Part shown: piece by piece, positions 1 through 64,000 of the stretch
Layout of the letters: each line of letters starts with the position of its first letter
How positions within the stretch are numbered: the first letter of the stretch is position 1
Source of the DNA: an uncultured archaeon
GTDB taxonomy: Archaea > Asgardarchaeota > Lokiarchaeia > Sigyniarchaeales > SOKP01
Direction of reading: 5' to 3'
DNA: 64,000 nucleotides
NCBI GenBank assembly: GCA_964486045.1
Contig: CAZALK010000007.1
Coordinates: 128,001 to 192,000 of the forward strand
The notes under the pieces: generated by a model
What the model saw: only the letters and a program-made list of their open reading frames with translations
Databases searched by the model: none
Told to the model about the DNA's origin: nothing
Position numbers and translations under genes: made by a program

Positions 1-506
1 TACCAATCACCAGACCAAAATGAAGGTCTATCTCCCGTGTGAGTCCACTCAGCGGCAAATATCTCTGTGTGGTTGGCATACTCTGCTTTAATAATTGCAT
101 CATTGTTGTAGTTCAGATATATCAAAGATTCATTGGTAACTTCTAATGAATAAATAAAATTCTGCTGATGATAAGGAAATAAATGGATTTCTCCTTTATC
201 TTTATCAATTTTCAGCTTTAAGGATTCTATGAATTCTCTGTCAATATGATATTTATAATTATGAAAAGATCCACTTAAGTTTTGAATTTCACCCCAAATG
301 TCGCGAGATTTACAATACTTTAGATAATCAAACAATTCACTTTTTTCTACTATGCTCTCAAAATTTTGAATGTTTGCTCCATAAGTTATCTTATAGTAGA
401 TTCTAATAAGAATTAAGGAATTATTAACAAATAACGATAAAGGGGTGATTGTACCTGTTAGAAAGATTATTATGATGGTAATTATAAGTTTTCTTTTGAT
501 TTTCAC
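1..506 (-). CDS. Hypothetical secreted/membrane-anchored protein (runs off window edge)
   Basis: Manual translation: GTG at 506-504 after GAGGTGA SD; MKIKRKLIITIIIIFLTGTITPLSLF N-terminal hydrophobic segment; frame open to position 1; not in ORF track. Confidence 0.7.
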   Translation of the reverse strand, partial: MKIKRKLIITIIIIFLTGTITPLSLFVNNSLILIRIYYKITYGANIQNFESIVEKSELFDYLKYCKSRDIWGEIQNLSGSFHNYKYHIDREFIESLKLKIDKDKGEIHLFPYHQQNFIYSLEVTNESLIYLNYNNDAIIKAEYANHTEIFAAEWTHTGDRPSFWSGDW

Positions 507-573
507 TCTCACCTCTTTTTGGATCTAATAAAACTAGAGAGATTTCAGAGTAATTGATCAAATTAATTGGTAA

Positions 574-972
574 TTACACTCTTCTTCCTCGATGTCCACC
601 CTTTCTGCGACAGTGGTCATGGGATTTAGGCGTTACTTCTTCAATTCTTCCAACTTGTAGACCAGACCGCGCGAGAGCACGGATACAAGCTTGAGCTCCA
701 GGCCCAGGAGTTTGCGATTTATTCCCTCCTGGCGCTCTTACTTTAATATGGATGCCCCTTATTCCTTTATCTCTGAGGTCATTAGCCACTCTGAACCCGC
801 ACTGCATTGCAGCATAAGGGGATGATTCATCACGGCTGGCTTTAACCACCATACCAGCGGTACATTTAGCGAAAGTCTCGGCTCCGCTTAAATCAGTAGC
901 AGTTACAAGGGTGTTGTTATAACTCGAAAAAATATGGACAATTGCCCATTTTCTATCATCTTTTCTACTCAT
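574..972 (-). CDS. rps11: 30S ribosomal protein uS11
   Basis: [25 protein letters not shown] and C-terminal [11 protein letters not shown] motifs. Confidence 0.98.
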
Positions 973-1490
973 TATGCTTCACTTTTGGTTGTAGTTTCTT
1001 TTGGTTTTGAGAGAGGGCTATTAGGGGTAAAATCAATAAAATCTTCTTCTTTCAGTTTAACGAGATATGAAGGTGCATCAATTTTTTTTCCTAGGACTTG
1101 AATATGGCCATGAGTGATATATTGTCGTGATTGGTGTACTGAGCTTGCTAAACCTTTTTCAAATACAAGTGTTTGTAATCTTCTTTTTAGAACGTCTTCT
1201 ACAGTTAAAAGAAGGATATCTTCGAATTCTGCTTGTGAGCCAATGACGCCTAGCTTGTTTAATTTTCTAATTAATTCTTGTTGAGCCTCGACAGCTCTCT
1301 CTTTCATTAATCTTCTAGATTTTCTGGCAATGTTTCGCCAATTAGCTAACAAAGTTCTAGCTTTCCAGTATTCTCGTTTATTTCTAAGACCGTATTTACC
1401 CAGAAATTCAAGCTCTTCCATGATCCTTTCTTTTTGGAATGGATGTTTCGGTTTCTTAAACTTCTTCTTTAAGCGTCTTGGATCTCCCAT
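972..1490 (-). CDS. rps4: 30S ribosomal protein uS4
   Basis: MGDPRR start (ATG 1490, AGGTGA SD), [18 protein letters not shown]-like ITHGHI S4 domain; ORF-track start at 1544 is too far upstream. Confidence 0.97.
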
Positions 1491-1503
1491 ATTTTCACCT
1501 TTC

Positions 1504-1995
1504 CTATGGTGCTGGTTGTCTTTTTTTCCTTCGCATAACTCCAACTACAAGACCATGACGTCCGGTACTTCTTGTTCTTTGACCACGAACTTTTAATTTT
1601 AGATGATGGCGAACTCCTTTATAAGACTTAATTTTTTTCATCCTATCTATGTCTCGTTTGAGGGAAATATCAAGTCTATTTCCTAGAATATGAAGATCTT
1701 CACCAGTACGCAGATCTTTTTTTCTGTTGACCATCCAATTTGGAATACCACTTTTAATTGGATTTAAAACGATTTCTATAATCCTATTTAAATCTTTTTC
1801 TGCTATTGCTCCTACTCTAATATTGGGATTTATTTTTGCCACGCGTACTATTGCTTGAGCAAATCTCTTCCCAACACCTCTAATTTGCGTTAATCCATAT
1901 TCGATTTTTGCATTTCCATCTACTTGTGTGCGGAGCTCACGTAGGAAAACTTTTTCACGAAAATTTTTTGGTCTATGCGGAGATACAGAACTCAT
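1504..1995 (-). CDS. rps13: 30S ribosomal protein uS13
   Basis: GLTQIRGVGKRFA, IPNWMVNRKKD, YKGVRH..LKVRGQRTRSTGR. Confidence 0.97.
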   Translation of the reverse strand: MSSVSPHRPKNFREKVFLRELRTQVDGNAKIEYGLTQIRGVGKRFAQAIVRVAKINPNIRVGAIAEKDLNRIIEIVLNPIKSGIPNWMVNRKKDLRTGEDLHILGNRLDISLKRDIDRMKKIKSYKGVRHHLKLKVRGQRTRSTGRHGLVVGVMRRKKRQPAP

Positions 1996-2187
1996 TCGAA
2001 CTCAATCGATAATTAGTTTATTTAAAGTTTTGATTTAATGTTAGTAAATTCAGAGCTTAATAATAAATTTTTGGTTTTCTCATAGAATAAGCAATTTTCG
2101 CTTCTTCTATAAATTTTGAAAAAAAGAAAATTTTTGGGATTTTTAAGAATAGCCATTAAGTTTCAAATTTATTTGATTTTTATGCTT

Positions 2188-3300
2188 TTAGGATGGAAGT
2201 ACGCTAGTAGCATCATTCTCTTTAATAGCCCCAAAAAGTCGGTTGTTAAGTGCCGTACCCAGTTCAACTGCCCTTGGATCACTCATATCCAACTGTGTAT
2301 AACCAAGGGGGGGTAAATAGGCATAAATCATCAATGACTTTAAGTAATCATACCATGCCATATCAAACTCATAGCTCTTAACTCCTTTTTCTTCCAGCCG
2401 TTTTAGATAAAGCTCGAGCATTTCTTTTTCGATTTTTCTTCGTAATTCAATTTTTATACTAGTTCCTAAAAGATATGCTACATCCAAAATGCTTCTACTT
2501 ACTAATGGGGATCCCCAGTCAATAATTATTACAGGATTTTCACTATTCTCAGAATCAAAAAACATATTGTCTGCTCGATAGTCAAAATGTGCAATGCTCA
2601 GATTATCATCGGGGACATCATTCATCAACCAAGAAAACTGTTTGTATATTTTTTCTCCAATCTCTAAGCCACCTTCCGGGATAAATTCAGTAAATCCTTC
2701 TGATTTTATTGCTAAATCCCATGAATCATGAAAAGTATCGATGAAAGCCATTACTGTTTCATCCCTAGGTTTAGCCATCCAATCAAAAGAAAAAAGATCT
2801 GGAGCATCCCACCATCGTGCATGAAAATCAGCAATTGAAATTATTGCTTTTTTGGTTTGTTGGTAGTCTAAACCTTTAACTTGATCAACCATCTTATAAC
2901 ATTCACAATCTTCAAGAATAAGAATGTATCTTTTAGCTTCTGAATCAAAATCTGAATAAATAAGACCGAGAACACGTATGGGGCTTTTTGGTGCTACTTC
3001 GTTGTAAAACCTTATCTCTTTTTCATAAAGATTATATTGAAGTGCAACCACTAAGGCTGTTCTAAAGGTTGTTGGCATTTTTACAACCATTGTTTTTGGT
3101 AGGTCAGGAGATTCTTTATCATAAGTAATAGTTAATCTTGCCATATCACTTACAAATCCTTCCCCTATACCGCATGCTTCTCTTGAAATTGATTCAATAT
3201 TGACATCCTTAAGGTATCCAGAGTTGTGAAGAACATCATTAAGATATTCAGAACTTATTCTTTTAGTTCGTTTGGGTATCATTACATTCTTAGATTCCAT
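2188..3300 (-). CDS. Ecdysteroid-kinase-like / aminoglycoside phosphotransferase-family kinase
   Basis: GEGFVSD P-loop, VVKMP, EIRFY, HFDYRADN (HxDxxxxN Brenner motif) and IIDWG. Confidence 0.8.
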   Translation of the reverse strand: MESKNVMIPKRTKRISSEYLNDVLHNSGYLKDVNIESISREACGIGEGFVSDMARLTITYDKESPDLPKTMVVKMPTTFRTALVVALQYNLYEKEIRFYNEVAPKSPIRVLGLIYSDFDSEAKRYILILEDCECYKMVDQVKGLDYQQTKKAIISIADFHARWWDAPDLFSFDWMAKPRDETVMAFIDTFHDSWDLAIKSEGFTEFIPEGGLEIGEKIYKQFSWLMNDVPDDNLSIAHFDYRADNMFFDSENSENPVIIIDWGSPLVSRSILDVAYLLGTSIKIELRRKIEKEMLELYLKRLEEKGVKSYEFDMAWYDYLKSLMIYAYLPPLGYTQLDMSDPRAVELGTALNNRLFGAIKENDATSVLPS

Positions 3301-3508
3301 TTTTGTATCGCCCTTAATATTACATAAAAATAAAAATTATCATTATTGAGTTTTAGTACATTTAAAAACTTTTGTTAAATTTGGTACATAAATAAATGAG
3401 TAATATAATTCACTAAAGGGTTTTTTGAGTGTTTAAGCATGAAAAAGGATAATGAAGAGTATTTTTATATTAATGGCATGCATTATGATTTCATGATTAA
3501 GAGCAAGA

Positions 3509-3643
3509 ATGCTTTTTCCACAAGAATTAGATGGGTTACTTCATTATAACGGTCTCATTATTGACCATAAACATGGATCTTTTGAGGAAGAACCCTTTAA
3601 TTCGGAATCAAACTGGCAGATCGTAATTTGTCATAAAAAGTAA
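3509..3643 (+). pseudogene. 3' remnant of a class I SAM methyltransferase-like gene
   Basis: Frame reads MLFPQELDGLLHYNGLIIDHKHGSFEEEPFNSESNWQIVICHKK*, resembling the C-terminus of small-molecule SAM methyltransferases; no upstream part. Confidence 0.5.
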
Positions 3644-3772
3644 TTTATGATAACCTTACTCGTGAGATTTTTTACTAAAAGATCATTATTATTTAATATT
3701 ACATAACAAGTGGATTCAATGAAGGAATGAAATAATAAATTTCATTTAACTAGCAAAAAGAGGAGTATTAAA

Positions 3773-5062
3773 GTGCTTGATATAGAATTATTTCGGAATA
3801 ATCTTGAGGAAATTATCAAATCAGAAAAAAGGAGATTCAAAGATCCTACAAATGCTGAAAAAACTTTAGAGTATGACAAGAAATGGAGAGAAGTTTTACA
3901 GAGAATACAGGATTTACGTAAGGAAAGAAGTGAAGTCTCTGCTCAAATAGCTGAATTCAAAAAAAGTGGGGAAACAGAAAAAGCTGAAAAAGCCATTAGT
4001 GTATCAAAGGAGACAAAATCAAAAATTGATGATTTAGAAAAACAACAAATAGAATTTCTTAAACAAAGAGAAGAATTTCGCTATTCTGTAGGAAATATAT
4101 TACATGATTCCGTCCCGACAGGGGAGACTGAAGAATCTAATGAAATTTTGAGAACTGTTGGTGAAATAAAAAAATTTGAGTTTGATCCCCTCTCCCATGT
4201 TGATTTGATTTCTCTAATTGATGGGGCTGACACGAAAAAAGCATCGGAAGTGGTGGGATCGAGATTCTTTTACCTTAAAGGAGATATTGTACTAATGAAT
4301 TTAGCACTGTTAAGATTTGCCTTAGAAAAGATAGTGAATAAAAATTTCATTCCAATGTGGACTCCTTTTTTCACTAAACACGAAATTATGAAAGCAGCAG
4401 CAGAATTAGCAGATTTTGAAGACCAACTTTATAAAATCGAGGGGGAAGATCTTTATATGATTGCTACTTCTGAACAAACCTTAGCTGCATATCATTATAA
4501 TGAAATTATTAACCCAGAAACTTTACCACTTAAATATGCAGGAATCTCTTCGTGTTTTAGAAGAGAAGCAGGTTCACACGGAAAAGACACACTAGGAATA
4601 TTTAGAGTTCATCAATTTGAGAAGGTCGAACAGTTTGTTTTCTGTAAACCTGAGGATTCTTGGAAATATCATGAAGAATTGTTATCCAATTCTGAAGAAA
4701 TTTATAAAGAATTAGGAATTCCTTATAGAGTTGTCAATATAGCTTCTGGAGAATTAAATGATAATGCAGCTAAAAAATATGATCTAGAAGCTTGGTTTCC
4801 TGCTTCAGAAACATACCGTGAGCTAGTATCCTGTAGTAACTGTTTAGATTATCAAGCACGGAAATTAAAAATTAGAATGGGTAAGGTTGGTGCAACTCAA
4901 GCTAAAGAAATTCTACATACCCTAAACTCAACAGCAATTGCAACTGAACGTACAATCTGTTGCATTCTAGAAAATTATCAAAATAAAGACCATTCAATCA
5001 CTATACCGTTAGCTCTTCAAAATTATATGAATGGGAAAAAGGTTATAAAACCAGTTAAATAG
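3773..5062 (+). CDS. serS: Serine--tRNA ligase
   Basis: N-terminal coiled-coil arm, ATSEQ, CFRREAG, GIFRVHQFEKVEQF, ELVSCSNC, HTLNSTAIATER. Confidence 0.98.
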   Translation: MLDIELFRNNLEEIIKSEKRRFKDPTNAEKTLEYDKKWREVLQRIQDLRKERSEVSAQIAEFKKSGETEKAEKAISVSKETKSKIDDLEKQQIEFLKQREEFRYSVGNILHDSVPTGETEESNEILRTVGEIKKFEFDPLSHVDLISLIDGADTKKASEVVGSRFFYLKGDIVLMNLALLRFALEKIVNKNFIPMWTPFFTKHEIMKAAAELADFEDQLYKIEGEDLYMIATSEQTLAAYHYNEIINPETLPLKYAGISSCFRREAGSHGKDTLGIFRVHQFEKVEQFVFCKPEDSWKYHEELLSNSEEIYKELGIPYRVVNIASGELNDNAAKKYDLEAWFPASETYRELVSCSNCLDYQARKLKIRMGKVGATQAKEILHTLNSTAIATERTICCILENYQNKDHSITIPLALQNYMNGKKVIKPVK

Positions 5063-5068
5063 ATCTAA

Positions 5069-6313
5069 ATGGGGTACAAAATGATTGAAAAAGATTTGGA
5101 GGATTTTGAAGAATTTTATACTGAAAAAATCAATTCTATTTTTTCAAAAGTAAAGAGGGCTTCGAAAAAGATACTTTTAGATATTAGAGGTAATTTAATC
5201 GAAGTTAAGGTATGCTTGGATCATTTTAGTGAGGTCGGAAAAGAAAAAATTGATCAGAAAGCTCAAAAATCACTCAAATTTTTTTCAGAGAGAATTAGAA
5301 GAGAAATAGATGAAGTTGAGGTCCCTGAAGAAGAGATAAGCTATGACAACATATTGGACTTATTAAACTCAATAAAGAAACTTTTTACTAATATTAATGA
5401 AATTGCCAGAAAGTCCCTCCCTAAAATTCAGAAAGATTTTCAACCTCAAATCAAAGAATTGAATTATATCACGAGAAAACTAGGAAAAAAACAAGGAATT
5501 TTAGATGAATTTCTGAGGAAAAAATATACTGAACTTAAAAACGCTGAATATTTATTAAAAAAATTACCAAAAATTTTTACTCTAAAGAACAACATAGAAC
5601 ACTCAAAAACAGATTTAGAGCAGTTCGAAGTAGAGTTAGAAGAGAGAAAAAACACAGAAGAGGATTTAAATAAAAAATTAGTAGAGCTTGAAAAAAATAA
5701 TTTATTCAAGGAACTGGAAATTGGAAAGGACAAATTATTTCAATTACAATTAAAAATTAATGATGAAATTGGTTTTAAAAAAGCATTAAAGAAGTTTAAG
5801 TTTGAATTAGAAAAAAATACGATTCATGTTCCTAACGTAGATTTAAACTATTTAAGGGATTTTCTTAAAAATCCTATAGGAGTGCTTATATCTGAGAGAA
5901 AAGATTTACCAAAACTCACAAGTTTAATGGTTCAATTAAGGCATGCATTGGAAGAAAACAGGTTAAATCTTAAATCTGACACAAAACAAAAAACAATCGA
6001 CCAAATTAATGCAATCTTTGAGGAAAAGCTATTACAGTCAAACATCGAAAAGTATTTACTATTTCGGGGAGAAATTAAAAATATTGAGGGAAAAATTGAA
6101 GTTGCCGGATTAGCTAAACAATTAGAAGATCTGAAAAACAAAATCTCTTCAAATGCAGTTAAGCTCGACCATATTGAAAATGACCATAATCGGAAAAATA
6201 AAGATTACCTACGATATCTAACTGCTTTAAAAAGTGACCGGGAAGAATTTCAAGCCCTTGTAGAGGAAGTTTTAAATGAAAGTGTGAAAATTAATATAGT
6301 ATTTGCTTTTTAA
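5069..6313 (+). CDS. Coiled-coil hypothetical protein, probably co-transcribed with serS
   Basis: 414 aa, K/E/L-rich heptad character, 6 bp after serS stop. Confidence 0.75.
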   Translation: MGYKMIEKDLEDFEEFYTEKINSIFSKVKRASKKILLDIRGNLIEVKVCLDHFSEVGKEKIDQKAQKSLKFFSERIRREIDEVEVPEEEISYDNILDLLNSIKKLFTNINEIARKSLPKIQKDFQPQIKELNYITRKLGKKQGILDEFLRKKYTELKNAEYLLKKLPKIFTLKNNIEHSKTDLEQFEVELEERKNTEEDLNKKLVELEKNNLFKELEIGKDKLFQLQLKINDEIGFKKALKKFKFELEKNTIHVPNVDLNYLRDFLKNPIGVLISERKDLPKLTSLMVQLRHALEENRLNLKSDTKQKTIDQINAIFEEKLLQSNIEKYLLFRGEIKNIEGKIEVAGLAKQLEDLKNKISSNAVKLDHIENDHNRKNKDYLRYLTALKSDREEFQALVEEVLNESVKINIVFAF

Positions 6314-6315
6314 TA

Positions 6316-7047
6316 TCACTTTCTTTCTAACATCTCAAAGCTGCGATTGTTATTTGCATTATTCTTCTTAAGAGAGAGTTTTAAATTATTTTTTAAGAAT
6401 TTAAAAACATTTGTATCTCTTAAATTAAAAATCTTTAAATATTCATACGCTAAAACTAGATCTTGCTTAACATCCATATCAAATCCAGCTCTAAATGAAT
6501 CATATATAACTTTTTTACTTATCCCATTCTTTGAAGCATTATTAAGTAATGCAACTAAGGAAGGAGTGTTCGGATCTGAAAAAAAAGATGGAATTATATC
6601 CGGAGGATTCCTACTTAATATTGAAATCCCTGCGGAATGAATATCAGGACAAACAACTAACTGGTTTTTTTTAATAAGGGCATCAATTTCATTAAAGTTT
6701 TTTGCTGTTATCAATATCAAATCTAAAAAAACGAGTGTTGTTTGTTTAGCACTGTATCTTTCAATAACAATTTTATTGAATTCGCTGATGACATCATCAA
6801 AAAGCTTTGGTTTACCTGAAATATCTTCTTTGATACCAATCAAACCATTTTCTTCTGCAAGATCTAGTATTTCTGTAGTATTACAATACACAATTTTATA
6901 TTCATAACAATTTACTCCATTCAAAGTGTTTATTAGATCTTTAAACATTGCAATTGTGAAATCTTTAAGTTGATCAGCTGAAAAACAATCCTGTAAACGA
7001 GATTTTGTTGCTGAAAAGGGGGCTATAGGAATTAATAAAGAACTCAT
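6316..7047 (-). CDS. cofC: CofC-like 2-phospho-L-lactate/PEP guanylyltransferase (F420 biosynthesis)
   Basis: LIPIAPFSATKSRL start (cf. IPVK..AKSRL), AMFKD, FDMDVKQDL (D-x-D-x-x-x-DL). Confidence 0.75.
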   Translation of the reverse strand: MSSLLIPIAPFSATKSRLQDCFSADQLKDFTIAMFKDLINTLNGVNCYEYKIVYCNTTEILDLAEENGLIGIKEDISGKPKLFDDVISEFNKIVIERYSAKQTTLVFLDLILITAKNFNEIDALIKKNQLVVCPDIHSAGISILSRNPPDIIPSFFSDPNTPSLVALLNNASKNGISKKVIYDSFRAGFDMDVKQDLVLAYEYLKIFNLRDTNVFKFLKNNLKLSLKKNNANNNRSFEMLERK

Positions 7048-7133
7048 AATCTTCGAAAGTTCAATCTCTTATAAATATTAGATCAAGTTGTTAAAGTCAA
7101 AAAGAAATTTTTATATTTAAGATTATGTAGTGT

Positions 7134-7697
7134 CTATTTTAAATTATTTAAAATCTGAACTGACAAAGATTCAAAAGCTTTATCAATATTTTCTTTTGAT
7201 TTTGCGGAAGTTTCCATATATTGTACGTTATAGGAATCTGCCTTTTCCTTTCCCTCCTCAAAGGTAACCAATCTTTCATCCTTTTTATCAATTTTATTAC
7301 CAATAATGATGTACGGAATATCACCACTTAACTCTGTGAATTTAGAAATCCAAAAATCTATGTTATCGAACGATTCTCTGTTAATTACATCGTATACAAC
7401 AAATGCACCAACCGCTTGAACAAAATAATATTCATTGCTAAATAATTTATCATGTTGGCCACCTAAATCCCAGAAATAAAGCTTAAATCCTTTATCTTTA
7501 ATATCCTTCCTCAGAATAGGATTTTTAATATCCAATTTGTCAATAACTTTGCTTAATTCAATTTCCTTTATTAAAAAATTAGCTCCTAATGTTTGATTAT
7601 AGTCATCACTAAACTGGTCATCTACATAACGGGCTAGAATACTAGTTTTTCCTACGCTTGGGTCCCCGCACAATATAACCTTTCCTCGATACGACAT
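7134..7697 (-). CDS. Rab-like small GTPase
   Basis: GDPSVGKTS, TLGANF, WDLGGQ, GNKID, ETSAK; no C-terminal prenylation cysteines. Confidence 0.93.
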   Translation of the reverse strand: MSYRGKVILCGDPSVGKTSILARYVDDQFSDDYNQTLGANFLIKEIELSKVIDKLDIKNPILRKDIKDKGFKLYFWDLGGQHDKLFSNEYYFVQAVGAFVVYDVINRESFDNIDFWISKFTELSGDIPYIIIGNKIDKKDERLVTFEEGKEKADSYNVQYMETSAKSKENIDKAFESLSVQILNNLK

Positions 7698-7846
7698 ACA
7701 TTTTTACCCCTTGTTTTTTAAATTTAACAGTTTGCAATTATTTCCTAATTTTTGACTTATAATCTGTTACCTTGTTGGTTAAAATATATATTTTTTTGAA
7801 TAATTTACTTTTTCATATTTTTTTTTAATAAATTAATTACTAAATG

Positions 7847-8671
7847 CTACTTTTTAGTCGTTGTCAATTTGATTAATTTACATTGGCTAGTAATAAAGTA
7901 TCTAAATAAATGTTCATATCCTATAATCTGCTTTGGCATTCCGTTCTCTAGCCATAATCCTGATGTGTATTCTGGTGCCTCTTTTACTTGATCTAAGGTT
8001 GTCAGCAAAAATTCGTTATCCGAAATTAACAAACCGAAGGGAATAACATTGTCACCTTCTATTGAATGAATTGTCATAGAGACTTTTAATAATTTTTTGA
8101 TTTCCTCTTTTAAAGCTTCGTAATATTTCAATGCAATAATAAGTTGGATATTAGTAGAAAATTTCTTACTCCATAATTCTTTTAATACCCATTCATATCC
8201 TCCTAATTCATTCATAAGCAAATCTGGAGTAATAATGAAAAAAATGCGTGTTTCTGCACTACTAATTAATTCTTTTATCTTTTTTCTTATTTTAGATCTC
8301 GAATTTATGGCCCAAACACGAGGTTCTGATTCTTCTTTTGTTATCTCTAAGTCACTAATGATTTTTTCTAGTACTAAAGTATCTTCAATCCTCTCCTTAT
8401 ACTGGTCGCGTATAGTCTTGAAAATCCTGGGTATTGGAATCACTTGATAATTCGCACCCCTCTTAATGGGTTCTTTTTGAATAAAACCCTTATCTATTAA
8501 TCTATTTAAAGAATCATACACTCTAGCTCTATCTACTCCGGAATGTTTTGCAATATCCGCAGGGCTTAATATCTTATACTTACATAGAGTAAGTAAAACC
8601 TTCGAATCATTCTTCGTGAATCCTAATGATTGGAGTGCTTCCTCAATTTCAGATTCTTCTAACTCAGGCAT
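7847..8671 (-). CDS. TrmB-family transcriptional regulator
   Basis: LQSLGFT..DSKV, DIAKHSGVDRARVYDSLNRLIDKGFI wHTH, C-terminal PLD-like effector domain. Confidence 0.88.
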   Translation of the reverse strand: MPELEESEIEEALQSLGFTKNDSKVLLTLCKYKILSPADIAKHSGVDRARVYDSLNRLIDKGFIQKEPIKRGANYQVIPIPRIFKTIRDQYKERIEDTLVLEKIISDLEITKEESEPRVWAINSRSKIRKKIKELISSAETRIFFIITPDLLMNELGGYEWVLKELWSKKFSTNIQLIIALKYYEALKEEIKKLLKVSMTIHSIEGDNVIPFGLLISDNEFLLTTLDQVKEAPEYTSGLWLENGMPKQIIGYEHLFRYFITSQCKLIKLTTTKK

Positions 8672-9097
8672 ACTCAGGTTTCAAGAATTTAAACTAAAAT
8701 TATGTCAGTCTAATTTTATTATTATAATACAATAGTCAAATATCTTATATTTTAATTTATTTTTTTAGTAAAAATTTAGAGATTTCAGATTTCATTTTGA
8801 TTTTTGATACATTGCAGTTTTTCGCTCAATAAATTAACTGAAAGGCGGACTATTGTTATCTTTTTAAAAAAAAAAAAGTCATGGCGTGATTAAATAGATC
8901 ATGAAAATGTTATAATTCTGCTTTCAGCAAAAATTTAACAACTATTAATATTGGATCGTTTAAGTTTCAAAAATTTTTATTGAAACATTAATAATAGGTA
9001 AAAAACAATAATTTAAGAGTACAAGCTTTTATTTCCGACAAAATCAAAAAATAGTTTTTATTAGAAATTAATATCATATTAATAAACCGATCTAATT

Positions 9098-9165
9098 TTC
9101 GAAATTAACGATTCGAATTAAAATATCATCTAAAATTATTGATTCGAATCATAATATTTATATAA
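9098..9165 (+). promoter_or_regulatory. Histone promoter region: three TTCGAA palindromes upstream of a TATA-like box
   Basis: TTCGAA at 9098, 9112 and 9143 (the last within TGATTCGAATCA), followed by TTTATATAA at ~9157. Confidence 0.4.
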
Positions 9166-9235
9166 TAGAAATGTGTAGTAATACTTAATTAACATCTAAA
9201 TTACAATCTTATATAAATAAGTTGGAGGAATAAAA

Positions 9236-9502
9236 ATGGCTAAAAAGAAAGCTCCTGCAAAAAAGAAGTCTGAAGGATATATTGCCAAAAACGTCTAAAA
9301 TCTATTTTTTCGTTGGTATGCTCCAATCCGCAGGCTTATGAAAAAAGAGGGTGCAGATTTAGTAGCAGCTGAAGCCCTTGATAAGCTAATTGGCTTCTTA
9401 GAAGGCAGTGCAGCGACGGCAACAAAGGAAGCTATAAAAGTCTGTAAAGAGGATAAGCGCAAGAGAGTAACTGCCGCAGATATTCGCGCCGCAACCCGCT
9501 AA
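9236..9502 (+). CDS. Archaeal histone with lysine-rich N-terminal tail; join(9236..9289,9320..9502), 78 aa after splicing
   Basis: GGAGG SD then ATG; spliced product MAKKKAPAKKKSEGYIAKAPIRRLMKKEGADLVAAEALDKLIGFLEGSAATATKEAIKVCKEDKRKRVTAADIRAATR has histone-fold motifs (APIRRLMK..GA..V; KRKRVTAADI); missed by ORF track because of in-frame TAA at 9296. Confidence 0.92.
9290..9319 (+). other. Putative BHB/BHL-type pre-mRNA intron in histone gene (30 nt)
   Basis: GCCA-[AA^A]-ACG...CGT-TGGT-[AT^G]: 4-bp central helix GCCA/TGGT, 3-nt bulges, inner helix ACG/CGT; carries in-frame TAA; excision gives GYIAK|APIRR. Confidence 0.8.
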
Positions 9503-9532
9503 ATAACTTTAGATTTCAAATATTAATGATAA

Positions 9533-9548
9533 TTTTTTTTCTTTTTTT
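9533..9548 (+). terminator. Oligo-T archaeal terminator after histone gene
   Basis: TTTTTTTTCTTTTTTT about 30 nt after the stop codon. Confidence 0.5.
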
Positions 9549-9925
9549 AATTTTCTTTCTAAATTGTGCTTGATTTTCTTTTACTCACTAATAATGGAAT
9601 AGGTGCACTAGGTGGTGAATCTAAAGACAATTTTAAAAAAAAGAAGGCTAAAAGAACATTATAAAATTAGTGCATAGGGATACGTATATGCACTTAGTCT
9701 TTCCAATAAAGAGGATTTGTCTTTAAAAAATTATCAGAAATGTCTCTTTTATTGAAAATTAAGATAGTTTTTATCAAGTTAAATAAAATATTTGTATAAA
9801 ACTAAAAATTAATTTTAATCAACCTTAGGCATATAATTGACTAAATTATTCAAGACTAAAAGAGGGTATATTTAAATTACTAAATCACTTTCTATTGTAT
9901 TGAGAGTATAAAAACCAGATCAATT

Positions 9926-11204
9926 ATGAAAGAGTTTAAAATTAATAAGTATTTATCATTGAGATTAGAAGATGAAAAGACAAATATCTATATCAACCAA
10001 AAGAAAACCGACAATGTAAATATTTATTAATTGATAGAATCAAATACGACGAAATACCAGAATTGGTTGAAAACTTTGAATCTGTGGATGAAGCAACACA
10101 AAACTCAGATCATTCTTTAGATAATAAGAAAGACGTGATACCACCAGAAACAGAATTTTGGGCGCACTGCTCGAATCTTCAAGTATGGGCGGAAAATAAC
10201 TATGATACACGCTTACTTCATATGTCAATAGCGTTTTCATTATTAAAAGAATTAGCAGAAGCGGGGATACGATGGCCAAAAGAGTATTTAAGGAAGAAAT
10301 TGCTAAACGCCTAGGAAGTGGCTATCCTGCCGTCGTTGATTTTTTAATTCTTGAAGGATTCGACATATTTTTGACTCATGAAGAACGAATAACCTCAGTT
10401 CTAGCACCGGAAGAAGCAGATGTCATCTTGAAGTTAGAGGAATTGACGAAAAAACCCTTTTTTCAATATTCTAACCTTGATGAAAGCTATTCAGATGAAG
10501 GTCCCTTTGAACAAAGGTTTGTCGTTAAAAACAATCATGTTATAGGTATTTGGATTCATTGGGCAAAAGAAACTCCTAGAAAACTCCCCGAGTGGATAAC
10601 TAAATTAAAACTGCTTAAAAGGCTTTATTATACAGGAAATAAAATTAAACATATACCGAAGTTAATATTAAAACTGAAAAGACTCGAGGTCTTACAGATC
10701 GATAGTTTTATTCTAGAAGAAATACCAACGACAATTAATAAGCTAAGATTACTCAAATCTCTAAATATACGAAGCGGTAGCTTGAGAATGATACCAGAGA
10801 CCATTGGTGGACTTTCCCACCTTAAATCTCTTTCCTTAGGCAGTAATTTGATTGACTTACCTATCTCAATTGGGAACTTGGAGAAATTAGAAGAATTAGA
10901 TTTATCTCATAACAAACTTAACAATATTCCAAATTTTATATTCAACCTTAAAAATCTTAAGAACTTGAACATCAAAAACAATAATTTAATAGCTCTTTCA
11001 GAGTCCATAAGCAAACTAGAAAAATTGGAAGAGTTAGATTTTAGTAGAAATCCAATAAGGAGTATTTCAGAATCACTTGTTGATATGGTAAAATTAAAAT
11101 TTGTATCTATTGATAAAATTCCCTCAACTGGTTCTAATATATCTATAATAAAAAAAATGAAAAAAAGAAAGAAAATTAGTGTTTTTGGTTATGTTGGTAA
11201 TTGA
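9926..11204 (+). pseudogene. Leucine-rich repeat protein with two frameshifts (pseudogene or assembly indels)
   Basis: MKEFKINKYLSLRLEDEKTNIYINQK / RQCKYLLID..PETEFWAHCSNLQVWAENNYDTRLLH..LLKELAEAG / D.MAKRVFKEEIAKRL + LRRs lie in three successive frames, with shifts at ~10007 and ~10265. Confidence 0.8.
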
Positions 11205-11229
11205 TTGTCAATACTTCTTGTACCCTTAA

Positions 11230-11637
11230 GACCTATTCCTAAGATGCGTTAACGAAGCCAACCCCATAATTATTCAGCAACACCAATCCAAGATCAAAAA
11301 GTTAAAAACATTTATAATTAGTTATACAAGCAACATTTACACGCCCATAATTAAAACGTATCAATCTTTAAAAGAAAGTACCAATTCCAAATTAGAACAG
11401 TTTTATTTCAATGTTGTAGATGCAATCAATACAAAGCTTGAAAAGGTTGCTAAAAAATTTGAGATGGATATTAGCGAATTATATTTTGATGACGGTTTAG
11501 AACTTAAGATAACGGTTAAGAACAGTCCATTGAGTAAATTCCCTCTTAAAAGCCTTGATTTTGACGATCTGGAGACCACACACAAGAAAGTAATAATTCG
11601 GATCCTCAAAACAGATATTCGCGCTGCTACAAGATAA
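11230..11637 (+). pseudogene. Open frame with no upstream canonical start, ending in histone C-terminus DIRAATR*
   Basis: Stop-free for 135 codons; last 7 aa identical to the histone at 9236; 13-nt identity CAGATATTCGCGC. Confidence 0.45.
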
Positions 11638-11688
11638 ACTTTTCAGATTGAATACCAAAATTCTTTTTTTTTATTTTATATTTTTAGT

Positions 11689-12207
11689 TTAGAAATTTTC
11701 AAAGAATTCTTTATTTAAGTAGTTGTGTATATTCTTTTCAATTTTCTTCTTTACTGCATTTAATCCTTCAGGAAGAACACGAGTTTTTCCTACTATGTCA
11801 ATAAATCCAAGTTCAGATCCGTATCTGGGAATTATATGAAAATGCAAATGGTCAATACTTCCACCTGCATCTCTTCCCTGGTTAATTCCGATATTATATC
11901 CCTTAGGGTTATATAATTCGTCTAATAATAACTGAATTCCTTGAATAGCTCGATTAATGTGAAGTATTTCTTCTTTTGTCAAATCAAGGAACCTTGTTAA
12001 ATGTCGTTTAGTTACGATCATTAGATGCGCAGGATTATACGGATACAAATTCAAAATGATAAAACAAATATCATCTTCGTAAACTTTTAGAATTTCAACG
12101 CGTTCGTCATTATCCCTTACAGCACATAGTATACAATCTACTCTTGGTCTAGATTTGCCTTGAACATAATCTAATTTTCCTAAAGCTTGTAACCAATCTC
12201 TAAAAAT
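11689..12207 (-). CDS. HIT-family (Ap4A/Fhit-like) hydrolase, probable ATT start
   Basis: CILC zinc motif, LNLYPYNPAHLMIV, GYNIGINQG..AGGSIDHLHFHIIPR; frame extends 51 codons above the ORF-track start to ATT after GGTGA SD. Confidence 0.9.
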   Translation of the reverse strand: MFRDWLQALGKLDYVQGKSRPRVDCILCAVRDNDERVEILKVYEDDICFIILNLYPYNPAHLMIVTKRHLTRFLDLTKEEILHINRAIQGIQLLLDELYNPKGYNIGINQGRDAGGSIDHLHFHIIPRYGSELGFIDIVGKTRVLPEGLNAVKKKIEKNIHNYLNKEFFENF

Positions 12208-12236
12208 TGGATTTCACCATTATTCCTGTTTTTAAA

Positions 12237-12785
12237 TTATGAATATAAGGAAAAATCAGAACCTCCCGTAAAATCTTTACTTTTGAGAAAGTCTTCTGGC
12301 TTTATTTTACCTGAGCAATATTCCCCTAATAATATGTGGCTATATGCAGCACCATCAAATACCCGTCTTATTGACTTGAAAAAAGAATTTTTAGAAACAG
12401 TCCCATTATCCTTAAAAAATATCTGATCGTTAATCTCATACCTATAATTATTGAGATCGATTCGATAAAATAAATCCTTAACAAGGAAAAATTTTCTTAA
12501 ATCCCAGAAAAATTGCATTTTTCTGTTTTCCTTTAGTGAGTTTAATGCGTCTATATGTGGTTTTGAAATTTGAGTCCCGAGTGATATAATGATTAAATCT
12601 TTATTTTTTGGTCTTAGAACCGCCATTCTTCTTCCAACTGGGCGTCCTGTAGGATCATTTCCTGGTGGAAAAATAAATTGGAAACCAAAGTCAATTTTAG
12701 GATCAGATATTTTTTCTCTTAATAATCCCTCATCTAATAGGTAATCATGAATTAATTGATTTATTTTACTTTCTTTATCAGACAT
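12237..12785 (-). CDS. Hypothetical protein (DUF2299-like)
   Basis: 182-aa ORF; IHDYLLDEG N-terminus resembles archaeal DUF2299. Confidence 0.6.
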   Translation of the reverse strand: MSDKESKINQLIHDYLLDEGLLREKISDPKIDFGFQFIFPPGNDPTGRPVGRRMAVLRPKNKDLIIISLGTQISKPHIDALNSLKENRKMQFFWDLRKFFLVKDLFYRIDLNNYRYEINDQIFFKDNGTVSKNSFFKSIRRVFDGAAYSHILLGEYCSGKIKPEDFLKSKDFTGGSDFSLYS

Positions 12786-12991
12786 TATTATTCGGTAAGG
12801 TAAAGAATGAATTATTTAATATATTTTTTTATAAGAAGTTGTTCAAGCTAAAGAGGATAATAATCCTAAAAATTAGAATTTTCTTAAAGATTAACATATG
12901 TTGCAAATATTGAATGAGAGTGAATACCGTGGATCTGTATAATTTAAGGAAAATTAAAATGAATAAAAAGTAGTGATAATTAATATTTTGT

Positions 12992-13252
12992 TTAAGTGTC
13001 TTTTTTCTCATAAATAGAAATTTCGTCAACAGAATGAATTGCACAATTCAAGGATGTCAATTTTTCAGTGATAACTTCAAGTGACAGGTCATTTCCGGTA
13101 ATATGTATATGCAGGGAAGCTGTTTTTTGATCTAACTCATCTAATTTAACTCTAACGTCTTTCACTCCATTAACTTCAACTAAAGCACGAGCTACATAGT
13201 CTATACTGGGAGAGTGGGGTTTAAGGACATCCAAATCGTATTCAAATCTCAT
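12992..13252 (-). CDS. DUF211-family protein
   Basis: LDVLKPHSPS and C-terminal AIHSVDEI motifs. Confidence 0.85.
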   Translation of the reverse strand: MRFEYDLDVLKPHSPSIDYVARALVEVNGVKDVRVKLDELDQKTASLHIHITGNDLSLEVITEKLTSLNCAIHSVDEISIYEKKDT

Positions 13253-13339
13253 ATTTTTCTTTTAACCTTTACAAGTTATTGAATTATAATAGTTTAAATG
13301 GATATTTTTATTTTATATTTTCATTATCTCTTTATTTCT

Positions 13340-14029
13340 TTATAAAAGTTTCTTAATTTCTGTTATTAATTTTTGAGGAATTTCACTTTCCCTTACAATC
13401 ACATCTGCTTTTTGAAGGGTTTCTACTATGGCTAGTTTAGTATGAACAGCGATAGAACGAGCGCCAACATTAATAGCACCCTCAATATCTCTGTAATTAT
13501 CTCCAATAACTAAGATTTCATTCGTGGTAACACCGAACTTATCACAAATAACTAGAAGATGATCTGGATGCGGTTTAGGATTACTAACGTTATCTCTACC
13601 TATTATTACATCAAAAAAATTCAGTAATTTGACTTTTTCAAGAGATAATTTAGCATGTTCATATTTATTGAATGTAAAAATTGCTTGTTGAAGATTATTG
13701 GTTTTAGCAAAAATAAGGACTTCTTCGATTCCTTTTATCTTAGTTGCATTAAGAGCAGCTATGTACTCAATTTTACTTACTTCTCTCTCGACTTCTTGTA
13801 AAATTTTAATTACGTGGTTTGGATCATTCCCTTTTTGCTGAAATATTTCTTTAGATGTGTTTATATTATCCAATATGCTTTTTTGAATCGAAAGTTTTGT
13901 TTTATCTATGCCATACGACACAAAAATACTAATTGCCGCTTTACGGGCTTTAGTTGATTTAATTTTGAAGTGTATTAGAGTCCCATCTAAATCCCAAGCA
14001 ATTGCTTTGATAGGTTTTTTACTGTTCAT
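13340..14029 (-). CDS. HAD-superfamily phosphatase
   Basis: WDLDGTL, KPHPD, IGDNYRDIEGA. Confidence 0.92.
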   Translation of the reverse strand: MNSKKPIKAIAWDLDGTLIHFKIKSTKARKAAISIFVSYGIDKTKLSIQKSILDNINTSKEIFQQKGNDPNHVIKILQEVEREVSKIEYIAALNATKIKGIEEVLIFAKTNNLQQAIFTFNKYEHAKLSLEKVKLLNFFDVIIGRDNVSNPKPHPDHLLVICDKFGVTTNEILVIGDNYRDIEGAINVGARSIAVHTKLAIVETLQKADVIVRESEIPQKLITEIKKLL

Positions 14030-14048
14030 TTAACTGAGGAATATATCT

Positions 14049-14633
14049 TTAATATTCTAAATCAGAATACTGAGGCCCTTGAGGGGTTAGCACGGATTTT
14101 TTAAGCTTAATTTGTTTTACGTTAAATGTTCCAAATTCCAAGCTTTTATTCTCATTCATGAGTTTCTTAAAAGAATCAAATGTCTTGTAGTTTATTTTTC
14201 CTTTTTTTAATCGTCCAATGGTCAGGTGTGGTTTAAATTTAGTTCTTTTATCCCGATCTATTTTTAATCTGATATTCAATAAATCTTCGACTGAGTTCTT
14301 GATGGTCTGTATAAGGGAGATATCTCCTACAAGCTTTATCCATAAAACTGAAAATCTGTTGAACTGACCTACGCCTTTGAGATAATATTTGAATTCTTTT
14401 CCTTGAATGATTTTTTCATTTATTTCTGACTTTAATAATTCATATATTTTTGGAGCCAATAACTCAGAAATGTTTCCTAAGAATTTAACTGTCATATGTA
14501 GGTTCTCTGGTCTCACTAATTTCAGATTTGGCTGATTTTTTTTCAGATGCGAAGTGAACGAGACGATATTCTCAATCGTAGATTTTTCCGATAATTCAAG
14601 AGCGATGAAGGATCTAATCATTTTTTCCCCCAA
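14049..14633 (-). CDS. thpR: RNA 2',3'-cyclic phosphodiesterase / 2'-5' RNA ligase (2H family)
   Basis: RSFIAL, NLHMTVKFLG, FKPHLTIGR (two HxT motifs), SVLTPQGPQY. Confidence 0.92.
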   Translation of the reverse strand: MGEKMIRSFIALELSEKSTIENIVSFTSHLKKNQPNLKLVRPENLHMTVKFLGNISELLAPKIYELLKSEINEKIIQGKEFKYYLKGVGQFNRFSVLWIKLVGDISLIQTIKNSVEDLLNIRLKIDRDKRTKFKPHLTIGRLKKGKINYKTFDSFKKLMNENKSLEFGTFNVKQIKLKKSVLTPQGPQYSDLEY

Positions 14634-15793
14634 TAGTTAACAATTCTCCAATCTTTATCTTTTAGCTGTTTTCTATGTTCAGGAATAATGTGGACTTCAT
14701 TCAAATCCTCTAATGATGAAGATTTTATTATTTTAATTATGTCTTGCAAAAATAGTATATTCATTTTACCTCTAGTATCCGCATCAGCCGAAGCATTATG
14801 GGGAATAAGAATTATTCGAATTTCAGGTCGTTTTTGTTTGATCTTCTTAAATCTCTCAATGGTTTTATTATCAAGTGGTTCTATTGGAAAGACATCAAAA
14901 GCTAAATTTATTCGAATTTCGTTTGTTTCAAGCAAATCAAGAAGAGATTCCAAATCCAACACTGATCCTCTTGCTGTATTTACTAACAAGGCATTTTTTT
15001 TCATAAGTTTTAATAAGTCCCGATTGACCATTTTTTCAGTGTGTTTATTTAAAGGAACATGAATAGTAACAATATCTGATTCTCTGAAGACATCTTCTAA
15101 ATGTTCTTTAAACTCGAGGGAAGGGAAACCTTGTTCGAAATCATTCATTTGTTTGATATCAAAATAAAGAATTTTAATCCCCCAAGGGTATAATCTCCTA
15201 ATTAGTTCCTTTCCAATTTCGCCCAATCCAACAATTCCGACTACTTTACTGGTGATTAAGGAAGAAAGAGATTGATCTAAGTCCCATTTATCATCAGGGG
15301 TCCATTGGTCATCCCATATATAATTATGAAGATCTACTAAATTCCTTAAGTTTGCCATGATTATGGCTATAGTATAATCTGCAACTGTTTCATGAAGAAC
15401 TCCAGGAGTATGAGTTATAATAATATCATCTTTTTCCGTTCTCTGAATATGGTTATATCCGGCTGTTGATGTGGAAACTGCAAAAATATTTGATTTTTCC
15501 AGAGTTTCTGAGATTAAAGAATGACTTAAGTGACATCCTATGATATCTGGTTTAAAATTCTCTACGCTTTTGTTAATTTGATCGTCTGAGGGAAACCTCC
15601 CACTGAATACCTTTACTTCTGATTTTTGATTTAGTTCTTGCCACAAATTTCTAATTTCTTTTCGAATGCTTTCAGAAATTAATTCATTCGATCCAATTTC
15701 CTCATCTGAGAAAACATTTGAGGTGAGAAATACCTTAGGTTTATAGGTCATATTCATAACCAGTATTTTTGTTCTTTTGAATTTTGTGATCAT
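14618..15793 (-). CDS. D-2-hydroxyacid dehydrogenase (glyoxylate reductase-like)
   Basis: THTPGVLHETVAD, GIVGLGEIG, NTARG, DVFPIEP, PHNAS. Confidence 0.9.
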   Translation of the reverse strand: MITKFKRTKILVMNMTYKPKVFLTSNVFSDEEIGSNELISESIRKEIRNLWQELNQKSEVKVFSGRFPSDDQINKSVENFKPDIIGCHLSHSLISETLEKSNIFAVSTSTAGYNHIQRTEKDDIIITHTPGVLHETVADYTIAIIMANLRNLVDLHNYIWDDQWTPDDKWDLDQSLSSLITSKVVGIVGLGEIGKELIRRLYPWGIKILYFDIKQMNDFEQGFPSLEFKEHLEDVFRESDIVTIHVPLNKHTEKMVNRDLLKLMKKNALLVNTARGSVLDLESLLDLLETNEIRINLAFDVFPIEPLDNKTIERFKKIKQKRPEIRIILIPHNASADADTRGKMNILFLQDIIKIIKSSSLEDLNEVHIIPEHRKQLKDKDWRIVNYWGKK

Positions 15794-15883
15794 TAATTTC
15801 GAAATTCAATTTTATCTAATTATCAAAATTTATTAAATCAAACTCTATCTTATAATTAAAACTAACTGGACAGGTGGTAGAAG

Positions 15884-16027
15884 ATAGCAAAAGTAAAATG
15901 TCAAGAATGTAAGAAGGAAATTGTAGGAGGGGCTAAAATACAGGAGTTTGATATGAATGAGCCCACAAGTATGCATGTCTTCTGTTCTGAGACGTGTAAA
16001 GAGAAGTGGCTCGCCACAATAAGTTAA
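15884..16027 (+). CDS. TRASH/zinc-finger microprotein (47 aa), probable ATA start
   Basis: (M)AKVKCQECKKEIVGGAKIQEFDMNEPTSMHVFCSETCKEKWLATIS*; CxxC...FCSxxC pattern; AGGTGG SD upstream; in-frame TAG two codons before the ATA. Confidence 0.75.
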   Translation: MAKVKCQECKKEIVGGAKIQEFDMNEPTSMHVFCSETCKEKWLATIS

Positions 16028-16138
16028 GAACAAAAAAACTGTTAATACCATTTTTATATTTCAGAATTTCCATTTAACACAATTCCCTCAAGAAAATAAG
16101 TAGAATTTATCAGCCTAAGAAAAATTTAATCTTTTTCA

Positions 16139-17101
16139 TTATCTTTTAATTTTTTCAGGAAGGTAGAAATCATAAGTTTTCTTAAATAGGTTGGTTTTGA
16201 TGTATCTATCAATTCTCCTAGCATTTTGAAAAATCATCCAAATCATTTTATCACTTTTATAATACTTTTGCACTTCGACAAAATTAATAGGTTCCAGTTC
16301 AAATTTACTCGCTTCTTCATTTAAGAATTGATTTACTCTTTTTATTAATCGAGGGATGATTTCAGGCATTTGTTCTTTAATAAAATTGGCAAGTAAGTCA
16401 ATAATTACTAACCTCAAATTATAATAACGATCTAACACATCTTGAATGAAAAATGCCTTAATTAGGAATTTTAAGAATGAAGGTGTACTATTTAAGAACA
16501 ATTCTGCTTCCATTGATTCCACTCCATTTTTTCGAAGCATGGGAGTACTTGTATCAAGATATAATAGTTTAGAATTTTCATTTACAGTAGGATTCTTTGA
16601 ATCATAATCCATTACAACAAAATTAGAAATTTGGCCATCTAACCCTATTTCTAGAGCTGAATTTTCCTTATTTAATTTCCATACTTTCTTTAGTTCTCGT
16701 AAAACAAGCAAAACCAGGATTTCTACCTCATCCTCATTCACCTGGTGAATAATTTTGTTACCAACGGATTCGGGATCAATTTTAGCTTGGATGCTGTAAA
16801 ACTGAATTTTTTCCTTATCATCGAAGAACCAAATAACCTTATGTTCAGGAAGAATCATGCCTACATCTTCCTCTAAAATTCTACAATACTTATTATAAGC
16901 CCAAATATGCCTTTGAACTTGTTTTTCATTTTCGAATATTGGAATTCTTTTATAGGCTAATTTTTCTGGATCACCAATGATTTCAAAAACTAGACTTATT
17001 TCTCCGAATCCAAGTATTTTTATAGGGATTTTTCCCTTCTCAGGATGAATTGTATCAATTGTCTTTTCAAACTCTTTTAACAAATCAATATCGATTTTCA
17101 T
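16139..17101 (-). CDS. Hypothetical protein (DUF6206-like, kinase-like fold)
   Basis: LGFGEISLV, AYKRIP, GLDGQISN, YLDTSTP, C-terminal LPEKIKR. Confidence 0.65.
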   Translation of the reverse strand: MKIDIDLLKEFEKTIDTIHPEKGKIPIKILGFGEISLVFEIIGDPEKLAYKRIPIFENEKQVQRHIWAYNKYCRILEEDVGMILPEHKVIWFFDDKEKIQFYSIQAKIDPESVGNKIIHQVNEDEVEILVLLVLRELKKVWKLNKENSALEIGLDGQISNFVVMDYDSKNPTVNENSKLLYLDTSTPMLRKNGVESMEAELFLNSTPSFLKFLIKAFFIQDVLDRYYNLRLVIIDLLANFIKEQMPEIIPRLIKRVNQFLNEEASKFELEPINFVEVQKYYKSDKMIWMIFQNARRIDRYIKTNLFKKTYDFYLPEKIKR

Positions 17102-17326
17102 AAATAATCAAATAAATTATGCTATCTCTCTCAAATTTAGTTTAACATTATATTTTTATGCTAATAAATGTTAATCAATCGCTTACAAATTTATAAATAG
17201 GTTTATTTAAAACAGTACATTGAACAAGTAGGATATTCGAAAATGATGAGAAATGTGGTATGAGTAAACAGAATTTTTCTATGATCATGGAGCAGAGATC
17301 TGAGTTTGAATATCTTTTTCTTCATT

Positions 17327-18805
17327 TTATTGATTTTTTAATGAATAACTCTCTTTACGATCAAGAATTTTTTTAACCATATCTTCTCTTTCTGATTCTT
17401 GGAGTCTTTGAATATATCTTTCCAATTGATCCCTCGTATGGTATGGCCCACCTTCAGTTAACACGATTTCCATTGGATCCTTACTAATTGGAAATTTCTC
17501 TTCCATTTCTTTATACCATTTATCAAGAAGTTTTAATCCCTTACGGATTACTTCTGGTTTTTCCTCTGCCACATTTTGCAACATATGAAAATCTTTTTCA
17601 TAATCATAGAGCATTAGTTCTGGGAAATTCTTTAATCCAGTATGATAAGTCTTAATTAATGTCCAATTTTCAAATCTAACAGTGCGTTGACAACTCCATG
17701 CATTCTGACTAATAACCAGGAATTCCCTTCCAAATTCTTCATTATTTTCAATATTCTTAAAGAAGCTTTTGCCATCCCAAAATTCAGGGATGTTCAACCC
17801 TAAACCTTCTAAAACTGTCGCTGCTACATCATTTTGATAGATTAATGAATTTTGTTCCGTTTTCCAATTTTTCTCAGGCCATTTTATTATCATTGGAACA
17901 CGATTAGTTACATGACAGGCAGTAGCGTGATCACCGTAAACATTTAGTTCCCCTTGATTTTCTCCATGATCAGAGCTTATAATTATCAATGTATCCTCGT
18001 AGATACCTTGATCCTTCAGAATTTCTATTATTTTACCAACGTATTCATCCGAATAGTTTATACCAACATCATATCCATCAATCCATTGTTTAAAATCATT
18101 AATATCTCTAATTTCTTTGAGATTTTTCAATCTAGGAAACCACTGAGAAAGATCCTGTCCTACAAATCCAGATAAATCACAAGCAGAATGCGGTCCATAA
18201 CTTTTCCTGTGTTCATCTATGATTTCTTGTGTTAACCAGGAAGGTGCAGGTTCATTCTCAAAGGTATTTAAAAATTCTAAAGGAGTACGGTAAGGGGTGT
18301 GAGGATCCCAGAAATTCACGTGCAAAAACCAGTTATTTCTTTTTTCATTATCTTTTAACCATTTCTCTGCATAAGTAAAAATTTGTTCCGCTCTCTCCAT
18401 CCCTCTTTTTCCAGGGTTATACATTTCTTTCCATCCAGAATTGAACCAAAAAGCAGAATGCCGTTCTGCGAATGGTGATATAGAGACAGGATATATCCTC
18501 GCTCTTCTGAGCATGCTGATCCAGTTAAAACTTAGAAATTGATCTTGAAATCCTCGTGTTTTACCAGTTAACTGTAAATCTGCAGCAGTACCACCATGCC
18601 CAACAACACCAGAGTGTATACCAAATCGACCTGTAAAAAGAGAAGCTCTAGATGGTAAGCATGGGGCATCAGATACATAACATTCTGTAAAAATTGTCCC
18701 ACTTTTTGCTATTTTATCGATATTAGGGGAGGTATTAAGATGATATCCATAACACCCAAGATGATCAGGTCTTAAGGTATCGATATCCAGATAAATAATT
18801 CTCAT
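17327..18805 (-). CDS. Sulfatase (formylglycine-dependent)
   Basis: DTLRPDHLGCYG, CLPSRASLFTG (CxPxR), DPHTPY, SDHGE. Confidence 0.93.
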   Translation of the reverse strand: MRIIYLDIDTLRPDHLGCYGYHLNTSPNIDKIAKSGTIFTECYVSDAPCLPSRASLFTGRFGIHSGVVGHGGTAADLQLTGKTRGFQDQFLSFNWISMLRRARIYPVSISPFAERHSAFWFNSGWKEMYNPGKRGMERAEQIFTYAEKWLKDNEKRNNWFLHVNFWDPHTPYRTPLEFLNTFENEPAPSWLTQEIIDEHRKSYGPHSACDLSGFVGQDLSQWFPRLKNLKEIRDINDFKQWIDGYDVGINYSDEYVGKIIEILKDQGIYEDTLIIISSDHGENQGELNVYGDHATACHVTNRVPMIIKWPEKNWKTEQNSLIYQNDVAATVLEGLGLNIPEFWDGKSFFKNIENNEEFGREFLVISQNAWSCQRTVRFENWTLIKTYHTGLKNFPELMLYDYEKDFHMLQNVAEEKPEVIRKGLKLLDKWYKEMEEKFPISKDPMEIVLTEGGPYHTRDQLERYIQRLQESEREDMVKKILDRKESYSLKNQ

Positions 18806-18881
18806 ATTCTTAAGTTAAAACAAATTGTTTTTTAAGTTTTTTAGATTTTTAAATCCAGATCTAGATAATAGTAATTTATGA

Positions 18882-22022
<3,141 letters not shown>

Positions 22023-22101
22023 CCTCTATGTGAGAAGTTATCATTTTAACTTTTATTTATATAATAAAAATAGAAATAATTTCAAATAAACTGGTGTTAG
22101 A

Positions 22102-22917
22102 ATGGCACGACCTTTATGGTTCGTTACATTATTAAAAAAAACGTTCCCAAATGTTAAATTTATAGCAAAACTGACTAATTTACCGATTATAGGGAAAATA
22201 ATTGATCATCTCCTCTTTGAAGGCGACCATCTCATTTATCTTCCTCAAGATAGAGTCATTAACATCGATAAATCATTAGGAGAATACGATGAGGCAGTTT
22301 TACCATCCCAAATATTAAAATATTTTATCAATAAAGCTAAAAATCACTGGATCATGAATTTTTGTATTTGTAGAACAAGTATGAAATGTGAAGATTATCC
22401 TCAGGATTTAGGTTATCTGTTCCTTGGTGAAGCTATACTGGATATAAATCCACAGTTAGGGAGATTAGTGAGTAAAGATGAAGCTCTAGATCACATAAAG
22501 AAGTGTGATGAAGCAGGTTTAGTTCACATGATTGGAAGAAATAAATTGGACGCACAATGGCTTGGTGTAGGTCCAGGAGACAAACTATTAACAATATGTA
22601 ATTGTGATCCATGTTGCTGCTTATGGCGTACAGCCCCATTTTTAACACCAAAGATTGGATCGAAGGTAAAGAAAATACCCGGCGTTAAAATCCATGTGAC
22701 AAATAAATGCACTGGGTGTGGGACCTGCAGAAATGGGATATGTTTTGTTGATGCAATTAAGGAAATAAACGATAAATCTTTTATAAGTGAATCCTGTAAA
22801 GGATGTGGTCGTTGTGTTAGTATTTGCCCTCAAAAAGCAATTGAGTTTATAATTGAAGATAAAAACTATATAGAAACATCTATTAAAGAATTAGACGAAA
22901 TACTAGATGTTTCTTAA
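22102..22917 (+). CDS. 4Fe-4S ferredoxin-domain protein
   Basis: CICR, ICNCDPCCC, CTGCGTC...C, CKGCGRCVSICP. Confidence 0.85.
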   Translation: MARPLWFVTLLKKTFPNVKFIAKLTNLPIIGKIIDHLLFEGDHLIYLPQDRVINIDKSLGEYDEAVLPSQILKYFINKAKNHWIMNFCICRTSMKCEDYPQDLGYLFLGEAILDINPQLGRLVSKDEALDHIKKCDEAGLVHMIGRNKLDAQWLGVGPGDKLLTICNCDPCCCLWRTAPFLTPKIGSKVKKIPGVKIHVTNKCTGCGTCRNGICFVDAIKEINDKSFISESCKGCGRCVSICPQKAIEFIIEDKNYIETSIKELDEILDVS

Positions 22918-22992
22918 TCATAAATATTCTGAGCAATTTTTCCCAAAAAAGAAATAGTTACGGAAACAGCTTCAATAAAATAGTTTTATTCG

Positions 22993-23958
22993 CTAATTTT
23001 TAACAATATCCTTGAAAAAATTAACAAATGCGTTATAGTCATTATTTAAAATTTGTATATCAAATGGTTTATGCTTTTTAAGTCCAAGCATATAGTAGGG
23101 TAAAATAGTTTCTTTTATCGTAATTGGTTTAAATATAAAGTAGTTTCCCGATTTTTTCAATAAAATCTGATCTTCTTGGTTTTCTAACTCCATTTCTTCA
23201 AATACATCGTTAAGCGAGAGAAAATAAGCGATTGTGCTACTCAATTTTTTTTTTGAATCCTCATCCTTAAAAAAGGAACCCAAAATTATCGAGTTTTTCT
23301 CGACGATAATTAAACCCTCACAGTCTAATTTTCTTGCATATTCTTCGATAGTTTGTTGAATTAATTCCGATTTTGGGAATAATTCCAATAACATCTTTGA
23401 CATGGCACTCATTATTGTATATGGAGAGTAAATTGAAGTTCTATAAAATTTTATCATTCGATAATTTGCAGTCTCAATTATCTCTTTTTGTAGTTTTTGT
23501 ATTTCATTTTCTATTTCATTTCTAACGTTTTGAATTAATTTGGGATCATATTTATGAAAGAAAATATAGATGGGTGGGTTTATTTTCAATTCTCTAAATT
23601 TCTCAATCACATCATAAAAATAACTCAATGACTCAAGCACGCGAGAAGTATCTAATATATCAATAACATATATCGCGATTTCAGTATCTTCAAAATATTT
23701 ACTAGGATTTTTTAAATAAGATATACGGTAACTTTTTTGACCTCCTAAATCCCATTCACTTATTTCTTTTCCTAAAAACTTAAAATTAGTTCTTTGAGCA
23801 CCTCTTGTTGGCTCAAGTAAAGCGATCTTTGATAATTCTTTCTGCAAAGCCAATATAATGCTTGTTTTGCCTGCAGCATCTAAACCTGTAAAAAGGATCT
23901 TGTAAGTTTTTTCCTTAGACCTTCCTTCTTTTTGAAAAAACAGTAATGAGTCTTCCAA
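22993..23958 (-). CDS. Rag/Arf-like small GTPase with C-terminal roadblock/longin-like domain
   Basis: GLDAAGKT, PTRG, WDLGGQ, FHKYD (Rag-type HKxD), RTSIY; ~130-aa C-terminal extension. Confidence 0.85.
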   Translation of the reverse strand: MEDSLLFFQKEGRSKEKTYKILFTGLDAAGKTSIILALQKELSKIALLEPTRGAQRTNFKFLGKEISEWDLGGQKSYRISYLKNPSKYFEDTEIAIYVIDILDTSRVLESLSYFYDVIEKFRELKINPPIYIFFHKYDPKLIQNVRNEIENEIQKLQKEIIETANYRMIKFYRTSIYSPYTIMSAMSKMLLELFPKSELIQQTIEEYARKLDCEGLIIVEKNSIILGSFFKDEDSKKKLSSTIAYFLSLNDVFEEMELENQEDQILLKKSGNYFIFKPITIKETILPYYMLGLKKHKPFDIQILNNDYNAFVNFFKDIVKN

Positions 23959-24170
23959 ATGGATTTCACCTTGGTAAAAATAAATGAATATTTACGCCAA
24001 GAATTGTACAGATATATTGTTATTTAAATCTATGTTAGTAGGAAAAGCTCAGAAATCAAACACTTTTCGATTTATTCCATCGAGTTTTTATTATTTCTAG
24101 TATTAAGTATTGATGAACAGTTTTAACTTTTAGATTTTAAGAGCTCTTACGAATAATTTAAACTATTGTC

Positions 24171-25475
24171 TTATCTTTTTAACTTCTTTATTTTAGATAT
24201 TCCCCTGCTTATTCGATATAATATATCTTCAATTTCTGTGGGTTTTACAATTAATGGGGGCATTAGGATATGAGTGTTTTTTTTGTTTCCACAGTAATTC
24301 AATAAAACTCCTTCTTTTATTATGGAAAGCATCCCTAATCGGCTATTTTCTTCATCAAAAAATTCCATACCCCACATCAAACCTCTTCCCCTAACTTCTT
24401 TAATAATATCAGAATTTTGTTTCGCAATCTTTTCCAACCCATTACCAAACATCTTTCCCATATCCTTAACATGATTTAAAAATTCTGGGTCTGATTGTAT
24501 CTCTAGCATTTCTATTGCTACAGCACATCCAAGATCCGACCCTCCAGTAGTAGAGATATGAATAAAGGCATCTTTATTAAAAACTGCTTTTTCTATAAAT
24601 GGTTTATAACTACACGTTGATAAAGGATAAATTCCAGAGCTCATACCTTTCCCGCATACAATAAAATCAGGTATAACTTTTTCTTCTGGATACAAACCCC
24701 CAATGATTGCCCAAAAATGCCCAGTCCGCCCCAATCCTGCTTGAACTTCATCAATAATCAGCATTACACCATTTTCATCACAAATCTCTCGAACTTCGGG
24801 AAAATAGTCCTTAGGGGCAATTATAACACCTCCAGTAGCAGGAATTGTTTCTAAAATCACACATGCAACTTCTTCATTTACAACTTCCCTCAAAGCATTC
24901 ACATCTCCAAAAAGTACTTGTTTAAATTCAGGCAGGTTCCATAAAAAGGGATCTTTAAAATCAGGATCACCAGTTAATAATGCAAACCCCGTATGACCAT
25001 GATAACCTCCTTTCGCTGATATACAGCCTTTTCTTTTAGTAAATGCTCTTGAAAATTTAATAGCTGTGTCAACTGCCTCACCACCACTAACTCCAAATGT
25101 TGTTTTGCTAATCTCACCAGGCATTAGTTCTGCTAATTTTTTTCCTAATAATGCTCGTTGTTCTGAGAGTAGCATATGATCTCCAAGATCTAATCCGCCA
25201 TTTAATGCATTTTTAAGACTTTGTAAAATTCTCGGATTTCTATGCCCTAAATTAAAGACTCCTCCAGATGATCGGCAGTTATACAACACTATTGGAGGTT
25301 CACCTTCTCTTAATCCTTCCAATGTTCTTAGTTTTATCCCTTCTCTTTTACCAGGAATTACTCCTAGACCAAAACCTTTAAAAGTTCGCACTTTCGCAGC
25401 ATTTACATGTTTTGAATAGAGTTTTAGCAATTTTTTTTGAGATAATGAACCAATATACTTTTTTGATTTCTCCAT
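24171..25475 (-). CDS. Class III PLP aminotransferase (putrescine/acetylornithine-type)
   Basis: SGGEAVD, YHGHT, DEVQAGLGRTG, GKGMSSG, VRGRGLM. Confidence 0.92.
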   Translation of the reverse strand: MEKSKKYIGSLSQKKLLKLYSKHVNAAKVRTFKGFGLGVIPGKREGIKLRTLEGLREGEPPIVLYNCRSSGGVFNLGHRNPRILQSLKNALNGGLDLGDHMLLSEQRALLGKKLAELMPGEISKTTFGVSGGEAVDTAIKFSRAFTKRKGCISAKGGYHGHTGFALLTGDPDFKDPFLWNLPEFKQVLFGDVNALREVVNEEVACVILETIPATGGVIIAPKDYFPEVREICDENGVMLIIDEVQAGLGRTGHFWAIIGGLYPEEKVIPDFIVCGKGMSSGIYPLSTCSYKPFIEKAVFNKDAFIHISTTGGSDLGCAVAIEMLEIQSDPEFLNHVKDMGKMFGNGLEKIAKQNSDIIKEVRGRGLMWGMEFFDEENSRLGMLSIIKEGVLLNYCGNKKNTHILMPPLIVKPTEIEDILYRISRGISKIKKLKR

Positions 25476-25806
25476 AATTGTAATTATAAAAGAATAAATT
25501 TATTAAAATTATGAATTAACGTAGAATTCGAGAAAGGTTATTGATTTAATTTTGAAGCTTCTTCAGCAACTAAATTATTTGAAAACATAAAATTTTCAAG
25601 AATAAATGCTCAATCAATTGGTAAGAAAATAATTGCATACAAAATTGTGAAATACCTTTATGAATTTTAATTTTAGAGATGATATTATGAATTCTTTATA
25701 TTATCCACTTAATATCCAGATATTTCAGAAATCTAAAATAAAAAGAATAAAGAAAAAAAATTGCAGACTTGTTTATTAACTCCGCCAAAATAGCGAACTG
25801 GCTAAC

Positions 25807-25899
25807 TTAAAATTCGTATCCACATTTCTTGCAGACCTGTTCTTTTGCATACATCGGAATATGTCCAATATAGCTTAAAACATTACTTTTATCTTCAAC
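25807..25899 (-). pseudogene. Diverged duplicate of the 3' end of the upstream coiled-coil/Zn-ribbon gene
   Basis: VEDKSNVLSYIGHIPMYAKEQVCKKCGYEF* vs IEDKSKVLSYISHIPMYAKKQVCKKCGYEF* at 26254. Confidence 0.75.
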
Positions 25900-26030
25900 G
25901 AAAGATGAAGCTTTATATAAATATAATTTTTGCGAATAAATCACTTTTCATTTTCGCATGATGCCCCCTATCAATAGCTTAAGCTTATTAGTAGATGTAA
26001 AAATAATTTACTTAGTTGAATAAAAATCAT

Positions 26031-26189
26031 ACCGTTACCACTTGGTGGTTGGACTGATTCATAAACTTGAGCTAACCATCTATACTAATTCTTGCAAGGA
26101 AGAAGCATAGGATTGGGAGATATTATTTCCCAGAGTTTTGATAGAAGAGAAAAATCTTCAGCAAAACTATCTCTGATTTCATTATTTGG
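26031..26189 (-). pseudogene. Fragment resembling a type I restriction subunit HsdR C-terminal region
   Basis: PNNEIRDSFAEDFSLLSKLWEIISPNPMLLPCKN*YRWLAQVYESVQPPSGNG with an internal stop; family assignment from recalled similarity only. Confidence 0.45.
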
Positions 26190-26253
26190 GACAAATACAT
26201 AAAATTTTATATAAAATAAAGAGAAATGAAAAAAGAAATATTAAAAAAAAAGT

Positions 26254-27177
26254 TCAGAACTCGTAGCCGCATTTTTTGCAAACTTGCTTCTTTGCATACA
26301 TCGGGATGTGGCTAATATAACTTAAGACTTTACTCTTATCTTCGATTTGCTTGATATCATGGCCAACTGCGCCACACATTGGACAAGTAATTCTTTCTTC
26401 ACTTGCAAAACCGCCTGTACCTATATCAGGAGGTTTCAATTCTTCTAACTCAGTCTCTACTTCGCTGAGGTGAACAGATGCGGATTCAATTTTATGGTCT
26501 CTTTCTGATACAGATTCACTTAGTTCTTGGACTTGTGTATCTCTTTGTAATAAAGTGTTATTTATTTCACTTAGTTGTGAGGTTAATTGGGTAACTTCTT
26601 CTTGAGATGCTGAAATTTTAGAAGTTAAATCTTCAATTTCAGATTTTAAATTACTAATTTCCCCTTGATTTGCAGAACTGGAGCTATTGGCTTCATTTAA
26701 TTGTGCTTCTAAACCTTCGGCATTTTGTTTAGCAGTTTCTAAAGCTGAAGTTAAATTTGCTACATTTTCTTCTGTTGAACTTATTTTAGAATCTTTTAGT
26801 GCAAGGTTGTTTTCAAGGTCACTTATTTTAGTCTTGAATTCTTCTAATTCAGTACTTAGAGAAACATTTTCAGTAGTTAAATTAGTAATAGTTTGATCTT
26901 TTTCTTTGATTGTAGCTTGATCATCTGCAAGGGTTTTTTCAAGTGTATTCTGAGTATCAGCAAGGGTACCTTTTGTTTCATCAAGATTATTTTTTATATC
27001 AATCAGTTCAGTTTCAGTTCTCTTTTGATGTTCTTTTGCTTGTGTTAATTCAGTTTTAGATTCATTTAATTGTTTTTCCAGATCATTTACCTTAGCTCTA
27101 AGATCTAATAAGAGTCTACCTTCTACGGCCACTTTCTTATCTGGCTTTGATTCAGCTTTTTCCCAGTCAATACTAAT
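26254..27177 (-). CDS. Long coiled-coil protein with C-terminal zinc ribbon, probable ATT start
   Basis: Heptad repeats, CPMC...CKKC; frame extends 15 codons to ATT (ISIDWEKAESKPDKK) after AGGTGA SD. Confidence 0.8.
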   Translation of the reverse strand: MSIDWEKAESKPDKKVAVEGRLLLDLRAKVNDLEKQLNESKTELTQAKEHQKRTETELIDIKNNLDETKGTLADTQNTLEKTLADDQATIKEKDQTITNLTTENVSLSTELEEFKTKISDLENNLALKDSKISSTEENVANLTSALETAKQNAEGLEAQLNEANSSSSANQGEISNLKSEIEDLTSKISASQEEVTQLTSQLSEINNTLLQRDTQVQELSESVSERDHKIESASVHLSEVETELEELKPPDIGTGGFASEERITCPMCGAVGHDIKQIEDKSKVLSYISHIPMYAKKQVCKKCGYEF

Positions 27178-27384
27178 AACATTTCACCTTTGAGTATTTC
27201 AAATATCGATAATTTTAAAATTAGTTTATTGAATTGATTTGATTATTAATATATATCATATTGAATTAAGCTTTTAATTTTTTTTGACTTTAAAGTTTAA
27301 AAAATATGTATCAAGTATTATGATAATTATTTTTAAGGTTATAATAAATTATAATGAAATAATAAGTGAAACTGGATAAAATAA

Positions 27385-28233
27385 ATGGACCAACCAGACA
27401 ATCCACGAATAAAAATTGAATATATTTCTACTTCGGGAGTATTTAAAACACCTTTTACAATAATAATACTTTTTCAGTTGTTTTTTGGGTATTTTGTCGC
27501 ATTCTTAATAAATATATGGTTTTATAATGACTTGTATTTTCTTCTAACAAAAAAAAGTTTTTTATCTTTTGTCTTGATTGGGCAATGGTGGGAATGGCTT
27601 TTGCTTCCACTGAATCTTTATGGAACCATCTATGTGTTTGTTTTTTCTATCATTTTATGTTCAGGAGGGATAAATAAGATTTTAAAACGATTATGTCCGC
27701 TTAAAGAAGGGGTATTCAAAAAGGGAAGTAAAGAATGGAAATATACTCATCGAAGATTTTGGAATGCCTATTTTCCAATTTGGCTGGCAAGAGCAATTCC
27801 AATACCTTGGTCAGATATTTTTGTTTACAGATTATTTGGTGTTCCAATTGGGAAAAATGTTGTTGCTTACGAAGGATATATTGATCCTGAGCTTGTAGAA
27901 ATCGGAGATTTTACCATGACTTCATTAAACATATGCATCTTCTCACATTTACTATACCATGAACACATTATTATCAAGAAGGTAAAAATAGGTAAAGCAT
28001 GCGTTGTAGGGCCTCAATCAATAATAAGCCCTGGTACTATCATGCAAGATGGAGCGATTTTAGGAGCAAATAGCTATACATGGATAGATCAAGAATTAAA
28101 GGGGAATTTAATTCATGTTGGAACTCCTGTAAGTACGAGCTTTCCGATTCAATCAGTAGAAGAGTCAAAAGAAAAAGTAGAAAGAATAAAGGATGACATT
28201 TACGAAAATATGGAAGGAGGTGGTAAGAAATAA
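27385..28233 (+). CDS. Membrane protein with left-handed beta-helix (acyltransferase-like) domain
   Basis: Two N-terminal TM segments, YRLFGVPIGKNV, hexapeptide repeats VKIGKACVVG. Confidence 0.78.
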   Translation: MDQPDNPRIKIEYISTSGVFKTPFTIIILFQLFFGYFVAFLINIWFYNDLYFLLTKKSFLSFVLIGQWWEWLLLPLNLYGTIYVFVFSIILCSGGINKILKRLCPLKEGVFKKGSKEWKYTHRRFWNAYFPIWLARAIPIPWSDIFVYRLFGVPIGKNVVAYEGYIDPELVEIGDFTMTSLNICIFSHLLYHEHIIIKKVKIGKACVVGPQSIISPGTIMQDGAILGANSYTWIDQELKGNLIHVGTPVSTSFPIQSVEESKEKVERIKDDIYENMEGGGKK

Positions 28234-28971
28234 ATGTTCCAACCCGCGAGTTTAAAGGGTGAATCTCCTACACCGATAGATGAGAGGTTACGAAACAAAT
28301 ACATAATCATTTATTTGATTATTATAGTCCTTAGTTTTATCCCTTGTTCTATATTTGAATACGTTTATATTTTATTATTGTGGGTGGAAGATTTTCATTT
28401 ATTATTCTTTCTTTTACTACCATTTAATTTCATTATTTTTATTTATTTGCTCCAGTTGAGTGCGATATTATTTTCCGTATTATCTTTAACTATCATTAAT
28501 CTTATTAATTCACCGAAAGAAGGAAATTTTTCTCGAGATATTCATGACAAAAATTATCTATTCTGGAATCTAAGAAACATTTCAAAAAAATGGGCACTGT
28601 TTATTACAGCTTCAAATCCACTCCCCTGGTTAAAAAATCGGTTTACACTTAAATTTTTCGGTGTAAAGATTGGTAAGAAATGTTTATGCTACACATGTTG
28701 GATTTCTTCTGAGTTTGTAGAAATTGGTGATAATGTTATAATTGGAATGGGAAGTACTCTTTTGAGTTTTGGAATTGAGCAAGATAAATTCTTTTTAAAA
28801 AAAATTCAAATAGAAGATGATGTAATAATTGGGGCTAAATGTGTATTATTGCCTGGGACAGTTCTAAAAAAAGGAGCAAAATTATCTGCTCATTCCTATA
28901 CAAAATATAATGATATATTAGCTGAAAATTCAATTTACAAAGGTCATCCAGCAAAATTAAAAGAAGCATAA
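28234..28971 (+). CDS. Paralogous membrane LbH acyltransferase-like protein
   Basis: TM segments, FFGVKIGKK, IGDNVIIG, IEDDVIIGAKCVLLPG, YKGHPAK. Confidence 0.78.
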   Translation: MFQPASLKGESPTPIDERLRNKYIIIYLIIIVLSFIPCSIFEYVYILLLWVEDFHLLFFLLLPFNFIIFIYLLQLSAILFSVLSLTIINLINSPKEGNFSRDIHDKNYLFWNLRNISKKWALFITASNPLPWLKNRFTLKFFGVKIGKKCLCYTCWISSEFVEIGDNVIIGMGSTLLSFGIEQDKFFLKKIQIEDDVIIGAKCVLLPGTVLKKGAKLSAHSYTKYNDILAENSIYKGHPAKLKEA

Positions 28972-28977
28972 GTTGAT

Positions 28978-30572
28978 ATGATAAAAGAAAATAATGTCAA
29001 ATTAAATCCAAAACAAAAATTTGAGACAAAAAAGAGATTTGTAATTATCTCTGATACCCATATTAGTCGATCGGGGGGTGCTTTTAACCTTCATACCTTC
29101 AACTTAGGTATAGAGCAAATAAATAAAGTAAAAGATGTCGATTTGTTTTTGCATTTAGGGGATATCACCCAAAATGGTACTTTATTGGAGTATGAGTACG
29201 CATTAGAGCAATTAGAAAAATTTCAACCTGTTTCTAAGTGCCCATTAATATATCTTATTGGGAATCACGATGCTATGAATGTAGGGTACCTCCTTTTTGA
29301 AGAAATGGTTGGAGAAAGGCATATTGAATATGAAGATGATGAAATCTTTATTATAGGAATTGATAGCACTAAACCTGACCTTCCTGGGGGAATAATTCAC
29401 CATAACATAATAGAACTCGTTAGGGCCGAATTAATGAAGAGAGAAAGAGAAGATAAATTCAAAGTTGTGTGTTTTCATCACCAACTAATCCCAATCCCTA
29501 ATACTGGGAAAGAAAGATCTGCTATTGACGATTCAGGAGATATGCTTCAAATGCTTTTAGAAACAAATGCAGATTTAGTTTTAAATGGGCATCGACACAC
29601 GTCAAATTTATACACTTTAAGCAATAGTGAAAAAGACCTTTACATATTTAATGCGGGTACATTCTGTTGTAATAAAACTAGATATCGTGATTTATTTACG
29701 TATGCAATTATAGATATCGAGGGATGTAAACTCAACTTTAAAGTGATTCCTGTATTAGATTCTAACTCATTGCAAGAAATAATCGTGAAGTCAATTATTA
29801 TCTTCCATTAGAAATAGAAAAAAGCAAAAAACCATTATGTAGGTTAATTCAATTGTCACACTCAATGATAACCGAAAGGATGGAAAATCAATTCACTAAT
29901 TTCGATAGGGCGATTGAAAAAATCAACACAATTAAAGATATTGATTTGGTCATACACACTGGTAACGTTACTCATAATAGTTATAAAGAAGAATTTAGAA
30001 TAGCTAAGGATAAAATAAATAGATTAATTTATCCATATCTAGTCGTTCCTGGATATACAGACTCAAAACCGCCTTACTGGGAATACTGGAAAAGATATTT
30101 CAATGAATTTGATCCAGTCTTCGAAAATGAGAAGTTTTATTTTCAAGGATTAAATTCTACTACTAGAGATTCAACAGAGGGTTTCATTGGGAGAAATAGA
30201 ATGAATAAGTTTATCGAAAAAGTTTTAACAATTAGCCATCAAAAAATATTAGGAGTTTGCTGTTTTCATAGTCTAATCCCTACACCTTTAAGTGTCTGGC
30301 GGACTGAATTAATCGATTCTGGAGATGTACTTTCTCAATTTGCGCGATCTCAAATAGATCTCTGCTTAAATAGCTCACCAAGTATAAATTTTAATGTAAA
30401 GATTGATAACACGATATTCACTAATGGTGGATCCCTTAATCCTGAGAGGTTTAACGAGTCTTTTATCGAAATAGAGATTTTTAAAAAAGGGTTTGTTATA
30501 CTCAAGGAACACGACTTAAAGACGGGGCAAATAAAAGTAGTTGGTACATATACAATAACAATTTTCACATAA
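28978..30572 (+). CDS. Tandem metallophosphoesterase, split by a 1-nt frameshift near 29780
   Basis: Domain 1 has DTH, GDIT, GNHD, HH, GHRH; domain 2 is degenerate (SHS, GNVT, GYTD); second frame continues NREVNYYLPLEIEKSKKPLCRLIQLSHS from ~29781. Confidence 0.8.
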
Positions 30573-30725
30573 TTGATGAAAATGAATTCTTTGGGAATTC
30601 AACATATTTCTTAACTTAAAACAAACTTAAAAAGTGTTTTTTTACTAATAAAACTAAGGTTAAACACTCTAATATTAAGATTTTTTAGAGTATTATATTA
30701 ATTTTAATTATTTTAAGTTATTCTA

Positions 30726-31007
30726 ATGGCCAAAATCAAACTAAATTTATTAAATATTTTCCAGCTGAGAACCGATAAGAAATTTATTGAGTACGAAGGC
30801 AAAACAGTAGGTGACATTATCTCACAGTTTCTAGTTGACCATAAAAGTAAATTAGATGGTGAAATATTAAGTAAAAATAAGAAGAAGTTTAATTCTCAAG
30901 TGCTTATACTGTTAAATGGAAGGAATATTAAATATCTGAAAGATTATAAAACAAAACTTAAAGAATCTGATGAAATGTATCTTAGTTTTGCTTTAGCTGG
31001 GGGATAA
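30726..31007 (+). CDS. MoaD/SAMP-like ubiquitin-fold sulfur carrier
   Basis: ILLNGRNI, TKLKESD, C-terminal LAGG. Confidence 0.9.
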   Translation: MAKIKLNLLNIFQLRTDKKFIEYEGKTVGDIISQFLVDHKSKLDGEILSKNKKKFNSQVLILLNGRNIKYLKDYKTKLKESDEMYLSFALAGG

Positions 31008-31162
31008 AGCAAATATATCGAGTTTGTAAACGTTAACCTTAAATATTAAAATAATCATATTTTTTTTACTAAAAGCGATTCTTTATTAGTAGTTTTAAAT
31101 TTTGAATATATTAGGATAGAGCTTTTAGAAATACAATTGTACTATTACAAAGGTGTATATTA

Positions 31163-32095
31163 TTGAGGAAAATAGCATTTCTTGGTCTAGACAATGCGGG
31201 TAAGACCAGCATAATTACTGCAATTTCGAAACGATTTGGATTTGAGGATACTGTGGCTAAATTAATGCCAACAAGGAGAATCGCTCGTGATACTTTCAAA
31301 TTTTTAGGATTGGAATTTTCCAGACTAGATTTTGGTGGTCAGAGAATTTATCGAGATGATTATCTAAAACATCCTGAGAAATTCTTAAATGGTATAGATT
31401 TAATCTATTACGTTATTGATGCTCAAGATTTTGATAGATATATTGAAACAATTGATTATTTGGATCAAGTACTGCTCTTTTTTAAAGAATCCCAAGAAGA
31501 TGTTATGGTTTCGGTTCTATTTCATAAGTTTGATCCACAACTTGTTGATGATGTCGAAATAAATAAAAGAATTTTAACATTAAAGCAAGCGTTAACAAGG
31601 TATTCTAATCACTTTGATATATTTTTCTTTGAAACAACGATATTCGATATTAAATCGATAATGGATGCTTTTTCTAGTGGTTTATCAATGTTATTTGATA
31701 AAATAGAATTGGTTTCTAATCTTTTTTCCGAAATCAGTAAGAACTATAATTCAATTTTGATTTCCCTTTTTGATGCTAAAGGTATAACCATTGGGGAGCA
31801 CCATCGCCCACACTTACAGCTAACTCAGAAATTAAAGATTTATGAAATTTATTTGGATTTACAAAAGCGTATTATTGCAGAAAATAGGAGGTTATTCGAA
31901 TTTTCTGATAAGTTTGAGAGTGGGGAAAGATTCTCAGGTATAATTGAAGTACTTAAATTTGGAAATTTAGATTTTTATCTTTTGTTTATCATAGAAGAAG
32001 ATGAAAAGGATTTAGAGAAGACTGTAACGGTTTTGGATAAAATTGAATCAGCAAAACCGCAAATGGAAAATTTGATTTTACAGATTATTCAATAA
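31163..32095 (+). CDS. Rag/Arf-like small GTPase with C-terminal roadblock/longin-like domain
   Basis: GLDNAGKT, PTR, DFGGQ, FHKFD, ETTIF; C-terminal ISLFDAKGITIG segment. Confidence 0.85.
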   Translation: MRKIAFLGLDNAGKTSIITAISKRFGFEDTVAKLMPTRRIARDTFKFLGLEFSRLDFGGQRIYRDDYLKHPEKFLNGIDLIYYVIDAQDFDRYIETIDYLDQVLLFFKESQEDVMVSVLFHKFDPQLVDDVEINKRILTLKQALTRYSNHFDIFFFETTIFDIKSIMDAFSSGLSMLFDKIELVSNLFSEISKNYNSILISLFDAKGITIGEHHRPHLQLTQKLKIYEIYLDLQKRIIAENRRLFEFSDKFESGERFSGIIEVLKFGNLDFYLLFIIEEDEKDLEKTVTVLDKIESAKPQMENLILQIIQ

Positions 32096-32177
32096 ATTAT
32101 AAATCCACTTTTAAATTAATTATGAGTTTTTTTTATTAATTTAGCCGATCTAATTATAATTTTCTGGTTTTAAATAA

Positions 32178-32282
32178 CGCAGATGGAGGGACTCGAACCC
32201 CCGAACGCTTTCGCGCACCAGCTTTCTCGAATGATAAGAAAAATACTCGAAGCTGGCGTCTTACCAGCTAGGCTACATCTGC
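32178..32282 (-). tRNA. tRNA-Ser(CGA) with 22-nt intron at 37/38 (32224..32245)
   Basis: Acceptor GCAGATG/CATCTGC, discriminator G, anticodon stem CCAGC/GCTGG, long variable arm GCGC-GAAA-GCGT, GGTTCGAGTCC T-arm; central helix TTCG/CGAG with bulges AGT and AAA. Confidence 0.95.
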
Positions 32283-32419
32283 TTTATGTTAATTTCATTC
32301 AAAATGTGATGATGTATACAGATCCATATGAAATTTAAAACTTCTCAAACTTAAATTACTTACTCTTTCAATCCAAGGAGCGTAAATGAAGAAGCTAATT
32401 TAGAAATTATGATTAAAAT

Positions 32420-32722
32420 TTATTGAGAAGTGGGAACATAAATTTTAAGCTTTAAAGACGGATTATAAAGTTTTATTAATCCTTCTTCTTCATATTGCTT
32501 TAATAATAATTTTGCTGTTGAGACTCTTATATCGAATTTTAACGCTAGATCAGTTGCTAAAATTGATTTTTTCTTTATGATCGAATCTCTGATTTCTTTC
32601 TCAATTTTTTTTGGAACAAAAGCATCTCGTTCGACGATAGTGATTTGCTTTGTTCTTCCATATTTTCTCCTAAGAGATATGGTCGCTTTCCTCACAACGA
32701 GTTTCTCATCTTTCTCAGACAT
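32420..32722 (-). CDS. rps25e: 30S ribosomal protein eS25
   Basis: ILATDLALKFDIRVSTAKLLLKQYEEEGLIK winged helix, basic N-terminus, IYVP end. Confidence 0.8.
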   Translation of the reverse strand: MSEKDEKLVVRKATISLRRKYGRTKQITIVERDAFVPKKIEKEIRDSIIKKKSILATDLALKFDIRVSTAKLLLKQYEEEGLIKLYNPSLKLKIYVPTSQ

Positions 32723-32866
32723 AATAAGGCAAGTTTATTGAATTACAGAATTAAAAATTAAATAGAATGAAATTATAAATATTTAGAATTAAATAAAATT
32801 TTTGGTTTATTATTTAAAACCTACTGGATTTTAATTAAACAATGCGTTAAATCAACTGGTTAATTT

Positions 32867-33505
32867 ATGATGAATTTGGACGGAGATTTTGACTTCGACG
32901 TAAAGAATAAACGACCAGAGGAAGAATGTGAAAAAGTCTCTGATTATTTTAATGGAGAAATCCTTAAAAAGTATGCAAGCTCAAAGACTATAATAAGAAT
33001 TCAAGAAAAAATTATTAAACGAGTCTTAGAATTATTGGATCTTAAAAAAAAAGATGCCCTAATCTTAGATGCTGGTTGTGGCCCAGGATTTGCTGGTATA
33101 TATTTAAAGGAGATAGGATACAGAATAGTAGCACTCGATCTAATCTCTGAATTCTTAAATTTTTATGACATTAATGATATAAATCCCATTAACTCAGATA
33201 TGTGTTTTATGCCTTTTAAGCCTAATATATTTGATGCTATAATTTCTATTTCTGCATTACAATGGGTATTTAGAGATACTAATAATAAAAATATGCATTT
33301 TTCACTTAAAAATCTCTCTAAATCTTTTTTTCACATTCTAAAGCCAAATTCCCGAGTAATTTTCCAATTTTATCCTAAGAACAAAGTGATTATGGAAGCT
33401 ATTGGCAAAATAATAGCTAATAATACTGGATTTACAGGAAATTTCATAATAGATAATCCAAATCACCACAAAAAAAGAAAAATCTTTCTTTTATTAGACA
33501 AATAA
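32867..33505 (+). CDS. bud23: Bud23/WBSCR22-like SSU rRNA m7G methyltransferase
   Basis: RPE..YF...KKYASS..IIRIQ....R.LELL, LDAGCGPG, FDAIISISALQW, FQFYPKN, GFTG..IID.P...K.RK.FL, matching Bud23 signature blocks. Confidence 0.85.
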   Translation: MMNLDGDFDFDVKNKRPEEECEKVSDYFNGEILKKYASSKTIIRIQEKIIKRVLELLDLKKKDALILDAGCGPGFAGIYLKEIGYRIVALDLISEFLNFYDINDINPINSDMCFMPFKPNIFDAIISISALQWVFRDTNNKNMHFSLKNLSKSFFHILKPNSRVIFQFYPKNKVIMEAIGKIIANNTGFTGNFIIDNPNHHKKRKIFLLLDK

Positions 33506-33678
33506 GTTCGAAATGAAGAATAAAAATTAGATGTTTTGTTTATATCACTGACTAGAATTGTTTCAAATTATCTGCGATACATAACGTTATATTTAACTTT
33601 TTTCATATTATTTTTAAAAATGTATTTATAATCAATTTTGGATAAATAAATAAAAAAATAAAAGTTGAATGATTTTCT

Positions 33679-36600
33679 ATGAAAAATACATCAAGATTAA
33701 AGTTTAAAATAAAGGCATTAACGTTACTTTCAATAATATTAATCACTAGCCTCTTTGGGATGTTTTTAATGAATTTTATTAATATTCCTTCTAGCTTAGA
33801 GGGGAGTACGATAAAAAACGATCAAGATAATGAATTATTTGAAAAGAATAAACCAATCGCAAGTCTTGGTACTCATAGTTGGTGGGATAAATCTTTTCAT
33901 TCAAGACGAGTAATAAATATAACAAATCCTAATTCAGAGACATTTTATAATTACGGAGTAAGTATATCTTTTAATTATACCACGGACGTTTTGAATGGAG
34001 ATTTAAGAGCAGATCTCGGAGATCTAAGAATCATTGAATACGATTCTGGGGGAGATGCTTTTCAAAGAAAATACTATTTTCAAAAAGATTACCCTCAAAG
34101 TGATATAGTTTCTGTATGGTTTGAAACAAATATTACTGTCAGTGATGGTGATTCCCAATTAGACACTTATTTATATTTTGGTAATGATGCTGTTGGAATC
34201 AATACAACTTATTTTATGAATGAAACAACTTCAGATTCGGTTGCTAATAATTTTGGATGGATCAGAAATGGAAATTTTGAACAGGATCCTGGAGTAGGTG
34301 GTCACGCAATTGATGGGGTTTTTGGGTGGTATTTTGCAGATGATGTACCTGATGACGTCAATGGTGCCTATACTCCAAATACACCAGATCCGGATTATTA
34401 TCAACACAATTTAAGTACAATGGCTTCAAATCAAGAACTAAAGAATGAAGGAGCTTATACATTTAAATTTGGTGATATTAGTCATGATGTTTCTAGTGGT
34501 TCAACTGGAAAAGATATCGCTGGAACTTTATTTTCCGCTCCTTTTGTTGTTCCTACCGTTTCGGGAGGATCAAACAAAATTTACATAAATGCTTGGCGTA
34601 ATTTTAGAACCTTTGATGATCAGAATTCTAAAAAAATAGGAGTTTATGTAAGAATTGCTCAATATTACGATGATACTAATGTCAATTCACATGGAGCATA
34701 TGGTGGTTCGGTATATACGCAGGGTTATGTAGAATTTTGGGATTCTTTTATAAGTGAGTCCTCGTTAAAAACGTGGGTAGAAGATAATTTTGGTATATTG
34801 GCAGATAAAAATACGGCAGCAGGCCAATTGACAGGAGATCTTTTAATTGATGTATCTGATTATCAAGGTGAGGCTATCTTCTTAGAATTTGGGATGCTTC
34901 ACTATGATATTGAGGCGGCTAATAAATTTAATGCATTTGCTCAAGTCGATAATGTAACCTTTACTTATAATTTCGATGTATCCTTAGATTCTGAAGCTGA
35001 ACGAAGAAAATCAGATGTTACTATTATAGTTAGAGATATTGATGGAAGAATTGTCCCTAATGCAGAAGTTTCCCTAATAAATAGTTCTAAGCCAGTTGCA
35101 GAACAGATACAGTATGGACCGTTAAACACTTCAGAGGAGGAGGGATCAATAACCTTTACAGGGGTTACTTACTCAACATATAATTATACAGTAAATTATA
35201 CGATACCTTCTACAGGGTATGAATTTGTTGTGTTTAATAGTAGCTCTTATCCGTTGGTTTATTTTAACATAACAGAATCTCAGCAGACTTTTACCATTTA
35301 TATAGATATATGGACCATCGATTTTGAAATTGTTGATTATGATAAGGAATCATTAAATTATGCATATATCGCAGTTTATAACGAGACCAAAATGGGGGTA
35401 AATTTAGAAAATATAACGCTTAATAGTGATGGAAAAGGTACGTTCCGTTGGAGGAATCAATCTAGTTATTATTATGAGGTATATTATGATAATATTGATT
35501 ATAATCTTAACCCTACAGCATTGAATGAATCATATGTAAAGAGAGCTACTTATGATCAAGCAAATGATAAGTATAGAGATCATTCGTTTTTGATAAATGA
35601 AACTAATGCAGATCCAGCAGGGAACCCAACTTTTGCCGTAAATGAACTCATTTACACCAATGGTTCGCGAACAGAATTGGGAAATAAAAAAATACTGGGT
35701 GCAGAGGTAAATATTACATTTCAAACTTCAGATGCTTATCTTACTTCGGTTTCAATTTATTATATAGATAAAAACAATTATACCGATGACAATTATTTGA
35801 TTTACTATAATAATAGCTATGATGCTGATTTTTTAAATAATCGTATTAATATGGATATGAGATTCCCCCAAATTACACCCTCTAGTTTAATAACAAATAA
35901 TTATGAAGTTTACGGTTTGAAAATTGTCGCTATTGGAGCAAATACAACTAATTTTAATGGAGTTTTTAATATAACATTAAATGAAACGACCAACATCTAT
36001 AATGTTACAGATTTGAGTAAGTTAAATATTAGAGTTGTTAATGAAGCTGGCGGCGGTTTAGTTGGTGGTATAGTAACAGTAAATAGTTCAATAGGGATTC
36101 AAAACTTTCAAGTCAACTTGACAGCAGGATATTCTGCAGTTGATTACTTAAACGGATATGCATATGGAACAACAAATAACTTATTGCCCCTTTGGTATTT
36201 AAGAGGATATGAATATAACATCTCATTATATTATGCAGGGGAATATAGACAACTAAATGTAACTGTCCCCGATCCTTTTGATCCTCAATATCCTGGTATA
36301 GATTGGAGAGATGAGTTTAATTACACGCTTAATGGAAAATCAAATTTTACAATAGAGCCCAATTTAGGTGGAGTTGACCCTAATTGGTTTCAACTACAAT
36401 TTAATAACATTGAATTAGTTGATGTGGTAACATGGGGTAACAATTTTAGCGTTCGGATAAATTTTACGCTTACTGATGATAATTGGGCAAGTTCAGTACC
36501 AGTGACCCTTCCAGCAACTGTAACTTGTTATGTTAAGAGTACTGGACCCTCAAGCACTATTGTATCAGTAAAAAGTATGGTGTTTGAAGGCAATGGAATG

Positions 36601-38850
36601 TTTAATACTACATTTAATTCTTCTATCTTTTCAGCTGGTGGAGGAGGAGAGCTTTATAGTATTATTATTTCTGGAAATAAGCCAAGTTATAATACACCCT
36701 CAAATTTTACTGATACTATTTTTGTAGAATCTGTTCAAACTACTCTTTCTATGCATGATTATTATAATTCTTTAAATATCATATCTACAGACTCACAAAT
36801 TTATGGTGAATCCTTAAATTTAACATTTAGTTTTTACAATGTATCTCTATTAACAGGTGCCACATTAACTTTTGAATGGCTTAGTTTTGACCCAATTCAA
36901 TTCTATGGAGATCCAGTTAATGATGGATACTACACAACAACAATAGATACATCACTAGCTGGGTCATGGGGTGCTAAATCAATCAAAATTATTGCGATGT
37001 TAGAAAATTATACCACACAGATTATTTTTATGACTCTCAGTATTACAGAAAGACCAACGACTCTTAATGAAGAGATAGGCTTGGTTTATCTCAGCTCGCA
37101 AGTGTGGGTTCAGGATCCTAATCCTTTCAATTTTACATATACGGATGTACTTACTAATGGGAGCATTGGTGATTTAACCTCTGCTACTTATGTTTGGGAA
37201 CAATTATATCCAAATGGAACTAGAATTCCTGGAACGCAAGGTTCTGGAATCTTGGTTCAAAACAATGTGACAGATCATATTTTAGATTTTAAAACGGAAT
37301 TAAAGGAGATTGGTAATTACTATTTATATGCTACTTTACACAAACAAAATTATAAACCAAAATCAGCTCTTATAAATTTAGAAATTTTGTCAAGAGAATT
37401 TAGTTATACTTTACAACCAGGAAAAATTGTTGATGGTATCATGACGATCGAAAATGGAGATTCTATAGATTTATCTATTTCACTTCAGGATTTAACTAGA
37501 AATATTAAATTACAAGGAGCTACAGTATCAATGAGTTATCAAAGTGCTACTTACAATTTTACTGAAGGGGGAAGCGGATCTTATTCAGTAAATATAACAG
37601 ATTACACTCGATTAAATGAAGACGCGACTTCTGACACTTCAACAACTTCGATTATTATTTCTAAAGCAAATTTTACAACACAGATAATTGAAACTACAAT
37701 AGTATTAAATAATAGAAGATTTGATATAATATTTTCAGATGAGGTTAATGAAAATCTGGCTAAAATAGTATCTGGGAATCGTTTAACTTTTATTGTTACT
37801 CTTTTTAATTCTAATGATCAATCTCAAGTAATAGATGCTACTATTACCCTTACAATCAATGACCAACCATACGAGGATCTGATTATTATTAATAATGGTG
37901 ATGGAACATACACGTTTGAATTTCTCTCTTATCCTACAGCATTTGTTACGAGTAATACTCTTTCTGGAGAAATATCAATAGCGAGGACTAACTATAAAAC
38001 CGAAAATATCCCTATTACAATTCAGATAAACATGGAAGAAATTTTTCCAGGAATGCCAACATTCTACTTCATACTGATTACTGCGTCAATTATTGGAGTT
38101 GTAGGAAGTATAGTCGCATATAGAGTCGTTCAACAAGCCAGAATTCCTAAGCACGTGAAGAAGATAAGGAAAATTAAAGGACTTATTAAATCAAAGAAGA
38201 AAATTCCCGAGACGATTTCGATTCATTCAAAATCAGAGACGATAGCAAAATTATTCGGAGATGACTGGAGAGGACTCGGTATTTCAATTAATGAAGCGTT
38301 GGGAATTAAGGATTTAAAGAAGAAATTACCAACAATAGCGATGCAAGATAAAGAACAGAGAATTTCAAAGCAAAAAGTGCAGAAAGAAAAAGCAGAGGCA
38401 AAATCTATAAGAGATAAGGAAAAACAAATAAAGAAAGAAGCAGATGCTAAAATTAAAGAAGAAAACGCCAAGAAAGCAGCTGAGCTAAAAGCCATCAAAG
38501 ATAAAGAAAAACTAGCCCAGAAAGAAGCTGACGCCAAAATTAAAGAAGAAAACGCCAAGAAAGCAGCTGAGCTAAAAGCCATCAAAGATAAAGAAAAACT
38601 AGCCCAGAAAGAAGCAGAATTAAAAGCCAAAAAAGAAAAAGACGAAGAAAGTGCAAAGAGAAAAGCGGAGCAAAAAGCTAATAAAGAAAAAATAGACAAA
38701 GCAACACTAGAGAAAATTCCAGAGGAAGTAGTACCAGAAGAGAAAATTCCAGAGGAAGTAGTACCAGAAGAGAAAATTCCAGAGGAGAAAGTACCAGAAG
38801 ATGAAATACCAAGAGATGAAACAAAAGAAGAAAGAGGTGAGAATGACTAA
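33679..38850 (+). CDS. Giant cell-surface glycoprotein A (DUF2341-like N-term, Ig-like stalk, C-terminal TM, charged cytoplasmic tail)
   Basis: N-terminal hydrophobic signal, WWDKSFHSRRVINITN...DLRIIE...YLYFGN, many NxS/T sequons, EIFPGMPTFYFILITASIIGVVGSIVAYR TM, K/E-rich tail. Confidence 0.85.
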   Translation: MKNTSRLKFKIKALTLLSIILITSLFGMFLMNFINIPSSLEGSTIKNDQDNELFEKNKPIASLGTHSWWDKSFHSRRVINITNPNSETFYNYGVSISFNYTTDVLNGDLRADLGDLRIIEYDSGGDAFQRKYYFQKDYPQSDIVSVWFETNITVSDGDSQLDTYLYFGNDAVGINTTYFMNETTSDSVANNFGWIRNGNFEQDPGVGGHAIDGVFGWYFADDVPDDVNGAYTPNTPDPDYYQHNLSTMASNQELKNEGAYTFKFGDISHDVSSGSTGKDIAGTLFSAPFVVPTVSGGSNKIYINAWRNFRTFDDQNSKKIGVYVRIAQYYDDTNVNSHGAYGGSVYTQGYVEFWDSFISESSLKTWVEDNFGILADKNTAAGQLTGDLLIDVSDYQGEAIFLEFGMLHYDIEAANKFNAFAQVDNVTFTYNFDVSLDSEAERRKSDVTIIVRDIDGRIVPNAEVSLINSSKPVAEQIQYGPLNTSEEEGSITFTGVTYSTYNYTVNYTIPSTGYEFVVFNSSSYPLVYFNITESQQTFTIYIDIWTIDFEIVDYDKESLNYAYIAVYNETKMGVNLENITLNSDGKGTFRWRNQSSYYYEVYYDNIDYNLNPTALNESYVKRATYDQANDKYRDHSFLINETNADPAGNPTFAVNELIYTNGSRTELGNKKILGAEVNITFQTSDAYLTSVSIYYIDKNNYTDDNYLIYYNNSYDADFLNNRINMDMRFPQITPSSLITNNYEVYGLKIVAIGANTTNFNGVFNITLNETTNIYNVTDLSKLNIRVVNEAGGGLVGGIVTVNSSIGIQNFQVNLTAGYSAVDYLNGYAYGTTNNLLPLWYLRGYEYNISLYYAGEYRQLNVTVPDPFDPQYPGIDWRDEFNYTLNGKSNFTIEPNLGGVDPNWFQLQFNNIELVDVVTWGNNFSVRINFTLTDDNWASSVPVTLPATVTCYVKSTGPSSTIVSVKSMVFEGNGMFNTTFNSSIFSAGGGGELYSIIISGNKPSYNTPSNFTDTIFVESVQTTLSMHDYYNSLNIISTDSQIYGESLNLTFSFYNVSLLTGATLTFEWLSFDPIQFYGDPVNDGYYTTTIDTSLAGSWGAKSIKIIAMLENYTTQIIFMTLSITERPTTLNEEIGLVYLSSQVWVQDPNPFNFTYTDVLTNGSIGDLTSATYVWEQLYPNGTRIPGTQGSGILVQNNVTDHILDFKTELKEIGNYYLYATLHKQNYKPKSALINLEILSREFSYTLQPGKIVDGIMTIENGDSIDLSISLQDLTRNIKLQGATVSMSYQSATYNFTEGGSGSYSVNITDYTRLNEDATSDTSTTSIIISKANFTTQIIETTIVLNNRRFDIIFSDEVNENLAKIVSGNRLTFIVTLFNSNDQSQVIDATITLTINDQPYEDLIIINNGDGTYTFEFLSYPTAFVTSNTLSGEISIARTNYKTENIPITIQINMEEIFPGMPTFYFILITASIIGVVGSIVAYRVVQQARIPKHVKKIRKIKGLIKSKKKIPETISIHSKSETIAKLFGDDWRGLGISINEALGIKDLKKKLPTIAMQDKEQRISKQKVQKEKAEAKSIRDKEKQIKKEADAKIKEENAKKAAELKAIKDKEKLAQKEADAKIKEENAKKAAELKAIKDKEKLAQKEAELKAKKEKDEESAKRKAEQKANKEKIDKATLEKIPEEVVPEEKIPEEVVPEEKIPEEKVPEDEIPRDETKEERGEND
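38434..38616 (+). repeat. Coding tandem repeat, 87-bp unit (KEADAKIKEENAKKAAELKAIKDKEKLAQ) x2 plus partial
   Basis: Near-identical units start at 38434, 38521 and 38608. Confidence 0.9.
38710..38799 (+). repeat. Coding tandem repeat, 30-bp unit (EKIPEEVVPE) x3
   Basis: GAGAAAATTCCAGAGGAAGTAGTACCAGAA at 38710 and 38740, variant at 38770. Confidence 0.9.
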
Positions 38851-39956
38851 TGCCAATAGGATTAATAATGATGCGATGGGATATCAAGGTAAGTACAGAA
38901 ATTCTTGCTAAATACCCCGATGAGCTCGTGATATCTGAGGAAACTTTAATGCAAATATATGCGGCTCATGAATATACAGGAGAACCGGGAATGATTAGTT
39001 TACTCGTTGGGCCATTAAATATTGCATCATATTACACCGGTCGAGAAAAACCTCTTTATATTATTCTACTTTTAAACCTGGACGAGGATGCTGATGCATA
39101 TGAAGGTGGATTAGCAGATATATCAAGGGTTATCTTCCAAAATTATGAAGATAATGCATATTTAGAGATGATTCCTTTCTTATTCCAGCGATTGTCAACC
39201 TATCCTCATTTGAATGAGGAGCAAAGTTTAGCTATTACATACCTTGATAACGTAAACAGATTAATCATCAATAGGTTAAGAGAAGAAGGCGTTATCTCAA
39301 AATCAGAATTAAAAATTTGGTTAAAAGATGAATATAGAGAAGGATTTTTCGATGTGGATGCTATTTTAATGGAATTAATCAAGAAAGAAATAATAAAGGA
39401 AGCCTCTGTTAAGGGGATGCCTTCAGAATTAATTTTTCTTATCAATGATTTATTAATGATTCGACGACCACCAATTACTTTGCTTAAAAATCCTCCAGAG
39501 CGAGGACTTCCTGAGCGATTTGTAGAAGAATATAATATAGCTGTTAGAAAATTCTTCCAAAAGTATCGTCCATCAGAGGAAGACAGTCTTAAAATTTTAG
39601 ATAAAGTAATAGCAGATCCTCAAGTTTATGAAATTTTGAAATTACTTAGAATCTCGATTGTCACTAAAAATGTTCTAGAGAAACTTAGAAAAAAGGGTGT
39701 TGATGATATCGACGATGGTCTAAAGAAACTATGGGACAATCAAATGATACACGTATTTCAAGATGCTAAAGGAAATGAATATTACGCGTTGCTCACTGAT
39801 TTTCATAGCTCCTTGATATACCCTAAATACATAGTTAATATAATCATTCATCAATATGCTGTTAAATCAAAATCTAATGCAGTACTCATTGAGTATCTGA
39901 ATGTACTTGACGATACTTATAGACATACCAAAATAGTAGTAGAAGAAGAAGATTAA
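38850..39956 (+). CDS. Conserved Asgard protein, putative uDENN/longin-like (paralogue A)
   Basis: Overlaps upstream stop (TAATG); GLIMMRWDIKVSTEILAKYP N-terminus resembles uDENN/longin; clear paralogue of 45889..46998. Confidence 0.7.
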   Translation: MPIGLIMMRWDIKVSTEILAKYPDELVISEETLMQIYAAHEYTGEPGMISLLVGPLNIASYYTGREKPLYIILLLNLDEDADAYEGGLADISRVIFQNYEDNAYLEMIPFLFQRLSTYPHLNEEQSLAITYLDNVNRLIINRLREEGVISKSELKIWLKDEYREGFFDVDAILMELIKKEIIKEASVKGMPSELIFLINDLLMIRRPPITLLKNPPERGLPERFVEEYNIAVRKFFQKYRPSEEDSLKILDKVIADPQVYEILKLLRISIVTKNVLEKLRKKGVDDIDDGLKKLWDNQMIHVFQDAKGNEYYALLTDFHSSLIYPKYIVNIIIHQYAVKSKSNAVLIEYLNVLDDTYRHTKIVVEEED

Positions 39957-40045
39957 ATTAATATATATTTTTATTTTTGTTGTAAGTTAAAGAAATAGAA
40001 GCTGATCTAGCAAAGCAGAGAATTTTAGTTAAGCTGACTACTTTA

Positions 40046-41074
40046 TTAGTTTAAGTAACTTTTCAACTTCGTTGCTTTTTCAGAGAACTCCTTGTAAAGT
40101 AAGTCATCTCCCAATTCAAGACAGAGATCTGCTATTTTTTCAAAATGTTCTGCTGTTTGTGCAATTTCTCCATTTTCCAGGGAAATTCTTGCTTTATTTA
40201 TCAATTGATCTCTATCAAATAAAGGCTTTAGTAAAGGTGAAGCATCTGTACTAATTTCTAATATATCTGCAATAATTTGTATCATCTTCCCACGGTTGGC
40301 AGAATCTATTGCAACCATTGAATAAGCTTTTACACCTAAAATTTCTTGAATTTTTTGAACACTCAGAGCTCCTGGTAAGTCTTGTTTATTCCCAATTACT
40401 GCAGCATGCGCATAAGGTGCACGTTCCTTGATTAGTTCAATAAAAAACTTGGTTTTTTCCACATTTTCTAAAGTTGAGTTAGTAATTACAAGAACAGCAT
40501 CACTCCCAAGAATAAAGTCATTCCATAAATAGCTAAATTGCTCTTGTCCTGCGAAATCCCATAAGTGAAAATAAAGTTTTCCGATTTTAACCGTTGATAT
40601 CTTCCCAGTGATAGTAGGAATATGTACAGAAGGAATTTCGGAAGCACAAATCAAGTTGGTCGACGTCGTTTTCCCTACTCCCGAAAATCCCACTAGCGCG
40701 ATTTTAGTTTTGAGATTTCTATGGGTTGTGTCTAAAATTGGGTTAAGTATTTCCATAAGTTCCGGATCTAGGGCTTCTAGATTATCTCCAAAGGTCTCTA
40801 AAAACTCTTTATTAAGTTTTTCTAGCTCTCTTTTAGATCTATCTGTGTCATCATTTATGTCAGTTATGAATATAAACGCTAATTTATCATTTTTTACTAA
40901 TGAATAAACAATTTTATATTTAAAAAAATCATAACTATCTAAATTTGTTCCTTTTTCTGTTTCTTCTAAAATCTCTTGGTATAATTTCTGAAAATCTTCA
41001 ACTGAAAGTGACTTCCCATAATTCTTGTTATACAAAATTTTATCGTCTTTTAGAATGTACACTTGTCTTAACAT
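40046..41074 (-). CDS. Longin-like domain + small GTPase + C-terminal helical fusion
   Basis: N-terminal RQVYIL..ILY.KNYG..YKIVY...AFIFITD longin pattern; GFSGVGKTT, PTI, WDFAGQEQF, GNKQD. Confidence 0.88.
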   Translation of the reverse strand: MLRQVYILKDDKILYNKNYGKSLSVEDFQKLYQEILEETEKGTNLDSYDFFKYKIVYSLVKNDKLAFIFITDINDDTDRSKRELEKLNKEFLETFGDNLEALDPELMEILNPILDTTHRNLKTKIALVGFSGVGKTTSTNLICASEIPSVHIPTITGKISTVKIGKLYFHLWDFAGQEQFSYLWNDFILGSDAVLVITNSTLENVEKTKFFIELIKERAPYAHAAVIGNKQDLPGALSVQKIQEILGVKAYSMVAIDSANRGKMIQIIADILEISTDASPLLKPLFDRDQLINKARISLENGEIAQTAEHFEKIADLCLELGDDLLYKEFSEKATKLKSYLN

Positions 41075-41547
41075 TATCCCTTTCCTCTTTAATAAGAAAT
41101 CCAGACTAATGGAAGATTAATCTATATTTAATTAAAAAATGATAAAATTATGCATTTTTTCCTTGAATCTTCAATTAAAATTAGAATATTTAAATTTTTA
41201 GGAATAAACATTTAGGACAGCCAATAGATAGAATTACTTAAACTAATTTTTTTAAAGAAAAAAGAACCAGATATATTATTAAGGTTAGATTGCTAATGAT
41301 ATTCAATATATTAAGTGAACTTTAAATTAAGGTCAAGTTTATTTATTTTTCTTAGGAGAATAGGATATGGATAACACATTATACTAAAAATTTTGATATA
41401 GCAATGGTTTTGGTTATCATTAAGTTTGATTCTCTCGATTTATTTCCCGAGATAAAAAATTAAATACTTAGATTTGTATAATAAAAGATAATAAATATAA
41501 ATTTATTAAAAATAATGAAAGATTTTGCTAAAAACGGGTAATTATGT

Positions 41548-44500
41548 ATGACTAAATTAAAACAAATTTCAACACGTTTAATTTCGATAGGTTTCCTATT
41601 TATTATTTCCTTAAGTTCAATACTCACCTATTTGCCTTTAAATTCTATGAATTCACAGAGTATTAATGAAGATTTTAATGAAAATACTAAAAATGATTTA
41701 AACACACCGACTTTAAATACAATTGGTAGTGCTCAATGGTGGAATAGAACATTTGAATTCAGAAAGTTAATTAATATAACAAATCCTCATAATGAAGCGT
41801 TTACAAACTTTATAGCAAAAGTTGAGTTTAATTATACTGAACTAGTTATTGCTGGAAATTTGAATCAGAGCTTAAAAGACATTAGAATAATAGAAAATGG
41901 GAACTTAAGAAATTACTATATAGCGCAAGACTTCCCTAGTACAGATTTAGCTACTGTTTGGTTTGAAACTACCATTTCTGCCGGTCCGAACCAATTAGAG
42001 CAAGATACGTATATGTATTATGGAAATATTAATGCTACTTTCGCCAGTAATTACTTAATGGCAAATAATCCTGATGGTTTTCTCTGGTATAAATTTGAAG
42101 AGATTGTTAATGGAGAGGTTATTGATTATCAGGGAAACCATAATGCTACCGTGAACGGTGCTGTTTTAGATGTCGATAGTGTCGTTGGAAGTGGTTCTCT
42201 TTCATTCGATGGAACAGATGATTGGCTAGAAATCCAAGATAAATATTATAACACGCGAAATGGACTTACAGAGTTTACAGTAACTGCATTCTTTAAAACA
42301 CCTGGAACTGGGGGTTATTCTAGTAATTGGGCTATCTTTGATTACGATCGATCAGAACACTTTAACTTTTATGTCAGAGGAGATGGAGGATTAGGTTTTT
42401 CTTCGTTTGCTTATGGCTGGGATGAGACTTTTAACTGGGATCCAAATGAAGATCCTTATTCGGATAATAACTATGATGATTTTAACACTGCAACAACGGG
42501 TTTGAACGACAATCAATGGCATTTTGGAAGTGCAGTTTACGACGGTACTGATAAGATACTGTATATTGATGATGGTGTCGAAGATGCCAGAAACGATAAT
42601 GCACATAATGGATTAGGAATAGGTGATAACACTCTACGTTATGGGATTATTGGTGATGGTTCAGAGGCTAGCCAACAACCAGCTAGACCAAAAGTGAGTG
42701 GAAACTCTCCAGATTTAAATGATATCCATTATCAGGGGTTACTTGATGAGATTAGATTTTTTGAAGAGTCGCTCTCATCAGAAAGGATAAAATGGATTGC
42801 TAAAGATTATAATCTAGTAGTTGTGCTAAATGAAGAACAAGAAAAAAGAGCCTCAGTTGTAATAATAGCAAATGATATTGATGGTAGAGTCGTTCCAGGT
42901 TTAGAAATTTATATGTATAATCCGGATTTTCCCCTGAATGAAGATTATTTAGGTACAACAGGAGAACAAGGACATCTTGAATTTCCAGATGTTAACCGTA
43001 CAGAATATATAATTACGGCTAATTATTCAATTAGCACAGGAATCCAAACATTTGAAGAGATTGTATTTAATAGTACCGATTATAGTATTACATATGATTT
43101 TTTGGGGGATTTCCACACAGTATATATCAATGTAAGTCTGTGGAGTATAGATTTTGAGATTGAAGATTGGAATGAAGACCCGATGGGATATGGGTATGTC
43201 TTAGTTTACAACAAATCTGATTATACTGAGTTGATAGCAAATATAACTTTAAACAAAGAATATGGGACCCAAACCTTCAGATGGAGTAATATATCACAAG
43301 ACGCAGTATATTATTATGAAGTATATTACGATAATGAGGATTATGTTCAACAGCCTAATTTCATAAATCGTAGTCTAGTAAATCGTACTGTATATTTAAA
43401 TAATAATTTACACATTATGCCTACCATACTTGTAAATGAAACGAATATACATATAGCACCAATTCAAAAATATGCTGTAGAAGAGAGGGTTTATGCCACC
43501 GGATCAAATTCAAGTGAAATTGGAAATATAAAGATTATCAATACTACCATTATGTTGAATAATATGGATGACGACTTGGATAAATTAGACATTTACAGTA
43601 TTGATGTTAATAACAATGTGTCTGCAAGCCCAATTTATAGTGAAGTATATACATCGGAAACTACGGATACTATTGAAGTTAATATTTCAGAGTTAGTGGA
43701 TGCATATGGCCTACTAATTTATGTTGAAGGAACAAATTCAACTAATTTTTGTAATGGAACTATTGACATAATCTACACTGAAACATACAACCAATACGTA
43801 AAGGCTAATATGTCGAAATTAGATATCAACGTATTTGATGATGCTGGTAATTGGAATCCTACGTATGGGAATGTTTTTGTTAAAATTATAAATGGAACTG
43901 TAGGAAATCCTGGAGATGATATTGTTACTTTATTAACAACTGATCTAGGTGCAGCAAAAGGAGTGAATAACCCTACATTAAGCTTCTGGTATTATAGGGG
44001 TACTAGATACAATATTACTTTAGAATATGCTAGTACTATAAGGGAGTTCAATGTGTCTTCTGACCAATATACAACAGCTCCAGGTGTATTTCTTAACCGT
44101 TTTAATTACACTTTAGATCTATTCACCACGATCGAATTTAGAATACGTCTTAGTTTAGCTAACTTTAAAACAGAATTTCAAGAACTTGTCACCGAGGGAA
44201 CTAAAGAGTGGGGTTCAAATTTTACGTTTAGCGCTAGATTTATGAGCACTGAAGATGCTCTGAATCCGACCCCCACTTGGCTTCCAGTAATTGCTCCTGA
44301 TTTTGTAAATTGGGAAATTACTGACCTACTTGGAGATGTAGTATTTGGTAGTGGCTCGATGGATTCAGAAGGAAGTGGGTATTATAATTATACAATAAAT
44401 TCAGGATTTTTGATTGGAGGACAACAATATTATTTTGCTGTTAATGGAGAAAAAACGGGATATCAAGACCCAGCACGGGTTCAACTTCTATTTACAGTTT

Positions 44501-45888
44501 CTCCAAAAATAACAAACCTTGGTGTATTTAATACAAGCGATCTTACAAGCCTCGGGTCAAATGTTACTCTATATTATGGCGAAGAACTTAATTTGACAAT
44601 TTTATACAACTCTTCAGACGTGATGTTGGAAGAGGCAGTAGTGACTTATGATTGGCAATTTGTTAATGATCCTGTTATAATAAATGAGACTATGGCAGGC
44701 TATTATTCATTTACACTTGATACTTTTATTGCAGATGTTGGTACATATCAGGTTAGGATAAGCGCTACAAAAGAAAATTATTCTGCTATCCAGAGCTATA
44801 GATTTGATGTTGTTATTATTAATAGACCCACTTCTCTTAATGGAGACACATCACTACATCATATATCAAAAATATTGTGGGTTAGACAAGCTTATAATTT
44901 CACATTTGAATATACTGATATCATATCTGAACCATATTTGAATTTAGACAATTTAGATCAAGCCTACTATCAATGGTATGAGGTAGCTGCCAATGGATCA
45001 ATTATTGGTGCAATTAGTAATAAAATTGATTTACTAGAAGGATTAAACTCTACATATATTTTAGATTTCAACACAGCTTCAAAAGACGTCGGAGATTATG
45101 CTATTTTTATAACAATGCAAAAGAACAATTACGATGTAAGGACCGCATTAATTGATCTAACAATTAAAATGAGAAAAATAACATTGAGTTTAACAGCTAC
45201 AAATTTAATTCAAAGTCAGATAAGAATTGATCAAGGTAGGAATATTCTTTTTGAGCTCTCCTTGATAGACTTAACAGAACCTTCAAATCCTCAATCGATT
45301 ACTGATGCCACAATTGTACTTACAATTGGTTCTCAACAATATGTGCTAACGGGTACTAACGATACTTACACATATACGTTTACAACAAGTAATATTAATA
45401 CATTCTTTGCACAACAAGTATTTACTGGAGAAATTAGCATTGTTAAGGACGACTATGTTTCAGAATCAATCGCTATCACAATTGTTGTAGAAATGGTTGA
45501 AATATTTCCGGGATTCCCATTGTTTTATTTTATAATGATTGTGACTTCTATTGCAGCAATCGTTGGAAGTCTTGTAGCATATCGTCTAATTCAGTTATCA
45601 AGAATACCCACATTCATTAAAAAAGCGAGAAAAATGAAGAAAGAAATCAAGGGAAAGAAAACTATTTCAGAATCACTTTTATATCCTTCTAAAGATGAAT
45701 ATATTGTGAAGCTGTTAGGAGATAGATGGGATGTATTAGGATTATCTCTGCAAAAGATTTTAGGTATTGAAGATAAAAAAAATATAAAATTGCCTGAATC
45801 AATATTAGAATCGAAGAAAGGCAAGAAAAAGAAGAATACATCCGAACCATCTATGGAAATTGAATATTCTAAGGAGGATGAATCCTAA
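41548..45888 (+). CDS. Giant cell-surface glycoprotein B (DUF2341-like + LamG/ConA + Ig-like stalk + TM)
   Basis: WWNRTFEFRKLINITN, LamG motifs FDGTDDW..WHFGSAVYDG..GLLDEIRFF, EIFPGFPLFYFIMIV TM; paralogue of 33679. Confidence 0.87.
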   Translation: MTKLKQISTRLISIGFLFIISLSSILTYLPLNSMNSQSINEDFNENTKNDLNTPTLNTIGSAQWWNRTFEFRKLINITNPHNEAFTNFIAKVEFNYTELVIAGNLNQSLKDIRIIENGNLRNYYIAQDFPSTDLATVWFETTISAGPNQLEQDTYMYYGNINATFASNYLMANNPDGFLWYKFEEIVNGEVIDYQGNHNATVNGAVLDVDSVVGSGSLSFDGTDDWLEIQDKYYNTRNGLTEFTVTAFFKTPGTGGYSSNWAIFDYDRSEHFNFYVRGDGGLGFSSFAYGWDETFNWDPNEDPYSDNNYDDFNTATTGLNDNQWHFGSAVYDGTDKILYIDDGVEDARNDNAHNGLGIGDNTLRYGIIGDGSEASQQPARPKVSGNSPDLNDIHYQGLLDEIRFFEESLSSERIKWIAKDYNLVVVLNEEQEKRASVVIIANDIDGRVVPGLEIYMYNPDFPLNEDYLGTTGEQGHLEFPDVNRTEYIITANYSISTGIQTFEEIVFNSTDYSITYDFLGDFHTVYINVSLWSIDFEIEDWNEDPMGYGYVLVYNKSDYTELIANITLNKEYGTQTFRWSNISQDAVYYYEVYYDNEDYVQQPNFINRSLVNRTVYLNNNLHIMPTILVNETNIHIAPIQKYAVEERVYATGSNSSEIGNIKIINTTIMLNNMDDDLDKLDIYSIDVNNNVSASPIYSEVYTSETTDTIEVNISELVDAYGLLIYVEGTNSTNFCNGTIDIIYTETYNQYVKANMSKLDINVFDDAGNWNPTYGNVFVKIINGTVGNPGDDIVTLLTTDLGAAKGVNNPTLSFWYYRGTRYNITLEYASTIREFNVSSDQYTTAPGVFLNRFNYTLDLFTTIEFRIRLSLANFKTEFQELVTEGTKEWGSNFTFSARFMSTEDALNPTPTWLPVIAPDFVNWEITDLLGDVVFGSGSMDSEGSGYYNYTINSGFLIGGQQYYFAVNGEKTGYQDPARVQLLFTVSPKITNLGVFNTSDLTSLGSNVTLYYGEELNLTILYNSSDVMLEEAVVTYDWQFVNDPVIINETMAGYYSFTLDTFIADVGTYQVRISATKENYSAIQSYRFDVVIINRPTSLNGDTSLHHISKILWVRQAYNFTFEYTDIISEPYLNLDNLDQAYYQWYEVAANGSIIGAISNKIDLLEGLNSTYILDFNTASKDVGDYAIFITMQKNNYDVRTALIDLTIKMRKITLSLTATNLIQSQIRIDQGRNILFELSLIDLTEPSNPQSITDATIVLTIGSQQYVLTGTNDTYTYTFTTSNINTFFAQQVFTGEISIVKDDYVSESIAITIVVEMVEIFPGFPLFYFIMIVTSIAAIVGSLVAYRLIQLSRIPTFIKKARKMKKEIKGKKTISESLLYPSKDEYIVKLLGDRWDVLGLSLQKILGIEDKKNIKLPESILESKKGKKKKNTSEPSMEIEYSKEDES

Positions 45889-46998
45889 ATGCCGATTGGA
45901 CTTGTCATTATGAAATGGGATGATAGGGCTGGTACGGAAATATTGGCTAAGTATCCAGAGGAAGTTGTACTAACTGAAAAAACGTTGATGCAAGTTTATA
46001 GTACTCATGAATATAGTGGTGAATCAGGGATGATTAGTTTAATGGTTGGGTCTTTGAACATCGCGTCTTACTATACTGGTCCAGAGAAAGGCTTCTATAT
46101 TCTCCTCCTTTTAAATTTAGATGATGATCCAGATTCGTTTGAGGAAGGATTAATAGACATTTCTCGGATCATATTAGGAAGCATAGAAGATGATGCCTAT
46201 CTTCAAATGATCCCATCACTATTTCAAAGATTATCAGTATATCCTACACTCAGTACTGAACAACAACTTGCAATTACTTATCAGGATGAGATAAAACGTA
46301 TGATAATCAAACGTTTAAGAGATGAAGGAGTAGTTTCAAAATCTGAACTGATGATTTGGTTAAAAGATAGGTACAAACAAGGTTTTATTGACGTAGAAGG
46401 AGTTTTGATGGAACTTATCAAACGTGAAATTGTCAAAGAAGCGTCTGTTAAGGGTATGCCTTCAGAATTGATCTTTCTAATAAAAGATGTAGTACTTATG
46501 CGCGTTCCGCCAGTAAAAATATTGAAAGACCCATCAGATCGAGGTTTACCAACTCAATTAGTAGAAAACTATAAAACCGATGCTCGGAATTTTTTTAAGA
46601 ATTATCGACCTTCAGAAGGAGATAATCTAAGAGTTTTAGATATTCTTACCAACCCACAGGTTTATGAAACTTTACGACTTTTAAGATCTGCCGTAGTTAC
46701 GAAGAAAGATCTGGCGAAACTTAGAAAGAAAGGTGTTGAAGATCTAGATGATGTATTAAAGATGCTCTGGGATACTCAAATGATCCAAGTTTTCCAAGAT
46801 GATAAAGGAAATGAATACTTTGCTCTGCTTTCAGATTTCCATTTAGATCTAATATTTCCGAAATATTTAATGAATGTTATTAAAACAGTATATAACCAGA
46901 AGTCTAAAGCAGATCAGGTTTTAATTGAATACTTGACAGTTCTCGAAAATTCTTACACTAATTTAAAAGCTGCATCGCAAGTAAAAGCTGAGGATTAA
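45889..46998 (+). CDS. Conserved Asgard protein, putative uDENN/longin-like (paralogue B)
   Basis: ATG abuts upstream TAA; GLVIMKWDDRAGTEILAKYP; long shared blocks with paralogue A (LNIASYYTG, VKGMPSELIFL, KLRKKGV). Confidence 0.7.
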   Translation: MPIGLVIMKWDDRAGTEILAKYPEEVVLTEKTLMQVYSTHEYSGESGMISLMVGSLNIASYYTGPEKGFYILLLLNLDDDPDSFEEGLIDISRIILGSIEDDAYLQMIPSLFQRLSVYPTLSTEQQLAITYQDEIKRMIIKRLRDEGVVSKSELMIWLKDRYKQGFIDVEGVLMELIKREIVKEASVKGMPSELIFLIKDVVLMRVPPVKILKDPSDRGLPTQLVENYKTDARNFFKNYRPSEGDNLRVLDILTNPQVYETLRLLRSAVVTKKDLAKLRKKGVEDLDDVLKMLWDTQMIQVFQDDKGNEYFALLSDFHLDLIFPKYLMNVIKTVYNQKSKADQVLIEYLTVLENSYTNLKAASQVKAED

Positions 46999-47099
46999 CT
47001 TAGTTATATTTATTTTTTCTATTTTTTATATCAAAATATTTTTGAATTGATTTGTATTAATCTCACTTAACATAATCAATAAATTAATGGGATATTCAT

Positions 47100-48419
47100 A
47101 TGGAAAAAAGTTGTGAACAATATTTAGACACCCCTGAAGCGATTGGTTTAGATGGTATCGACTTAGAGAAATATATAATAGCAAGTTTCATCATAAAAAG
47201 ACCGAAAGGACAAAATGTGAATTATTTGTCAAGATTTGCAGCAATTGAGCAATCTACAGGAACATGGGTCAGAGTCCCAGCTGAAACTGCTGAAGTCAGA
47301 AAGAACCATGTCGCAAGAGTATTAGGTGTTTATGAGATTCCTATGTATGAATATATGGTTCCAAAGGATATAAAGGAAAGGAGTTATTTCGTACAAATAG
47401 GGTTTCCTGTTATTAACGTGAAGAACAATGGTATACCAATGCTTTTAACAACTGTATTAGGAAATATTAGCATAACATATGGACTAAAATTAGTGGATCT
47501 CGCATTCCCAAAAAGTTATTTAGAAGATTATAAAGGTCCTAAATTTGGGATAGATGGACTTCGTTCACTATTGAAGATTCCTAAACGACCTTTACTTAAC
47601 AACATGATAAAGCCATGTACAGGGCACACCGCGGATGTAGCTCGAGATTTAGTTTATAAGGCAGCTGTAGGAGGTTGTGATATTGTAAAAGATGATGAAT
47701 TAATTTCCAATGCCATTTTTAATACTCTAGAGGAGAGAATAACTAAAGTAATGGAAGCAGTTGACAAAGCTGATTCAGAGAAGGGTGAAAAAACATTATA
47801 TACAATAAATATCACATCTAAATTCCCCGATATGTTTGAATACGCTGATAAAATGGTTGAATTAGGCGCAAATGCATTAATGATAAACTATTTAACAACT
47901 GGCTTTGAGGCGTTAAGGCAATTAGCAGAAGATCCCTCAATAAAAGTTCCAATACTAGGACACATGGATTTTGGAGGGACATATTTTGGTGGGATATGGA
48001 CAGGGATGACAAGTATGTTAACTTTTGCCAAGTTACCAAGGATTTGTGGTGCAGATACCGTCGTAATTCCGGCACCCTATGGTAAAGCGGACATTTTAGA
48101 CGAACGGTATGAACAGAATTTGAAAGCCCTTCGATTTCCGCTTCAACATATTAAACCAACTCTACCTATGCCATCTGGGGGAATTACACAAGGAATGGTA
48201 GAAAAATGTATGAAGGAAGCGGGTAATGATATTCTTATAGGAAGTGGGGGTGGTATTCATAGTCACCCAGACGGACCTATAGCAGGAGCAAAAGCCTTTA
48301 GACAGGCTATTGATGCAGTAATGCAGGGAAGAAAAGTAAAGGATGTAGCAAAAGAACATAAAGAGCTAGGGGTAGCTCTTGGAGTATGGGGGACCGGGAG
48401 AACAAAATTGATAGAATAA
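47100..48419 (+). CDS. RuBisCO-like protein (form IV)
   Basis: EQSTGTW, GPKFGI.G.R, DIVKDDE, GGGIHSHPDG; KPK changed to KPC and HRA to HMD, so not a true carboxylase. Confidence 0.9.
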   Translation: MEKSCEQYLDTPEAIGLDGIDLEKYIIASFIIKRPKGQNVNYLSRFAAIEQSTGTWVRVPAETAEVRKNHVARVLGVYEIPMYEYMVPKDIKERSYFVQIGFPVINVKNNGIPMLLTTVLGNISITYGLKLVDLAFPKSYLEDYKGPKFGIDGLRSLLKIPKRPLLNNMIKPCTGHTADVARDLVYKAAVGGCDIVKDDELISNAIFNTLEERITKVMEAVDKADSEKGEKTLYTINITSKFPDMFEYADKMVELGANALMINYLTTGFEALRQLAEDPSIKVPILGHMDFGGTYFGGIWTGMTSMLTFAKLPRICGADTVVIPAPYGKADILDERYEQNLKALRFPLQHIKPTLPMPSGGITQGMVEKCMKEAGNDILIGSGGGIHSHPDGPIAGAKAFRQAIDAVMQGRKVKDVAKEHKELGVALGVWGTGRTKLIE

Positions 48420-48560
48420 TTTTTTTTTTCTTTAATAATGGTATTCTAGAAGAAAATGTAGGTTTATTTCAAATAGTTTAATTTTTTTACCGATTTCAAT
48501 GGATATTCCTGAATTGAATTCACATTATTATTTCTAACCTAATTTGGTTTTATCATTAGA

Positions 48561-49751
48561 TTAGGAAAACTCAAAGGGGGGAAATTTACGTCGTTTTTTA
48601 AATTTATGTTCTAGGTTTACTCTTAATTTATTAAAAGGCTTTAGATTTCCTGAAAACGAGGTTTTCGTTGCTTCTTTAATTTTATTTTCTAATAGTTTCT
48701 CTACTTGCTCAACTTTTCCTAGATTTCCTTCTGATAATAAGGAAAGAAAGTAATCGTTTTGATATTTTTTAAATGTTATAAATCTATACTTTTGAAATCC
48801 AAGTTTTACCGCAATCCAACGAGGGATAGCTCCAGTATTTCCTTGAGTATTAGCTGCAATTGCCTCCATTCTTGCTGTTATCATCGATTCCTTCATCTCT
48901 CTTGCTTCTTCTGGGCTTTCAAATTCCATTTGTAATTCAGTAACTAACTCGTCTCCTAGTAATAATGATATTACTCCTATCGACATAGAAGATAAGCCAA
49001 GATAATCAATACGAATAGTATCTTCAACATATGGAATTTCTTGATCCGAAAATACTTTTTGTAGTTTCAGATATTCACTCAGAATAAATTTTGCTCGCTT
49101 CTTGAATTCTAGTTCAATTTGATACATCTCAAGTTTATCTAGCTTATTAACATCCTTACCTCTTGTTATTTCAGCATAATTATTTGACATTTGTTCAAGC
49201 AGCCATTTTCCTTTTTTATCAGGAAACCTTCCATATACAAGGTAAATTATTTCATTTTTGACAAAAAATTGGCATTTTTCTTCAATATTTTCTTCTTCGG
49301 TTATGAGGTGCATTTTATCAAGTTCACCACCTAAAACCCCTGTCGCAATTAGATCTAAGTTGTTTGTTAATTCAAGCAAATATTTTAGATTATCATTACT
49401 ACAAAATAGTTGTGTTCTATCTGTTGAAGTAATTCCCAGTAACTTTATATACTCACCCATAGTTAACGGGATGCTATCTCCCTCTAAAGATATATCTAAT
49501 GGTTTTTGTTTTACTCTGACTTTACCTTTGAATTTTGAAGATAGAGTAGTCGTTTTTGTTTCAAATTGCTTAGGTTGGGATTTATCAGACTTACTTACTG
49601 TCAACTCATACAATTTGGCCAAAAATTTTCGACACTTAGGGCACAAGAAATCCTTAGGAAAAGGTTTTATTATTGTATACCCACAAAATTGACATTCAAC
49701 TTCATTTTTTGCTTTATCTGAAGAGAATAAAACACTGGGATTCATTACCAA
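48561..49751 (-). CDS. Hypothetical protein with N-terminal zinc ribbon
   Basis: CQFC...CPKC followed by ~330 aa of unknown alpha/beta sequence. Confidence 0.7.
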   Translation of the reverse strand: MVMNPSVLFSSDKAKNEVECQFCGYTIIKPFPKDFLCPKCRKFLAKLYELTVSKSDKSQPKQFETKTTTLSSKFKGKVRVKQKPLDISLEGDSIPLTMGEYIKLLGITSTDRTQLFCSNDNLKYLLELTNNLDLIATGVLGGELDKMHLITEEENIEEKCQFFVKNEIIYLVYGRFPDKKGKWLLEQMSNNYAEITRGKDVNKLDKLEMYQIELEFKKRAKFILSEYLKLQKVFSDQEIPYVEDTIRIDYLGLSSMSIGVISLLLGDELVTELQMEFESPEEAREMKESMITARMEAIAANTQGNTGAIPRWIAVKLGFQKYRFITFKKYQNDYFLSLLSEGNLGKVEQVEKLLENKIKEATKTSFSGNLKPFNKLRVNLEHKFKKRRKFPPFEFS

Positions 49752-49790
49752 CTCGCCTAAGTTTTTAATTTTATAAATTAAATAATATTA

Positions 49791-50891
49791 TTACTTTAAA
49801 TATTTGTTTGCTATCTTTTGAAAAGCAGCTAAAAATTTATTATTGTCTTCAACGGATCCAATAGTCACCCTAATATAGTTATAAAGACCTGGTTTGCTAA
49901 AATGTCGAACGAGTATTTTCATTTCTTTTAAATCCCAAACAAATTTAAGAGTTTTTGATTTATCTTCAAATTTTACAAAAATAAAATTAGCATCAGAAGG
50001 TAAAACATCAATTCCTTCAAATGTATTTAATTTATCAGACAGTCTTTTTCTTTCTTCAATAATTTTTTTGTTTCTTTCAAATATTTGGTTATTGTGTTTA
50101 ATGCATGACAAAGCAGCAATTTGCCCTAAATAATTGGTATTATACGGTAATTTAACTCTATTCATTTCTTTTATAATGCTAGCATCGGCAAGAGCAAATC
50201 CCATTCTCAATGATGCTAAGGAAAAGCTTTTAGAAAATGATCTATTTACAATCAAGTTCTCTACCTTTCTTAATAAGGGAAGGCACGTTTGGCTAGAAAA
50301 ATCAGCATAAGCTTCATCAACAACGACAATACCTGGAAAGTTCCCACATAATTTAAGAATAGTAGCATTACCAATTGATTTTCCGTTGGGATTATTGGGT
50401 GAATTTATAAACATAAGTTTACCATGAGCATCATAAGCTGAATCTGGGATAGTAAAATCACTGTTTAACTGTATTTCAGTAATTTTGGCATCATAAAGTG
50501 TAGCTGTTACTTTATAAAATCCGTAAGTGGGGTAAAAAATAACTACTTCATCTCCCGGATCAATAAATACTTTAAAGATGACATCAAAAATCTCATCAGA
50601 CCCATTACCAACAAAGACGGAATTTCTATTTGTTAAGGTATTTTTATCTCGCAGCAGTACATTTAGGATTTCTTTACGTAATTCGAATGATGTAGGATCA
50701 GGATAAAGTCTTATATTTTCATTAATTGCATTTTTAATATCTGTAATTGTTTCTGGAATTGGTGGGAAAGGGTTTTCATTAGTGTTTAATTTGAGCCATC
50801 CGCTTTCTTTAGGCTGTTCACCGGGCTCATAGGCGGAATATTTCCTTAAATTTTCTCTTATTAATTCATTTAAGTCCATGTTAGTAACCAT
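49791..50891 (-). CDS. hisC: Histidinol-phosphate aminotransferase
   Basis: KLNTNENPFPP, GNGSDE, SPNNPNG, DEAY, RSFSKSFSLASLRMG. Confidence 0.96.
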   Translation of the reverse strand: MVTNMDLNELIRENLRKYSAYEPGEQPKESGWLKLNTNENPFPPIPETITDIKNAINENIRLYPDPTSFELRKEILNVLLRDKNTLTNRNSVFVGNGSDEIFDVIFKVFIDPGDEVVIFYPTYGFYKVTATLYDAKITEIQLNSDFTIPDSAYDAHGKLMFINSPNNPNGKSIGNATILKLCGNFPGIVVVDEAYADFSSQTCLPLLRKVENLIVNRSFSKSFSLASLRMGFALADASIIKEMNRVKLPYNTNYLGQIAALSCIKHNNQIFERNKKIIEERKRLSDKLNTFEGIDVLPSDANFIFVKFEDKSKTLKFVWDLKEMKILVRHFSKPGLYNYIRVTIGSVEDNNKFLAAFQKIANKYLK

Positions 50892-50962
50892 TAATTCTAA
50901 AAACTAGGTTTAAAGAGTGATTTTCTTAAAATCCAATAATTTAAGTATTTACATAATTAAAT

Positions 50963-52276
50963 TTAATTTTTATCTTTTAATCTTTCTTCGATTGATCTTT
51001 TATGAGAATAGAATCCTTCAAATTCTGATAATTTAATTGCAGTACTACTGAGTTTAACCAATCCATCTTTTTCACATTTTAGAACATCAATAGTTTTTAA
51101 GAAATCATACAAATTTAAACCTGAATAAGTTTTCGCACTTCCTCCCGTTGGTATCACATGATTTGTTCCAGCACAATAATCTCCTAAAGATACCGGTGAA
51201 AAAGGTCCTAAGAATACCGCTCCGGCATTAACAATTTTTTTTAATAAATTATTTGGCTCTTCTATCAAAATTTCAAGATGTTCTGGAGCAATTAGGTTAC
51301 TAATTCTCATACAATCTTCAGTATCTTCGGCTTTGATAATTAAAGAATTATTGAATAGAGCCTTCTCAATAATGTCTCTTCTATTTGAATTTACTACATA
51401 ATCTTCAATATTATTTTTTATCTGATTAATTAGATCTACAGAATCAGATACTATAATTCCGATATTGTCTGGATCATGTTCAATTTGAGAAAGTAAGTCA
51501 ACTATTACATAATTCGGATTAGCAGATTCGTCACAAATAATTAATATCTCAGAAGGTCCTGCGGGACTGTCAATAGCAATGTCATTTGATAGAAGTTGCT
51601 TTGCCGTATTAACCCAAATACTTCCTGGACCAATTACTTTTTGAACCTTTGGTATAGTCTTTGTACCATAAGCCATAGCGGCTATTGCTTGAGCACCCCC
51701 AACTTTAAAGATTTTTTTAATACCACATTCATTTGCAGCGACAAGAATTGCAGCTGCAATTTTATTATCTTGCTGTGGGGGTGAACACATGATAATTTCA
51801 TTAATCCCTGCAACGAAAGCAGGGGCAGCAATCATTAGAACAGTACTGGGGTAAACTGCTCTACCCCCAGGGATATATATTCCAAGAACATCTAATGGTC
51901 TATAGATTTGTCCGGCATTAACTCCTTTTTCTATTTCAATCATCCAATCCTCTCGAGCTTGAGCTTTATGAAATTTAATAAGATTTTCTCTGGCATATTG
52001 AATTGCCTTTATCAAATCTTCATTTATTTTTTCATACGCCTCAGAGATTTCATAAGCCTTGACTTGAATCTGTTCTGAAGATAATTCTACATTATCAAAA
52101 TCTTTAGTAAATTTAATAATTGCATCATCACCCCTTTCTTTCACCTCCTGAATAATTGAACTAACAGAATCTTGAACAGATTTATCTTGAGTAGTAGTGC
52201 GCTTAATATATTTTGTCAGAGTTTCCTCGTTAATTTGGTCTGAATTTATTACTTTAATTGAGGTCATTTTAATCAA
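50963..52276 (-). CDS. hisD: Histidinol dehydrogenase
   Basis: GIYIPGGRAVYPSTVLM, GGAQAIAAMAYGT, AGPSE, APEHLE, GDYCAGTNHVIPT. Confidence 0.97.
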   Translation of the reverse strand: MIKMTSIKVINSDQINEETLTKYIKRTTTQDKSVQDSVSSIIQEVKERGDDAIIKFTKDFDNVELSSEQIQVKAYEISEAYEKINEDLIKAIQYARENLIKFHKAQAREDWMIEIEKGVNAGQIYRPLDVLGIYIPGGRAVYPSTVLMIAAPAFVAGINEIIMCSPPQQDNKIAAAILVAANECGIKKIFKVGGAQAIAAMAYGTKTIPKVQKVIGPGSIWVNTAKQLLSNDIAIDSPAGPSEILIICDESANPNYVIVDLLSQIEHDPDNIGIIVSDSVDLINQIKNNIEDYVVNSNRRDIIEKALFNNSLIIKAEDTEDCMRISNLIAPEHLEILIEEPNNLLKKIVNAGAVFLGPFSPVSLGDYCAGTNHVIPTGGSAKTYSGLNLYDFLKTIDVLKCEKDGLVKLSSTAIKLSEFEGFYSHKRSIEERLKDKN

Positions 52277-52281
52277 TTTAA

Positions 52282-53262
52282 TTATTGTATATCTCCTAAA
52301 GGTAAAATCTGACGTGGCTCATGAACTACAAGGCCTTGAGCATATTTTCGTAACTGTGGAATTAAGCCTAAAAATTCATCTTTTTTAATAATAGTATTTA
52401 CAGCAAACCATCCTTCACTTCCAGCTAATTTTGAAATTGTTGGGCGTTTTAAGGCGGGAAGTTCTAGGAGAATTTTATTTAAGTTTTCTTCCTTTACATT
52501 CATGAAAATATGTAACTTTTTTCTTGCTTCTATTACTCCTTTTAGTAATACAAGAATATCTTTAATTTTTTCTTGTTTCCATTTATCCAACAAGGCATTT
52601 TTATTAGCTATTAAAACGGCTGTAGAGGTGTCGATTACTTCCACGATTTTCAAATTGTTGTCTTTTATCGTTGTTCCTGTGGATGTGTTGTCAATTATTA
52701 CATCAACCTCTTCTGGTGGCTTAGCCTCTGTTGCTCCAAAAGATAGGAAAATCTTAATTTTTTCATTTTCCCCCCATGATTTCCATGGAGTAATGACTAG
52801 AGGTGTTTTTTCACCGTAAATTTCTTTATATGTCTCATTTTCCCTTAAATAATTCATCGAAAGAGTCAAATATTCTGTTGAAATCCTCAAGGTTCTACCA
52901 TCCTCATAAAATTTTTTTATTATTTCATCTAAAGAATTCATATTCTCCCAATTACTAGGAACACAAAGGACAATCGAAACAGCACCTATTTCTAAATCTA
53001 ATAGGATTTCTACATTTGTATTAGTTTCTTTAACCCAATCAATTCCTGAGATCCCAAGATCAAATGTATTTTCCCCTAAAAGATAATTCGGTATCTCTTG
53101 GGGCCTAAGTAGTTTAATAGATATTTCTGGATCCCCAACAGTAGGCCGATAATCTCTTTTTGATGCGAATAAAAGTTTTAAACCAGCTCTTTCAAAAAAT
53201 GAAGCTACTGTATCTTGTAAACTTCCTTTCGGGATTGTAAATTTTAACACTCTTTCATTCAT
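52282..53262 (-). CDS. hisG: ATP phosphoribosyltransferase (long form)
   Basis: IPKGSL, RPQEIP, DLGISGID, GATE, TSTGTTIKDNNL, C-terminal regulatory domain. Confidence 0.95.
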   Translation of the reverse strand: MNERVLKFTIPKGSLQDTVASFFERAGLKLLFASKRDYRPTVGDPEISIKLLRPQEIPNYLLGENTFDLGISGIDWVKETNTNVEILLDLEIGAVSIVLCVPSNWENMNSLDEIIKKFYEDGRTLRISTEYLTLSMNYLRENETYKEIYGEKTPLVITPWKSWGENEKIKIFLSFGATEAKPPEEVDVIIDNTSTGTTIKDNNLKIVEVIDTSTAVLIANKNALLDKWKQEKIKDILVLLKGVIEARKKLHIFMNVKEENLNKILLELPALKRPTISKLAGSEGWFAVNTIIKKDEFLGLIPQLRKYAQGLVVHEPRQILPLGDIQ

Positions 53263-53459
53263 TAAACATCTATAAATATCGTATATATAATAATTTATTC
53301 ATTGAGTTTTTGAAGGAGTGTGAGAATAAAAAATTCAGACAATTGATATATAAATATTGTCGTAAAACTCAATTCTTAAATTTATGAAACCAATTATATT
53401 TATAGCAAAAAAACATGTATACTTAAAATAATATCTAGAGATTAAGGTTAAGATTTATT

Positions 53460-54314
53460 ATGTCGCAAAATCTCGCGCTTATGTTCACTGTAAAAACCGG
53501 TGGAGAAACTGAGGCAATTAATTGGAGTAAAGAATGTTTTATGGCGAATACTTCAATAATTGTGCTAGATGAAAGTTCTGAGGCACTTTTTTTATGGCAT
53601 GGCGTTCAACAAGGATTAGTTGCTCGAAGAACTGCTTTAAGGCAAGCTGAGGCATTAAAAGGTCATGGATACACCGTAGGAAGAAGCATTATTGGTAGGG
53701 ACATCAAAATAATAAAAGAGATTGATGCAAGAAAGGTAGGGAAAGTTCCGGAGGATACTGAATTAAATAATGAACTACAAGGAGTTTTGGGGAGAAATTT
53801 TACAGCATTAGACAACAATATTGTTACATTTCAAGCAGGCGCTAGTGCACCGAAAGTTGTAAAACAAAAGGTAAAAGAAGAACCGAAACCCAAGGCAAAA
53901 ATGGTACAAGCATCACCAACCACCAAGCCTGTAGTCCATGTAAAAGTTGCTACACCATCAAAATTTGCTGATGTTGGTTCTGAATATGAAGAAACAGAAC
54001 CATTGCCTAATATTAAGCCTCAACATAATCCATCTAAGCCAATACCCGCAATTCAAGTGTCTAAGTCAAGCTTGAATACTGATGCTAAGATATCTTTTGT
54101 CTTTAGCGCCATTTTAGAACATTTTAATGATATTTGGATTTCAAAGAAGTCTGATGGAAGTTTTTCTGTTGAAGAGATGGATGGGCCAATCTGTGTTTTT
54201 CACCTAAAAGAAGGGAACAAAATTAATTTTACTGCGGATAGTTTCAATAATTTGAATCCTAGCATCAAATTAGCTATACAAAAGAAATTTATCGAACTCT
54301 CAAAACTAATTTGA
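53460..54314 (+). CDS. Gelsolin-domain protein with Pro/Lys-rich linker and C-terminal domain
   Basis: IIVLDESSEALFLWHG....VARRTALRQAEAL fits the gelsolin repeat consensus (xLD....xxWxG......R.A...A). Confidence 0.7.
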   Translation: MSQNLALMFTVKTGGETEAINWSKECFMANTSIIVLDESSEALFLWHGVQQGLVARRTALRQAEALKGHGYTVGRSIIGRDIKIIKEIDARKVGKVPEDTELNNELQGVLGRNFTALDNNIVTFQAGASAPKVVKQKVKEEPKPKAKMVQASPTTKPVVHVKVATPSKFADVGSEYEETEPLPNIKPQHNPSKPIPAIQVSKSSLNTDAKISFVFSAILEHFNDIWISKKSDGSFSVEEMDGPICVFHLKEGNKINFTADSFNNLNPSIKLAIQKKFIELSKLI

Positions 54315-54412
54315 GAGCTCTTAAAACTAATATTTTTTATTATTATCCTTTTTATTATTTATTAGATTTTAGAATAGAACTAAAACGTAATTTTAGAATT
54401 CTATGATCAATT

Positions 54413-56164
54413 ATGAAATTCAATAAATTAGCACAGCTTTTTTCAGAACTAGAGAGTACTACAAAAAGGTTGGAAAAGATTGATATTCTATCAAAATTTT
54501 TTAGAGAAATTAAGGAATTAGGAAAATTCGAAGATTTAGATAGTATTGTTTATCTTTTACAAGGTCAGTTAGTACCAAATATAAAACAATTTCCCAAAAT
54601 GGGAATAGCTGAAAAAATGATAATCGAAGCATTATCGATACACTCTGGATTAGAAAGTAAGGAAATTAGAGATGTGTTGGTGAAACAAGGAGATATAGGA
54701 GCAACTGCTGAACTACTTTTATCGAAGAGAAGAAAACAAAGATCCCTTTTTGATTATGATGAAAAAAATACAGCACCTTCCTTAGAGCTTTCTGATTTAT
54801 ACTCTGAGTTAAAGAAAATCGCTTTAACTGATGGTGTAGGCTCACATGATAACAAGTTAGGAATTTTAAGAGGATTGATGAGAAAAAGTTCCCCTTTAGA
54901 AACGAAATATGTATTACGAATCATAACATCTACACTAAGAGTGGGTGTTCAATCATCAACAATTATCGAAGGTTTAACTCATGCATTAACAGGTTCTAGA
55001 GGAAATAAAGAATTTATTGAAAGAGCTTATAGTTTACATCCGGATTTGGGCGAAATTTCAAAAATTTTAGCAGAGCAGGGTTTAGAGAAAGTAAAAGAGA
55101 TCGATATTGAATATGGAACTCCTATTCTTAGCATGCTTGCCTCACGAGATAATTATACTGAATTTGTTAGTAGATTGGGAACGCCTTTTATCGCAGAGTA
55201 TAAACTGGATGGAGAAAGACTTCAAATACACAAAGATGGAGAAAATGTAATTTTGTTTTCCCGGAGGTTATTGGATATTTCAGAACAGTATCCTGATGTA
55301 TGTGAAATTGTTAAAGAAAGTATAAAAGCACATAAAGTTATTGTTGAAGGGGAAGTTGTTGCCATGGACCATGTTTATGAAAAAATGCTTCCATTTCAAG
55401 TTTTGAGTAAAAGAAGACGGAAATATGATGTTGAAGATATTTCTAAAGAAGTTCCCGTTTGTTTATTTGTGTTCGATCTCTTAAAATTTGGAGAAGACTC
55501 ATTTGTAGATAAAGCCTTGCCTAAACGTCGTAAAAAATTAGAGGAAATTATAGAAGAAAGGGATGAGTTGCGCCTAGTTAAATCGGTAACGATTAATTCT
55601 ACTGATGAATTGCTGGATTTCTTTAAAAATGCGAGATTAGAGGGAAATGAAGGCATCATGGCAAAATCGATTCAGGATGATGCAATTTATCAAGCAGGTA
55701 ATCGAGGTTTTTTATGGATAAAGTTGAAAAGTCTAGAAGGAGGTAAATTAAGAGATTCTATAGATGTCGTCATAGTAGGAGCATTTTATGGAAAAGGTCG
55801 ACGAACTGGGGTATTGGGAACATACATAGGTGCTGTGTACGACCCAGAAATAAATAAATTTATCGCTTTTACTCGATTTTTTTCCGGTTTAACTGATGTG
55901 TTATCAGTATCTTTAACTCAAGACATGGAAAAATACAAAACAGATAAAAAACCAAGTAATGTGATATGTGAAGATAACCCTGATTTGTGGCTTCAACCCA
56001 AAATCGTAGTTGAGATAACTGGTGATGAATTAACAAGAAGTGACAAATTCGCTAGCTTAGGTTATTCTTTGAGATTTCCAGTTTTCCAAAGATTACGTTA
56101 CGAAAAAGACCCGAAAGATATTACTACAGTTGATGAAATTAATGAATTATACAAAACACAATAG
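54413..56164 (+). CDS. lig: ATP-dependent DNA ligase
   Basis: EYKLDGERLQIH (KxDG), EGEVV, FDLL, EGIMAK, WIKLK, LRFPVF.R.R. Confidence 0.97.
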   Translation: MKFNKLAQLFSELESTTKRLEKIDILSKFFREIKELGKFEDLDSIVYLLQGQLVPNIKQFPKMGIAEKMIIEALSIHSGLESKEIRDVLVKQGDIGATAELLLSKRRKQRSLFDYDEKNTAPSLELSDLYSELKKIALTDGVGSHDNKLGILRGLMRKSSPLETKYVLRIITSTLRVGVQSSTIIEGLTHALTGSRGNKEFIERAYSLHPDLGEISKILAEQGLEKVKEIDIEYGTPILSMLASRDNYTEFVSRLGTPFIAEYKLDGERLQIHKDGENVILFSRRLLDISEQYPDVCEIVKESIKAHKVIVEGEVVAMDHVYEKMLPFQVLSKRRRKYDVEDISKEVPVCLFVFDLLKFGEDSFVDKALPKRRKKLEEIIEERDELRLVKSVTINSTDELLDFFKNARLEGNEGIMAKSIQDDAIYQAGNRGFLWIKLKSLEGGKLRDSIDVVIVGAFYGKGRRTGVLGTYIGAVYDPEINKFIAFTRFFSGLTDVLSVSLTQDMEKYKTDKKPSNVICEDNPDLWLQPKIVVEITGDELTRSDKFASLGYSLRFPVFQRLRYEKDPKDITTVDEINELYKTQ

Positions 56165-56189
56165 TCTAGAACTATTACATTATTTACAA

Positions 56190-57680
56190 TTAAAGTTTGA
56201 TAATTAGATTATTTTTCCTTTCTAAATCTTTTAATGACGAGGGTAGATGCTCAATTTTATTAAAATTTAAGTCTAGAATTTTTAATTTTGATAGCGAGGT
56301 AACTGAATCTGGGAGGGTTTCAAGCCGATTACCCCATAGATTTAATTCTTCCAAAGCTGATAAGGCTCCTATCCATATTGGAAGAGTCGTAAAATTATTC
56401 CAGCTTAGATTTAAGCTCTTAAGTGAGCTTAAATTTATTAAAGAAGATGGGAGAATACGTAATTCGTTATTTCTCAAATTTAATCTTTCTAGTGATTTAA
56501 GTGAACCAAATGATTCTGGAATTTCAACCAAGTTATTATCATACAGATCTAATTCTTTGAGTGAGGAAAAAGAACCCAACCAAGGGGGAAGATTTGATAA
56601 TTTATTACCTCCTAATCCTAATTTTTCTAATGATGAAAGAGGTTCTATGGCATGAGGTATTATTTTAAAATTATTCCACCCTAGCTCTAGCTCAGTTATT
56701 GAATTACTCAAATTTACCGCTATACACCTCAATTTATTTCCATGTAAATCTAGAGTTTTTAAAGAAGAAAGTGATTTGATTGATTCAGGGAGATGTGATA
56801 GGACATTGTTTCTTAAATTTAAATGCTCTAGTGATGATACTGATCCTATAGATTTTGGGAGCTTTCTTAATCTATTTGATTTAAGATTTAAAGTTTTTAT
56901 TAGCGTAAAATTGTGAAGATTAGGAAGATTTACTAATTTGTTATAACTTAAATCCAAATACTCAATTGAATTATTAAACGTTTCAGGAATCTTAGTTAGG
57001 TGATTAAAACGCAGGTCACACATTTTAAGTTTTCTCAATGAAAAAATTGGTTCAAGGAAATTTTCAAGTTTATTAACTCCTGAACTATATCTCTCAATAT
57101 TTGATAGATCTAATACACGGATTAAACCATCTTCATTATTCTTAAATTTGAAGTAACCAAATTTTATTTTCAAAAATGAAATAATGTGATAATTTATTAA
57201 AATTTCTGCAAGTTTAATACTAGAGAAGTTTCTTATATTTTCCTTTTTAACAAAACTCTTCAGGATAGAATTAAACTGTTTTTTTTGAAGCTTCTTTAAT
57301 TTACTAATTAAAATAGATTTAGATTTTTCATTATCTATACTTGCTATTGTTGAAATAATTGTTGTCAAACACTTTAAAGATTTTTCATGTTCCAGAGCCC
57401 ATATCATTGGATCTAGAGCTTTATCCTGATAATGATTTTTTAAAACCTTACAGGTTAAATTTCTAACGTCTTCATTTAATTCAGAAATTAGTAAATGTTC
57501 TAAGAATTTAAAAGTTCTTTCATCATTAATTTGTATTTTATTCAATATTTTAACGCTTTCTATTCGTGTTTCAACAACATCAGCATTTTCAATTAAAGTT
57601 AATATTAATTCAATAGCAGATGACTTATCTAAATCTTTATTCTTAAAATCTTGATAAATAGCATTTGGAGTTAAAGGCAT
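56190..57680 (-). CDS. HEAT-repeat + leucine-rich repeat protein
   Basis: N-terminal HEAT-like helices; many LxxLxLxxNxLxxLP repeats. Confidence 0.9.
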   Translation of the reverse strand: MPLTPNAIYQDFKNKDLDKSSAIELILTLIENADVVETRIESVKILNKIQINDERTFKFLEHLLISELNEDVRNLTCKVLKNHYQDKALDPMIWALEHEKSLKCLTTIISTIASIDNEKSKSILISKLKKLQKKQFNSILKSFVKKENIRNFSSIKLAEILINYHIISFLKIKFGYFKFKNNEDGLIRVLDLSNIERYSSGVNKLENFLEPIFSLRKLKMCDLRFNHLTKIPETFNNSIEYLDLSYNKLVNLPNLHNFTLIKTLNLKSNRLRKLPKSIGSVSSLEHLNLRNNVLSHLPESIKSLSSLKTLDLHGNKLRCIAVNLSNSITELELGWNNFKIIPHAIEPLSSLEKLGLGGNKLSNLPPWLGSFSSLKELDLYDNNLVEIPESFGSLKSLERLNLRNNELRILPSSLINLSSLKSLNLSWNNFTTLPIWIGALSALEELNLWGNRLETLPDSVTSLSKLKILDLNFNKIEHLPSSLKDLERKNNLIIKL

Positions 57681-57710
57681 GAATCTGAAATTATCATATG
57701 TATATGTGTT

Positions 57711-59291
57711 TTAAATTCTTTCAATAACCATACCACCCAATCTAATAGGACCACCTGTAGCGTTGTATATTTTTTCTGCTTTTCTCAATTTAGATTCACT
57801 TTGGGAATAGATTCTAAACACTAGATCTCCTTTCTTAATTTTTGCTCCTTGTTTTTTTATAATTTCTACGCCAGACATCTTGGAACTTGGACATCCCGCA
57901 GTTTTTGCTATTTGGTTGATTATTGAATTATTCACTTCAACTATATAACCGTCTTTTTTAGCAAAAAATTCTTTTAGACTTGGACCAATTTCAATATCTT
58001 CTGGCTTAACATTGGGATTTCCCCCTTGGATTTCGATGATTTTTTTCATTTTTTCATAAGCCTTACCGGAATGTAAAATATCTTTTGCTAAGGTTTGACC
58101 TTCACCTTTTTGAGCTTTTCCACTCATTTCGAGAATCATTCCAGCTAAATCGGTGGATTTTTCTATTAAGGAATTAGGTCCAGCTTTGTAATCTCTAAGC
58201 AATATCAAAGCCTCTCTAGCTTCTAAGGCAGGTCCAACAGCATGTCCTATAGGTTGGTGAGCTAATGTTAGTGCACATTCTGATTCAATACCTACATTAG
58301 CTGCGATTTCTTTAAATAAATAAGCGAATTGTTTTCCATTCTCTGGAGTTGGAAATTTAGTACCTTCTCCAACAGGAATATCAAGAACCAGTTTTTTAAC
58401 ACCCAATGAAAGTTTTTTAGTGAGAATTGAAGGTATCATAAGACCCACAGGATCCATATGTAGGGGACGCTCAATTTCAATTAGGACATTATCTGCGGGA
58501 GCTGTTTCAAGCGCCCCACCCCAAATTATACATGCATTTTCTTTGGAAACAATCTCATTTAAGTCGTGGGGGTTAAAAGCAACTGGTGCAAGAACTTCCA
58601 TAGAATCTGCCGTTCCTGATGGTGATGTTATAGCTCTCGTCGAAGACTTTGGTATAGTTAAACCCGCTGCTGCAACAATTGGGACAATAATGAGAGAAAC
58701 TTTATTACCAGGGACGCCACCGTTCAGCAAAAATTACTAACTGTAAATTTTTGTACTGTGTTTATCAAACACATCCATCCCAAAATAAAATATTTCCCCA
58801 CTTCTAGTTTCTGCTAATGTCAGAGCAGTCATTTCCTCGTTGTCCATCCCATTAATTGAAACTCCTGTTATAAATGCTGCCAGATCAATTCTAGATAATG
58901 ATCCAGATACAGCGTCAGATACTATACTGTTTATTTCTTCACTTGAAAGTTTTTGTCCTTTAATCTTCTTTTTAATATGCCTGAAAGAATCTGGAGGTTC
59001 AGCAGGTTTTACTGAAACAATCGTCTCATTTTTTAAACTCTTTTTTTCTCGTAAAATATCTAGAAAGATCCCAATTTCCCCAGAATCTACGACTGAGTTT
59101 GAGTAATCTATTTGGATAATAGCTGTCCAAAATTTATCCTCTAAAGATCGTGATTTGATATTTTTAATAAAAATACGTTCTCCTGCTTTTTGTCCTAATT
59201 CTTGAGCATCTTTAACATTTAACACAACATCTCTTGTATTTCCAGTTTCAAAATTTATTTCTTTTACTTTCAGTTTCATATTTTCAACCAA
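57711..59291 (-). CDS. AMP phosphorylase (thymidine phosphorylase family); join(58753..59291,57711..58722), ~516 aa after splicing
   Basis: Two same-frame ORFs give ..FDKHST / GGVPGNKVSL..PKSSTRAITSPSGTADSMEVL..APAD..QPIG..VGPALEA; separated by a 30-nt stop-containing insert. Confidence 0.92.
58723..58752 (-). other. Putative BHB/BHL-type pre-mRNA intron in AMP phosphorylase (30 nt)
   Basis: Minus strand CAGT-[AC^A]-AAAATTTAC-agtta-GTAATTTTT-GCTG-[AA^C]: central helix CAGT/GCTG, 8/9-bp inner helix, in-frame TAG TAA; excision yields CAC AGT ACC GGT GGC = HSTGG. Confidence 0.85.
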
Positions 59292-59474
59292 ACTTTATAC
59301 GATATACAGATATAAGAAATTAGTGATTAATAATTTTATTAATTATTTCTTAGTAGAAAATGAATGCTCTTTAAAAAACAAAGAAAGAGAAATAATATGA
59401 TTAATTTTTAAATGAGAAATAAAAATTAAAATATACAAACAAATAATTAAATTAAAAAGATTAGTAGAAATTTA

Positions 59475-60626
59475 TTGGGTAGAAAAATGAATAAATTTGA
59501 AAAAGCACAAAAAGTTTTAAAAGAATTAAATGGAGACGGTTGGTTAATTGTTTGTAATGAAGATAGCGATGTAAATTCTCGATTTTTACTTGGTGTACAA
59601 TCCCATGCTCGGCACTACATATACGTGGCGGCAAATGGAGATCATAGAATTCTTGCTGTTCAAATGGAAGCACCAATGATCGAGAGATCCCTAAAAAATA
59701 ACGGCGTAAACGCTAAAGTTGATTCTTTTAACTCAATGGAAGACTTAGTATCAAAACTGAGCTTAATTATTAATAAACCACGAATTGCTCTTAATTATGG
59801 TGAGGACCTTTTTAGTCAAAAAGGGACTGGTTTTGCTGACTTTATCCGAGTAGGGGATTATTTTTCCTTAAAAACTCTATCCCCAAAAACTGAATTCTTC
59901 TCAGCAGCACCAATAATATCTAAATTGAGAAGCATTAAATCCCAAGAAGAATTAAAAGATTTACGTAATGTTTGTAAAGCAACAATTGAGATTTTAGAAA
60001 CCATTCCTGACTGGGTCAAATTAAGAATGACCGAAAGGGAGATCAGGGCAGAAATTGAGTATAAGTATATGAAACTTGGTAGACCTTCATTTCCAGCTAT
60101 TGTGGGTACAGGAACTAATGCTGCAGACCCACACCACAATACTTCAACAAAAAAAATTGATAAAGGTGTTCTCTTAATAGATACAGGTTTACAAATTGAT
60201 CAGATGTGCTCTGATATAACTTGGACTTTTTGGGTAGGTAGCAAACCTTCAGAGGATTTTCTTAAGGCGTATAGCGCACTTTATGAATCAAAAGAGATAG
60301 CTAATAAATTTTTTGTTGATAATGCTCCAAATTGTATTCCTGCCAAAAAATGCCGTGAATACTTATCTAATATGGGGTATGATCATGAAAGGTTATTTTT
60401 TCATGGTTTTGGTCATTCCCTTGGCTTTCAAGCTCATGATGTCGGTGCTAGAATAAGCTGGAAAGTGTCTGATGATTTTATTCTTAAGGAAAATATGGTA
60501 TATACAAGTGAACCAGGTTTATACTGGAAAAAAAAATGGGGAGTTCGATTGGAAGATGATGTGATTATTGGAAAAGAAAAGTGTGAGAAATTAACATATA
60601 ATCACAAAGCACCAATTACAATTTAA
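59475..60626 (+). CDS. Xaa-Pro aminopeptidase/prolidase (M24)
   Basis: RSIKSQEE, ADPHH, IDTG...SDIT, HGFGHSLG..HD, EPGLY, GVRLEDD. Confidence 0.92.
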   Translation: MGRKMNKFEKAQKVLKELNGDGWLIVCNEDSDVNSRFLLGVQSHARHYIYVAANGDHRILAVQMEAPMIERSLKNNGVNAKVDSFNSMEDLVSKLSLIINKPRIALNYGEDLFSQKGTGFADFIRVGDYFSLKTLSPKTEFFSAAPIISKLRSIKSQEELKDLRNVCKATIEILETIPDWVKLRMTEREIRAEIEYKYMKLGRPSFPAIVGTGTNAADPHHNTSTKKIDKGVLLIDTGLQIDQMCSDITWTFWVGSKPSEDFLKAYSALYESKEIANKFFVDNAPNCIPAKKCREYLSNMGYDHERLFFHGFGHSLGFQAHDVGARISWKVSDDFILKENMVYTSEPGLYWKKKWGVRLEDDVIIGKEKCEKLTYNHKAPITI

Positions 60627-60685
60627 TGTCTGGTCTCTGAAATTTTGGTTAATTATTTTGGTGAATTTACTTTTTTTTTTGATAT

Positions 60686-61984
60686 TTATAACTTGATGGG
60701 ATAAGGAAATTCCTTTGTGGTTTTAATAAGCTTCTGATCAGGATCATTGAACGTATTTTTAATTTTAATGACATAATCTCCCGCTTCAATAGGTTTAAGA
60801 TTTATTTCCCATTTGATACTTTCATTTGATTTAAGTGAATAAATTTGTTTGGTTAGAGTTCCTCTCATTATTTTAATTTGTTCTGGAAACTCTATTTCTA
60901 TATTAAGATTTAAGGCTTCCCCTTCACTTTTATTCTCGATCAGAACTTCAAGTGGAAAAGATTGATCGATGAGAGGAGGTCTTAGATTTTTTATAGATAT
61001 ATCTAAGGATGGGGGAGGAGATATTAGATTTGGTTTTAAAATTTGTGGAATTTCATACATAAAAAATTGCTTCCCATTTAATTCAAAATCTAATGAAATT
61101 GGACCAATAAAAGAGTCTTCCATTTGAAAATGTGGTTTTATTAAAATGGTAGTTTGTTTTCTATGACTAAATTCTATTGATATTGGAAGCTTTGGTCTTC
61201 CCTGAGAAGTTAGATTATCGGAAAGAGTAATCCCAATTTTATTCATCTTCAGTTCGTTTATATCATAATTATAAAAATTTTGCTTTGAAATCTCGATTAA
61301 AGGTTTTAGATCGATTGTTAGAGATAAATTTATTACTTCATTAGTAGTATATATTTCTTTATCAAGACCTGACTCAATTTTTATCGACGTATAGATTTCT
61401 CCTATAAAAAGTGCTTGTTTTACGAGCAGAATTTCAGCTCCTCGGAGCTTAAGATTATTAAAGTCATTTTTTATTCTCTTAATATATTTTTCATTCTTTT
61501 CTTTAGTTACTATGGTCAAATTTGTAATTAGACGAATTAATGAATTTTCTTTAAAATATTTGTCATTAACGAAATTTTTAATCTTTTTAACTAATTTCAA
61601 ACCTTCCTCTTTTTCCCCCTTAACAAAAAGACATAGAAATGATAAACATGAAAATAGAACATAATTATGGTTTCGATCAGAAGTACTTCTCAAATTAGGA
61701 ACATATTTTATTGCTTCTCTAAAGAACTCGTTTGCTTCTAAATATTCATTGTTAAAAAGGGATGCATTTCCAGCCTTTCTCAAGAAATCTAGCCCGATTA
61801 AATACTTATCTTCTTTCATGGAACATTTGGCAGAATCAAAATAACAATCTCGAGCAAATTCAAAATCACCTGACTTTAAATAAGAATCTCCAACAAAATC
61901 ATAAATTTTTGCTGCTCGTTTATATTGCATTGCTTTAAATAGTTTTTCAGCTTTTCTGAATTGTTTTTCGATGTCTTTAGCCAT
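60686..61984 (-). CDS. TPR/alpha-SNAP-like helical repeat protein with C-terminal Ig-like domains
   Basis: AAKIY..G.SY....F..A.DCY..SA..helical repeats; C-terminal beta-rich VLIENKSEGEALNL..WEINLKPIEAGDY. Confidence 0.6.
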   Translation of the reverse strand: MAKDIEKQFRKAEKLFKAMQYKRAAKIYDFVGDSYLKSGDFEFARDCYFDSAKCSMKEDKYLIGLDFLRKAGNASLFNNEYLEANEFFREAIKYVPNLRSTSDRNHNYVLFSCLSFLCLFVKGEKEEGLKLVKKIKNFVNDKYFKENSLIRLITNLTIVTKEKNEKYIKRIKNDFNNLKLRGAEILLVKQALFIGEIYTSIKIESGLDKEIYTTNEVINLSLTIDLKPLIEISKQNFYNYDINELKMNKIGITLSDNLTSQGRPKLPISIEFSHRKQTTILIKPHFQMEDSFIGPISLDFELNGKQFFMYEIPQILKPNLISPPPSLDISIKNLRPPLIDQSFPLEVLIENKSEGEALNLNIEIEFPEQIKIMRGTLTKQIYSLKSNESIKWEINLKPIEAGDYVIKIKNTFNDPDQKLIKTTKEFPYPIKL

Positions 61985-62150
61985 ATTAATCCCATAAAGA
62001 TAGTTAGTTTTACTTTTAGTAATTATTTTTTAAATTAAAAATTAAGCAATGGTTAAGATTTTAAATAACTAATTTAGAAAACAGAATAATTCAAATGAAA
62101 ATTATTTTTATTCACAATAAAAATATATTCCCGATACCATTACATTATGG

Positions 62151-62193
62151 TTTGTCATCCCGTGACTAGCATTTTCTCACAAGATTCATTCAA
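62151..62193 (-). promoter_or_regulatory. Eukaryote-type SECIS element
   Basis: Minus strand TTG-A-ATGA-ATCTTGTGA-GAAAATGCTAG-TCACGGGAT-GA-CAA: AUGA/GA kink-turn core, 9-bp helix II, AA-containing apex; directly downstream of a gene with two in-frame TGA. Confidence 0.85.
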
Positions 62194-62671
62194 TCGGTTT
62201 AGTCTTTTTTTTTTTATTATCCAAGTCTTTGTTCTTTTGATTGGATTTTGTAGCTTCTTTAAGAGGGTTACTACCTAAATCTGCGATTTGTTCTGAAATT
62301 CTAGTTACCTCATTTTGAAATCTCTGTCCTTCAGCCGCACTACAGTGAAATATCTGGACTCTCTCTGGTGAGATTCCAGTTGTCTTTAAGATTTCTTTAA
62401 CATATTGTACATTTCTTTCAGCTACTAAATTTCCAGTTTCGTAATCGCATTCCCCTCGATGTCACGCCCCAAGCACCACAGCGCTCGCCCCTTTACCTAT
62501 AGCCCGCATCATTAATGATGGAGTTACCCGTCCAGTACAATTTATTCTGACAGGCCTCAACGTTGCAGGATATTGAGCACGAATTGTGCCAGCCATATCC
62601 CCCGCACCGTATCCTCATTTCCAGCAAAGGAAAGCTAAGATTTTTATTTCGTTTATTGGTTCACTTGCCAC
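62186..62671 (-). CDS. vhuD: Selenocysteine-containing [2Fe-2S] hydrogenase delta subunit VhuD/MvhD (Sec at codons 19 and 70)
   Basis: GTG after GAGGTG SD; AFLCWK-U-GYGAGD, RINCTGRV, LGA-U-HRGECDY..GN, CSAAEGQRF; TGA at 62617-62615 and 62464-62462 fall at conserved Cys positions; missed by ORF track. Confidence 0.93.
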
Positions 62672-62684
62672 TTTTCACACCTCT

Positions 62685-64000
62685 CTATATTTCCTCAAGA
62701 ATTGCATCTATCTGCTTTTCGTATTGAGGTTCTCTATAATATCTTAAAGTTATTGCCTCAGATGGGCAATTCGAGAGACAAGCGCCACAACCTCTGCATA
62801 ATATTTCATTTACTTCGGCCCCGTCATCTTGTACTGTTATGGCATTGTAAGGACAATTTAATTCGCATAACCCGCACTTTGCACACTTTTCTTTATCTTC
62901 AACAGCAGCTCTAATTAAAAGTATGCGATATTTATCATTGCTCATTAACCGGGCTACTGAGGATGCTGCAGCTCTCCCCTGTGCTATTGATTCTACGATT
63001 GATTTTGGGCCTTGGCTCGTTCCCGCTAATGTGATCCCGGGTATTTTTGTATCGATCGGATTTAATCTCGCATGAAATTCCTTAAAAAACCCATCTTGGC
63101 TCAATTCAAGTTTTAGTAATCTCTGGATACTCTCGACGCCTTTAGCAGGTACCATTGAAGCAGAGAGCACAACCATATCGTATTCTAACTCTTTTAAGCC
63201 GCTTGAACTTAAAGTATTTTGCATCACTATTTTTAGGTTGTGAGTAGTTGGGTCTTCTTTTATTCTACTGATATTAGTTCTTATGTATTTTATACCTTCT
63301 TTTCTAGAGGCAGTAAAATACTCTTCATAGTCTTTCCCAGCTGCTCGCATATCCATGTAAGCTACCGTAATGTCTGAGTCTGGTGAATATTGTTTTATTA
63401 ATTTACTATTCTTGATGGTAATCATACAACAAACTCCAGAGCTACAATACGTATTCATATTCAAATCTCTTGACCCTACACACTGAATAAATAAAATTCT
63501 TTTAGGTTCCTTTCCATCTGACGGTCGGACAAGATGCCCTAAAGTAGGGCCATTCGGTGCAAGTATTCTTTCAAGTTTTAATTGAGTTATCACATTAGGA
63601 AACTTGTCATAGCCTAGATATCCTTTGGGTGGTTCAAATTCATCCCAACCAGTTGCGACTATAATTGTACCAATTGTTAACTCAATTAATTCATCAGTTT
63701 GATCAAAATCAATCGCGTTTACTTCACACGCGACCTTACAGAGACCACATTTAATACATCTATCCATGTCAATTTGAGCTAAAGCAGGAACTGCTTGTGC
63801 GAATGATGAATAAATTGCTTTCCTTGAATCCAATCCTTCATTAAATTCATTGTATCCAAACGCAGGACAAACCTCCCAGCAAGCTCCGCAACCATTACAA
63901 TCATTATTTACATATCGAGCCCTTTTTCGAATTTTCACATTAAAATTTCCAACGAATCCTTGTACATCCTCTACTTCACTATAAGTGTGCAAATTCAAAC
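62685..64000 (-). CDS. hdrA: Heterodisulfide reductase subunit A (5' end outside window)
   Basis: GFVGNF.V, 2x 4Fe-4S motifs, IIVATG, IQCVGSRD..YCS..CC, GPKSI..S, C-terminal ferredoxin domain. Confidence 0.95.
   Translation of the reverse strand, partial: LNLHTYSEVEDVQGFVGNFNVKIRKRARYVNNDCNGCGACWEVCPAFGYNEFNEGLDSRKAIYSSFAQAVPALAQIDMDRCIKCGLCKVACEVNAIDFDQTDELIELTIGTIIVATGWDEFEPPKGYLGYDKFPNVITQLKLERILAPNGPTLGHLVRPSDGKEPKRILFIQCVGSRDLNMNTYCSSGVCCMITIKNSKLIKQYSPDSDITVAYMDMRAAGKDYEEYFTASRKEGIKYIRTNISRIKEDPTTHNLKIVMQNTLSSSGLKELEYDMVVLSASMVPAKGVESIQRLLKLELSQDGFFKEFHARLNPIDTKIPGITLAGTSQGPKSIVESIAQGRAAASSVARLMSNDKYRILLIRAAVEDKEKCAKCGLCELNCPYNAITVQDDGAEVNEILCRGCGACLSNCPSEAITLRYYREPQYEKQIDAILEEI

What the first reader, a model, noticed from the sequence alone, without database searches (positions are those of the whole stretch)
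9236..9502. tRNA-type (BHB/BHL) intron interrupting a histone mRNA
Seen in sequence: SD and ATG at 9236 read MAKKKAPAKKKSEGYIAKNV*, then the same frame resumes NLFFRWYAPIRRLMKKEGA..., a complete histone fold. The region folds as GCCA-[AAA]-ACG-loop-CGT-TGGT-[ATG]: a 4-bp helix flanked by 3-nt bulges, with a weak outer helix (GGA/TCC beyond an internal loop, so a relaxed BHL form). Established: the archaeal splicing endonuclease EndA cuts after the second nucleotide of each bulge. Applying that rule removes 9290-9319 (30 nt) and gives GYIAK|APIRRLMK, a normal histone alpha-1 start. Inference: expression of this chromatin protein needs EndA/RtcB splicing, and the unspliced mRNA makes only a 20-aa Lys-rich peptide. 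The well-established archaeal mRNA intron that I know of is crenarchaeal cbf5. A histone intron in an Asgard archaeon would be notable and is invisible to gene callers.
Basis: partly seen in the sequence, partly recalled or inferred. Interest (0 to 1): 0.95.

Follow-up and report, generated by a model that had tools for sequence, protein, structure and literature searches.

The report
Spliced mini-intron in Asgard tailed histone
The only tail-bearing histone gene of this Asgard (Lokiarchaeia) archaeon is broken by a 30-base insert that is very probably cut out of the messenger RNA by the tRNA-splicing enzymes; related genomes carry similar mini-introns at six places in the same small gene, whereas the papers I could search describe such splicing inside only one archaeal coding sequence (cbf5).

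Summary
Confirmed. The insert 9290-9319 puts a TAA in frame. Intronless orthologues read GYIAK|APIRR, which fixes one junction, and that is where the EndA rule cuts a GCCA/UGGU helix with two bulges. Of 124 distinct orthologous genes, 15 carry 19 inserts of 29-32 nt at six positions; all have 3-4 of 4 helix pairs at the cut register (shuffles: 5.9 of 19). Four other lineages have an insert at this exact site (29, 30, 31, 32 nt) with unrelated interiors and compensatory pairs, which argues against nonsense mutation, readthrough and artefact. Synonymous codons in the flanking exons form an 11-pair outer helix in carriers and rarely in non-carriers. The gene is the single HLoB-type tailed histone, with pN about 0.05 against pS about 0.8. 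Two more of the six histones found carry two introns each, far above the sampled background. A two-subunit EndA with the broad-specificity loop and RtcB are encoded. This intron's inner hairpin is weak. The scan noted such introns before in other genes and genomes.

The parts
9157..9164 (+). TATA-box-like element upstream of the gene (inferred promoter)
   Evidence: Seen in sequence; the same stretch is visible upstream of orthologues L039 and L066; function inferred
9224..9228 (+). Shine-Dalgarno GGAGG
   Evidence: conserved in orthologues
9236..9289 (+). Exon 1: Lys-rich N-terminal tail and the first residues of the histone fold (18 codons, ends GYIAK)
9290..9319 (+). 30-nt intron, phase 0, with in-frame TAA at 9296-9298
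   Evidence: absent from 109 of 124 distinct orthologous genes at any site, unique junction; present in a second assembly
9320..9502 (+). Exon 2: rest of the histone fold (60 codons) and stop
   Evidence: PF00808; HPhA, HMfB and HMfA matches
9284..9287 (+). 5' arm of the central 4-bp helix (exon, GCCA)
9288..9290 (+). 5' bulge AAA; predicted cut after 9289
   Evidence: cleavage rule from PMC2738675
9291..9313 (+). Intron interior: 3-bp inner helix (9291-9293 with 9311-9313) and a weak A/U hairpin
9314..9317 (+). 3' arm of the central helix (intron, UGGU)
9318..9320 (+). 3' bulge or loop AUG; predicted cut after 9319
9266..9278 (+). 5' arm of the displaced exon-exon outer helix
9326..9337 (+). 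3' arm of the exon-exon outer helix, made by the codon choice ATC CGC AGG
   Evidence: ATY-CGC in 5 of 5 same-site carriers and 6 of 112 non-carriers
9338..9502 (+). Truncated 54-aa ORF that gene callers report; lacks the tail and most of helix 1, no GGAGG
9533..9548 (+). Oligo-T tract, probable terminator
   Evidence: inference from archaeal oligo-T termination (own knowledge)

Best explanation
A functional endonuclease-type (relaxed bulge-helix-bulge) intron in the mRNA of the single tailed, HLoB-type histone. The nascent transcript folds an 11-pair exon-exon stem, an internal loop, the 4-bp central helix, the 5' bulge and a short intron hairpin. The two-subunit EndA cuts after 9289 and after 9319, RtcB joins the exons, and the 78-aa histone is translated. 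Unspliced RNA gives only a 20-aa peptide. Shown by sequence comparison: junction, motif, covariation, exon recoding, purifying selection, enzymes present. Inferred: cleavage, ligation, and expression. The intron belongs to a family of 29-32-nt mini-introns gained and lost repeatedly in the histone genes of this family; it is most likely a tolerated passenger rather than a regulator, because most relatives lack it.
For: Orthologues without insert read GYIAK|APIRR. 19 inserts in 15 of 124 genes, 29-32 nt, six positions, found by a motif-blind spliced aligner; central helix 4/4 in 14 and at least 3/4 in 19, against shuffled means 1.6 (max 5) and 5.9 (max 13) in 5000 shuffles. Across all histone paralogues: 37 distinct introns, 29 with 4/4; among 14 with a unique junction 9 have 4/4 against a null mean of 0.27. 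Five same-site introns: 91% of cells paired, a two-sided change C-G to A-U in the central helix and two-sided changes at all three inner pairs; slid registers give 20-46%. Exon-exon duplex of the window gene is in the top 2% of non-carriers, P 0.01 against GC-matched synonymous recoding; carriers rank high at their own sites (17 of 19 in the top tenth) but not at other sites (11 of 51). pN 0.04-0.05 against pS 0.77-0.87 between the window gene and other same-site carriers. Single copy in the genome and in all 44 genus genomes with a match. EndA alpha keeps the residues matching Aeropyrum K44, R46, Y125, H133, K164, W183; a second paralogue and RtcB are intact.
Against: No intronless contig matched a carrier's exons closely enough to be its cDNA (best 91%). 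The fold is marginal: z 0.06, lost in unconstrained whole-mRNA folding, interior among the two weakest of 37. The 3' bulge is not closed by an adjacent outer pair. Carriers are related, so counts overstate independence; pairwise pN/pS cannot exclude very recent loss of function.
Confidence: 0.92

Rival explanations
1. The intron was functional in ancestors but has decayed in this lineage, so the gene is now poorly spliced or a young pseudogene; at most a tail-less 54-aa product is made from the ATG at 9338.
For: Weakest class of inner hairpin; loop motif shifted by two bases; competing long-range folds.
Against: All elements EndA reads are intact (4/4 helix, both bulges, 3 inner pairs, 11-pair outer stem). 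Exons have no lesion. It is the only tailed histone found in a 99% complete genome. No GGAGG before 9338.
Confidence: 0.04
2. Translational bypass (ribosome hopping, as in T4 gene 60 or fungal mitochondrial byps; own knowledge) or stop readthrough instead of RNA splicing.
For: A hairpin insert of about 30 nt with a stop soon after the 5' junction; G004 has a stop-free in-frame insert here.
Against: Bypass needs matching take-off and landing codons; here they are AAA and TAT, and 29 of 37 introns have at most a 1-nt repeat at the junction. Same-site inserts of 29, 31 and 32 nt cannot be read through. Neither model explains pairing between exon and insert at the EndA register.
Confidence: 0.02
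3. A DNA-level hairpin insertion (miniature mobile element) that disrupts the gene, with a chance resemblance to the splicing motif.
For: Uniform size, internal hairpin with a shared loop motif (TC at intron positions 14-15 in 26 of 37), patchy distribution.
Against: The 3' arm changes with each host site to pair with the exon; chance is rejected; host exons stay under purifying selection and are recoded to pair. No second copy of this insert in the genome. A mobile origin is compatible with the main explanation; disruption is not.
Confidence: 0.015
4. Assembly or sequencing artefact.
For: The genome is a metagenome-assembled bin with 7.8% contamination.
Against: Identical insert in a Logan assembly; different inserts at the same site in four other lineages from other samples.
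Confidence: 0.005

Closest known systems
cbf5 pre-mRNA intron of Crenarchaeota (Watanabe 2002; Yoshinari 2006; Yokobori 2009, PMC2738675)
   Same: Short intron inside a coding sequence, relaxed BHB motif, cuts between the second and third bulge nucleotides, hetero-oligomeric EndA, gains and losses among relatives.
   Different: cbf5 has one fixed site in one gene and splicing was shown by cDNA. Here there are six sites in one 78-codon gene, introns in other histone paralogues and other genes, up to two per gene in GTDB genomes, a narrow 29-32 nt size and a shared loop motif; splicing is not yet shown.
BHB intron in the 5' UTR of Haloferax HVO_1309 (PMC7714728)
   Same: EndA acts on an mRNA and removal appears to matter for expression.
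   Different: Untranslated region, homodimeric euryarchaeal enzyme (own knowledge), single case; that 2020 paper names cbf5 as the only other mRNA case.
Non-canonical tRNA introns of Asgard archaea (bioRxiv 10.64898/2026.10.13.758758)
   Same: Repeated independent gains, BHB at the boundaries, two-subunit EndA, unknown route of arrival, not yet shown spliced in a cell. This genome has several tRNA introns of about 28-32 nt (rough).
   Different: That work covers tRNA genes only (no mention of mRNA, cbf5 or histones) and other families. The TC loop motif of the histone introns is seen in 1 of 16 tRNA intron guesses here.
HLoB tailed histones of Ca. Lokiarchaeum ossiferum (bioRxiv 10.64898/2026.07.02.735847)
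   Same: [quoted passage not shown]
   Different: Those genes are multi-copy and uninterrupted; the paper does not mention introns or splicing.

Membership tests
EndA-spliced archaeal (BHB/relaxed BHB) intron | 4-bp central helix between exon and intron 3' end, at the register two bases before each cut | tested here: met
   4/4 at a junction fixed by orthologues; P 0.0036; register table peaks there
EndA-spliced archaeal (BHB/relaxed BHB) intron | 3-nt bulge closed by an inner (intron) helix | tested here: met
   AAA bulge, 3 pairs with two-sided changes across same-site carriers
Canonical strict BHB | Second 3-nt bulge closed directly by an outer exon helix | tested here: not met
   No adjacent outer pair; the outer helix starts beyond a 5-by-8 internal loop. 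It is a relaxed form, not a strict BHB
EndA-spliced archaeal (BHB/relaxed BHB) intron | Removal by the cut rule restores the conserved product | tested here: met
   78-aa histone colinear with intronless orthologues
EndA-spliced archaeal (BHB/relaxed BHB) intron | Host encodes a broad-specificity EndA and a ligase | tested here: met
   Two EndA paralogues, alpha with the L1/CSL Lys and Arg and catalytic residues; RtcB; relaxed motifs need this enzyme type (PMC5829648)
EndA-spliced archaeal (BHB/relaxed BHB) intron | Spliced RNA in vivo or cleavage in vitro | not testable with these tools
Group I or group II self-splicing intron, or other Rfam family | Ribozyme core of hundreds of bases; Rfam match | tested here: not met
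   30 nt; no Rfam match at E up to 1 in 8600-10100
Translational bypass element | Matching take-off and landing codons | tested here: not met
   AAA versus TAT; no repeat at this junction
HLoB-type tailed Asgard histone | Histone fold with Lys-rich N-terminal tail, orthologous to HLoB | tested here: met
   PF00808; 57-66% identity over exon 2 to G055 genes bearing the published HLoB.1 and HLoB.2 peptides; no tree with named HLoB sequences was built

The most novel reading that the evidence does not exclude
Histone genes are hot spots for a family of mobile, non-autonomous 30-nt mini-introns that invade abundant mRNAs of one Lokiarchaeia family, arrive or persist with a tract of recoded exon, and are removed by the tRNA splicing machinery: an archaeal case of intron proliferation in protein genes, on the branch nearest to eukaryotes. 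Not excluded but less likely (about 0.1): splicing is used to regulate the supply of the tailed histone.
Probability: 0.4. Interest if true: 0.92.

Novelty: new variant of a known kind. Interest (0 to 1): 0.82.

Why it matters
In the papers I could search, splicing inside an archaeal coding sequence is a one-gene exception (cbf5). Here the main tailed histone of an Asgard lineage, and half of the histone genes found in this genome, appear to need it. If true: (1) protein-gene introns can multiply in a prokaryote close to the eukaryote ancestor without a spliceosome, which gives a natural system for the open question of how introns are gained and spread; (2) histone inventories of these genomes are wrong, since gene callers report tail-less or split products; (3) a 30-nt intron in a very abundant mRNA is an easy target for metatranscriptome reads and for an in vitro EndA assay.

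Tried and rejected
An exact look-up of the spliced protein was left out because it has no reference; among proteins returned none equals it. Intronless contigs that encode the spliced products of other carriers (P0141, P0002, P0003, P0009) were fetched as possible cDNA, but differ at many synonymous sites (at most 91% identity), so they are other alleles. Whole-region folding energy is uninformative. One search used a structure string that was off by one column; one search is the corrected count. A first aligner timed out; tRNA-intron parsing failed twice, and the result picks junctions by motif, so it is circular and partly wrong. A 192-nt gene tree was too weak to order gains and losses. Horizontal spread with co-converted flanks was tested: it fits site 149 (carriers differ at 19-26% of synonymous codons near the intron, 54-59% far away) but not the window's site. 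No search found a paper on Asgard mRNA introns; subscription journals are largely outside that library.

Full report
Observation. The sequence is as described: GGAGG, ATG at 9236, 20 codons, TAA at 9296-9298, then the same frame to 9502. The downstream part is a histone fold (nearest solved structures HPhA, HMfB, HMfA). Removing 9290-9319 gives 78 residues. Relatives are Promethearchaeota MAGs, so the host is a Lokiarchaeia-type Asgard archaeon. The contig comes from an ENA metagenome assembly, and a Logan assembly, probably of the same reads, has the identical insert.

Junction. About forty close orthologues read GYIAK directly into APIRRLMK. I wrote a spliced aligner that knows nothing about RNA structure and ran it on 124 distinct orthologous genes from GTDB genomes and metagenomes. 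It places the window's insert at one possible junction, 9290-9319. That is the position given by the EndA rule of cutting between the second and third base of each bulge (PMC2738675). A complete 4-bp helix at that register arises in 0.36% of shuffles of the intron.

The same gene elsewhere. Fifteen of the 124 genes carry 19 inserts, all 29-32 nt, at six positions (reference nucleotides 50, 51, 70, 104, 149, 194); more carriers came from truncated database proteins. Fourteen inserts have 4/4 pairs and all 19 at least 3/4, against shuffled means of 1.6 and 5.9 with the same number of alternative junctions. At the window's own site there are four other inserts: G068 (32 nt), G004 (30 nt, no stop), L156 (31 nt) and L329 (29 nt). 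Their interiors do not align, yet 91% of the cells of the named structure pair, with a two-sided change in the central helix and at all three inner pairs; sliding the register drops pairing to 20-46%. These five are kin, so the shuffle counts are not probabilities. Among 161 genomes of the class this site was matched only in the window's genus.

Exons adapt to the intron. The 3' bulge is not closed by an adjacent pair, so this is a relaxed motif. Beyond an internal loop the exons form an 11-pair stem. It depends on synonymous codons: ATY-CGC after the junction occurs in 5 of 5 carriers and 6 of 112 non-carriers. The window's exon-exon duplex ranks in the top 2% of non-carriers and beats GC-matched recoding (P 0.01). 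Carriers rank high at their own sites and not at other sites. Against their closest intronless relatives, carriers differ at 20% of bases within 30 nt of the junction and 6% elsewhere. This is selection on RNA pairing across the junction, or gene conversion, or both; it is not expected of a dead gene or of a DNA hairpin.

The gene is functional and unique. Between same-site carriers pN is 0.04-0.07 and pS 0.75-0.87. The orthologue is single-copy in the genome and in all 44 genus genomes with a match. Its counterparts in a 6.04-Mb single-contig relative carry the peptides published for HLoB.1 and HLoB.2 of Ca. L. ossiferum and are uninterrupted. That preprint reports tailed histones among the most abundant proteins of cultured Loki cells and does not mention introns.

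Machinery. The genome has two EndA paralogues and an intact RtcB. One paralogue aligns to crenarchaeal alpha subunits and keeps the loop Lys and Arg (Aeropyrum K44, R46) that confer activity on relaxed motifs, plus the catalytic residues (PMC3241643). The other lacks the catalytic His by eye and is read as beta. PMC5829648 states that Asgard EndA is of this type.

Context. Two other histone genes of this genome carry two 30-nt introns each, all 4/4: five introns in six histone genes, about 430 codons. Relatives have introns in every paralogue type examined; these loci were picked because they looked broken, not by motif. Pooled: 37 distinct histone introns, 29-32 nt, A as first base of the 3' bulge in 34, TC at positions 14-15 in 26, usually ending a 5-nt hairpin loop. 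A blind census gives the background. Proteins from 1.2 Mb of a same-genus genome found 3 clean introns in 734 loci of this genome, and the reverse found 2 in 793. Proteins of another family found the window's intron blind and two more of 29-30 nt in 308 loci; the reverse found none clean in 344 loci (timed out). So roughly 0.3-1% of ordinary genes are affected and histones are enriched by two to three orders of magnitude per codon. The census skips very short genes, and the same-genus runs miss shared introns.

Mechanism. Most likely the stem folds as the RNA is made (central helix probability 0.93 when transcription has just passed the intron, falling and fluctuating later), EndA cuts twice, RtcB ligates, and the full histone is made. 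Cleavage and ligation are inferred from the cbf5 precedent. How the introns arrive is open. Their excess in very abundant mRNAs suggests an RNA-linked route, and the shared loop suggests one family; shared flanks at site 149 suggest lateral spread. None of this is shown. A regulatory role is unlikely to be general because about 88% of orthologues lack any intron.

Weak points. No transcript or peptide evidence. This intron's hairpin is among the weakest of the set, its fold energy is not above chance, and unconstrained folding of the whole mRNA loses the motif. Carriers are not independent.

Comparison and verdict. It works like the cbf5 intron and meets every sequence-testable feature of a relaxed EndA substrate; it is not a strict BHB, a ribozyme intron or a bypass element. 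My searches found cbf5 as the only coding-sequence case and HVO_1309 as a 5' UTR case, and Asgard introns described only for tRNA. Earlier notes of this scan report the same kind of intron in other genes and genomes, one with claimed RNA support that I did not check; I found the paralogue inserts before reading them. New variant of a known kind; confidence 0.92; interest 0.82.

Noticed in passing
window 11580-11690 versus 9457-9558: A diverged copy of the histone 3' end (the last codons DIRAATR, stop and T-rich tail) closes an unrelated ORF ending at 11637. In several relatives the HIT gene follows the histone directly; here about 2.1 kb with an LRR gene lies between the two copies, like an old insertion that duplicated the gene end.
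   Followed up: partly
L260 and L261 (G062:C54, G070:C109): A histone with two adjacent introns of 30 and 28 nt separated by a 5-nt micro-exon, with compensatory changes between the two genomes.
   Followed up: partly
G000 C6:146615-146644 and 146775-146804; C12:112768-112797 and 112898-112927: Two more histone genes with two 30-nt introns each; the C6 pair is shared with G068 at 93-97% identity, while the window's intron has no alignable interior in G068.
   Followed up: yes
G000 C5:238662 (+), C1:29542 (+), C26:11204 (+), C5:233471 (-), C13:92018 (+): Clean 28-46 nt disruptive inserts with 4/4 helices in non-histone genes, from the blind census; gene identities not determined.
   Followed up: partly
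G006 (single contig, 90% complete), G023, G061: The tailed histone orthologue was not found with this query in several fairly complete genus genomes; it may be lost, unassembled, or broken by several introns.
   Followed up: no
G129:C82, G103:C90, G128:C136: Truncated matches in other genera end near residues 69-71, which may be further introns at the 3' site.
   Followed up: no
L058 (G006:C1:3341895-3342098): A small AKKAAAK-tailed basic protein with weak similarity to the histone, possibly a divergent histone type.
   Followed up: no
G000 whole genome: ARAGORN finds only 31 tRNA genes, many 25-30 nt too long and misnamed, so tRNA genes carry non-canonical introns too; a tRNA-Sec is present on C15.
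   Followed up: partly
window 7134-7697 (-): Ras-family small GTPase two genes upstream, typical of Asgard archaea.
   Followed up: no

Follow-up and report, generated by a model that had tools for sequence, protein, structure and literature searches.

The window examined here, a 64,000-nt stretch of DNA from an uncultured Asgard archaeon (Promethearchaeota), contains a histone gene and an AMP phosphorylase gene that are each broken by a 30-nt insert with in-frame stops. This raises the question of whether such inserts are introns of the tRNA type that are removed from mRNA and whether, as an initial annotation of the window proposed, more of them exist genome-wide. The genome carries mini-introns of this type throughout, and its mRNAs are very probably spliced routinely, because at least 26 introns were identified in at least 22 protein-coding genes, including those for RNA polymerase, EF-2, and histones.

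The histone gene lies on the forward strand. Exon 1 (9236–9289) starts with the ATG at 9236, downstream of a GGAGG ribosome-binding site, and its 18 codons match orthologues without the intron; it is followed by the insert (9290–9319, phase 0, in-frame TAA) and by exon 2 (9320–9502), which corresponds to PF00808 positions 6–64. The spliced product would have 78 aa, and the unspliced reading frame ends after 20 aa. The insert forms a BHB of the HBh' type with an intron stem of 6/9 pairs, a central helix GCCA/TGGT (4/4 paired, one G-U), and 3-nt bulges AAA and ATG, each with a predicted cut after its second base; ViennaRNA gave a central-pair probability of 0.7–0.88. AMP phosphorylase is encoded by a single-copy gene on the reverse strand. 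Its exon 1 (58753–59279, ATG at 59279) contains PF02885 and ends within the Thr codon of DKHST, and the 30-nt HBh' intron (58723–58752, phase 2, in-frame TAG and TAA) has a stem of 8/9 pairs with a 5-nt loop, a central helix CAGT/GCTG (4/4 paired, one G-U), and 3-nt bulges ACA and AAC, again with predicted cuts after the second base. Exon 2 (57711–58722, gene end at 57711) corresponds to TIGR03327 positions 167–500, and the DKHST-GG motif is regained on splicing in a 512-aa product.

Removal at the predicted cuts gave back the exact orthologue for both genes. The two BHB inserts (73% AT in the histone gene and 80% AT in AMP phosphorylase) are real, as initially annotated (P = 0.0002 for each insert versus shuffled sequence). 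The exon-side helix was weak, with 0/4 pairs in the histone gene and 2/4 in AMP phosphorylase. For AMP phosphorylase, ViennaRNA folded the junction found in this genome preferentially into a slipped hairpin (central-pair probability of 0.04–0.15); as this lowest-energy fold is out of the BHB register, the support for the junction is comparative, not thermodynamic.

The AMP phosphorylase insert was found again in 29 genomes of the family. All 28 distinct junctions were paired 4/4 through six helix types with covarying bases (mean of 21.3 and maximum of 27 on permutation of the junctions), and the exon Ser codon was AGY at 28/28 intron-bearing junctions and TCN at 13 of 39 intron-less ones, counts that are not independent because the genomes are kin. 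When the introns were aligned, each stem column was paired in 22–25 of 25. The gene was under purifying selection with the intron present or absent (dN/dS of 0.03–0.10). G044, G050, and G004 also carry inserts at the site of the window histone intron. Judging from three marker genes in 121 Asgard genomes, such introns are confined to the family of this genome. Among the neighbours of AMP phosphorylase, no more introns were found where orthologues were available, which covered approximately 20 kb of the window.

A motif-free census comparing this genome with half of a relative's genome returned 13 internal gene-breaking inserts, all of which were 30 or 32 nt long and BHB-shaped (background rate of 0.8–1%), compared with none of the 12 stop-free in-frame indels from the same census. 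The reverse direction gave 2/2. A further 13 introns were added from paralogues and orthologues, and the true number in the genome is estimated to be approximately 35. The expectation of further cases in genes that look split when unspliced was supported, and the density suggested by two cases in 64 kb proved too high, the genome containing approximately one intron per 150–200 kb. Six of the interrupted genes (RNA polymerase A' (Rpo1N), uL11, adenylate kinase, RNase HII, CdhA, and AMP phosphorylase), the first three of them essential, are single-copy and broken within key motifs. The hosts function in transcription, translation, carbon fixation, and cofactor metabolism, or are GTPases, and they are under purifying selection.

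Terminal breaks (N or C end) in the paralogue census were noise and were set aside, and motif-plus-ORF-join scans, which overall did not exceed decoys, served only as leads, each of which was then checked by homology. The motif alone is not diagnostic, as a motif-only genome scan gave 57 hits versus 54–67 in decoys (7 versus 1–4 in the strictest tier) and found 6/16 known introns. The sensitivity of a Pfam histone search of relatives was too low for use. A candidate at C17:6250–6279 was dropped: the gene there is MvhD-like, and its TGA is of the selenocysteine type and does not mark an intron. In G089, a member of a different family, Rpo1N is split by a small frameshift, which did not resolve as an intron, and the short EF-2 matches in G007 and G019 were contig ends, not long introns.

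The introns of this genome were 27–32 nt long (30 nt in 19/26), and six of the 26 shift the frame; the design of exactly 30 nt with preservation of the frame, annotated from the window, holds for both window inserts and is thus the mode, not the rule. The central helix was paired 4/4 in 22/26 and 3/4 in four (three census introns at the chosen register and that of GH57), and in all 26 introns the stem had 6–9 of 9 pairs and the 3' bulge began with A. The exon-side helix had a mean of 2.0/4 pairs, which is short of the strict hBHBh' form with a stable exon helix. The BHB register fell among the few orthologue-restoring registers in every census case, and at shared sites, which hold inserts of 28–85 nt, it always restored the frame. 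In the Rpo1N genes of two relatives, G025 and G051, two introns are separated by 4 nt, and the second helix forms only once the first intron has been removed. All 11 in-frame census introns contained a stop, compared with 7.1 expected (P ~0.003). Group I or II self-splicing introns were rejected on length, as their ribozyme core takes hundreds of bases versus 27–32 nt here. Rfam matched only tRNA in the window, and a LAGLIDADG_3 search of the genome had its sole match in a 1429-aa frame elsewhere, the longest insert seen being 85 nt.

The genome was also expected to encode a tRNA endonuclease of relaxed specificity, and its EndA is indeed of the (αβ)2 type with a broad-specificity loop. The α subunit has the catalytic triad Y142/H150/K181 and the lysine K59 (K44 in A. 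pernix) in the L1/CSL loop, which has a role in EndA specificity (PMC5829648). The β subunit is present without the catalytic His, and RtcB is encoded by an intact 496-aa open frame. We consider it highly probable from these comparisons that EndA and RtcB constitutively and routinely splice mostly neutral, high-turnover BHB introns from pre-mRNAs. In the typical build, the intron hairpin would consist of 1 nt, a 9-bp stem, a 5-nt loop, 4 nt, and 2 nt (30 nt in total), and the 3' end of the intron would pair with the four exon bases directly 5' of the 5' splice site, leaving the two 3-nt bulges, mostly A-led, that are seen in the sequence. By analogy with cbf5 and tRNA splicing, the encoded EndA would cut each bulge past its second base, and the exons would be ligated by RtcB, which the genome likewise encodes. 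A few dozen mRNAs would be spliced routinely and constitutively in this way, and the introns would be mostly neutral passengers in conserved motif codons, frequently gained and frequently lost with precision within the family. Their first constraint would be to remain spliceable, and the second, a presumed fail-safe, would be to place an immediate stop in the unspliced message.

Real splicing might instead serve as an IRE1/HAC1-like switch that ties chosen genes, histones foremost, to EndA activity; the initial annotation envisaged such an on/off coupling of chromatin and nucleotide salvage. Five introns are indeed spread over three of the six histone genes found in the genome, histone orthologues gained introns at four sites, in-frame stops render unspliced mRNA unproductive, and a regulatory role has been suggested for the cbf5 intron (PMC2738675). 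The switch is nevertheless improbable, because the hosts include essential single-copy genes and members of unrelated pathways, and the introns are patchily present. They are missing from close relatives, the orthologue of the window histone being intron-less at 28/30 loci read; presence varies between sister species, with at least 10 gains or losses on the AMP phosphorylase tree; and the congener G006 has 2 private introns versus 13 in this genome over the same genes. IRE1 and tRNA ligase (RtcB in animals) splice HAC1 and XBP1 without a spliceosome, and IRE1 belongs to a nuclease family different from that of EndA, cuts two separate stem-loops, has one target, and is activated by stress. The proposed likeness therefore extends to a protein nuclease acting with a tRNA ligase and not to control, as this sequence analysis found no evidence of a signal-controlled step.

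The RNA would remain uncut if ribosomes passed the hairpin by bypassing, as in T4 gene 60, or by stop read-through. Every insert does combine a hairpin with an early stop, and 11/26 show some matching codon pair close to their ends, but this reading is very unlikely, as 15/26 (both window loci included) have no matched take-off/landing codon, 15/26 interrupt a codon, three different stop codons are used, and the conserved exon–intron helix with A-led bulges is unneeded for bypassing. Small hairpin mobile elements that make pseudogenes, or assembly errors, have a very low probability and are already largely refuted. The assembly is a MAG with 7.8% contamination and the hairpin inserts look like miniature elements, but inserts of diverged sequence recur at the same sites in as many as 29 genomes that were assembled independently, the hosts include essential genes without a second copy and are under selection, the end repeats are 0–5 nt, no second copy of any insert was found in the genome, and similarity among the introns does not exceed that of shuffled sequences, except between two histone paralogues. 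Removal from DNA, or by a nuclease other than EndA, is hardly credible, as recombination repeats are absent and the predicted cuts fall exactly where EndA cuts (PMC2738675).

The published EndA-spliced mRNAs are those of cbf5, the only archaeal gene with a documented BHB intron inside the coding sequence (PMC2738675, PMC10485636), and a single UTR in Haloferax (PMC10485636). A literature search outside subscription journals turned up no account of mRNA introns in Asgard archaea. The cbf5 intron of Sulfolobales and Desulfurococcales resembles those described here, as it is short, lies in a conserved catalytic motif of the coding sequence, has a relaxed BHB that does not need the strict hBHBh' and is cut past the second bulge base, depends on (αβ)2 EndA, and was precisely lost in some lineages (PMC2738675). 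That family carries the intron in the catalytic Asp codon, whereas cbf5 of this genome has no intron and is a single 341-codon open frame with GTLD. The cbf5 system also concerns one gene, in contrast to at least 22 per genome here, information-processing genes included; the introns here have an almost uniform 30-nt build, occur several to a gene, and turn over rapidly, and relatives have a 4-nt micro-exon. The HVO_1309 intron of Haloferax volcanii is likewise an EndA-processed BHB intron in mRNA, but it is a single 46-nt case in a 5' UTR, processed by an α'2 enzyme (PMC7714728).

One family of Promethearchaeota probably possesses a system of split genes that resembles that of eukaryotes but lacks a spliceosome, with dozens of standardised 30-nt introns in each genome, essential and multi-intron genes as hosts, ordered splicing over micro-exons, continuing gain and precise loss, stops selected in in-frame introns, and a tRNA endonuclease that would be obligatory for prokaryotic mRNA maturation. 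The system parallels spliceosomal introns and is not their ancestor. If this is true, mRNA splicing in a prokaryote is essential as well as routine, and the question arises of how it coexists with transcription–translation coupling where there is no nucleus. Approximately 70 related genomes would also be available for comparing how introns are gained, lost, and kept under quality control in a natural system that evolves fast. In such MAGs, the marker genes for RNA polymerase A', EF-2, and uL11, the histone genes, and the Wood–Ljungdahl genes will be annotated as split or absent, with distortion of phylogenomics and of metabolic reconstructions as the result.

Published Asgard tRNA introns share with those described here the BHB form, repeated gain, and a two-subunit EndA, but the study that described them dealt with tRNA genes only, whereas the introns here interrupt protein-coding genes and have their stable helix on the side of the intron. 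The window itself contains a tRNA-Ser(CGA) gene on the reverse strand (32178–32282, RF00005), with a 22-nt intron (32224–32245) at position 37/38. Its geometry, annotated as the same as that of the mRNA inserts, agrees in the central helix (TTCG/CGAG) and bulges and differs in the supporting helix, as the tRNA intron is of the hBH type, with a strong exon helix and a weak intron helix, compared with HBh' in the mRNA inserts. The anticodon and the long variable arm were read from the sequence, and ARAGORN wrongly assigns this tRNA as Arg.

Two genes of the window (contig C7, 128001-192000) were interrupted by 30-nt inserts in the genome under study (5.18 Mb, 45 contigs, 31% GC, 99% complete), and both inserts noticed in the initial annotation were found to be real. 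Removal of 9290-9319 from the histone gene (9236-9502, + strand), which ends after 20 aa if left unspliced, yielded a 78-aa protein matching intron-less orthologues, and removal of 58723-58752 from the AMP phosphorylase gene (59279-57711, - strand) regained the DKHST-GGVPGNK motif and a 512-aa protein. At both junctions, a 4-nt stretch ending two bases short of the exon end pairs with positions -6 to -3 of the intron. A 3-nt bulge remains on either side of this helix, as in an EndA-type bulge-helix-bulge (BHB), and the protein-restoring cut falls between the second and third bases of each bulge. Insert shuffling reproduced this arrangement at P = 0.0002 for each gene. RNA folding favored the BHB at the histone junction (pair probabilities of 0.7-0.88) and did not favor it at the AMP phosphorylase junction (0.04-0.15), for which a slipped hairpin was preferred. 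The tRNA-Ser(CGA) intron, initially described as having the same geometry, is present; however, it is the mirror image of the mRNA inserts, being stabilized by the helix on the exon side.

The occurrence of such introns was evaluated by a motif-free census, in which proteins from 1.62 Mb (48%) of the congener G006 were aligned to the genome (1125 ORFs, 294,000 residues). Thirteen internal gene-breaking inserts were identified (11 of 30 nt and two of 32 nt), and three more breaks, which lay at the termini of proteins or in sequence of low complexity, were discarded as noise. In all 13 inserts, no fewer than 3/4 central pairs and 7/9 stem pairs were formed and the 3' bulge began with A, a combination that occurred in 0.8% of windows drawn at random from coding sequence and in 1.0% of inserts after shuffling (best of five registers); of the 12 in-frame indels lacking a stop in the census, none showed it. 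The hosts were RNA polymerase A' (Rpo1N), EF-2 (in the P-loop), CdhA (two introns), FwdA, AMP phosphorylase, SelD, a ThiL/SelD-like protein, a MoxR ATPase, two small GTPases, dodecin, and a zinc-finger protein. Comparison of paralogues added two further histone genes with two introns each, as well as thiolase, GH57 hydrolase, and acyl-CoA dehydratase activase (these three named by motif), and introns in uL11, RNase HII, adenylate kinase, and mevalonate kinase and a second dodecin intron were confirmed by Pfam and orthologues. With the window histone, the genome harbors 26 introns in 22 genes, bearing out the expected genome-wide occurrence. A rough capture-recapture estimate (census versus intrinsic scan) suggested about 35 introns, in <1% of genes. 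Over the same genes, G006 had two private inserts, both 30-nt BHB introns, against 13 in the studied genome; thus, the burden differs several-fold between congeners.

The 26 introns share a design, although the proposed length of exactly 30 nt holds for 19 of them within a range of 27-32 nt. Thirty nucleotides are accounted for by a single bulge base, a 9-bp stem closed by a 5-nt loop, four bases of helix strand, and a further two bases of bulge. All 26 introns have a 3' bulge that begins with A, and in 20 of the 26 the 5' bulge does so too; pairing in the exon-side helix is no better than chance. Introns are found in each of the three phases (11, 8, and 7), and every unspliced frame reaches a stop within nine codons. 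In the census, to which the stop test was confined as stop-free inserts would have shown up there, 11/11 in-frame introns contained a stop, against an expectation of 7.1 under structure-preserving shuffling (P about 0.003). Another Asgard genome (G004) has one stop-free 30-nt histone insert. The census introns lie in conserved sequence: for eight of the 13, local identity exceeded the 90th percentile, a count to which detection contributes by favoring conserved flanks. The intron sequences are mutually unrelated except in two histone paralogues, and no second copy of any intron was found in the genome. In relatives, TTTC or TTCG is frequent in the loops of the introns of AMP phosphorylase, Rpo1N, and RNase HII, which suggests a UUCG-like stable loop.

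AMP phosphorylase was broken at the same codon in 29 of 121 Asgard genomes, all belonging to the family of the studied genome (probably SOKP01; nine genera), by inserts of 29, 30, or 31 nt in all 29 genomes read. The central helix was paired 4/4 in 28/28 distinct junctions with six helix types (TAGC/GTTA, CAGT/GCTG, TAGC/GCTA, TAGT/GCTA, CAGC/GCTG, and CAGT/ATTG), whereas permutation of helix partners gave a mean of 21.3 fully paired junctions and never reached 28. In the intron stem, each column was paired in 22-25/25, and substitutions had arisen on either strand. All intron-bearing junctions had AGY as the exon Ser codon, whereas TCN was present in 13/39 intron-less ones (Fisher P 0.0004, with kin not independent). 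The dN/dS was 0.03-0.10 whether or not the intron was present, the protein tree required at least 10 changes of intron state, and intron-less relatives had exact junctions. An old gain followed by precise loss on several occasions, or an exchange of alleles, fits this pattern; the two reverse transcriptases of the genome are a possible route for such loss. In two relatives (G061, locus L142; G071), the AMP phosphorylase frame begins about 100 residues later than in others (421 and 431 aa), and no upstream exon matching the missing N-terminus was found in L142.

Breaks in Rpo1N were seen in 14 genomes and fall at three sites (inserts of 30-85 nt), and EF-2 was broken in 21 genomes, nine of which were read (five sites, all 30 nt, 4/4 central pairs); orthologues of the window histone had introns at four sites. 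The 65-nt Rpo1N insert in G025 and G051 (loci L230 and L231) consists of introns of 30 and 35 nt flanking a 4-nt exon, and its second central helix is complete only once the first intron is removed. The 85-nt introns at the second Rpo1N site in G026 and G022 (L228 and L229) have several internal hairpins and are possibly nested. For the three marker genes, no such break was found at these sites in the 48 genomes searched outside the family, some of which are from the same order and assembled into a single contig.

Rpo1N, uL11, adenylate kinase, RNase HII, CdhA, and AMP phosphorylase have no second copy and are each interrupted inside key motifs; thus, removal of the inserts is required. The shape they have conserved suggests EndA and RtcB as the enzymes that would carry it out. 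RtcB is intact, and EndA is encoded by two genes: a catalytic subunit (contig C7, 36.3-36.9 kb) with Y142, H150, and K181 in alignment to the A. pernix catalytic subunit and the L1/CSL loop lysine K59 (A. pernix K44), and a structural subunit without the catalytic His (contig C10). This is the relaxed-specificity type that had been anticipated, as the two-subunit architecture is reported to cleave relaxed motifs (PMC5829648). ARAGORN retrieved only 31 tRNAs in the whole genome, many with a wrong anticodon, consistent with heavily interrupted tRNA genes.

The least supported part of the initial annotation was an on/off switch coupling the genes to EndA activity: the hosts have no common function, and the introns are missing from sister species. 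The histone excess (five introns in three of six histone genes) leaves it a small opening, although this may merely reflect conserved, highly expressed targets. Ribosomal bypassing fails, as phases split codons and matched codons are missing. Pseudogenes and assembly errors fail because the inserts are conserved and the host genes are under selection.

The known cases of mRNA splicing at BHB motifs are cbf5 (PMC2738675) and a UTR in Haloferax (PMC7714728), and a 2023 review listed two genes (PMC10485636); according to the 2009 cbf5 paper (PMC2738675), predictions of introns in further genes already existed. A 2026 preprint on Asgard introns covered tRNAs only, and we found no paper on a multi-gene BHB mRNA intron system.

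Overlapping frames at 10063-10314 and 10272-11204 (+ strand), ahead of a leucine-rich-repeat protein, look like a frameshifted or duplicated N-terminus, and no BHB candidate was among those listed there. An MvhD-like gene (- strand) downstream of HdrA (62685-63998) has in-frame TGA codons at 62462-62464 and 62615-62617; as these are cysteine-type positions, it probably encodes a selenoprotein. A BHB look-alike from the motif scans (contig C17, 6250-6279, locus L288) was rejected, as the locus is another MvhD-like gene whose reading frame contains a TGA, and such codons are a trap for intron callers.

What the first reader, a model, noticed from the sequence alone, without database searches (positions are those of the whole stretch)
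58723..58752. Second BHB-type mRNA intron, inside the DKHSTGG motif of AMP phosphorylase
Seen in sequence: minus-strand codons read D K H S T K I Y S * * F L L N G G V P G N K, so the two ORF-track halves share a frame. The insert folds CAGT-[ACA]-AAAATTTAC/GTAATTTTT-GCTG-[AAC]. Cutting after the second nucleotide of each bulge joins AC+C into ACC (Thr) and restores DKHSTGGVPGNK, the conserved phosphate-binding motif of thymidine/AMP phosphorylases. The cut falls mid-codon yet regenerates the motif residue. A 10-codon insert with two stops in this motif would otherwise kill the enzyme, yet both halves look intact. Inference: a functional spliced intron.
Basis: partly seen in the sequence, partly recalled or inferred. 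Interest (0 to 1): 0.93.

Follow-up and report, generated by a model that had tools for sequence, protein, structure and literature searches.

The report
tRNA-type intron splitting Asgard AMP phosphorylase
A 30-base hairpin with two stop codons interrupts the phosphate-binding motif of the AMP phosphorylase gene in an Asgard archaeon; its conserved, co-varying shape across 34 species is the one cut by the tRNA-splicing enzyme, so the messenger RNA very probably has to be spliced before the enzyme can be made.

Summary
On the minus strand, 58752..58723 is a 30-nt insert with in-frame TAG TAA inside DKHST|GGVPGNK of an AMP phosphorylase (TIGR03327: positions 1-165 before the insert, 167-500 after it).

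The insert is real DNA. Contigs from four runs in three studies span it without gaps.

The same codon is interrupted in 34 species of 10 genera of one Promethearchaeota (Asgard, Loki-lineage by earlier notes) family. The inserts are 29, 30 or 31 nt long. Excision after the second nucleotide of each bulge restores an intact ~512-aa frame in all 34. The 35 orthologues fetched without the insert read DKHSTGG uninterrupted.

The proposed fold holds: a 4-bp helix between two 3-nt bulges, plus a 9-bp inner stem. 98% of cells are paired, 10 of 13 pairs show compensatory changes, and exon wobble bases co-vary with intron bases.

Both exons are under strong purifying selection (dN/dS 0.03-0.12, dS above 1). 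The genome encodes two EndA subunits, one close to the Aeropyrum catalytic subunit across its specificity-loop region, and RtcB.

No outer exon helix forms, so the motif is the relaxed type. No RNA data were available, so splicing is inferred and not observed.

The only published precedent I found for a coding sequence is crenarchaeal cbf5. This scan has already noted similar introns on other Asgard DNA. This genome has more, including in rpoA1 and an EF-2-like gene.

The parts
58753..59279 (-). Exon 1 of AMP phosphorylase. It runs from ATG 59279 (MKLKVK...) to the first two bases (AC) of the Thr codon in DKHST.
   Evidence: translation. Pfam Glycos_trans_3N. NCBIfam TIGR03327 positions 1-165. 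The MKLKVK start is conserved in orthologues.
58723..58752 (-). 30-nt intron, reading AAAAATTTACAGTTAGTAATTTTTGCTGAA on the minus strand, with in-frame TAG TAA.
   Evidence: An insert sits at the identical site in 34 species. It is absent from the 35 fetched orthologues that lack it.
57711..58722 (-). Exon 2. It runs from the third base of the Thr codon (C 58722), then GGVPGNK..., to the stop codon.
   Evidence: Pfam Glycos_transf_3 and PYNP_C. TIGR03327 positions 167-500.
58755..58758 (-). Central helix, 5' strand (CAGT). This is exon sequence: the wobble base of His CAC plus Ser AGT.
   Evidence: Paired in 34 of 34 sequences. Pair 17-51 is U-A in 25 and C-G in 9.
58752..58754 (-). 5' bulge ACA. 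The predicted cut lies between 58753 and 58752.
   Evidence: Geometry. The cut position is inferred from the canonical EndA rule and from frame restoration.
58729..58751 (-). Inner hairpin h': a 9-bp stem (one U.U mismatch in this species) with the 5-nt loop AGTTA.
   Evidence: 97% of cells paired. 8 of 9 pairs have changes on both sides.
58725..58728 (-). Central helix, 3' strand (GCTG). This is intron sequence.
   Evidence: A relative in runs X3 and X4 carries T58755C, which turns the U-G pair with G58728 into C-G.
58722..58724 (-). 3' bulge AAC. The predicted cut lies between 58723 and 58722. C 58722 becomes the wobble base of Thr.
   Evidence: The joined codon is ACC, ACT, ACA or ACG (always Thr) in 34 of 34.

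Best explanation
The 30 nt at 58752..58723 (minus strand) are a bulge-helix-bulge intron in the pre-mRNA of AMP phosphorylase.

Proposed mechanism: the last bases of exon 1 (CAGT) pair with the 3' end of the intron (GCUG) to form the 4-bp central helix. A 3-nt bulge lies 3' of that helix on each strand, and a 9-bp intron hairpin stacks on it. The heteromeric (alpha-beta)2-type splicing endonuclease cuts after the second nucleotide of each bulge, and RtcB joins the exons. This recreates an ACC Thr codon and the phosphate-binding motif DKHSTGGVPGNK. Unspliced mRNA stops at UAG UAA and can only yield a truncated N-terminal fragment.

Shown here: the insert, its conservation, the co-varying structure, intact and selected exons, and the enzyme genes. 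Inferred: that EndA is the nuclease, the exact cut positions, and that splicing occurs in cells.

The intron is old. It is spread across one family, most simply by one gain followed by repeated exact losses.
For: 1. The insert is real DNA. Contigs of runs X1 and X2, and of close relatives in two other studies (X3, X4), span it with no gap. It is also present in 34 independent assemblies.
2. The site is the same in all 34 species of 10 genera. Lengths are 30 nt (29 species), 29 nt (2) and 31 nt (3). The length difference lies in the loop. With 29 or 31 nt the exons are in different frames, yet exact excision gives an intact ~512-aa ORF in every case.
3. The structure co-varies. On alignment A2, 98.0% of cells are paired against 86% when shuffled and 29-49% when the partner is slid. 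10 of 13 pairs change on both sides. The central helix is 100% paired. Pair 17-51 switches between U-A (25) and C-G (9), linking the His wobble base to an intron base.
4. Intron-bearing genes always use AGY for Ser (34 of 34). Intron-less orthologues use TCN in 14 of 35.
5. Exons are under selection: dN/dS is 0.03-0.12 in both, with dS above 1. The intron is 81% identical between species, where four-fold sites are 44% identical.
6. TIGR03327 AMP_phos matches positions 1-165 and 167-500 across the junction.
7. The machinery is encoded: two EndA paralogues and RtcB. The best PDB match of one EndA paralogue is the Aeropyrum pernix catalytic subunit. The alignment runs through the stretch that, from my memory, is the Crenarchaea-specific loop, including its KPR. 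Asgard EndA is described as (alpha-beta)2 with the L1 insert that gives broad specificity (PMC5829648).
8. The same 4+3+9+5+9+4+3 architecture interrupts other genes of this genome at points where Pfam profiles are contiguous or nearly so. One is rpoA1 (RNA_pol_Rpb1_1 positions 2-73 then 74-312). Another is a thiolase.
Against: No RNA data exist for this organism in the runs offered, so excision has not been seen.

No outer exon-exon helix closes the 3' bulge. The motif is therefore the relaxed HBh' type and not the strict hBHBh' type.

Single-sequence thermodynamics gives no support. The MFE fold keeps the inner hairpin but not the 4-bp central helix, and the z-score is +0.30.

Cuts after the third bulge nucleotide would restore the protein equally well, so the exact cut register is not fixed by the protein.

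In this species the inner stem has one U.U mismatch.
Confidence: 0.85

Rival explanations
1. Programmed translational bypass. The ribosome takes off before the stop codons and lands after the hairpin, as in phage T4 gene 60 or the mitochondrial 'byp' elements. A full-length protein would be made without RNA splicing.
For: A stable hairpin with a stop codon close to the break resembles bypass elements. In most other genera a stop follows ACA directly. Bypass does not depend on frame, so 29-31-nt lengths are compatible with it. In many species of this genus AAA follows ACA and AAA also precedes GGN.
Against: Matched take-off and landing codons are not general. This window ends the gap with AAC, and others end it with ATT, ACT, AAT or AAG. 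In the other genera ACA is followed by a stop, not by AAA. AAA-to-AAA hopping would also add a Lys inside DKHSTGG. Bypass gives no reason for the 4-bp exon-intron helix, which is 100% paired with C-G to U-A switches, or for the fixed 3-nt bulges.
Confidence: 0.04
2. Split gene. The two halves are made as separate polypeptides, the second starting at a TTG inside the insert, and they assemble into an active enzyme.
For: Both halves are long open frames in this window, and a TTG lies at 58730. Both halves are under purifying selection.
Against: The break lies inside the phosphate-binding loop. I saw no Shine-Dalgarno-like sequence in the AT-only hairpin by eye. The candidate start codon would lie within the conserved stem and helix. 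This reading does not explain the covariation, the near-fixed length or the BHB geometry. The 35 fetched orthologues that lack the insert are single uninterrupted genes.
Confidence: 0.04
3. The insert is removed from the RNA, but by machinery other than EndA and RtcB, such as another structure-specific nuclease and ligase, or self-cleavage.
For: Removal is required by the genetics, but the enzyme is only inferred. The outer helix of the strict motif is missing.
Against: The geometry is exactly what EndA needs: a 4-bp helix, 3-nt bulges on opposite strands, and cuts after the second bulge nucleotide that give the correct frame. EndA subunits and RtcB are encoded, and one EndA subunit aligns with the Aeropyrum catalytic subunit through the stretch I recall as its specificity loop. 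A 30-nt AT-rich hairpin has no known ribozyme fold.
Confidence: 0.05
4. A pseudogene or an assembly artefact.
For: There are two in-frame stops in an essential motif.
Against: Contigs from three studies carry the insert, as do 34 assemblies. dN/dS is 0.03-0.12 with saturated dS. No frameshift or other stop occurs in any of the 34 spliced ORFs. The insert is far better conserved than four-fold sites.
Confidence: 0.01

Closest known systems
cbf5 pre-mRNA intron of Crenarchaeota (Aeropyrum, Sulfolobales, Desulfurococcales; Watanabe 2002, Yoshinari 2006, Yokobori 2009 = PMC2738675)
   Same: A short intron inside a protein-coding sequence, often with the relaxed cleavage motif. It interrupts a functionally critical codon or motif. 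The hosts have heteromeric EndA. The distribution is patchy and is explained by gain and secondary exact loss.
   Different: The gene differs (AMP phosphorylase rather than cbf5) and so does the phylum (Promethearchaeota/Asgard). Here the length is near-uniform at 29-31 nt. The intron is one of several of the same architecture in one genome. Splicing of cbf5 was shown experimentally, whereas here it is inferred.
Non-canonical archaeal tRNA introns with the relaxed HBh' motif (Marck and Grosjean 2003; EndA with Crenarchaea-specific/L1 loop, PMC5829648)
   Same: A 4-bp central helix, 3-nt bulges, an intron hairpin h' and no closing outer helix. Cleavage depends on (alpha-beta)2 or epsilon2 EndA, which have broad specificity.
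   Different: The substrate is an mRNA coding region with no tRNA body. The exon strand of the helix is made of codon bases, so protein coding and RNA pairing constrain the same nucleotides.
BHB intron in the 5' UTR of Haloferax volcanii HVO_1309 mRNA (PMC7714728)
   Same: An mRNA processed by the splicing endonuclease, confirmed in vitro.
   Different: That intron is in the untranslated leader and does not interrupt the reading frame. The host is a euryarchaeon with homodimeric EndA.
Translational bypass elements (T4 gene 60; mitochondrial byps)
   Same: A short insert carrying stops and a hairpin, within an otherwise intact gene.
   Different: There are no matched take-off and landing codons, and an exon-intron helix co-varies.

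Membership tests
Archaeal bulge-helix-bulge (EndA-spliced) intron | [quoted passage not shown] | tested here: met
   The central helix is paired in 34 of 34 sequences. Bulges are 3 nt in all. C-G to U-A switches occur.
Archaeal bulge-helix-bulge (EndA-spliced) intron | Intron-side helix h' adjoining the motif | tested here: met
   A 9-bp stem with 97% of cells paired. 8 of 9 pairs change on both sides.
Archaeal bulge-helix-bulge (EndA-spliced) intron | Outer exon-exon helix h closing the second bulge (strict hBHBh' form) | tested here: not met
   The bases before CAGT (..AAACA) and after the 3' bulge (GGTGG..) do not pair in any of the 34 sequences. It is therefore the relaxed HBh' class.
Archaeal bulge-helix-bulge (EndA-spliced) intron | Cuts after the second nucleotide of each bulge give a functional product | tested here: met
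   This restores Thr and an intact ~512-aa frame in 34 of 34, including the 29- and 31-nt introns. Cuts after the third nucleotide would also work, so the register is not unique.
Archaeal bulge-helix-bulge (EndA-spliced) intron | The host encodes a splicing endonuclease able to cut relaxed motifs, plus an RNA ligase | tested here: met
   EndA paralogues lie at G000 C7:36262-36867 and C10:136871-137473, and RtcB at C1:512216-513523. The first aligns to A. pernix 3P1Z_B across the stretch that holds its KPR; that this stretch is the specificity loop is from my memory. The activity itself was not tested.
Archaeal bulge-helix-bulge (EndA-spliced) intron | Excision and exon ligation observed in RNA | not testable with these tools
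   No RNA holder was listed. An exact spliced-junction pattern was not found in metagenome contigs.
AMP phosphorylase (NCBIfam TIGR03327, equivalog) | Full-length match above the 535-bit cut-off | tested here: inconclusive
   The halves score 112.3 bits (profile 1-165) and 446.9 bits (profile 167-500). Their simple sum, 559, exceeds the cut-off, but the joined protein was not scored as one sequence.
Programmed translational bypass element | Identical take-off and landing codons flanking the gap | tested here: not met
   In this window the flanking codons are ACA and AAC. No general match exists across the 34 sequences.

The most novel reading that the evidence does not exclude
This family of Asgard archaea may run a genome-wide mRNA-splicing programme that depends on the tRNA endonuclease. 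Near-uniform ~30-nt mini-introns of one architecture (4-bp helix, 3-nt bulges, 9-bp stem, 5-nt loop) sit inside the most conserved catalytic motifs of genes. The cases seen include rpoA1 (GHFGH|IELA) and an EF-2-like GTPase (AH|IDHGKTT). They also include a histone, a thiolase and AMP phosphorylase (DKHST|GG). On this reading the introns persist for family-level time spans and are lost by exact deletion many times, as by recombination with spliced RNA or cDNA. Gene expression in the closest prokaryotic relatives of eukaryotes would then already depend on removing intervening sequences from mRNA.
Probability: 0.5. Interest if true: 0.9.

Novelty: new member of a known kind. Interest (0 to 1): 0.8.

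Why it matters
In the papers I could search, endonuclease-spliced introns inside archaeal coding sequences are documented for one gene only, cbf5 in Crenarchaeota (PMC7714728, PMC2738675). I found no paper describing them in Asgard archaea.

This case is unusually well supported by comparison. There are 34 species, length variants that change the frame, and exon wobble bases that co-vary with intron bases.

It shows that codon choice in an enzyme's active-site motif can be constrained by RNA pairing. It also shows that gene callers will split such genes or label them pseudogenes.

Together with the other introns of this genome, it makes a question testable: does mRNA splicing, and a delay between transcription and translation, exist in the archaeal lineage nearest to eukaryotes?

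Tried and rejected
RNA evidence. The look-up of sequencing runs listed no RNA holder. Read laying could therefore only show DNA contigs.

Spliced junction in metagenomes. An exact search for GATAAACACAGTACCGGTGGCGTCCCTGG in metagenome contigs found nothing.

Single-sequence folding. The MFE fold of 71 nt gave z = +0.30 and did not form the central helix. It is not informative for a protein-recognised motif.

Genome-wide census by structure plus ORF joining.
- The loose version gave 4483 real hits against 5742 mirror-repeat null hits, so it was useless.
- The strict 30-nt architecture gave 27 against 20, so counts from it cannot be trusted.
- Only candidates with Pfam support across or beside the junction were kept.

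tRNA scan of the window: none found.

Short open frames (419-431 aa) in genus g12. I suspected a second intron, but these genes simply lack the N-terminal ~90 residues.

A monophyletic origin of the intron-bearing genes was rejected (p-AU 3e-8 for the first 7). This led to the reading of one gain followed by many losses.

Neighbouring genes (an LRR protein, an M24 peptidase and a TPR protein) show no link to the AMP pathway.

Full report
**Observation.** It gives D K H S T K I Y S * * F L L N G G V P G N K. The two ORF-track halves, 59291..58737 and 58730..57711, are in one frame. The fold can be drawn as stated:
- CAGT (58758-58755) pairs with GCTG (58728-58725).
- The 5' bulge is ACA (58754-58752).
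- The stem is AAAATTTAC / GTAATTTTT around the loop AGTTA.
- The 3' bulge is AAC (58724-58722).

Cutting after the second nucleotide of each bulge removes 58752..58723 (30 nt). This joins AC+C into a Thr codon.

**The gene.** The part before the insert matches Pfam Glycos_trans_3N. The part after it matches Glycos_transf_3 and PYNP_C. Against NCBIfam the two parts match the AMP phosphorylase equivalog TIGR03327 at profile positions 1-165 and 167-500. They are therefore contiguous except for the split Thr. The scores are 112.3 and 446.9 bits against a cut-off of 535. The neighbours are an LRR protein, an M24 peptidase and a TPR protein, which are unrelated to the AMP pathway. Relatives carry record titles such as 'Promethearchaeota archaeon' and 'Promethearchaeia archaeon', so the host is an Asgard archaeon. 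The window has about 31% G+C.

**The insert is real DNA.** Logan contigs of run X1 (possibly the source) and X2 (another sample of the same study) cover 58300-59200 without a gap, at word depths 274 and 72. Contigs of about 95%-identical relatives in two other studies also span the insert without gaps (X3, 765 nt laid; X4, 391 nt). One of their differences, T58755C on the minus strand, turns the U-G pair of the central helix into C-G.

**Distribution.**
- Among the 46 orthologues found in 54 genomes of the genus, 20 carry an insert at the identical codon. All 20 are 30 nt, and all contain at least one in-frame stop.
- Across the order (154 genomes), 14 further orthologues in nine other genera of the same family showed the same truncated open frame. 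After fetching them, all 14 had an insert of 29, 30 or 31 nt at the same codon.
- The totals are 29 introns of 30 nt, two of 29 nt and three of 31 nt. The length difference lies in the hairpin loop.
- With 29 or 31 nt the two exons lie in different frames. Even so, exact excision yields an intact ~510-546-aa frame with VYDKHSTGGVPGNK in every case.
- The 35 fetched orthologues without an insert read DKHSTGG uninterrupted.

**RNA structure.**
- 98.0% of cells form a standard pair. The figure is 85.8% after shuffling partners (0 of 500 shuffles reach the observed value) and 29-49% when partners are slid by 1-3 columns.
- 10 of 13 pairs have changes on both sides.
- The 4-bp central helix is paired in all 34 sequences.
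- Its first pair is U-A in 25 sequences and C-G in 9. The wobble base of the His codon (CAY, exon) therefore changes together with the last base of GCUR/GUUA (intron).
- The stem sequence can be wholly different while the shape is unchanged, for example UAUAUUGAA/UUCAAUAUA in L065.

The exon side is also constrained. Ser is AGY in 34 of 34 intron-bearing genes, but TCN in 14 of 35 intron-less ones. These sequences are related, so the counts are not independent events. The number of distinct compensatory pair types (24 further types) is still high.

**Selection.** Among the first seven intron-bearing species, dN/dS is 0.03-0.12 in both exons, while dS is 0.95 to above 2, which is saturated. Over the same pairs the intron is 81% identical on average, where four-fold degenerate sites are 44% identical. 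The gene is therefore functional on both sides of the insert, and the insert itself is under constraint. This excludes a decaying pseudogene.

**History.** On a protein tree of 49 orthologues, the intron-bearing genes do not form one clade. At least 10 changes are needed, and 6 are forced by well-supported branches. Holding the first seven together is rejected with p-AU 3e-8. The insert occupies the same site with the same architecture in ten genera. The simplest history is therefore one ancient gain in the family followed by many exact losses. That pattern was also proposed for cbf5 (PMC2738675). Recombination between species cannot be excluded.

**Machinery.** The genome encodes two EndA paralogues of about 200 aa and RtcB.
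- One paralogue is most similar to the catalytic subunit of the Aeropyrum pernix heterotetramer (3P1Z_B, E = 1.4e-33). The alignment runs through a stretch where both proteins share KPR.
- From my own memory, not tested here, that stretch is the Crenarchaea-specific loop, and its Lys is the residue needed for cutting relaxed motifs.
- Published work reports that Asgard EndA is (alpha-beta)2 with this L1 insert (PMC5829648).

This matters because no outer exon-exon helix can be drawn here. The motif is the relaxed HBh' type.

**Other introns of the same build.** A structure-plus-ORF census of the genome was too noisy to count introns. The strict version gave 27 hits against 20 with a mirror-repeat null. 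Several 30-nt hits with the same 4+3+9+5+9+4+3 layout do interrupt genes where Pfam profiles fit the junction:

| Gene | Place in G000 | Pfam fit at the junction |
|---|---|---|
| rpoA1 (GHFGH\|IELARPV) | C13:44101-44130 | RNA_pol_Rpb1_1 positions 2-73, then 74-312 |
| EF-2-like GTPase (AH\|IDHGKTT) | C13:92018-92047 | GTP_EFTU resumes at profile position 12; the 34-aa upstream part has no match |
| Thiolase | C3:186175-186204 | Thiolase_N positions 1-89, then 94-258 |
| AIR-synthase-family protein | C5:195271-195300 | Upstream part has no match; downstream part matches AIRS (positions 43-97) and AIRS_C |
| AIR-synthase-family protein | C1:759271-759300 | AIRS, then AIRS_C |

The histone gene at 9236-9502 of this window has a 30-nt insert at 9290-9319 with the same geometry (lead). 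An RNA polymerase catalytic subunit cannot be a pseudogene. The organism must therefore remove such inserts.

**Rivals.**
- Translational bypass would tolerate 29-31 nt. It lacks matched take-off and landing codons across the set, and it gives no role to the exon-intron helix.
- A split enzyme made of two polypeptides would break the phosphate-binding loop. It also does not explain the RNA covariation.
- Removal by an unknown nuclease is possible, but the geometry and the cut register are those of EndA.
- Artefact and pseudogene readings are contradicted.

**Comparison with what is known.** In the searchable literature, BHB introns in archaeal mRNAs are limited to two cases. One is the cbf5 coding sequence of Crenarchaeota. 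The other is the 5' UTR of Haloferax HVO_1309 (PMC7714728; PMC2738675). A 2026 preprint treats Asgard tRNA introns only. I found no paper on Asgard mRNA introns. Earlier notes of this scan report similar mini-introns in other Asgard genomes and in other genes of this genome. I treated those notes as leads and not as evidence. This finding is therefore a new member of a known kind, in a new phylum and a new gene, with unusually strong comparative support.

**Limits.** No RNA run holds this organism, and an exact spliced-junction search in metagenome contigs was blank. Splicing, the enzyme responsible and the exact cut positions therefore remain inferred. Cuts after the second or the third bulge nucleotide give the same protein.

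Noticed in passing
window 9290-9319 (+), histone gene 9236-9502: A 30-nt insert with an in-frame TAA splits a lysine-tailed histone gene (..YIAK|APIRRLMK..). Its geometry matches this finding: helix GCCA/UGGU, bulges AAA and AUG, cuts after the second bulge nucleotide. This is the 'first' intron of the window.
   Followed up: partly
G000 C13:44101-44130 (L054:241-270): A 30-nt BHB-shaped insert in rpoA1 between GHFGH and IELARPV. Pfam RNA_pol_Rpb1_1 matches positions 2-73 before it and 74-312 after it. This is an essential gene that has to be repaired at the RNA level.
   Followed up: partly
G000 C13:92018-92047 (L055:103-132): A 30-nt BHB-shaped insert inside the P-loop (AH|IDHGKTT) of an EF-2-like translational GTPase. 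GTP_EFTU resumes at profile position 12 right after it.
   Followed up: partly
G000 C3:186175-186204 (L056), C5:195271-195300 (L057), C1:759271-759300 (L058): Further 30-nt inserts of the same architecture, in a thiolase (Thiolase_N 1-89 then 94-258) and in two AIR-synthase-family proteins.
   Followed up: partly
all of the above: The inserts sit in the most conserved catalytic or nucleotide-binding motifs (DKHST|GG, GHFGH|IELA, AH|IDHGKTT, CASGM|DA). This may be ascertainment, or it may be a real site preference like that of inteins and homing introns.
   Followed up: no
L060-L072 (other genera of the family): In most other genera a stop codon (TAA, TAG or TGA) follows the Thr codon ACA directly at the 5' splice site. 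Unspliced mRNA would terminate at once there.
   Followed up: no
L073-L076 (genus g12): The AMP phosphorylase orthologues of one genus lack the N-terminal ~90 residues and start near MSSYDYILKK. This is not an intron.
   Followed up: partly
G000 C7:192030-192059 (30-59 nt beyond the window's end): Another 30-nt candidate (helix TCCT/AGGA, stem 7 pairs) joins open frames of 144 and 447 codons. It was not checked for homology.
   Followed up: no
genus-wide: 8 of 54 genomes of the genus gave no AMP phosphorylase match at E <= 1e-100 with this query, some of them at 92-95% completeness. The gene may be dispensable or unassembled in those genomes.
   Followed up: no
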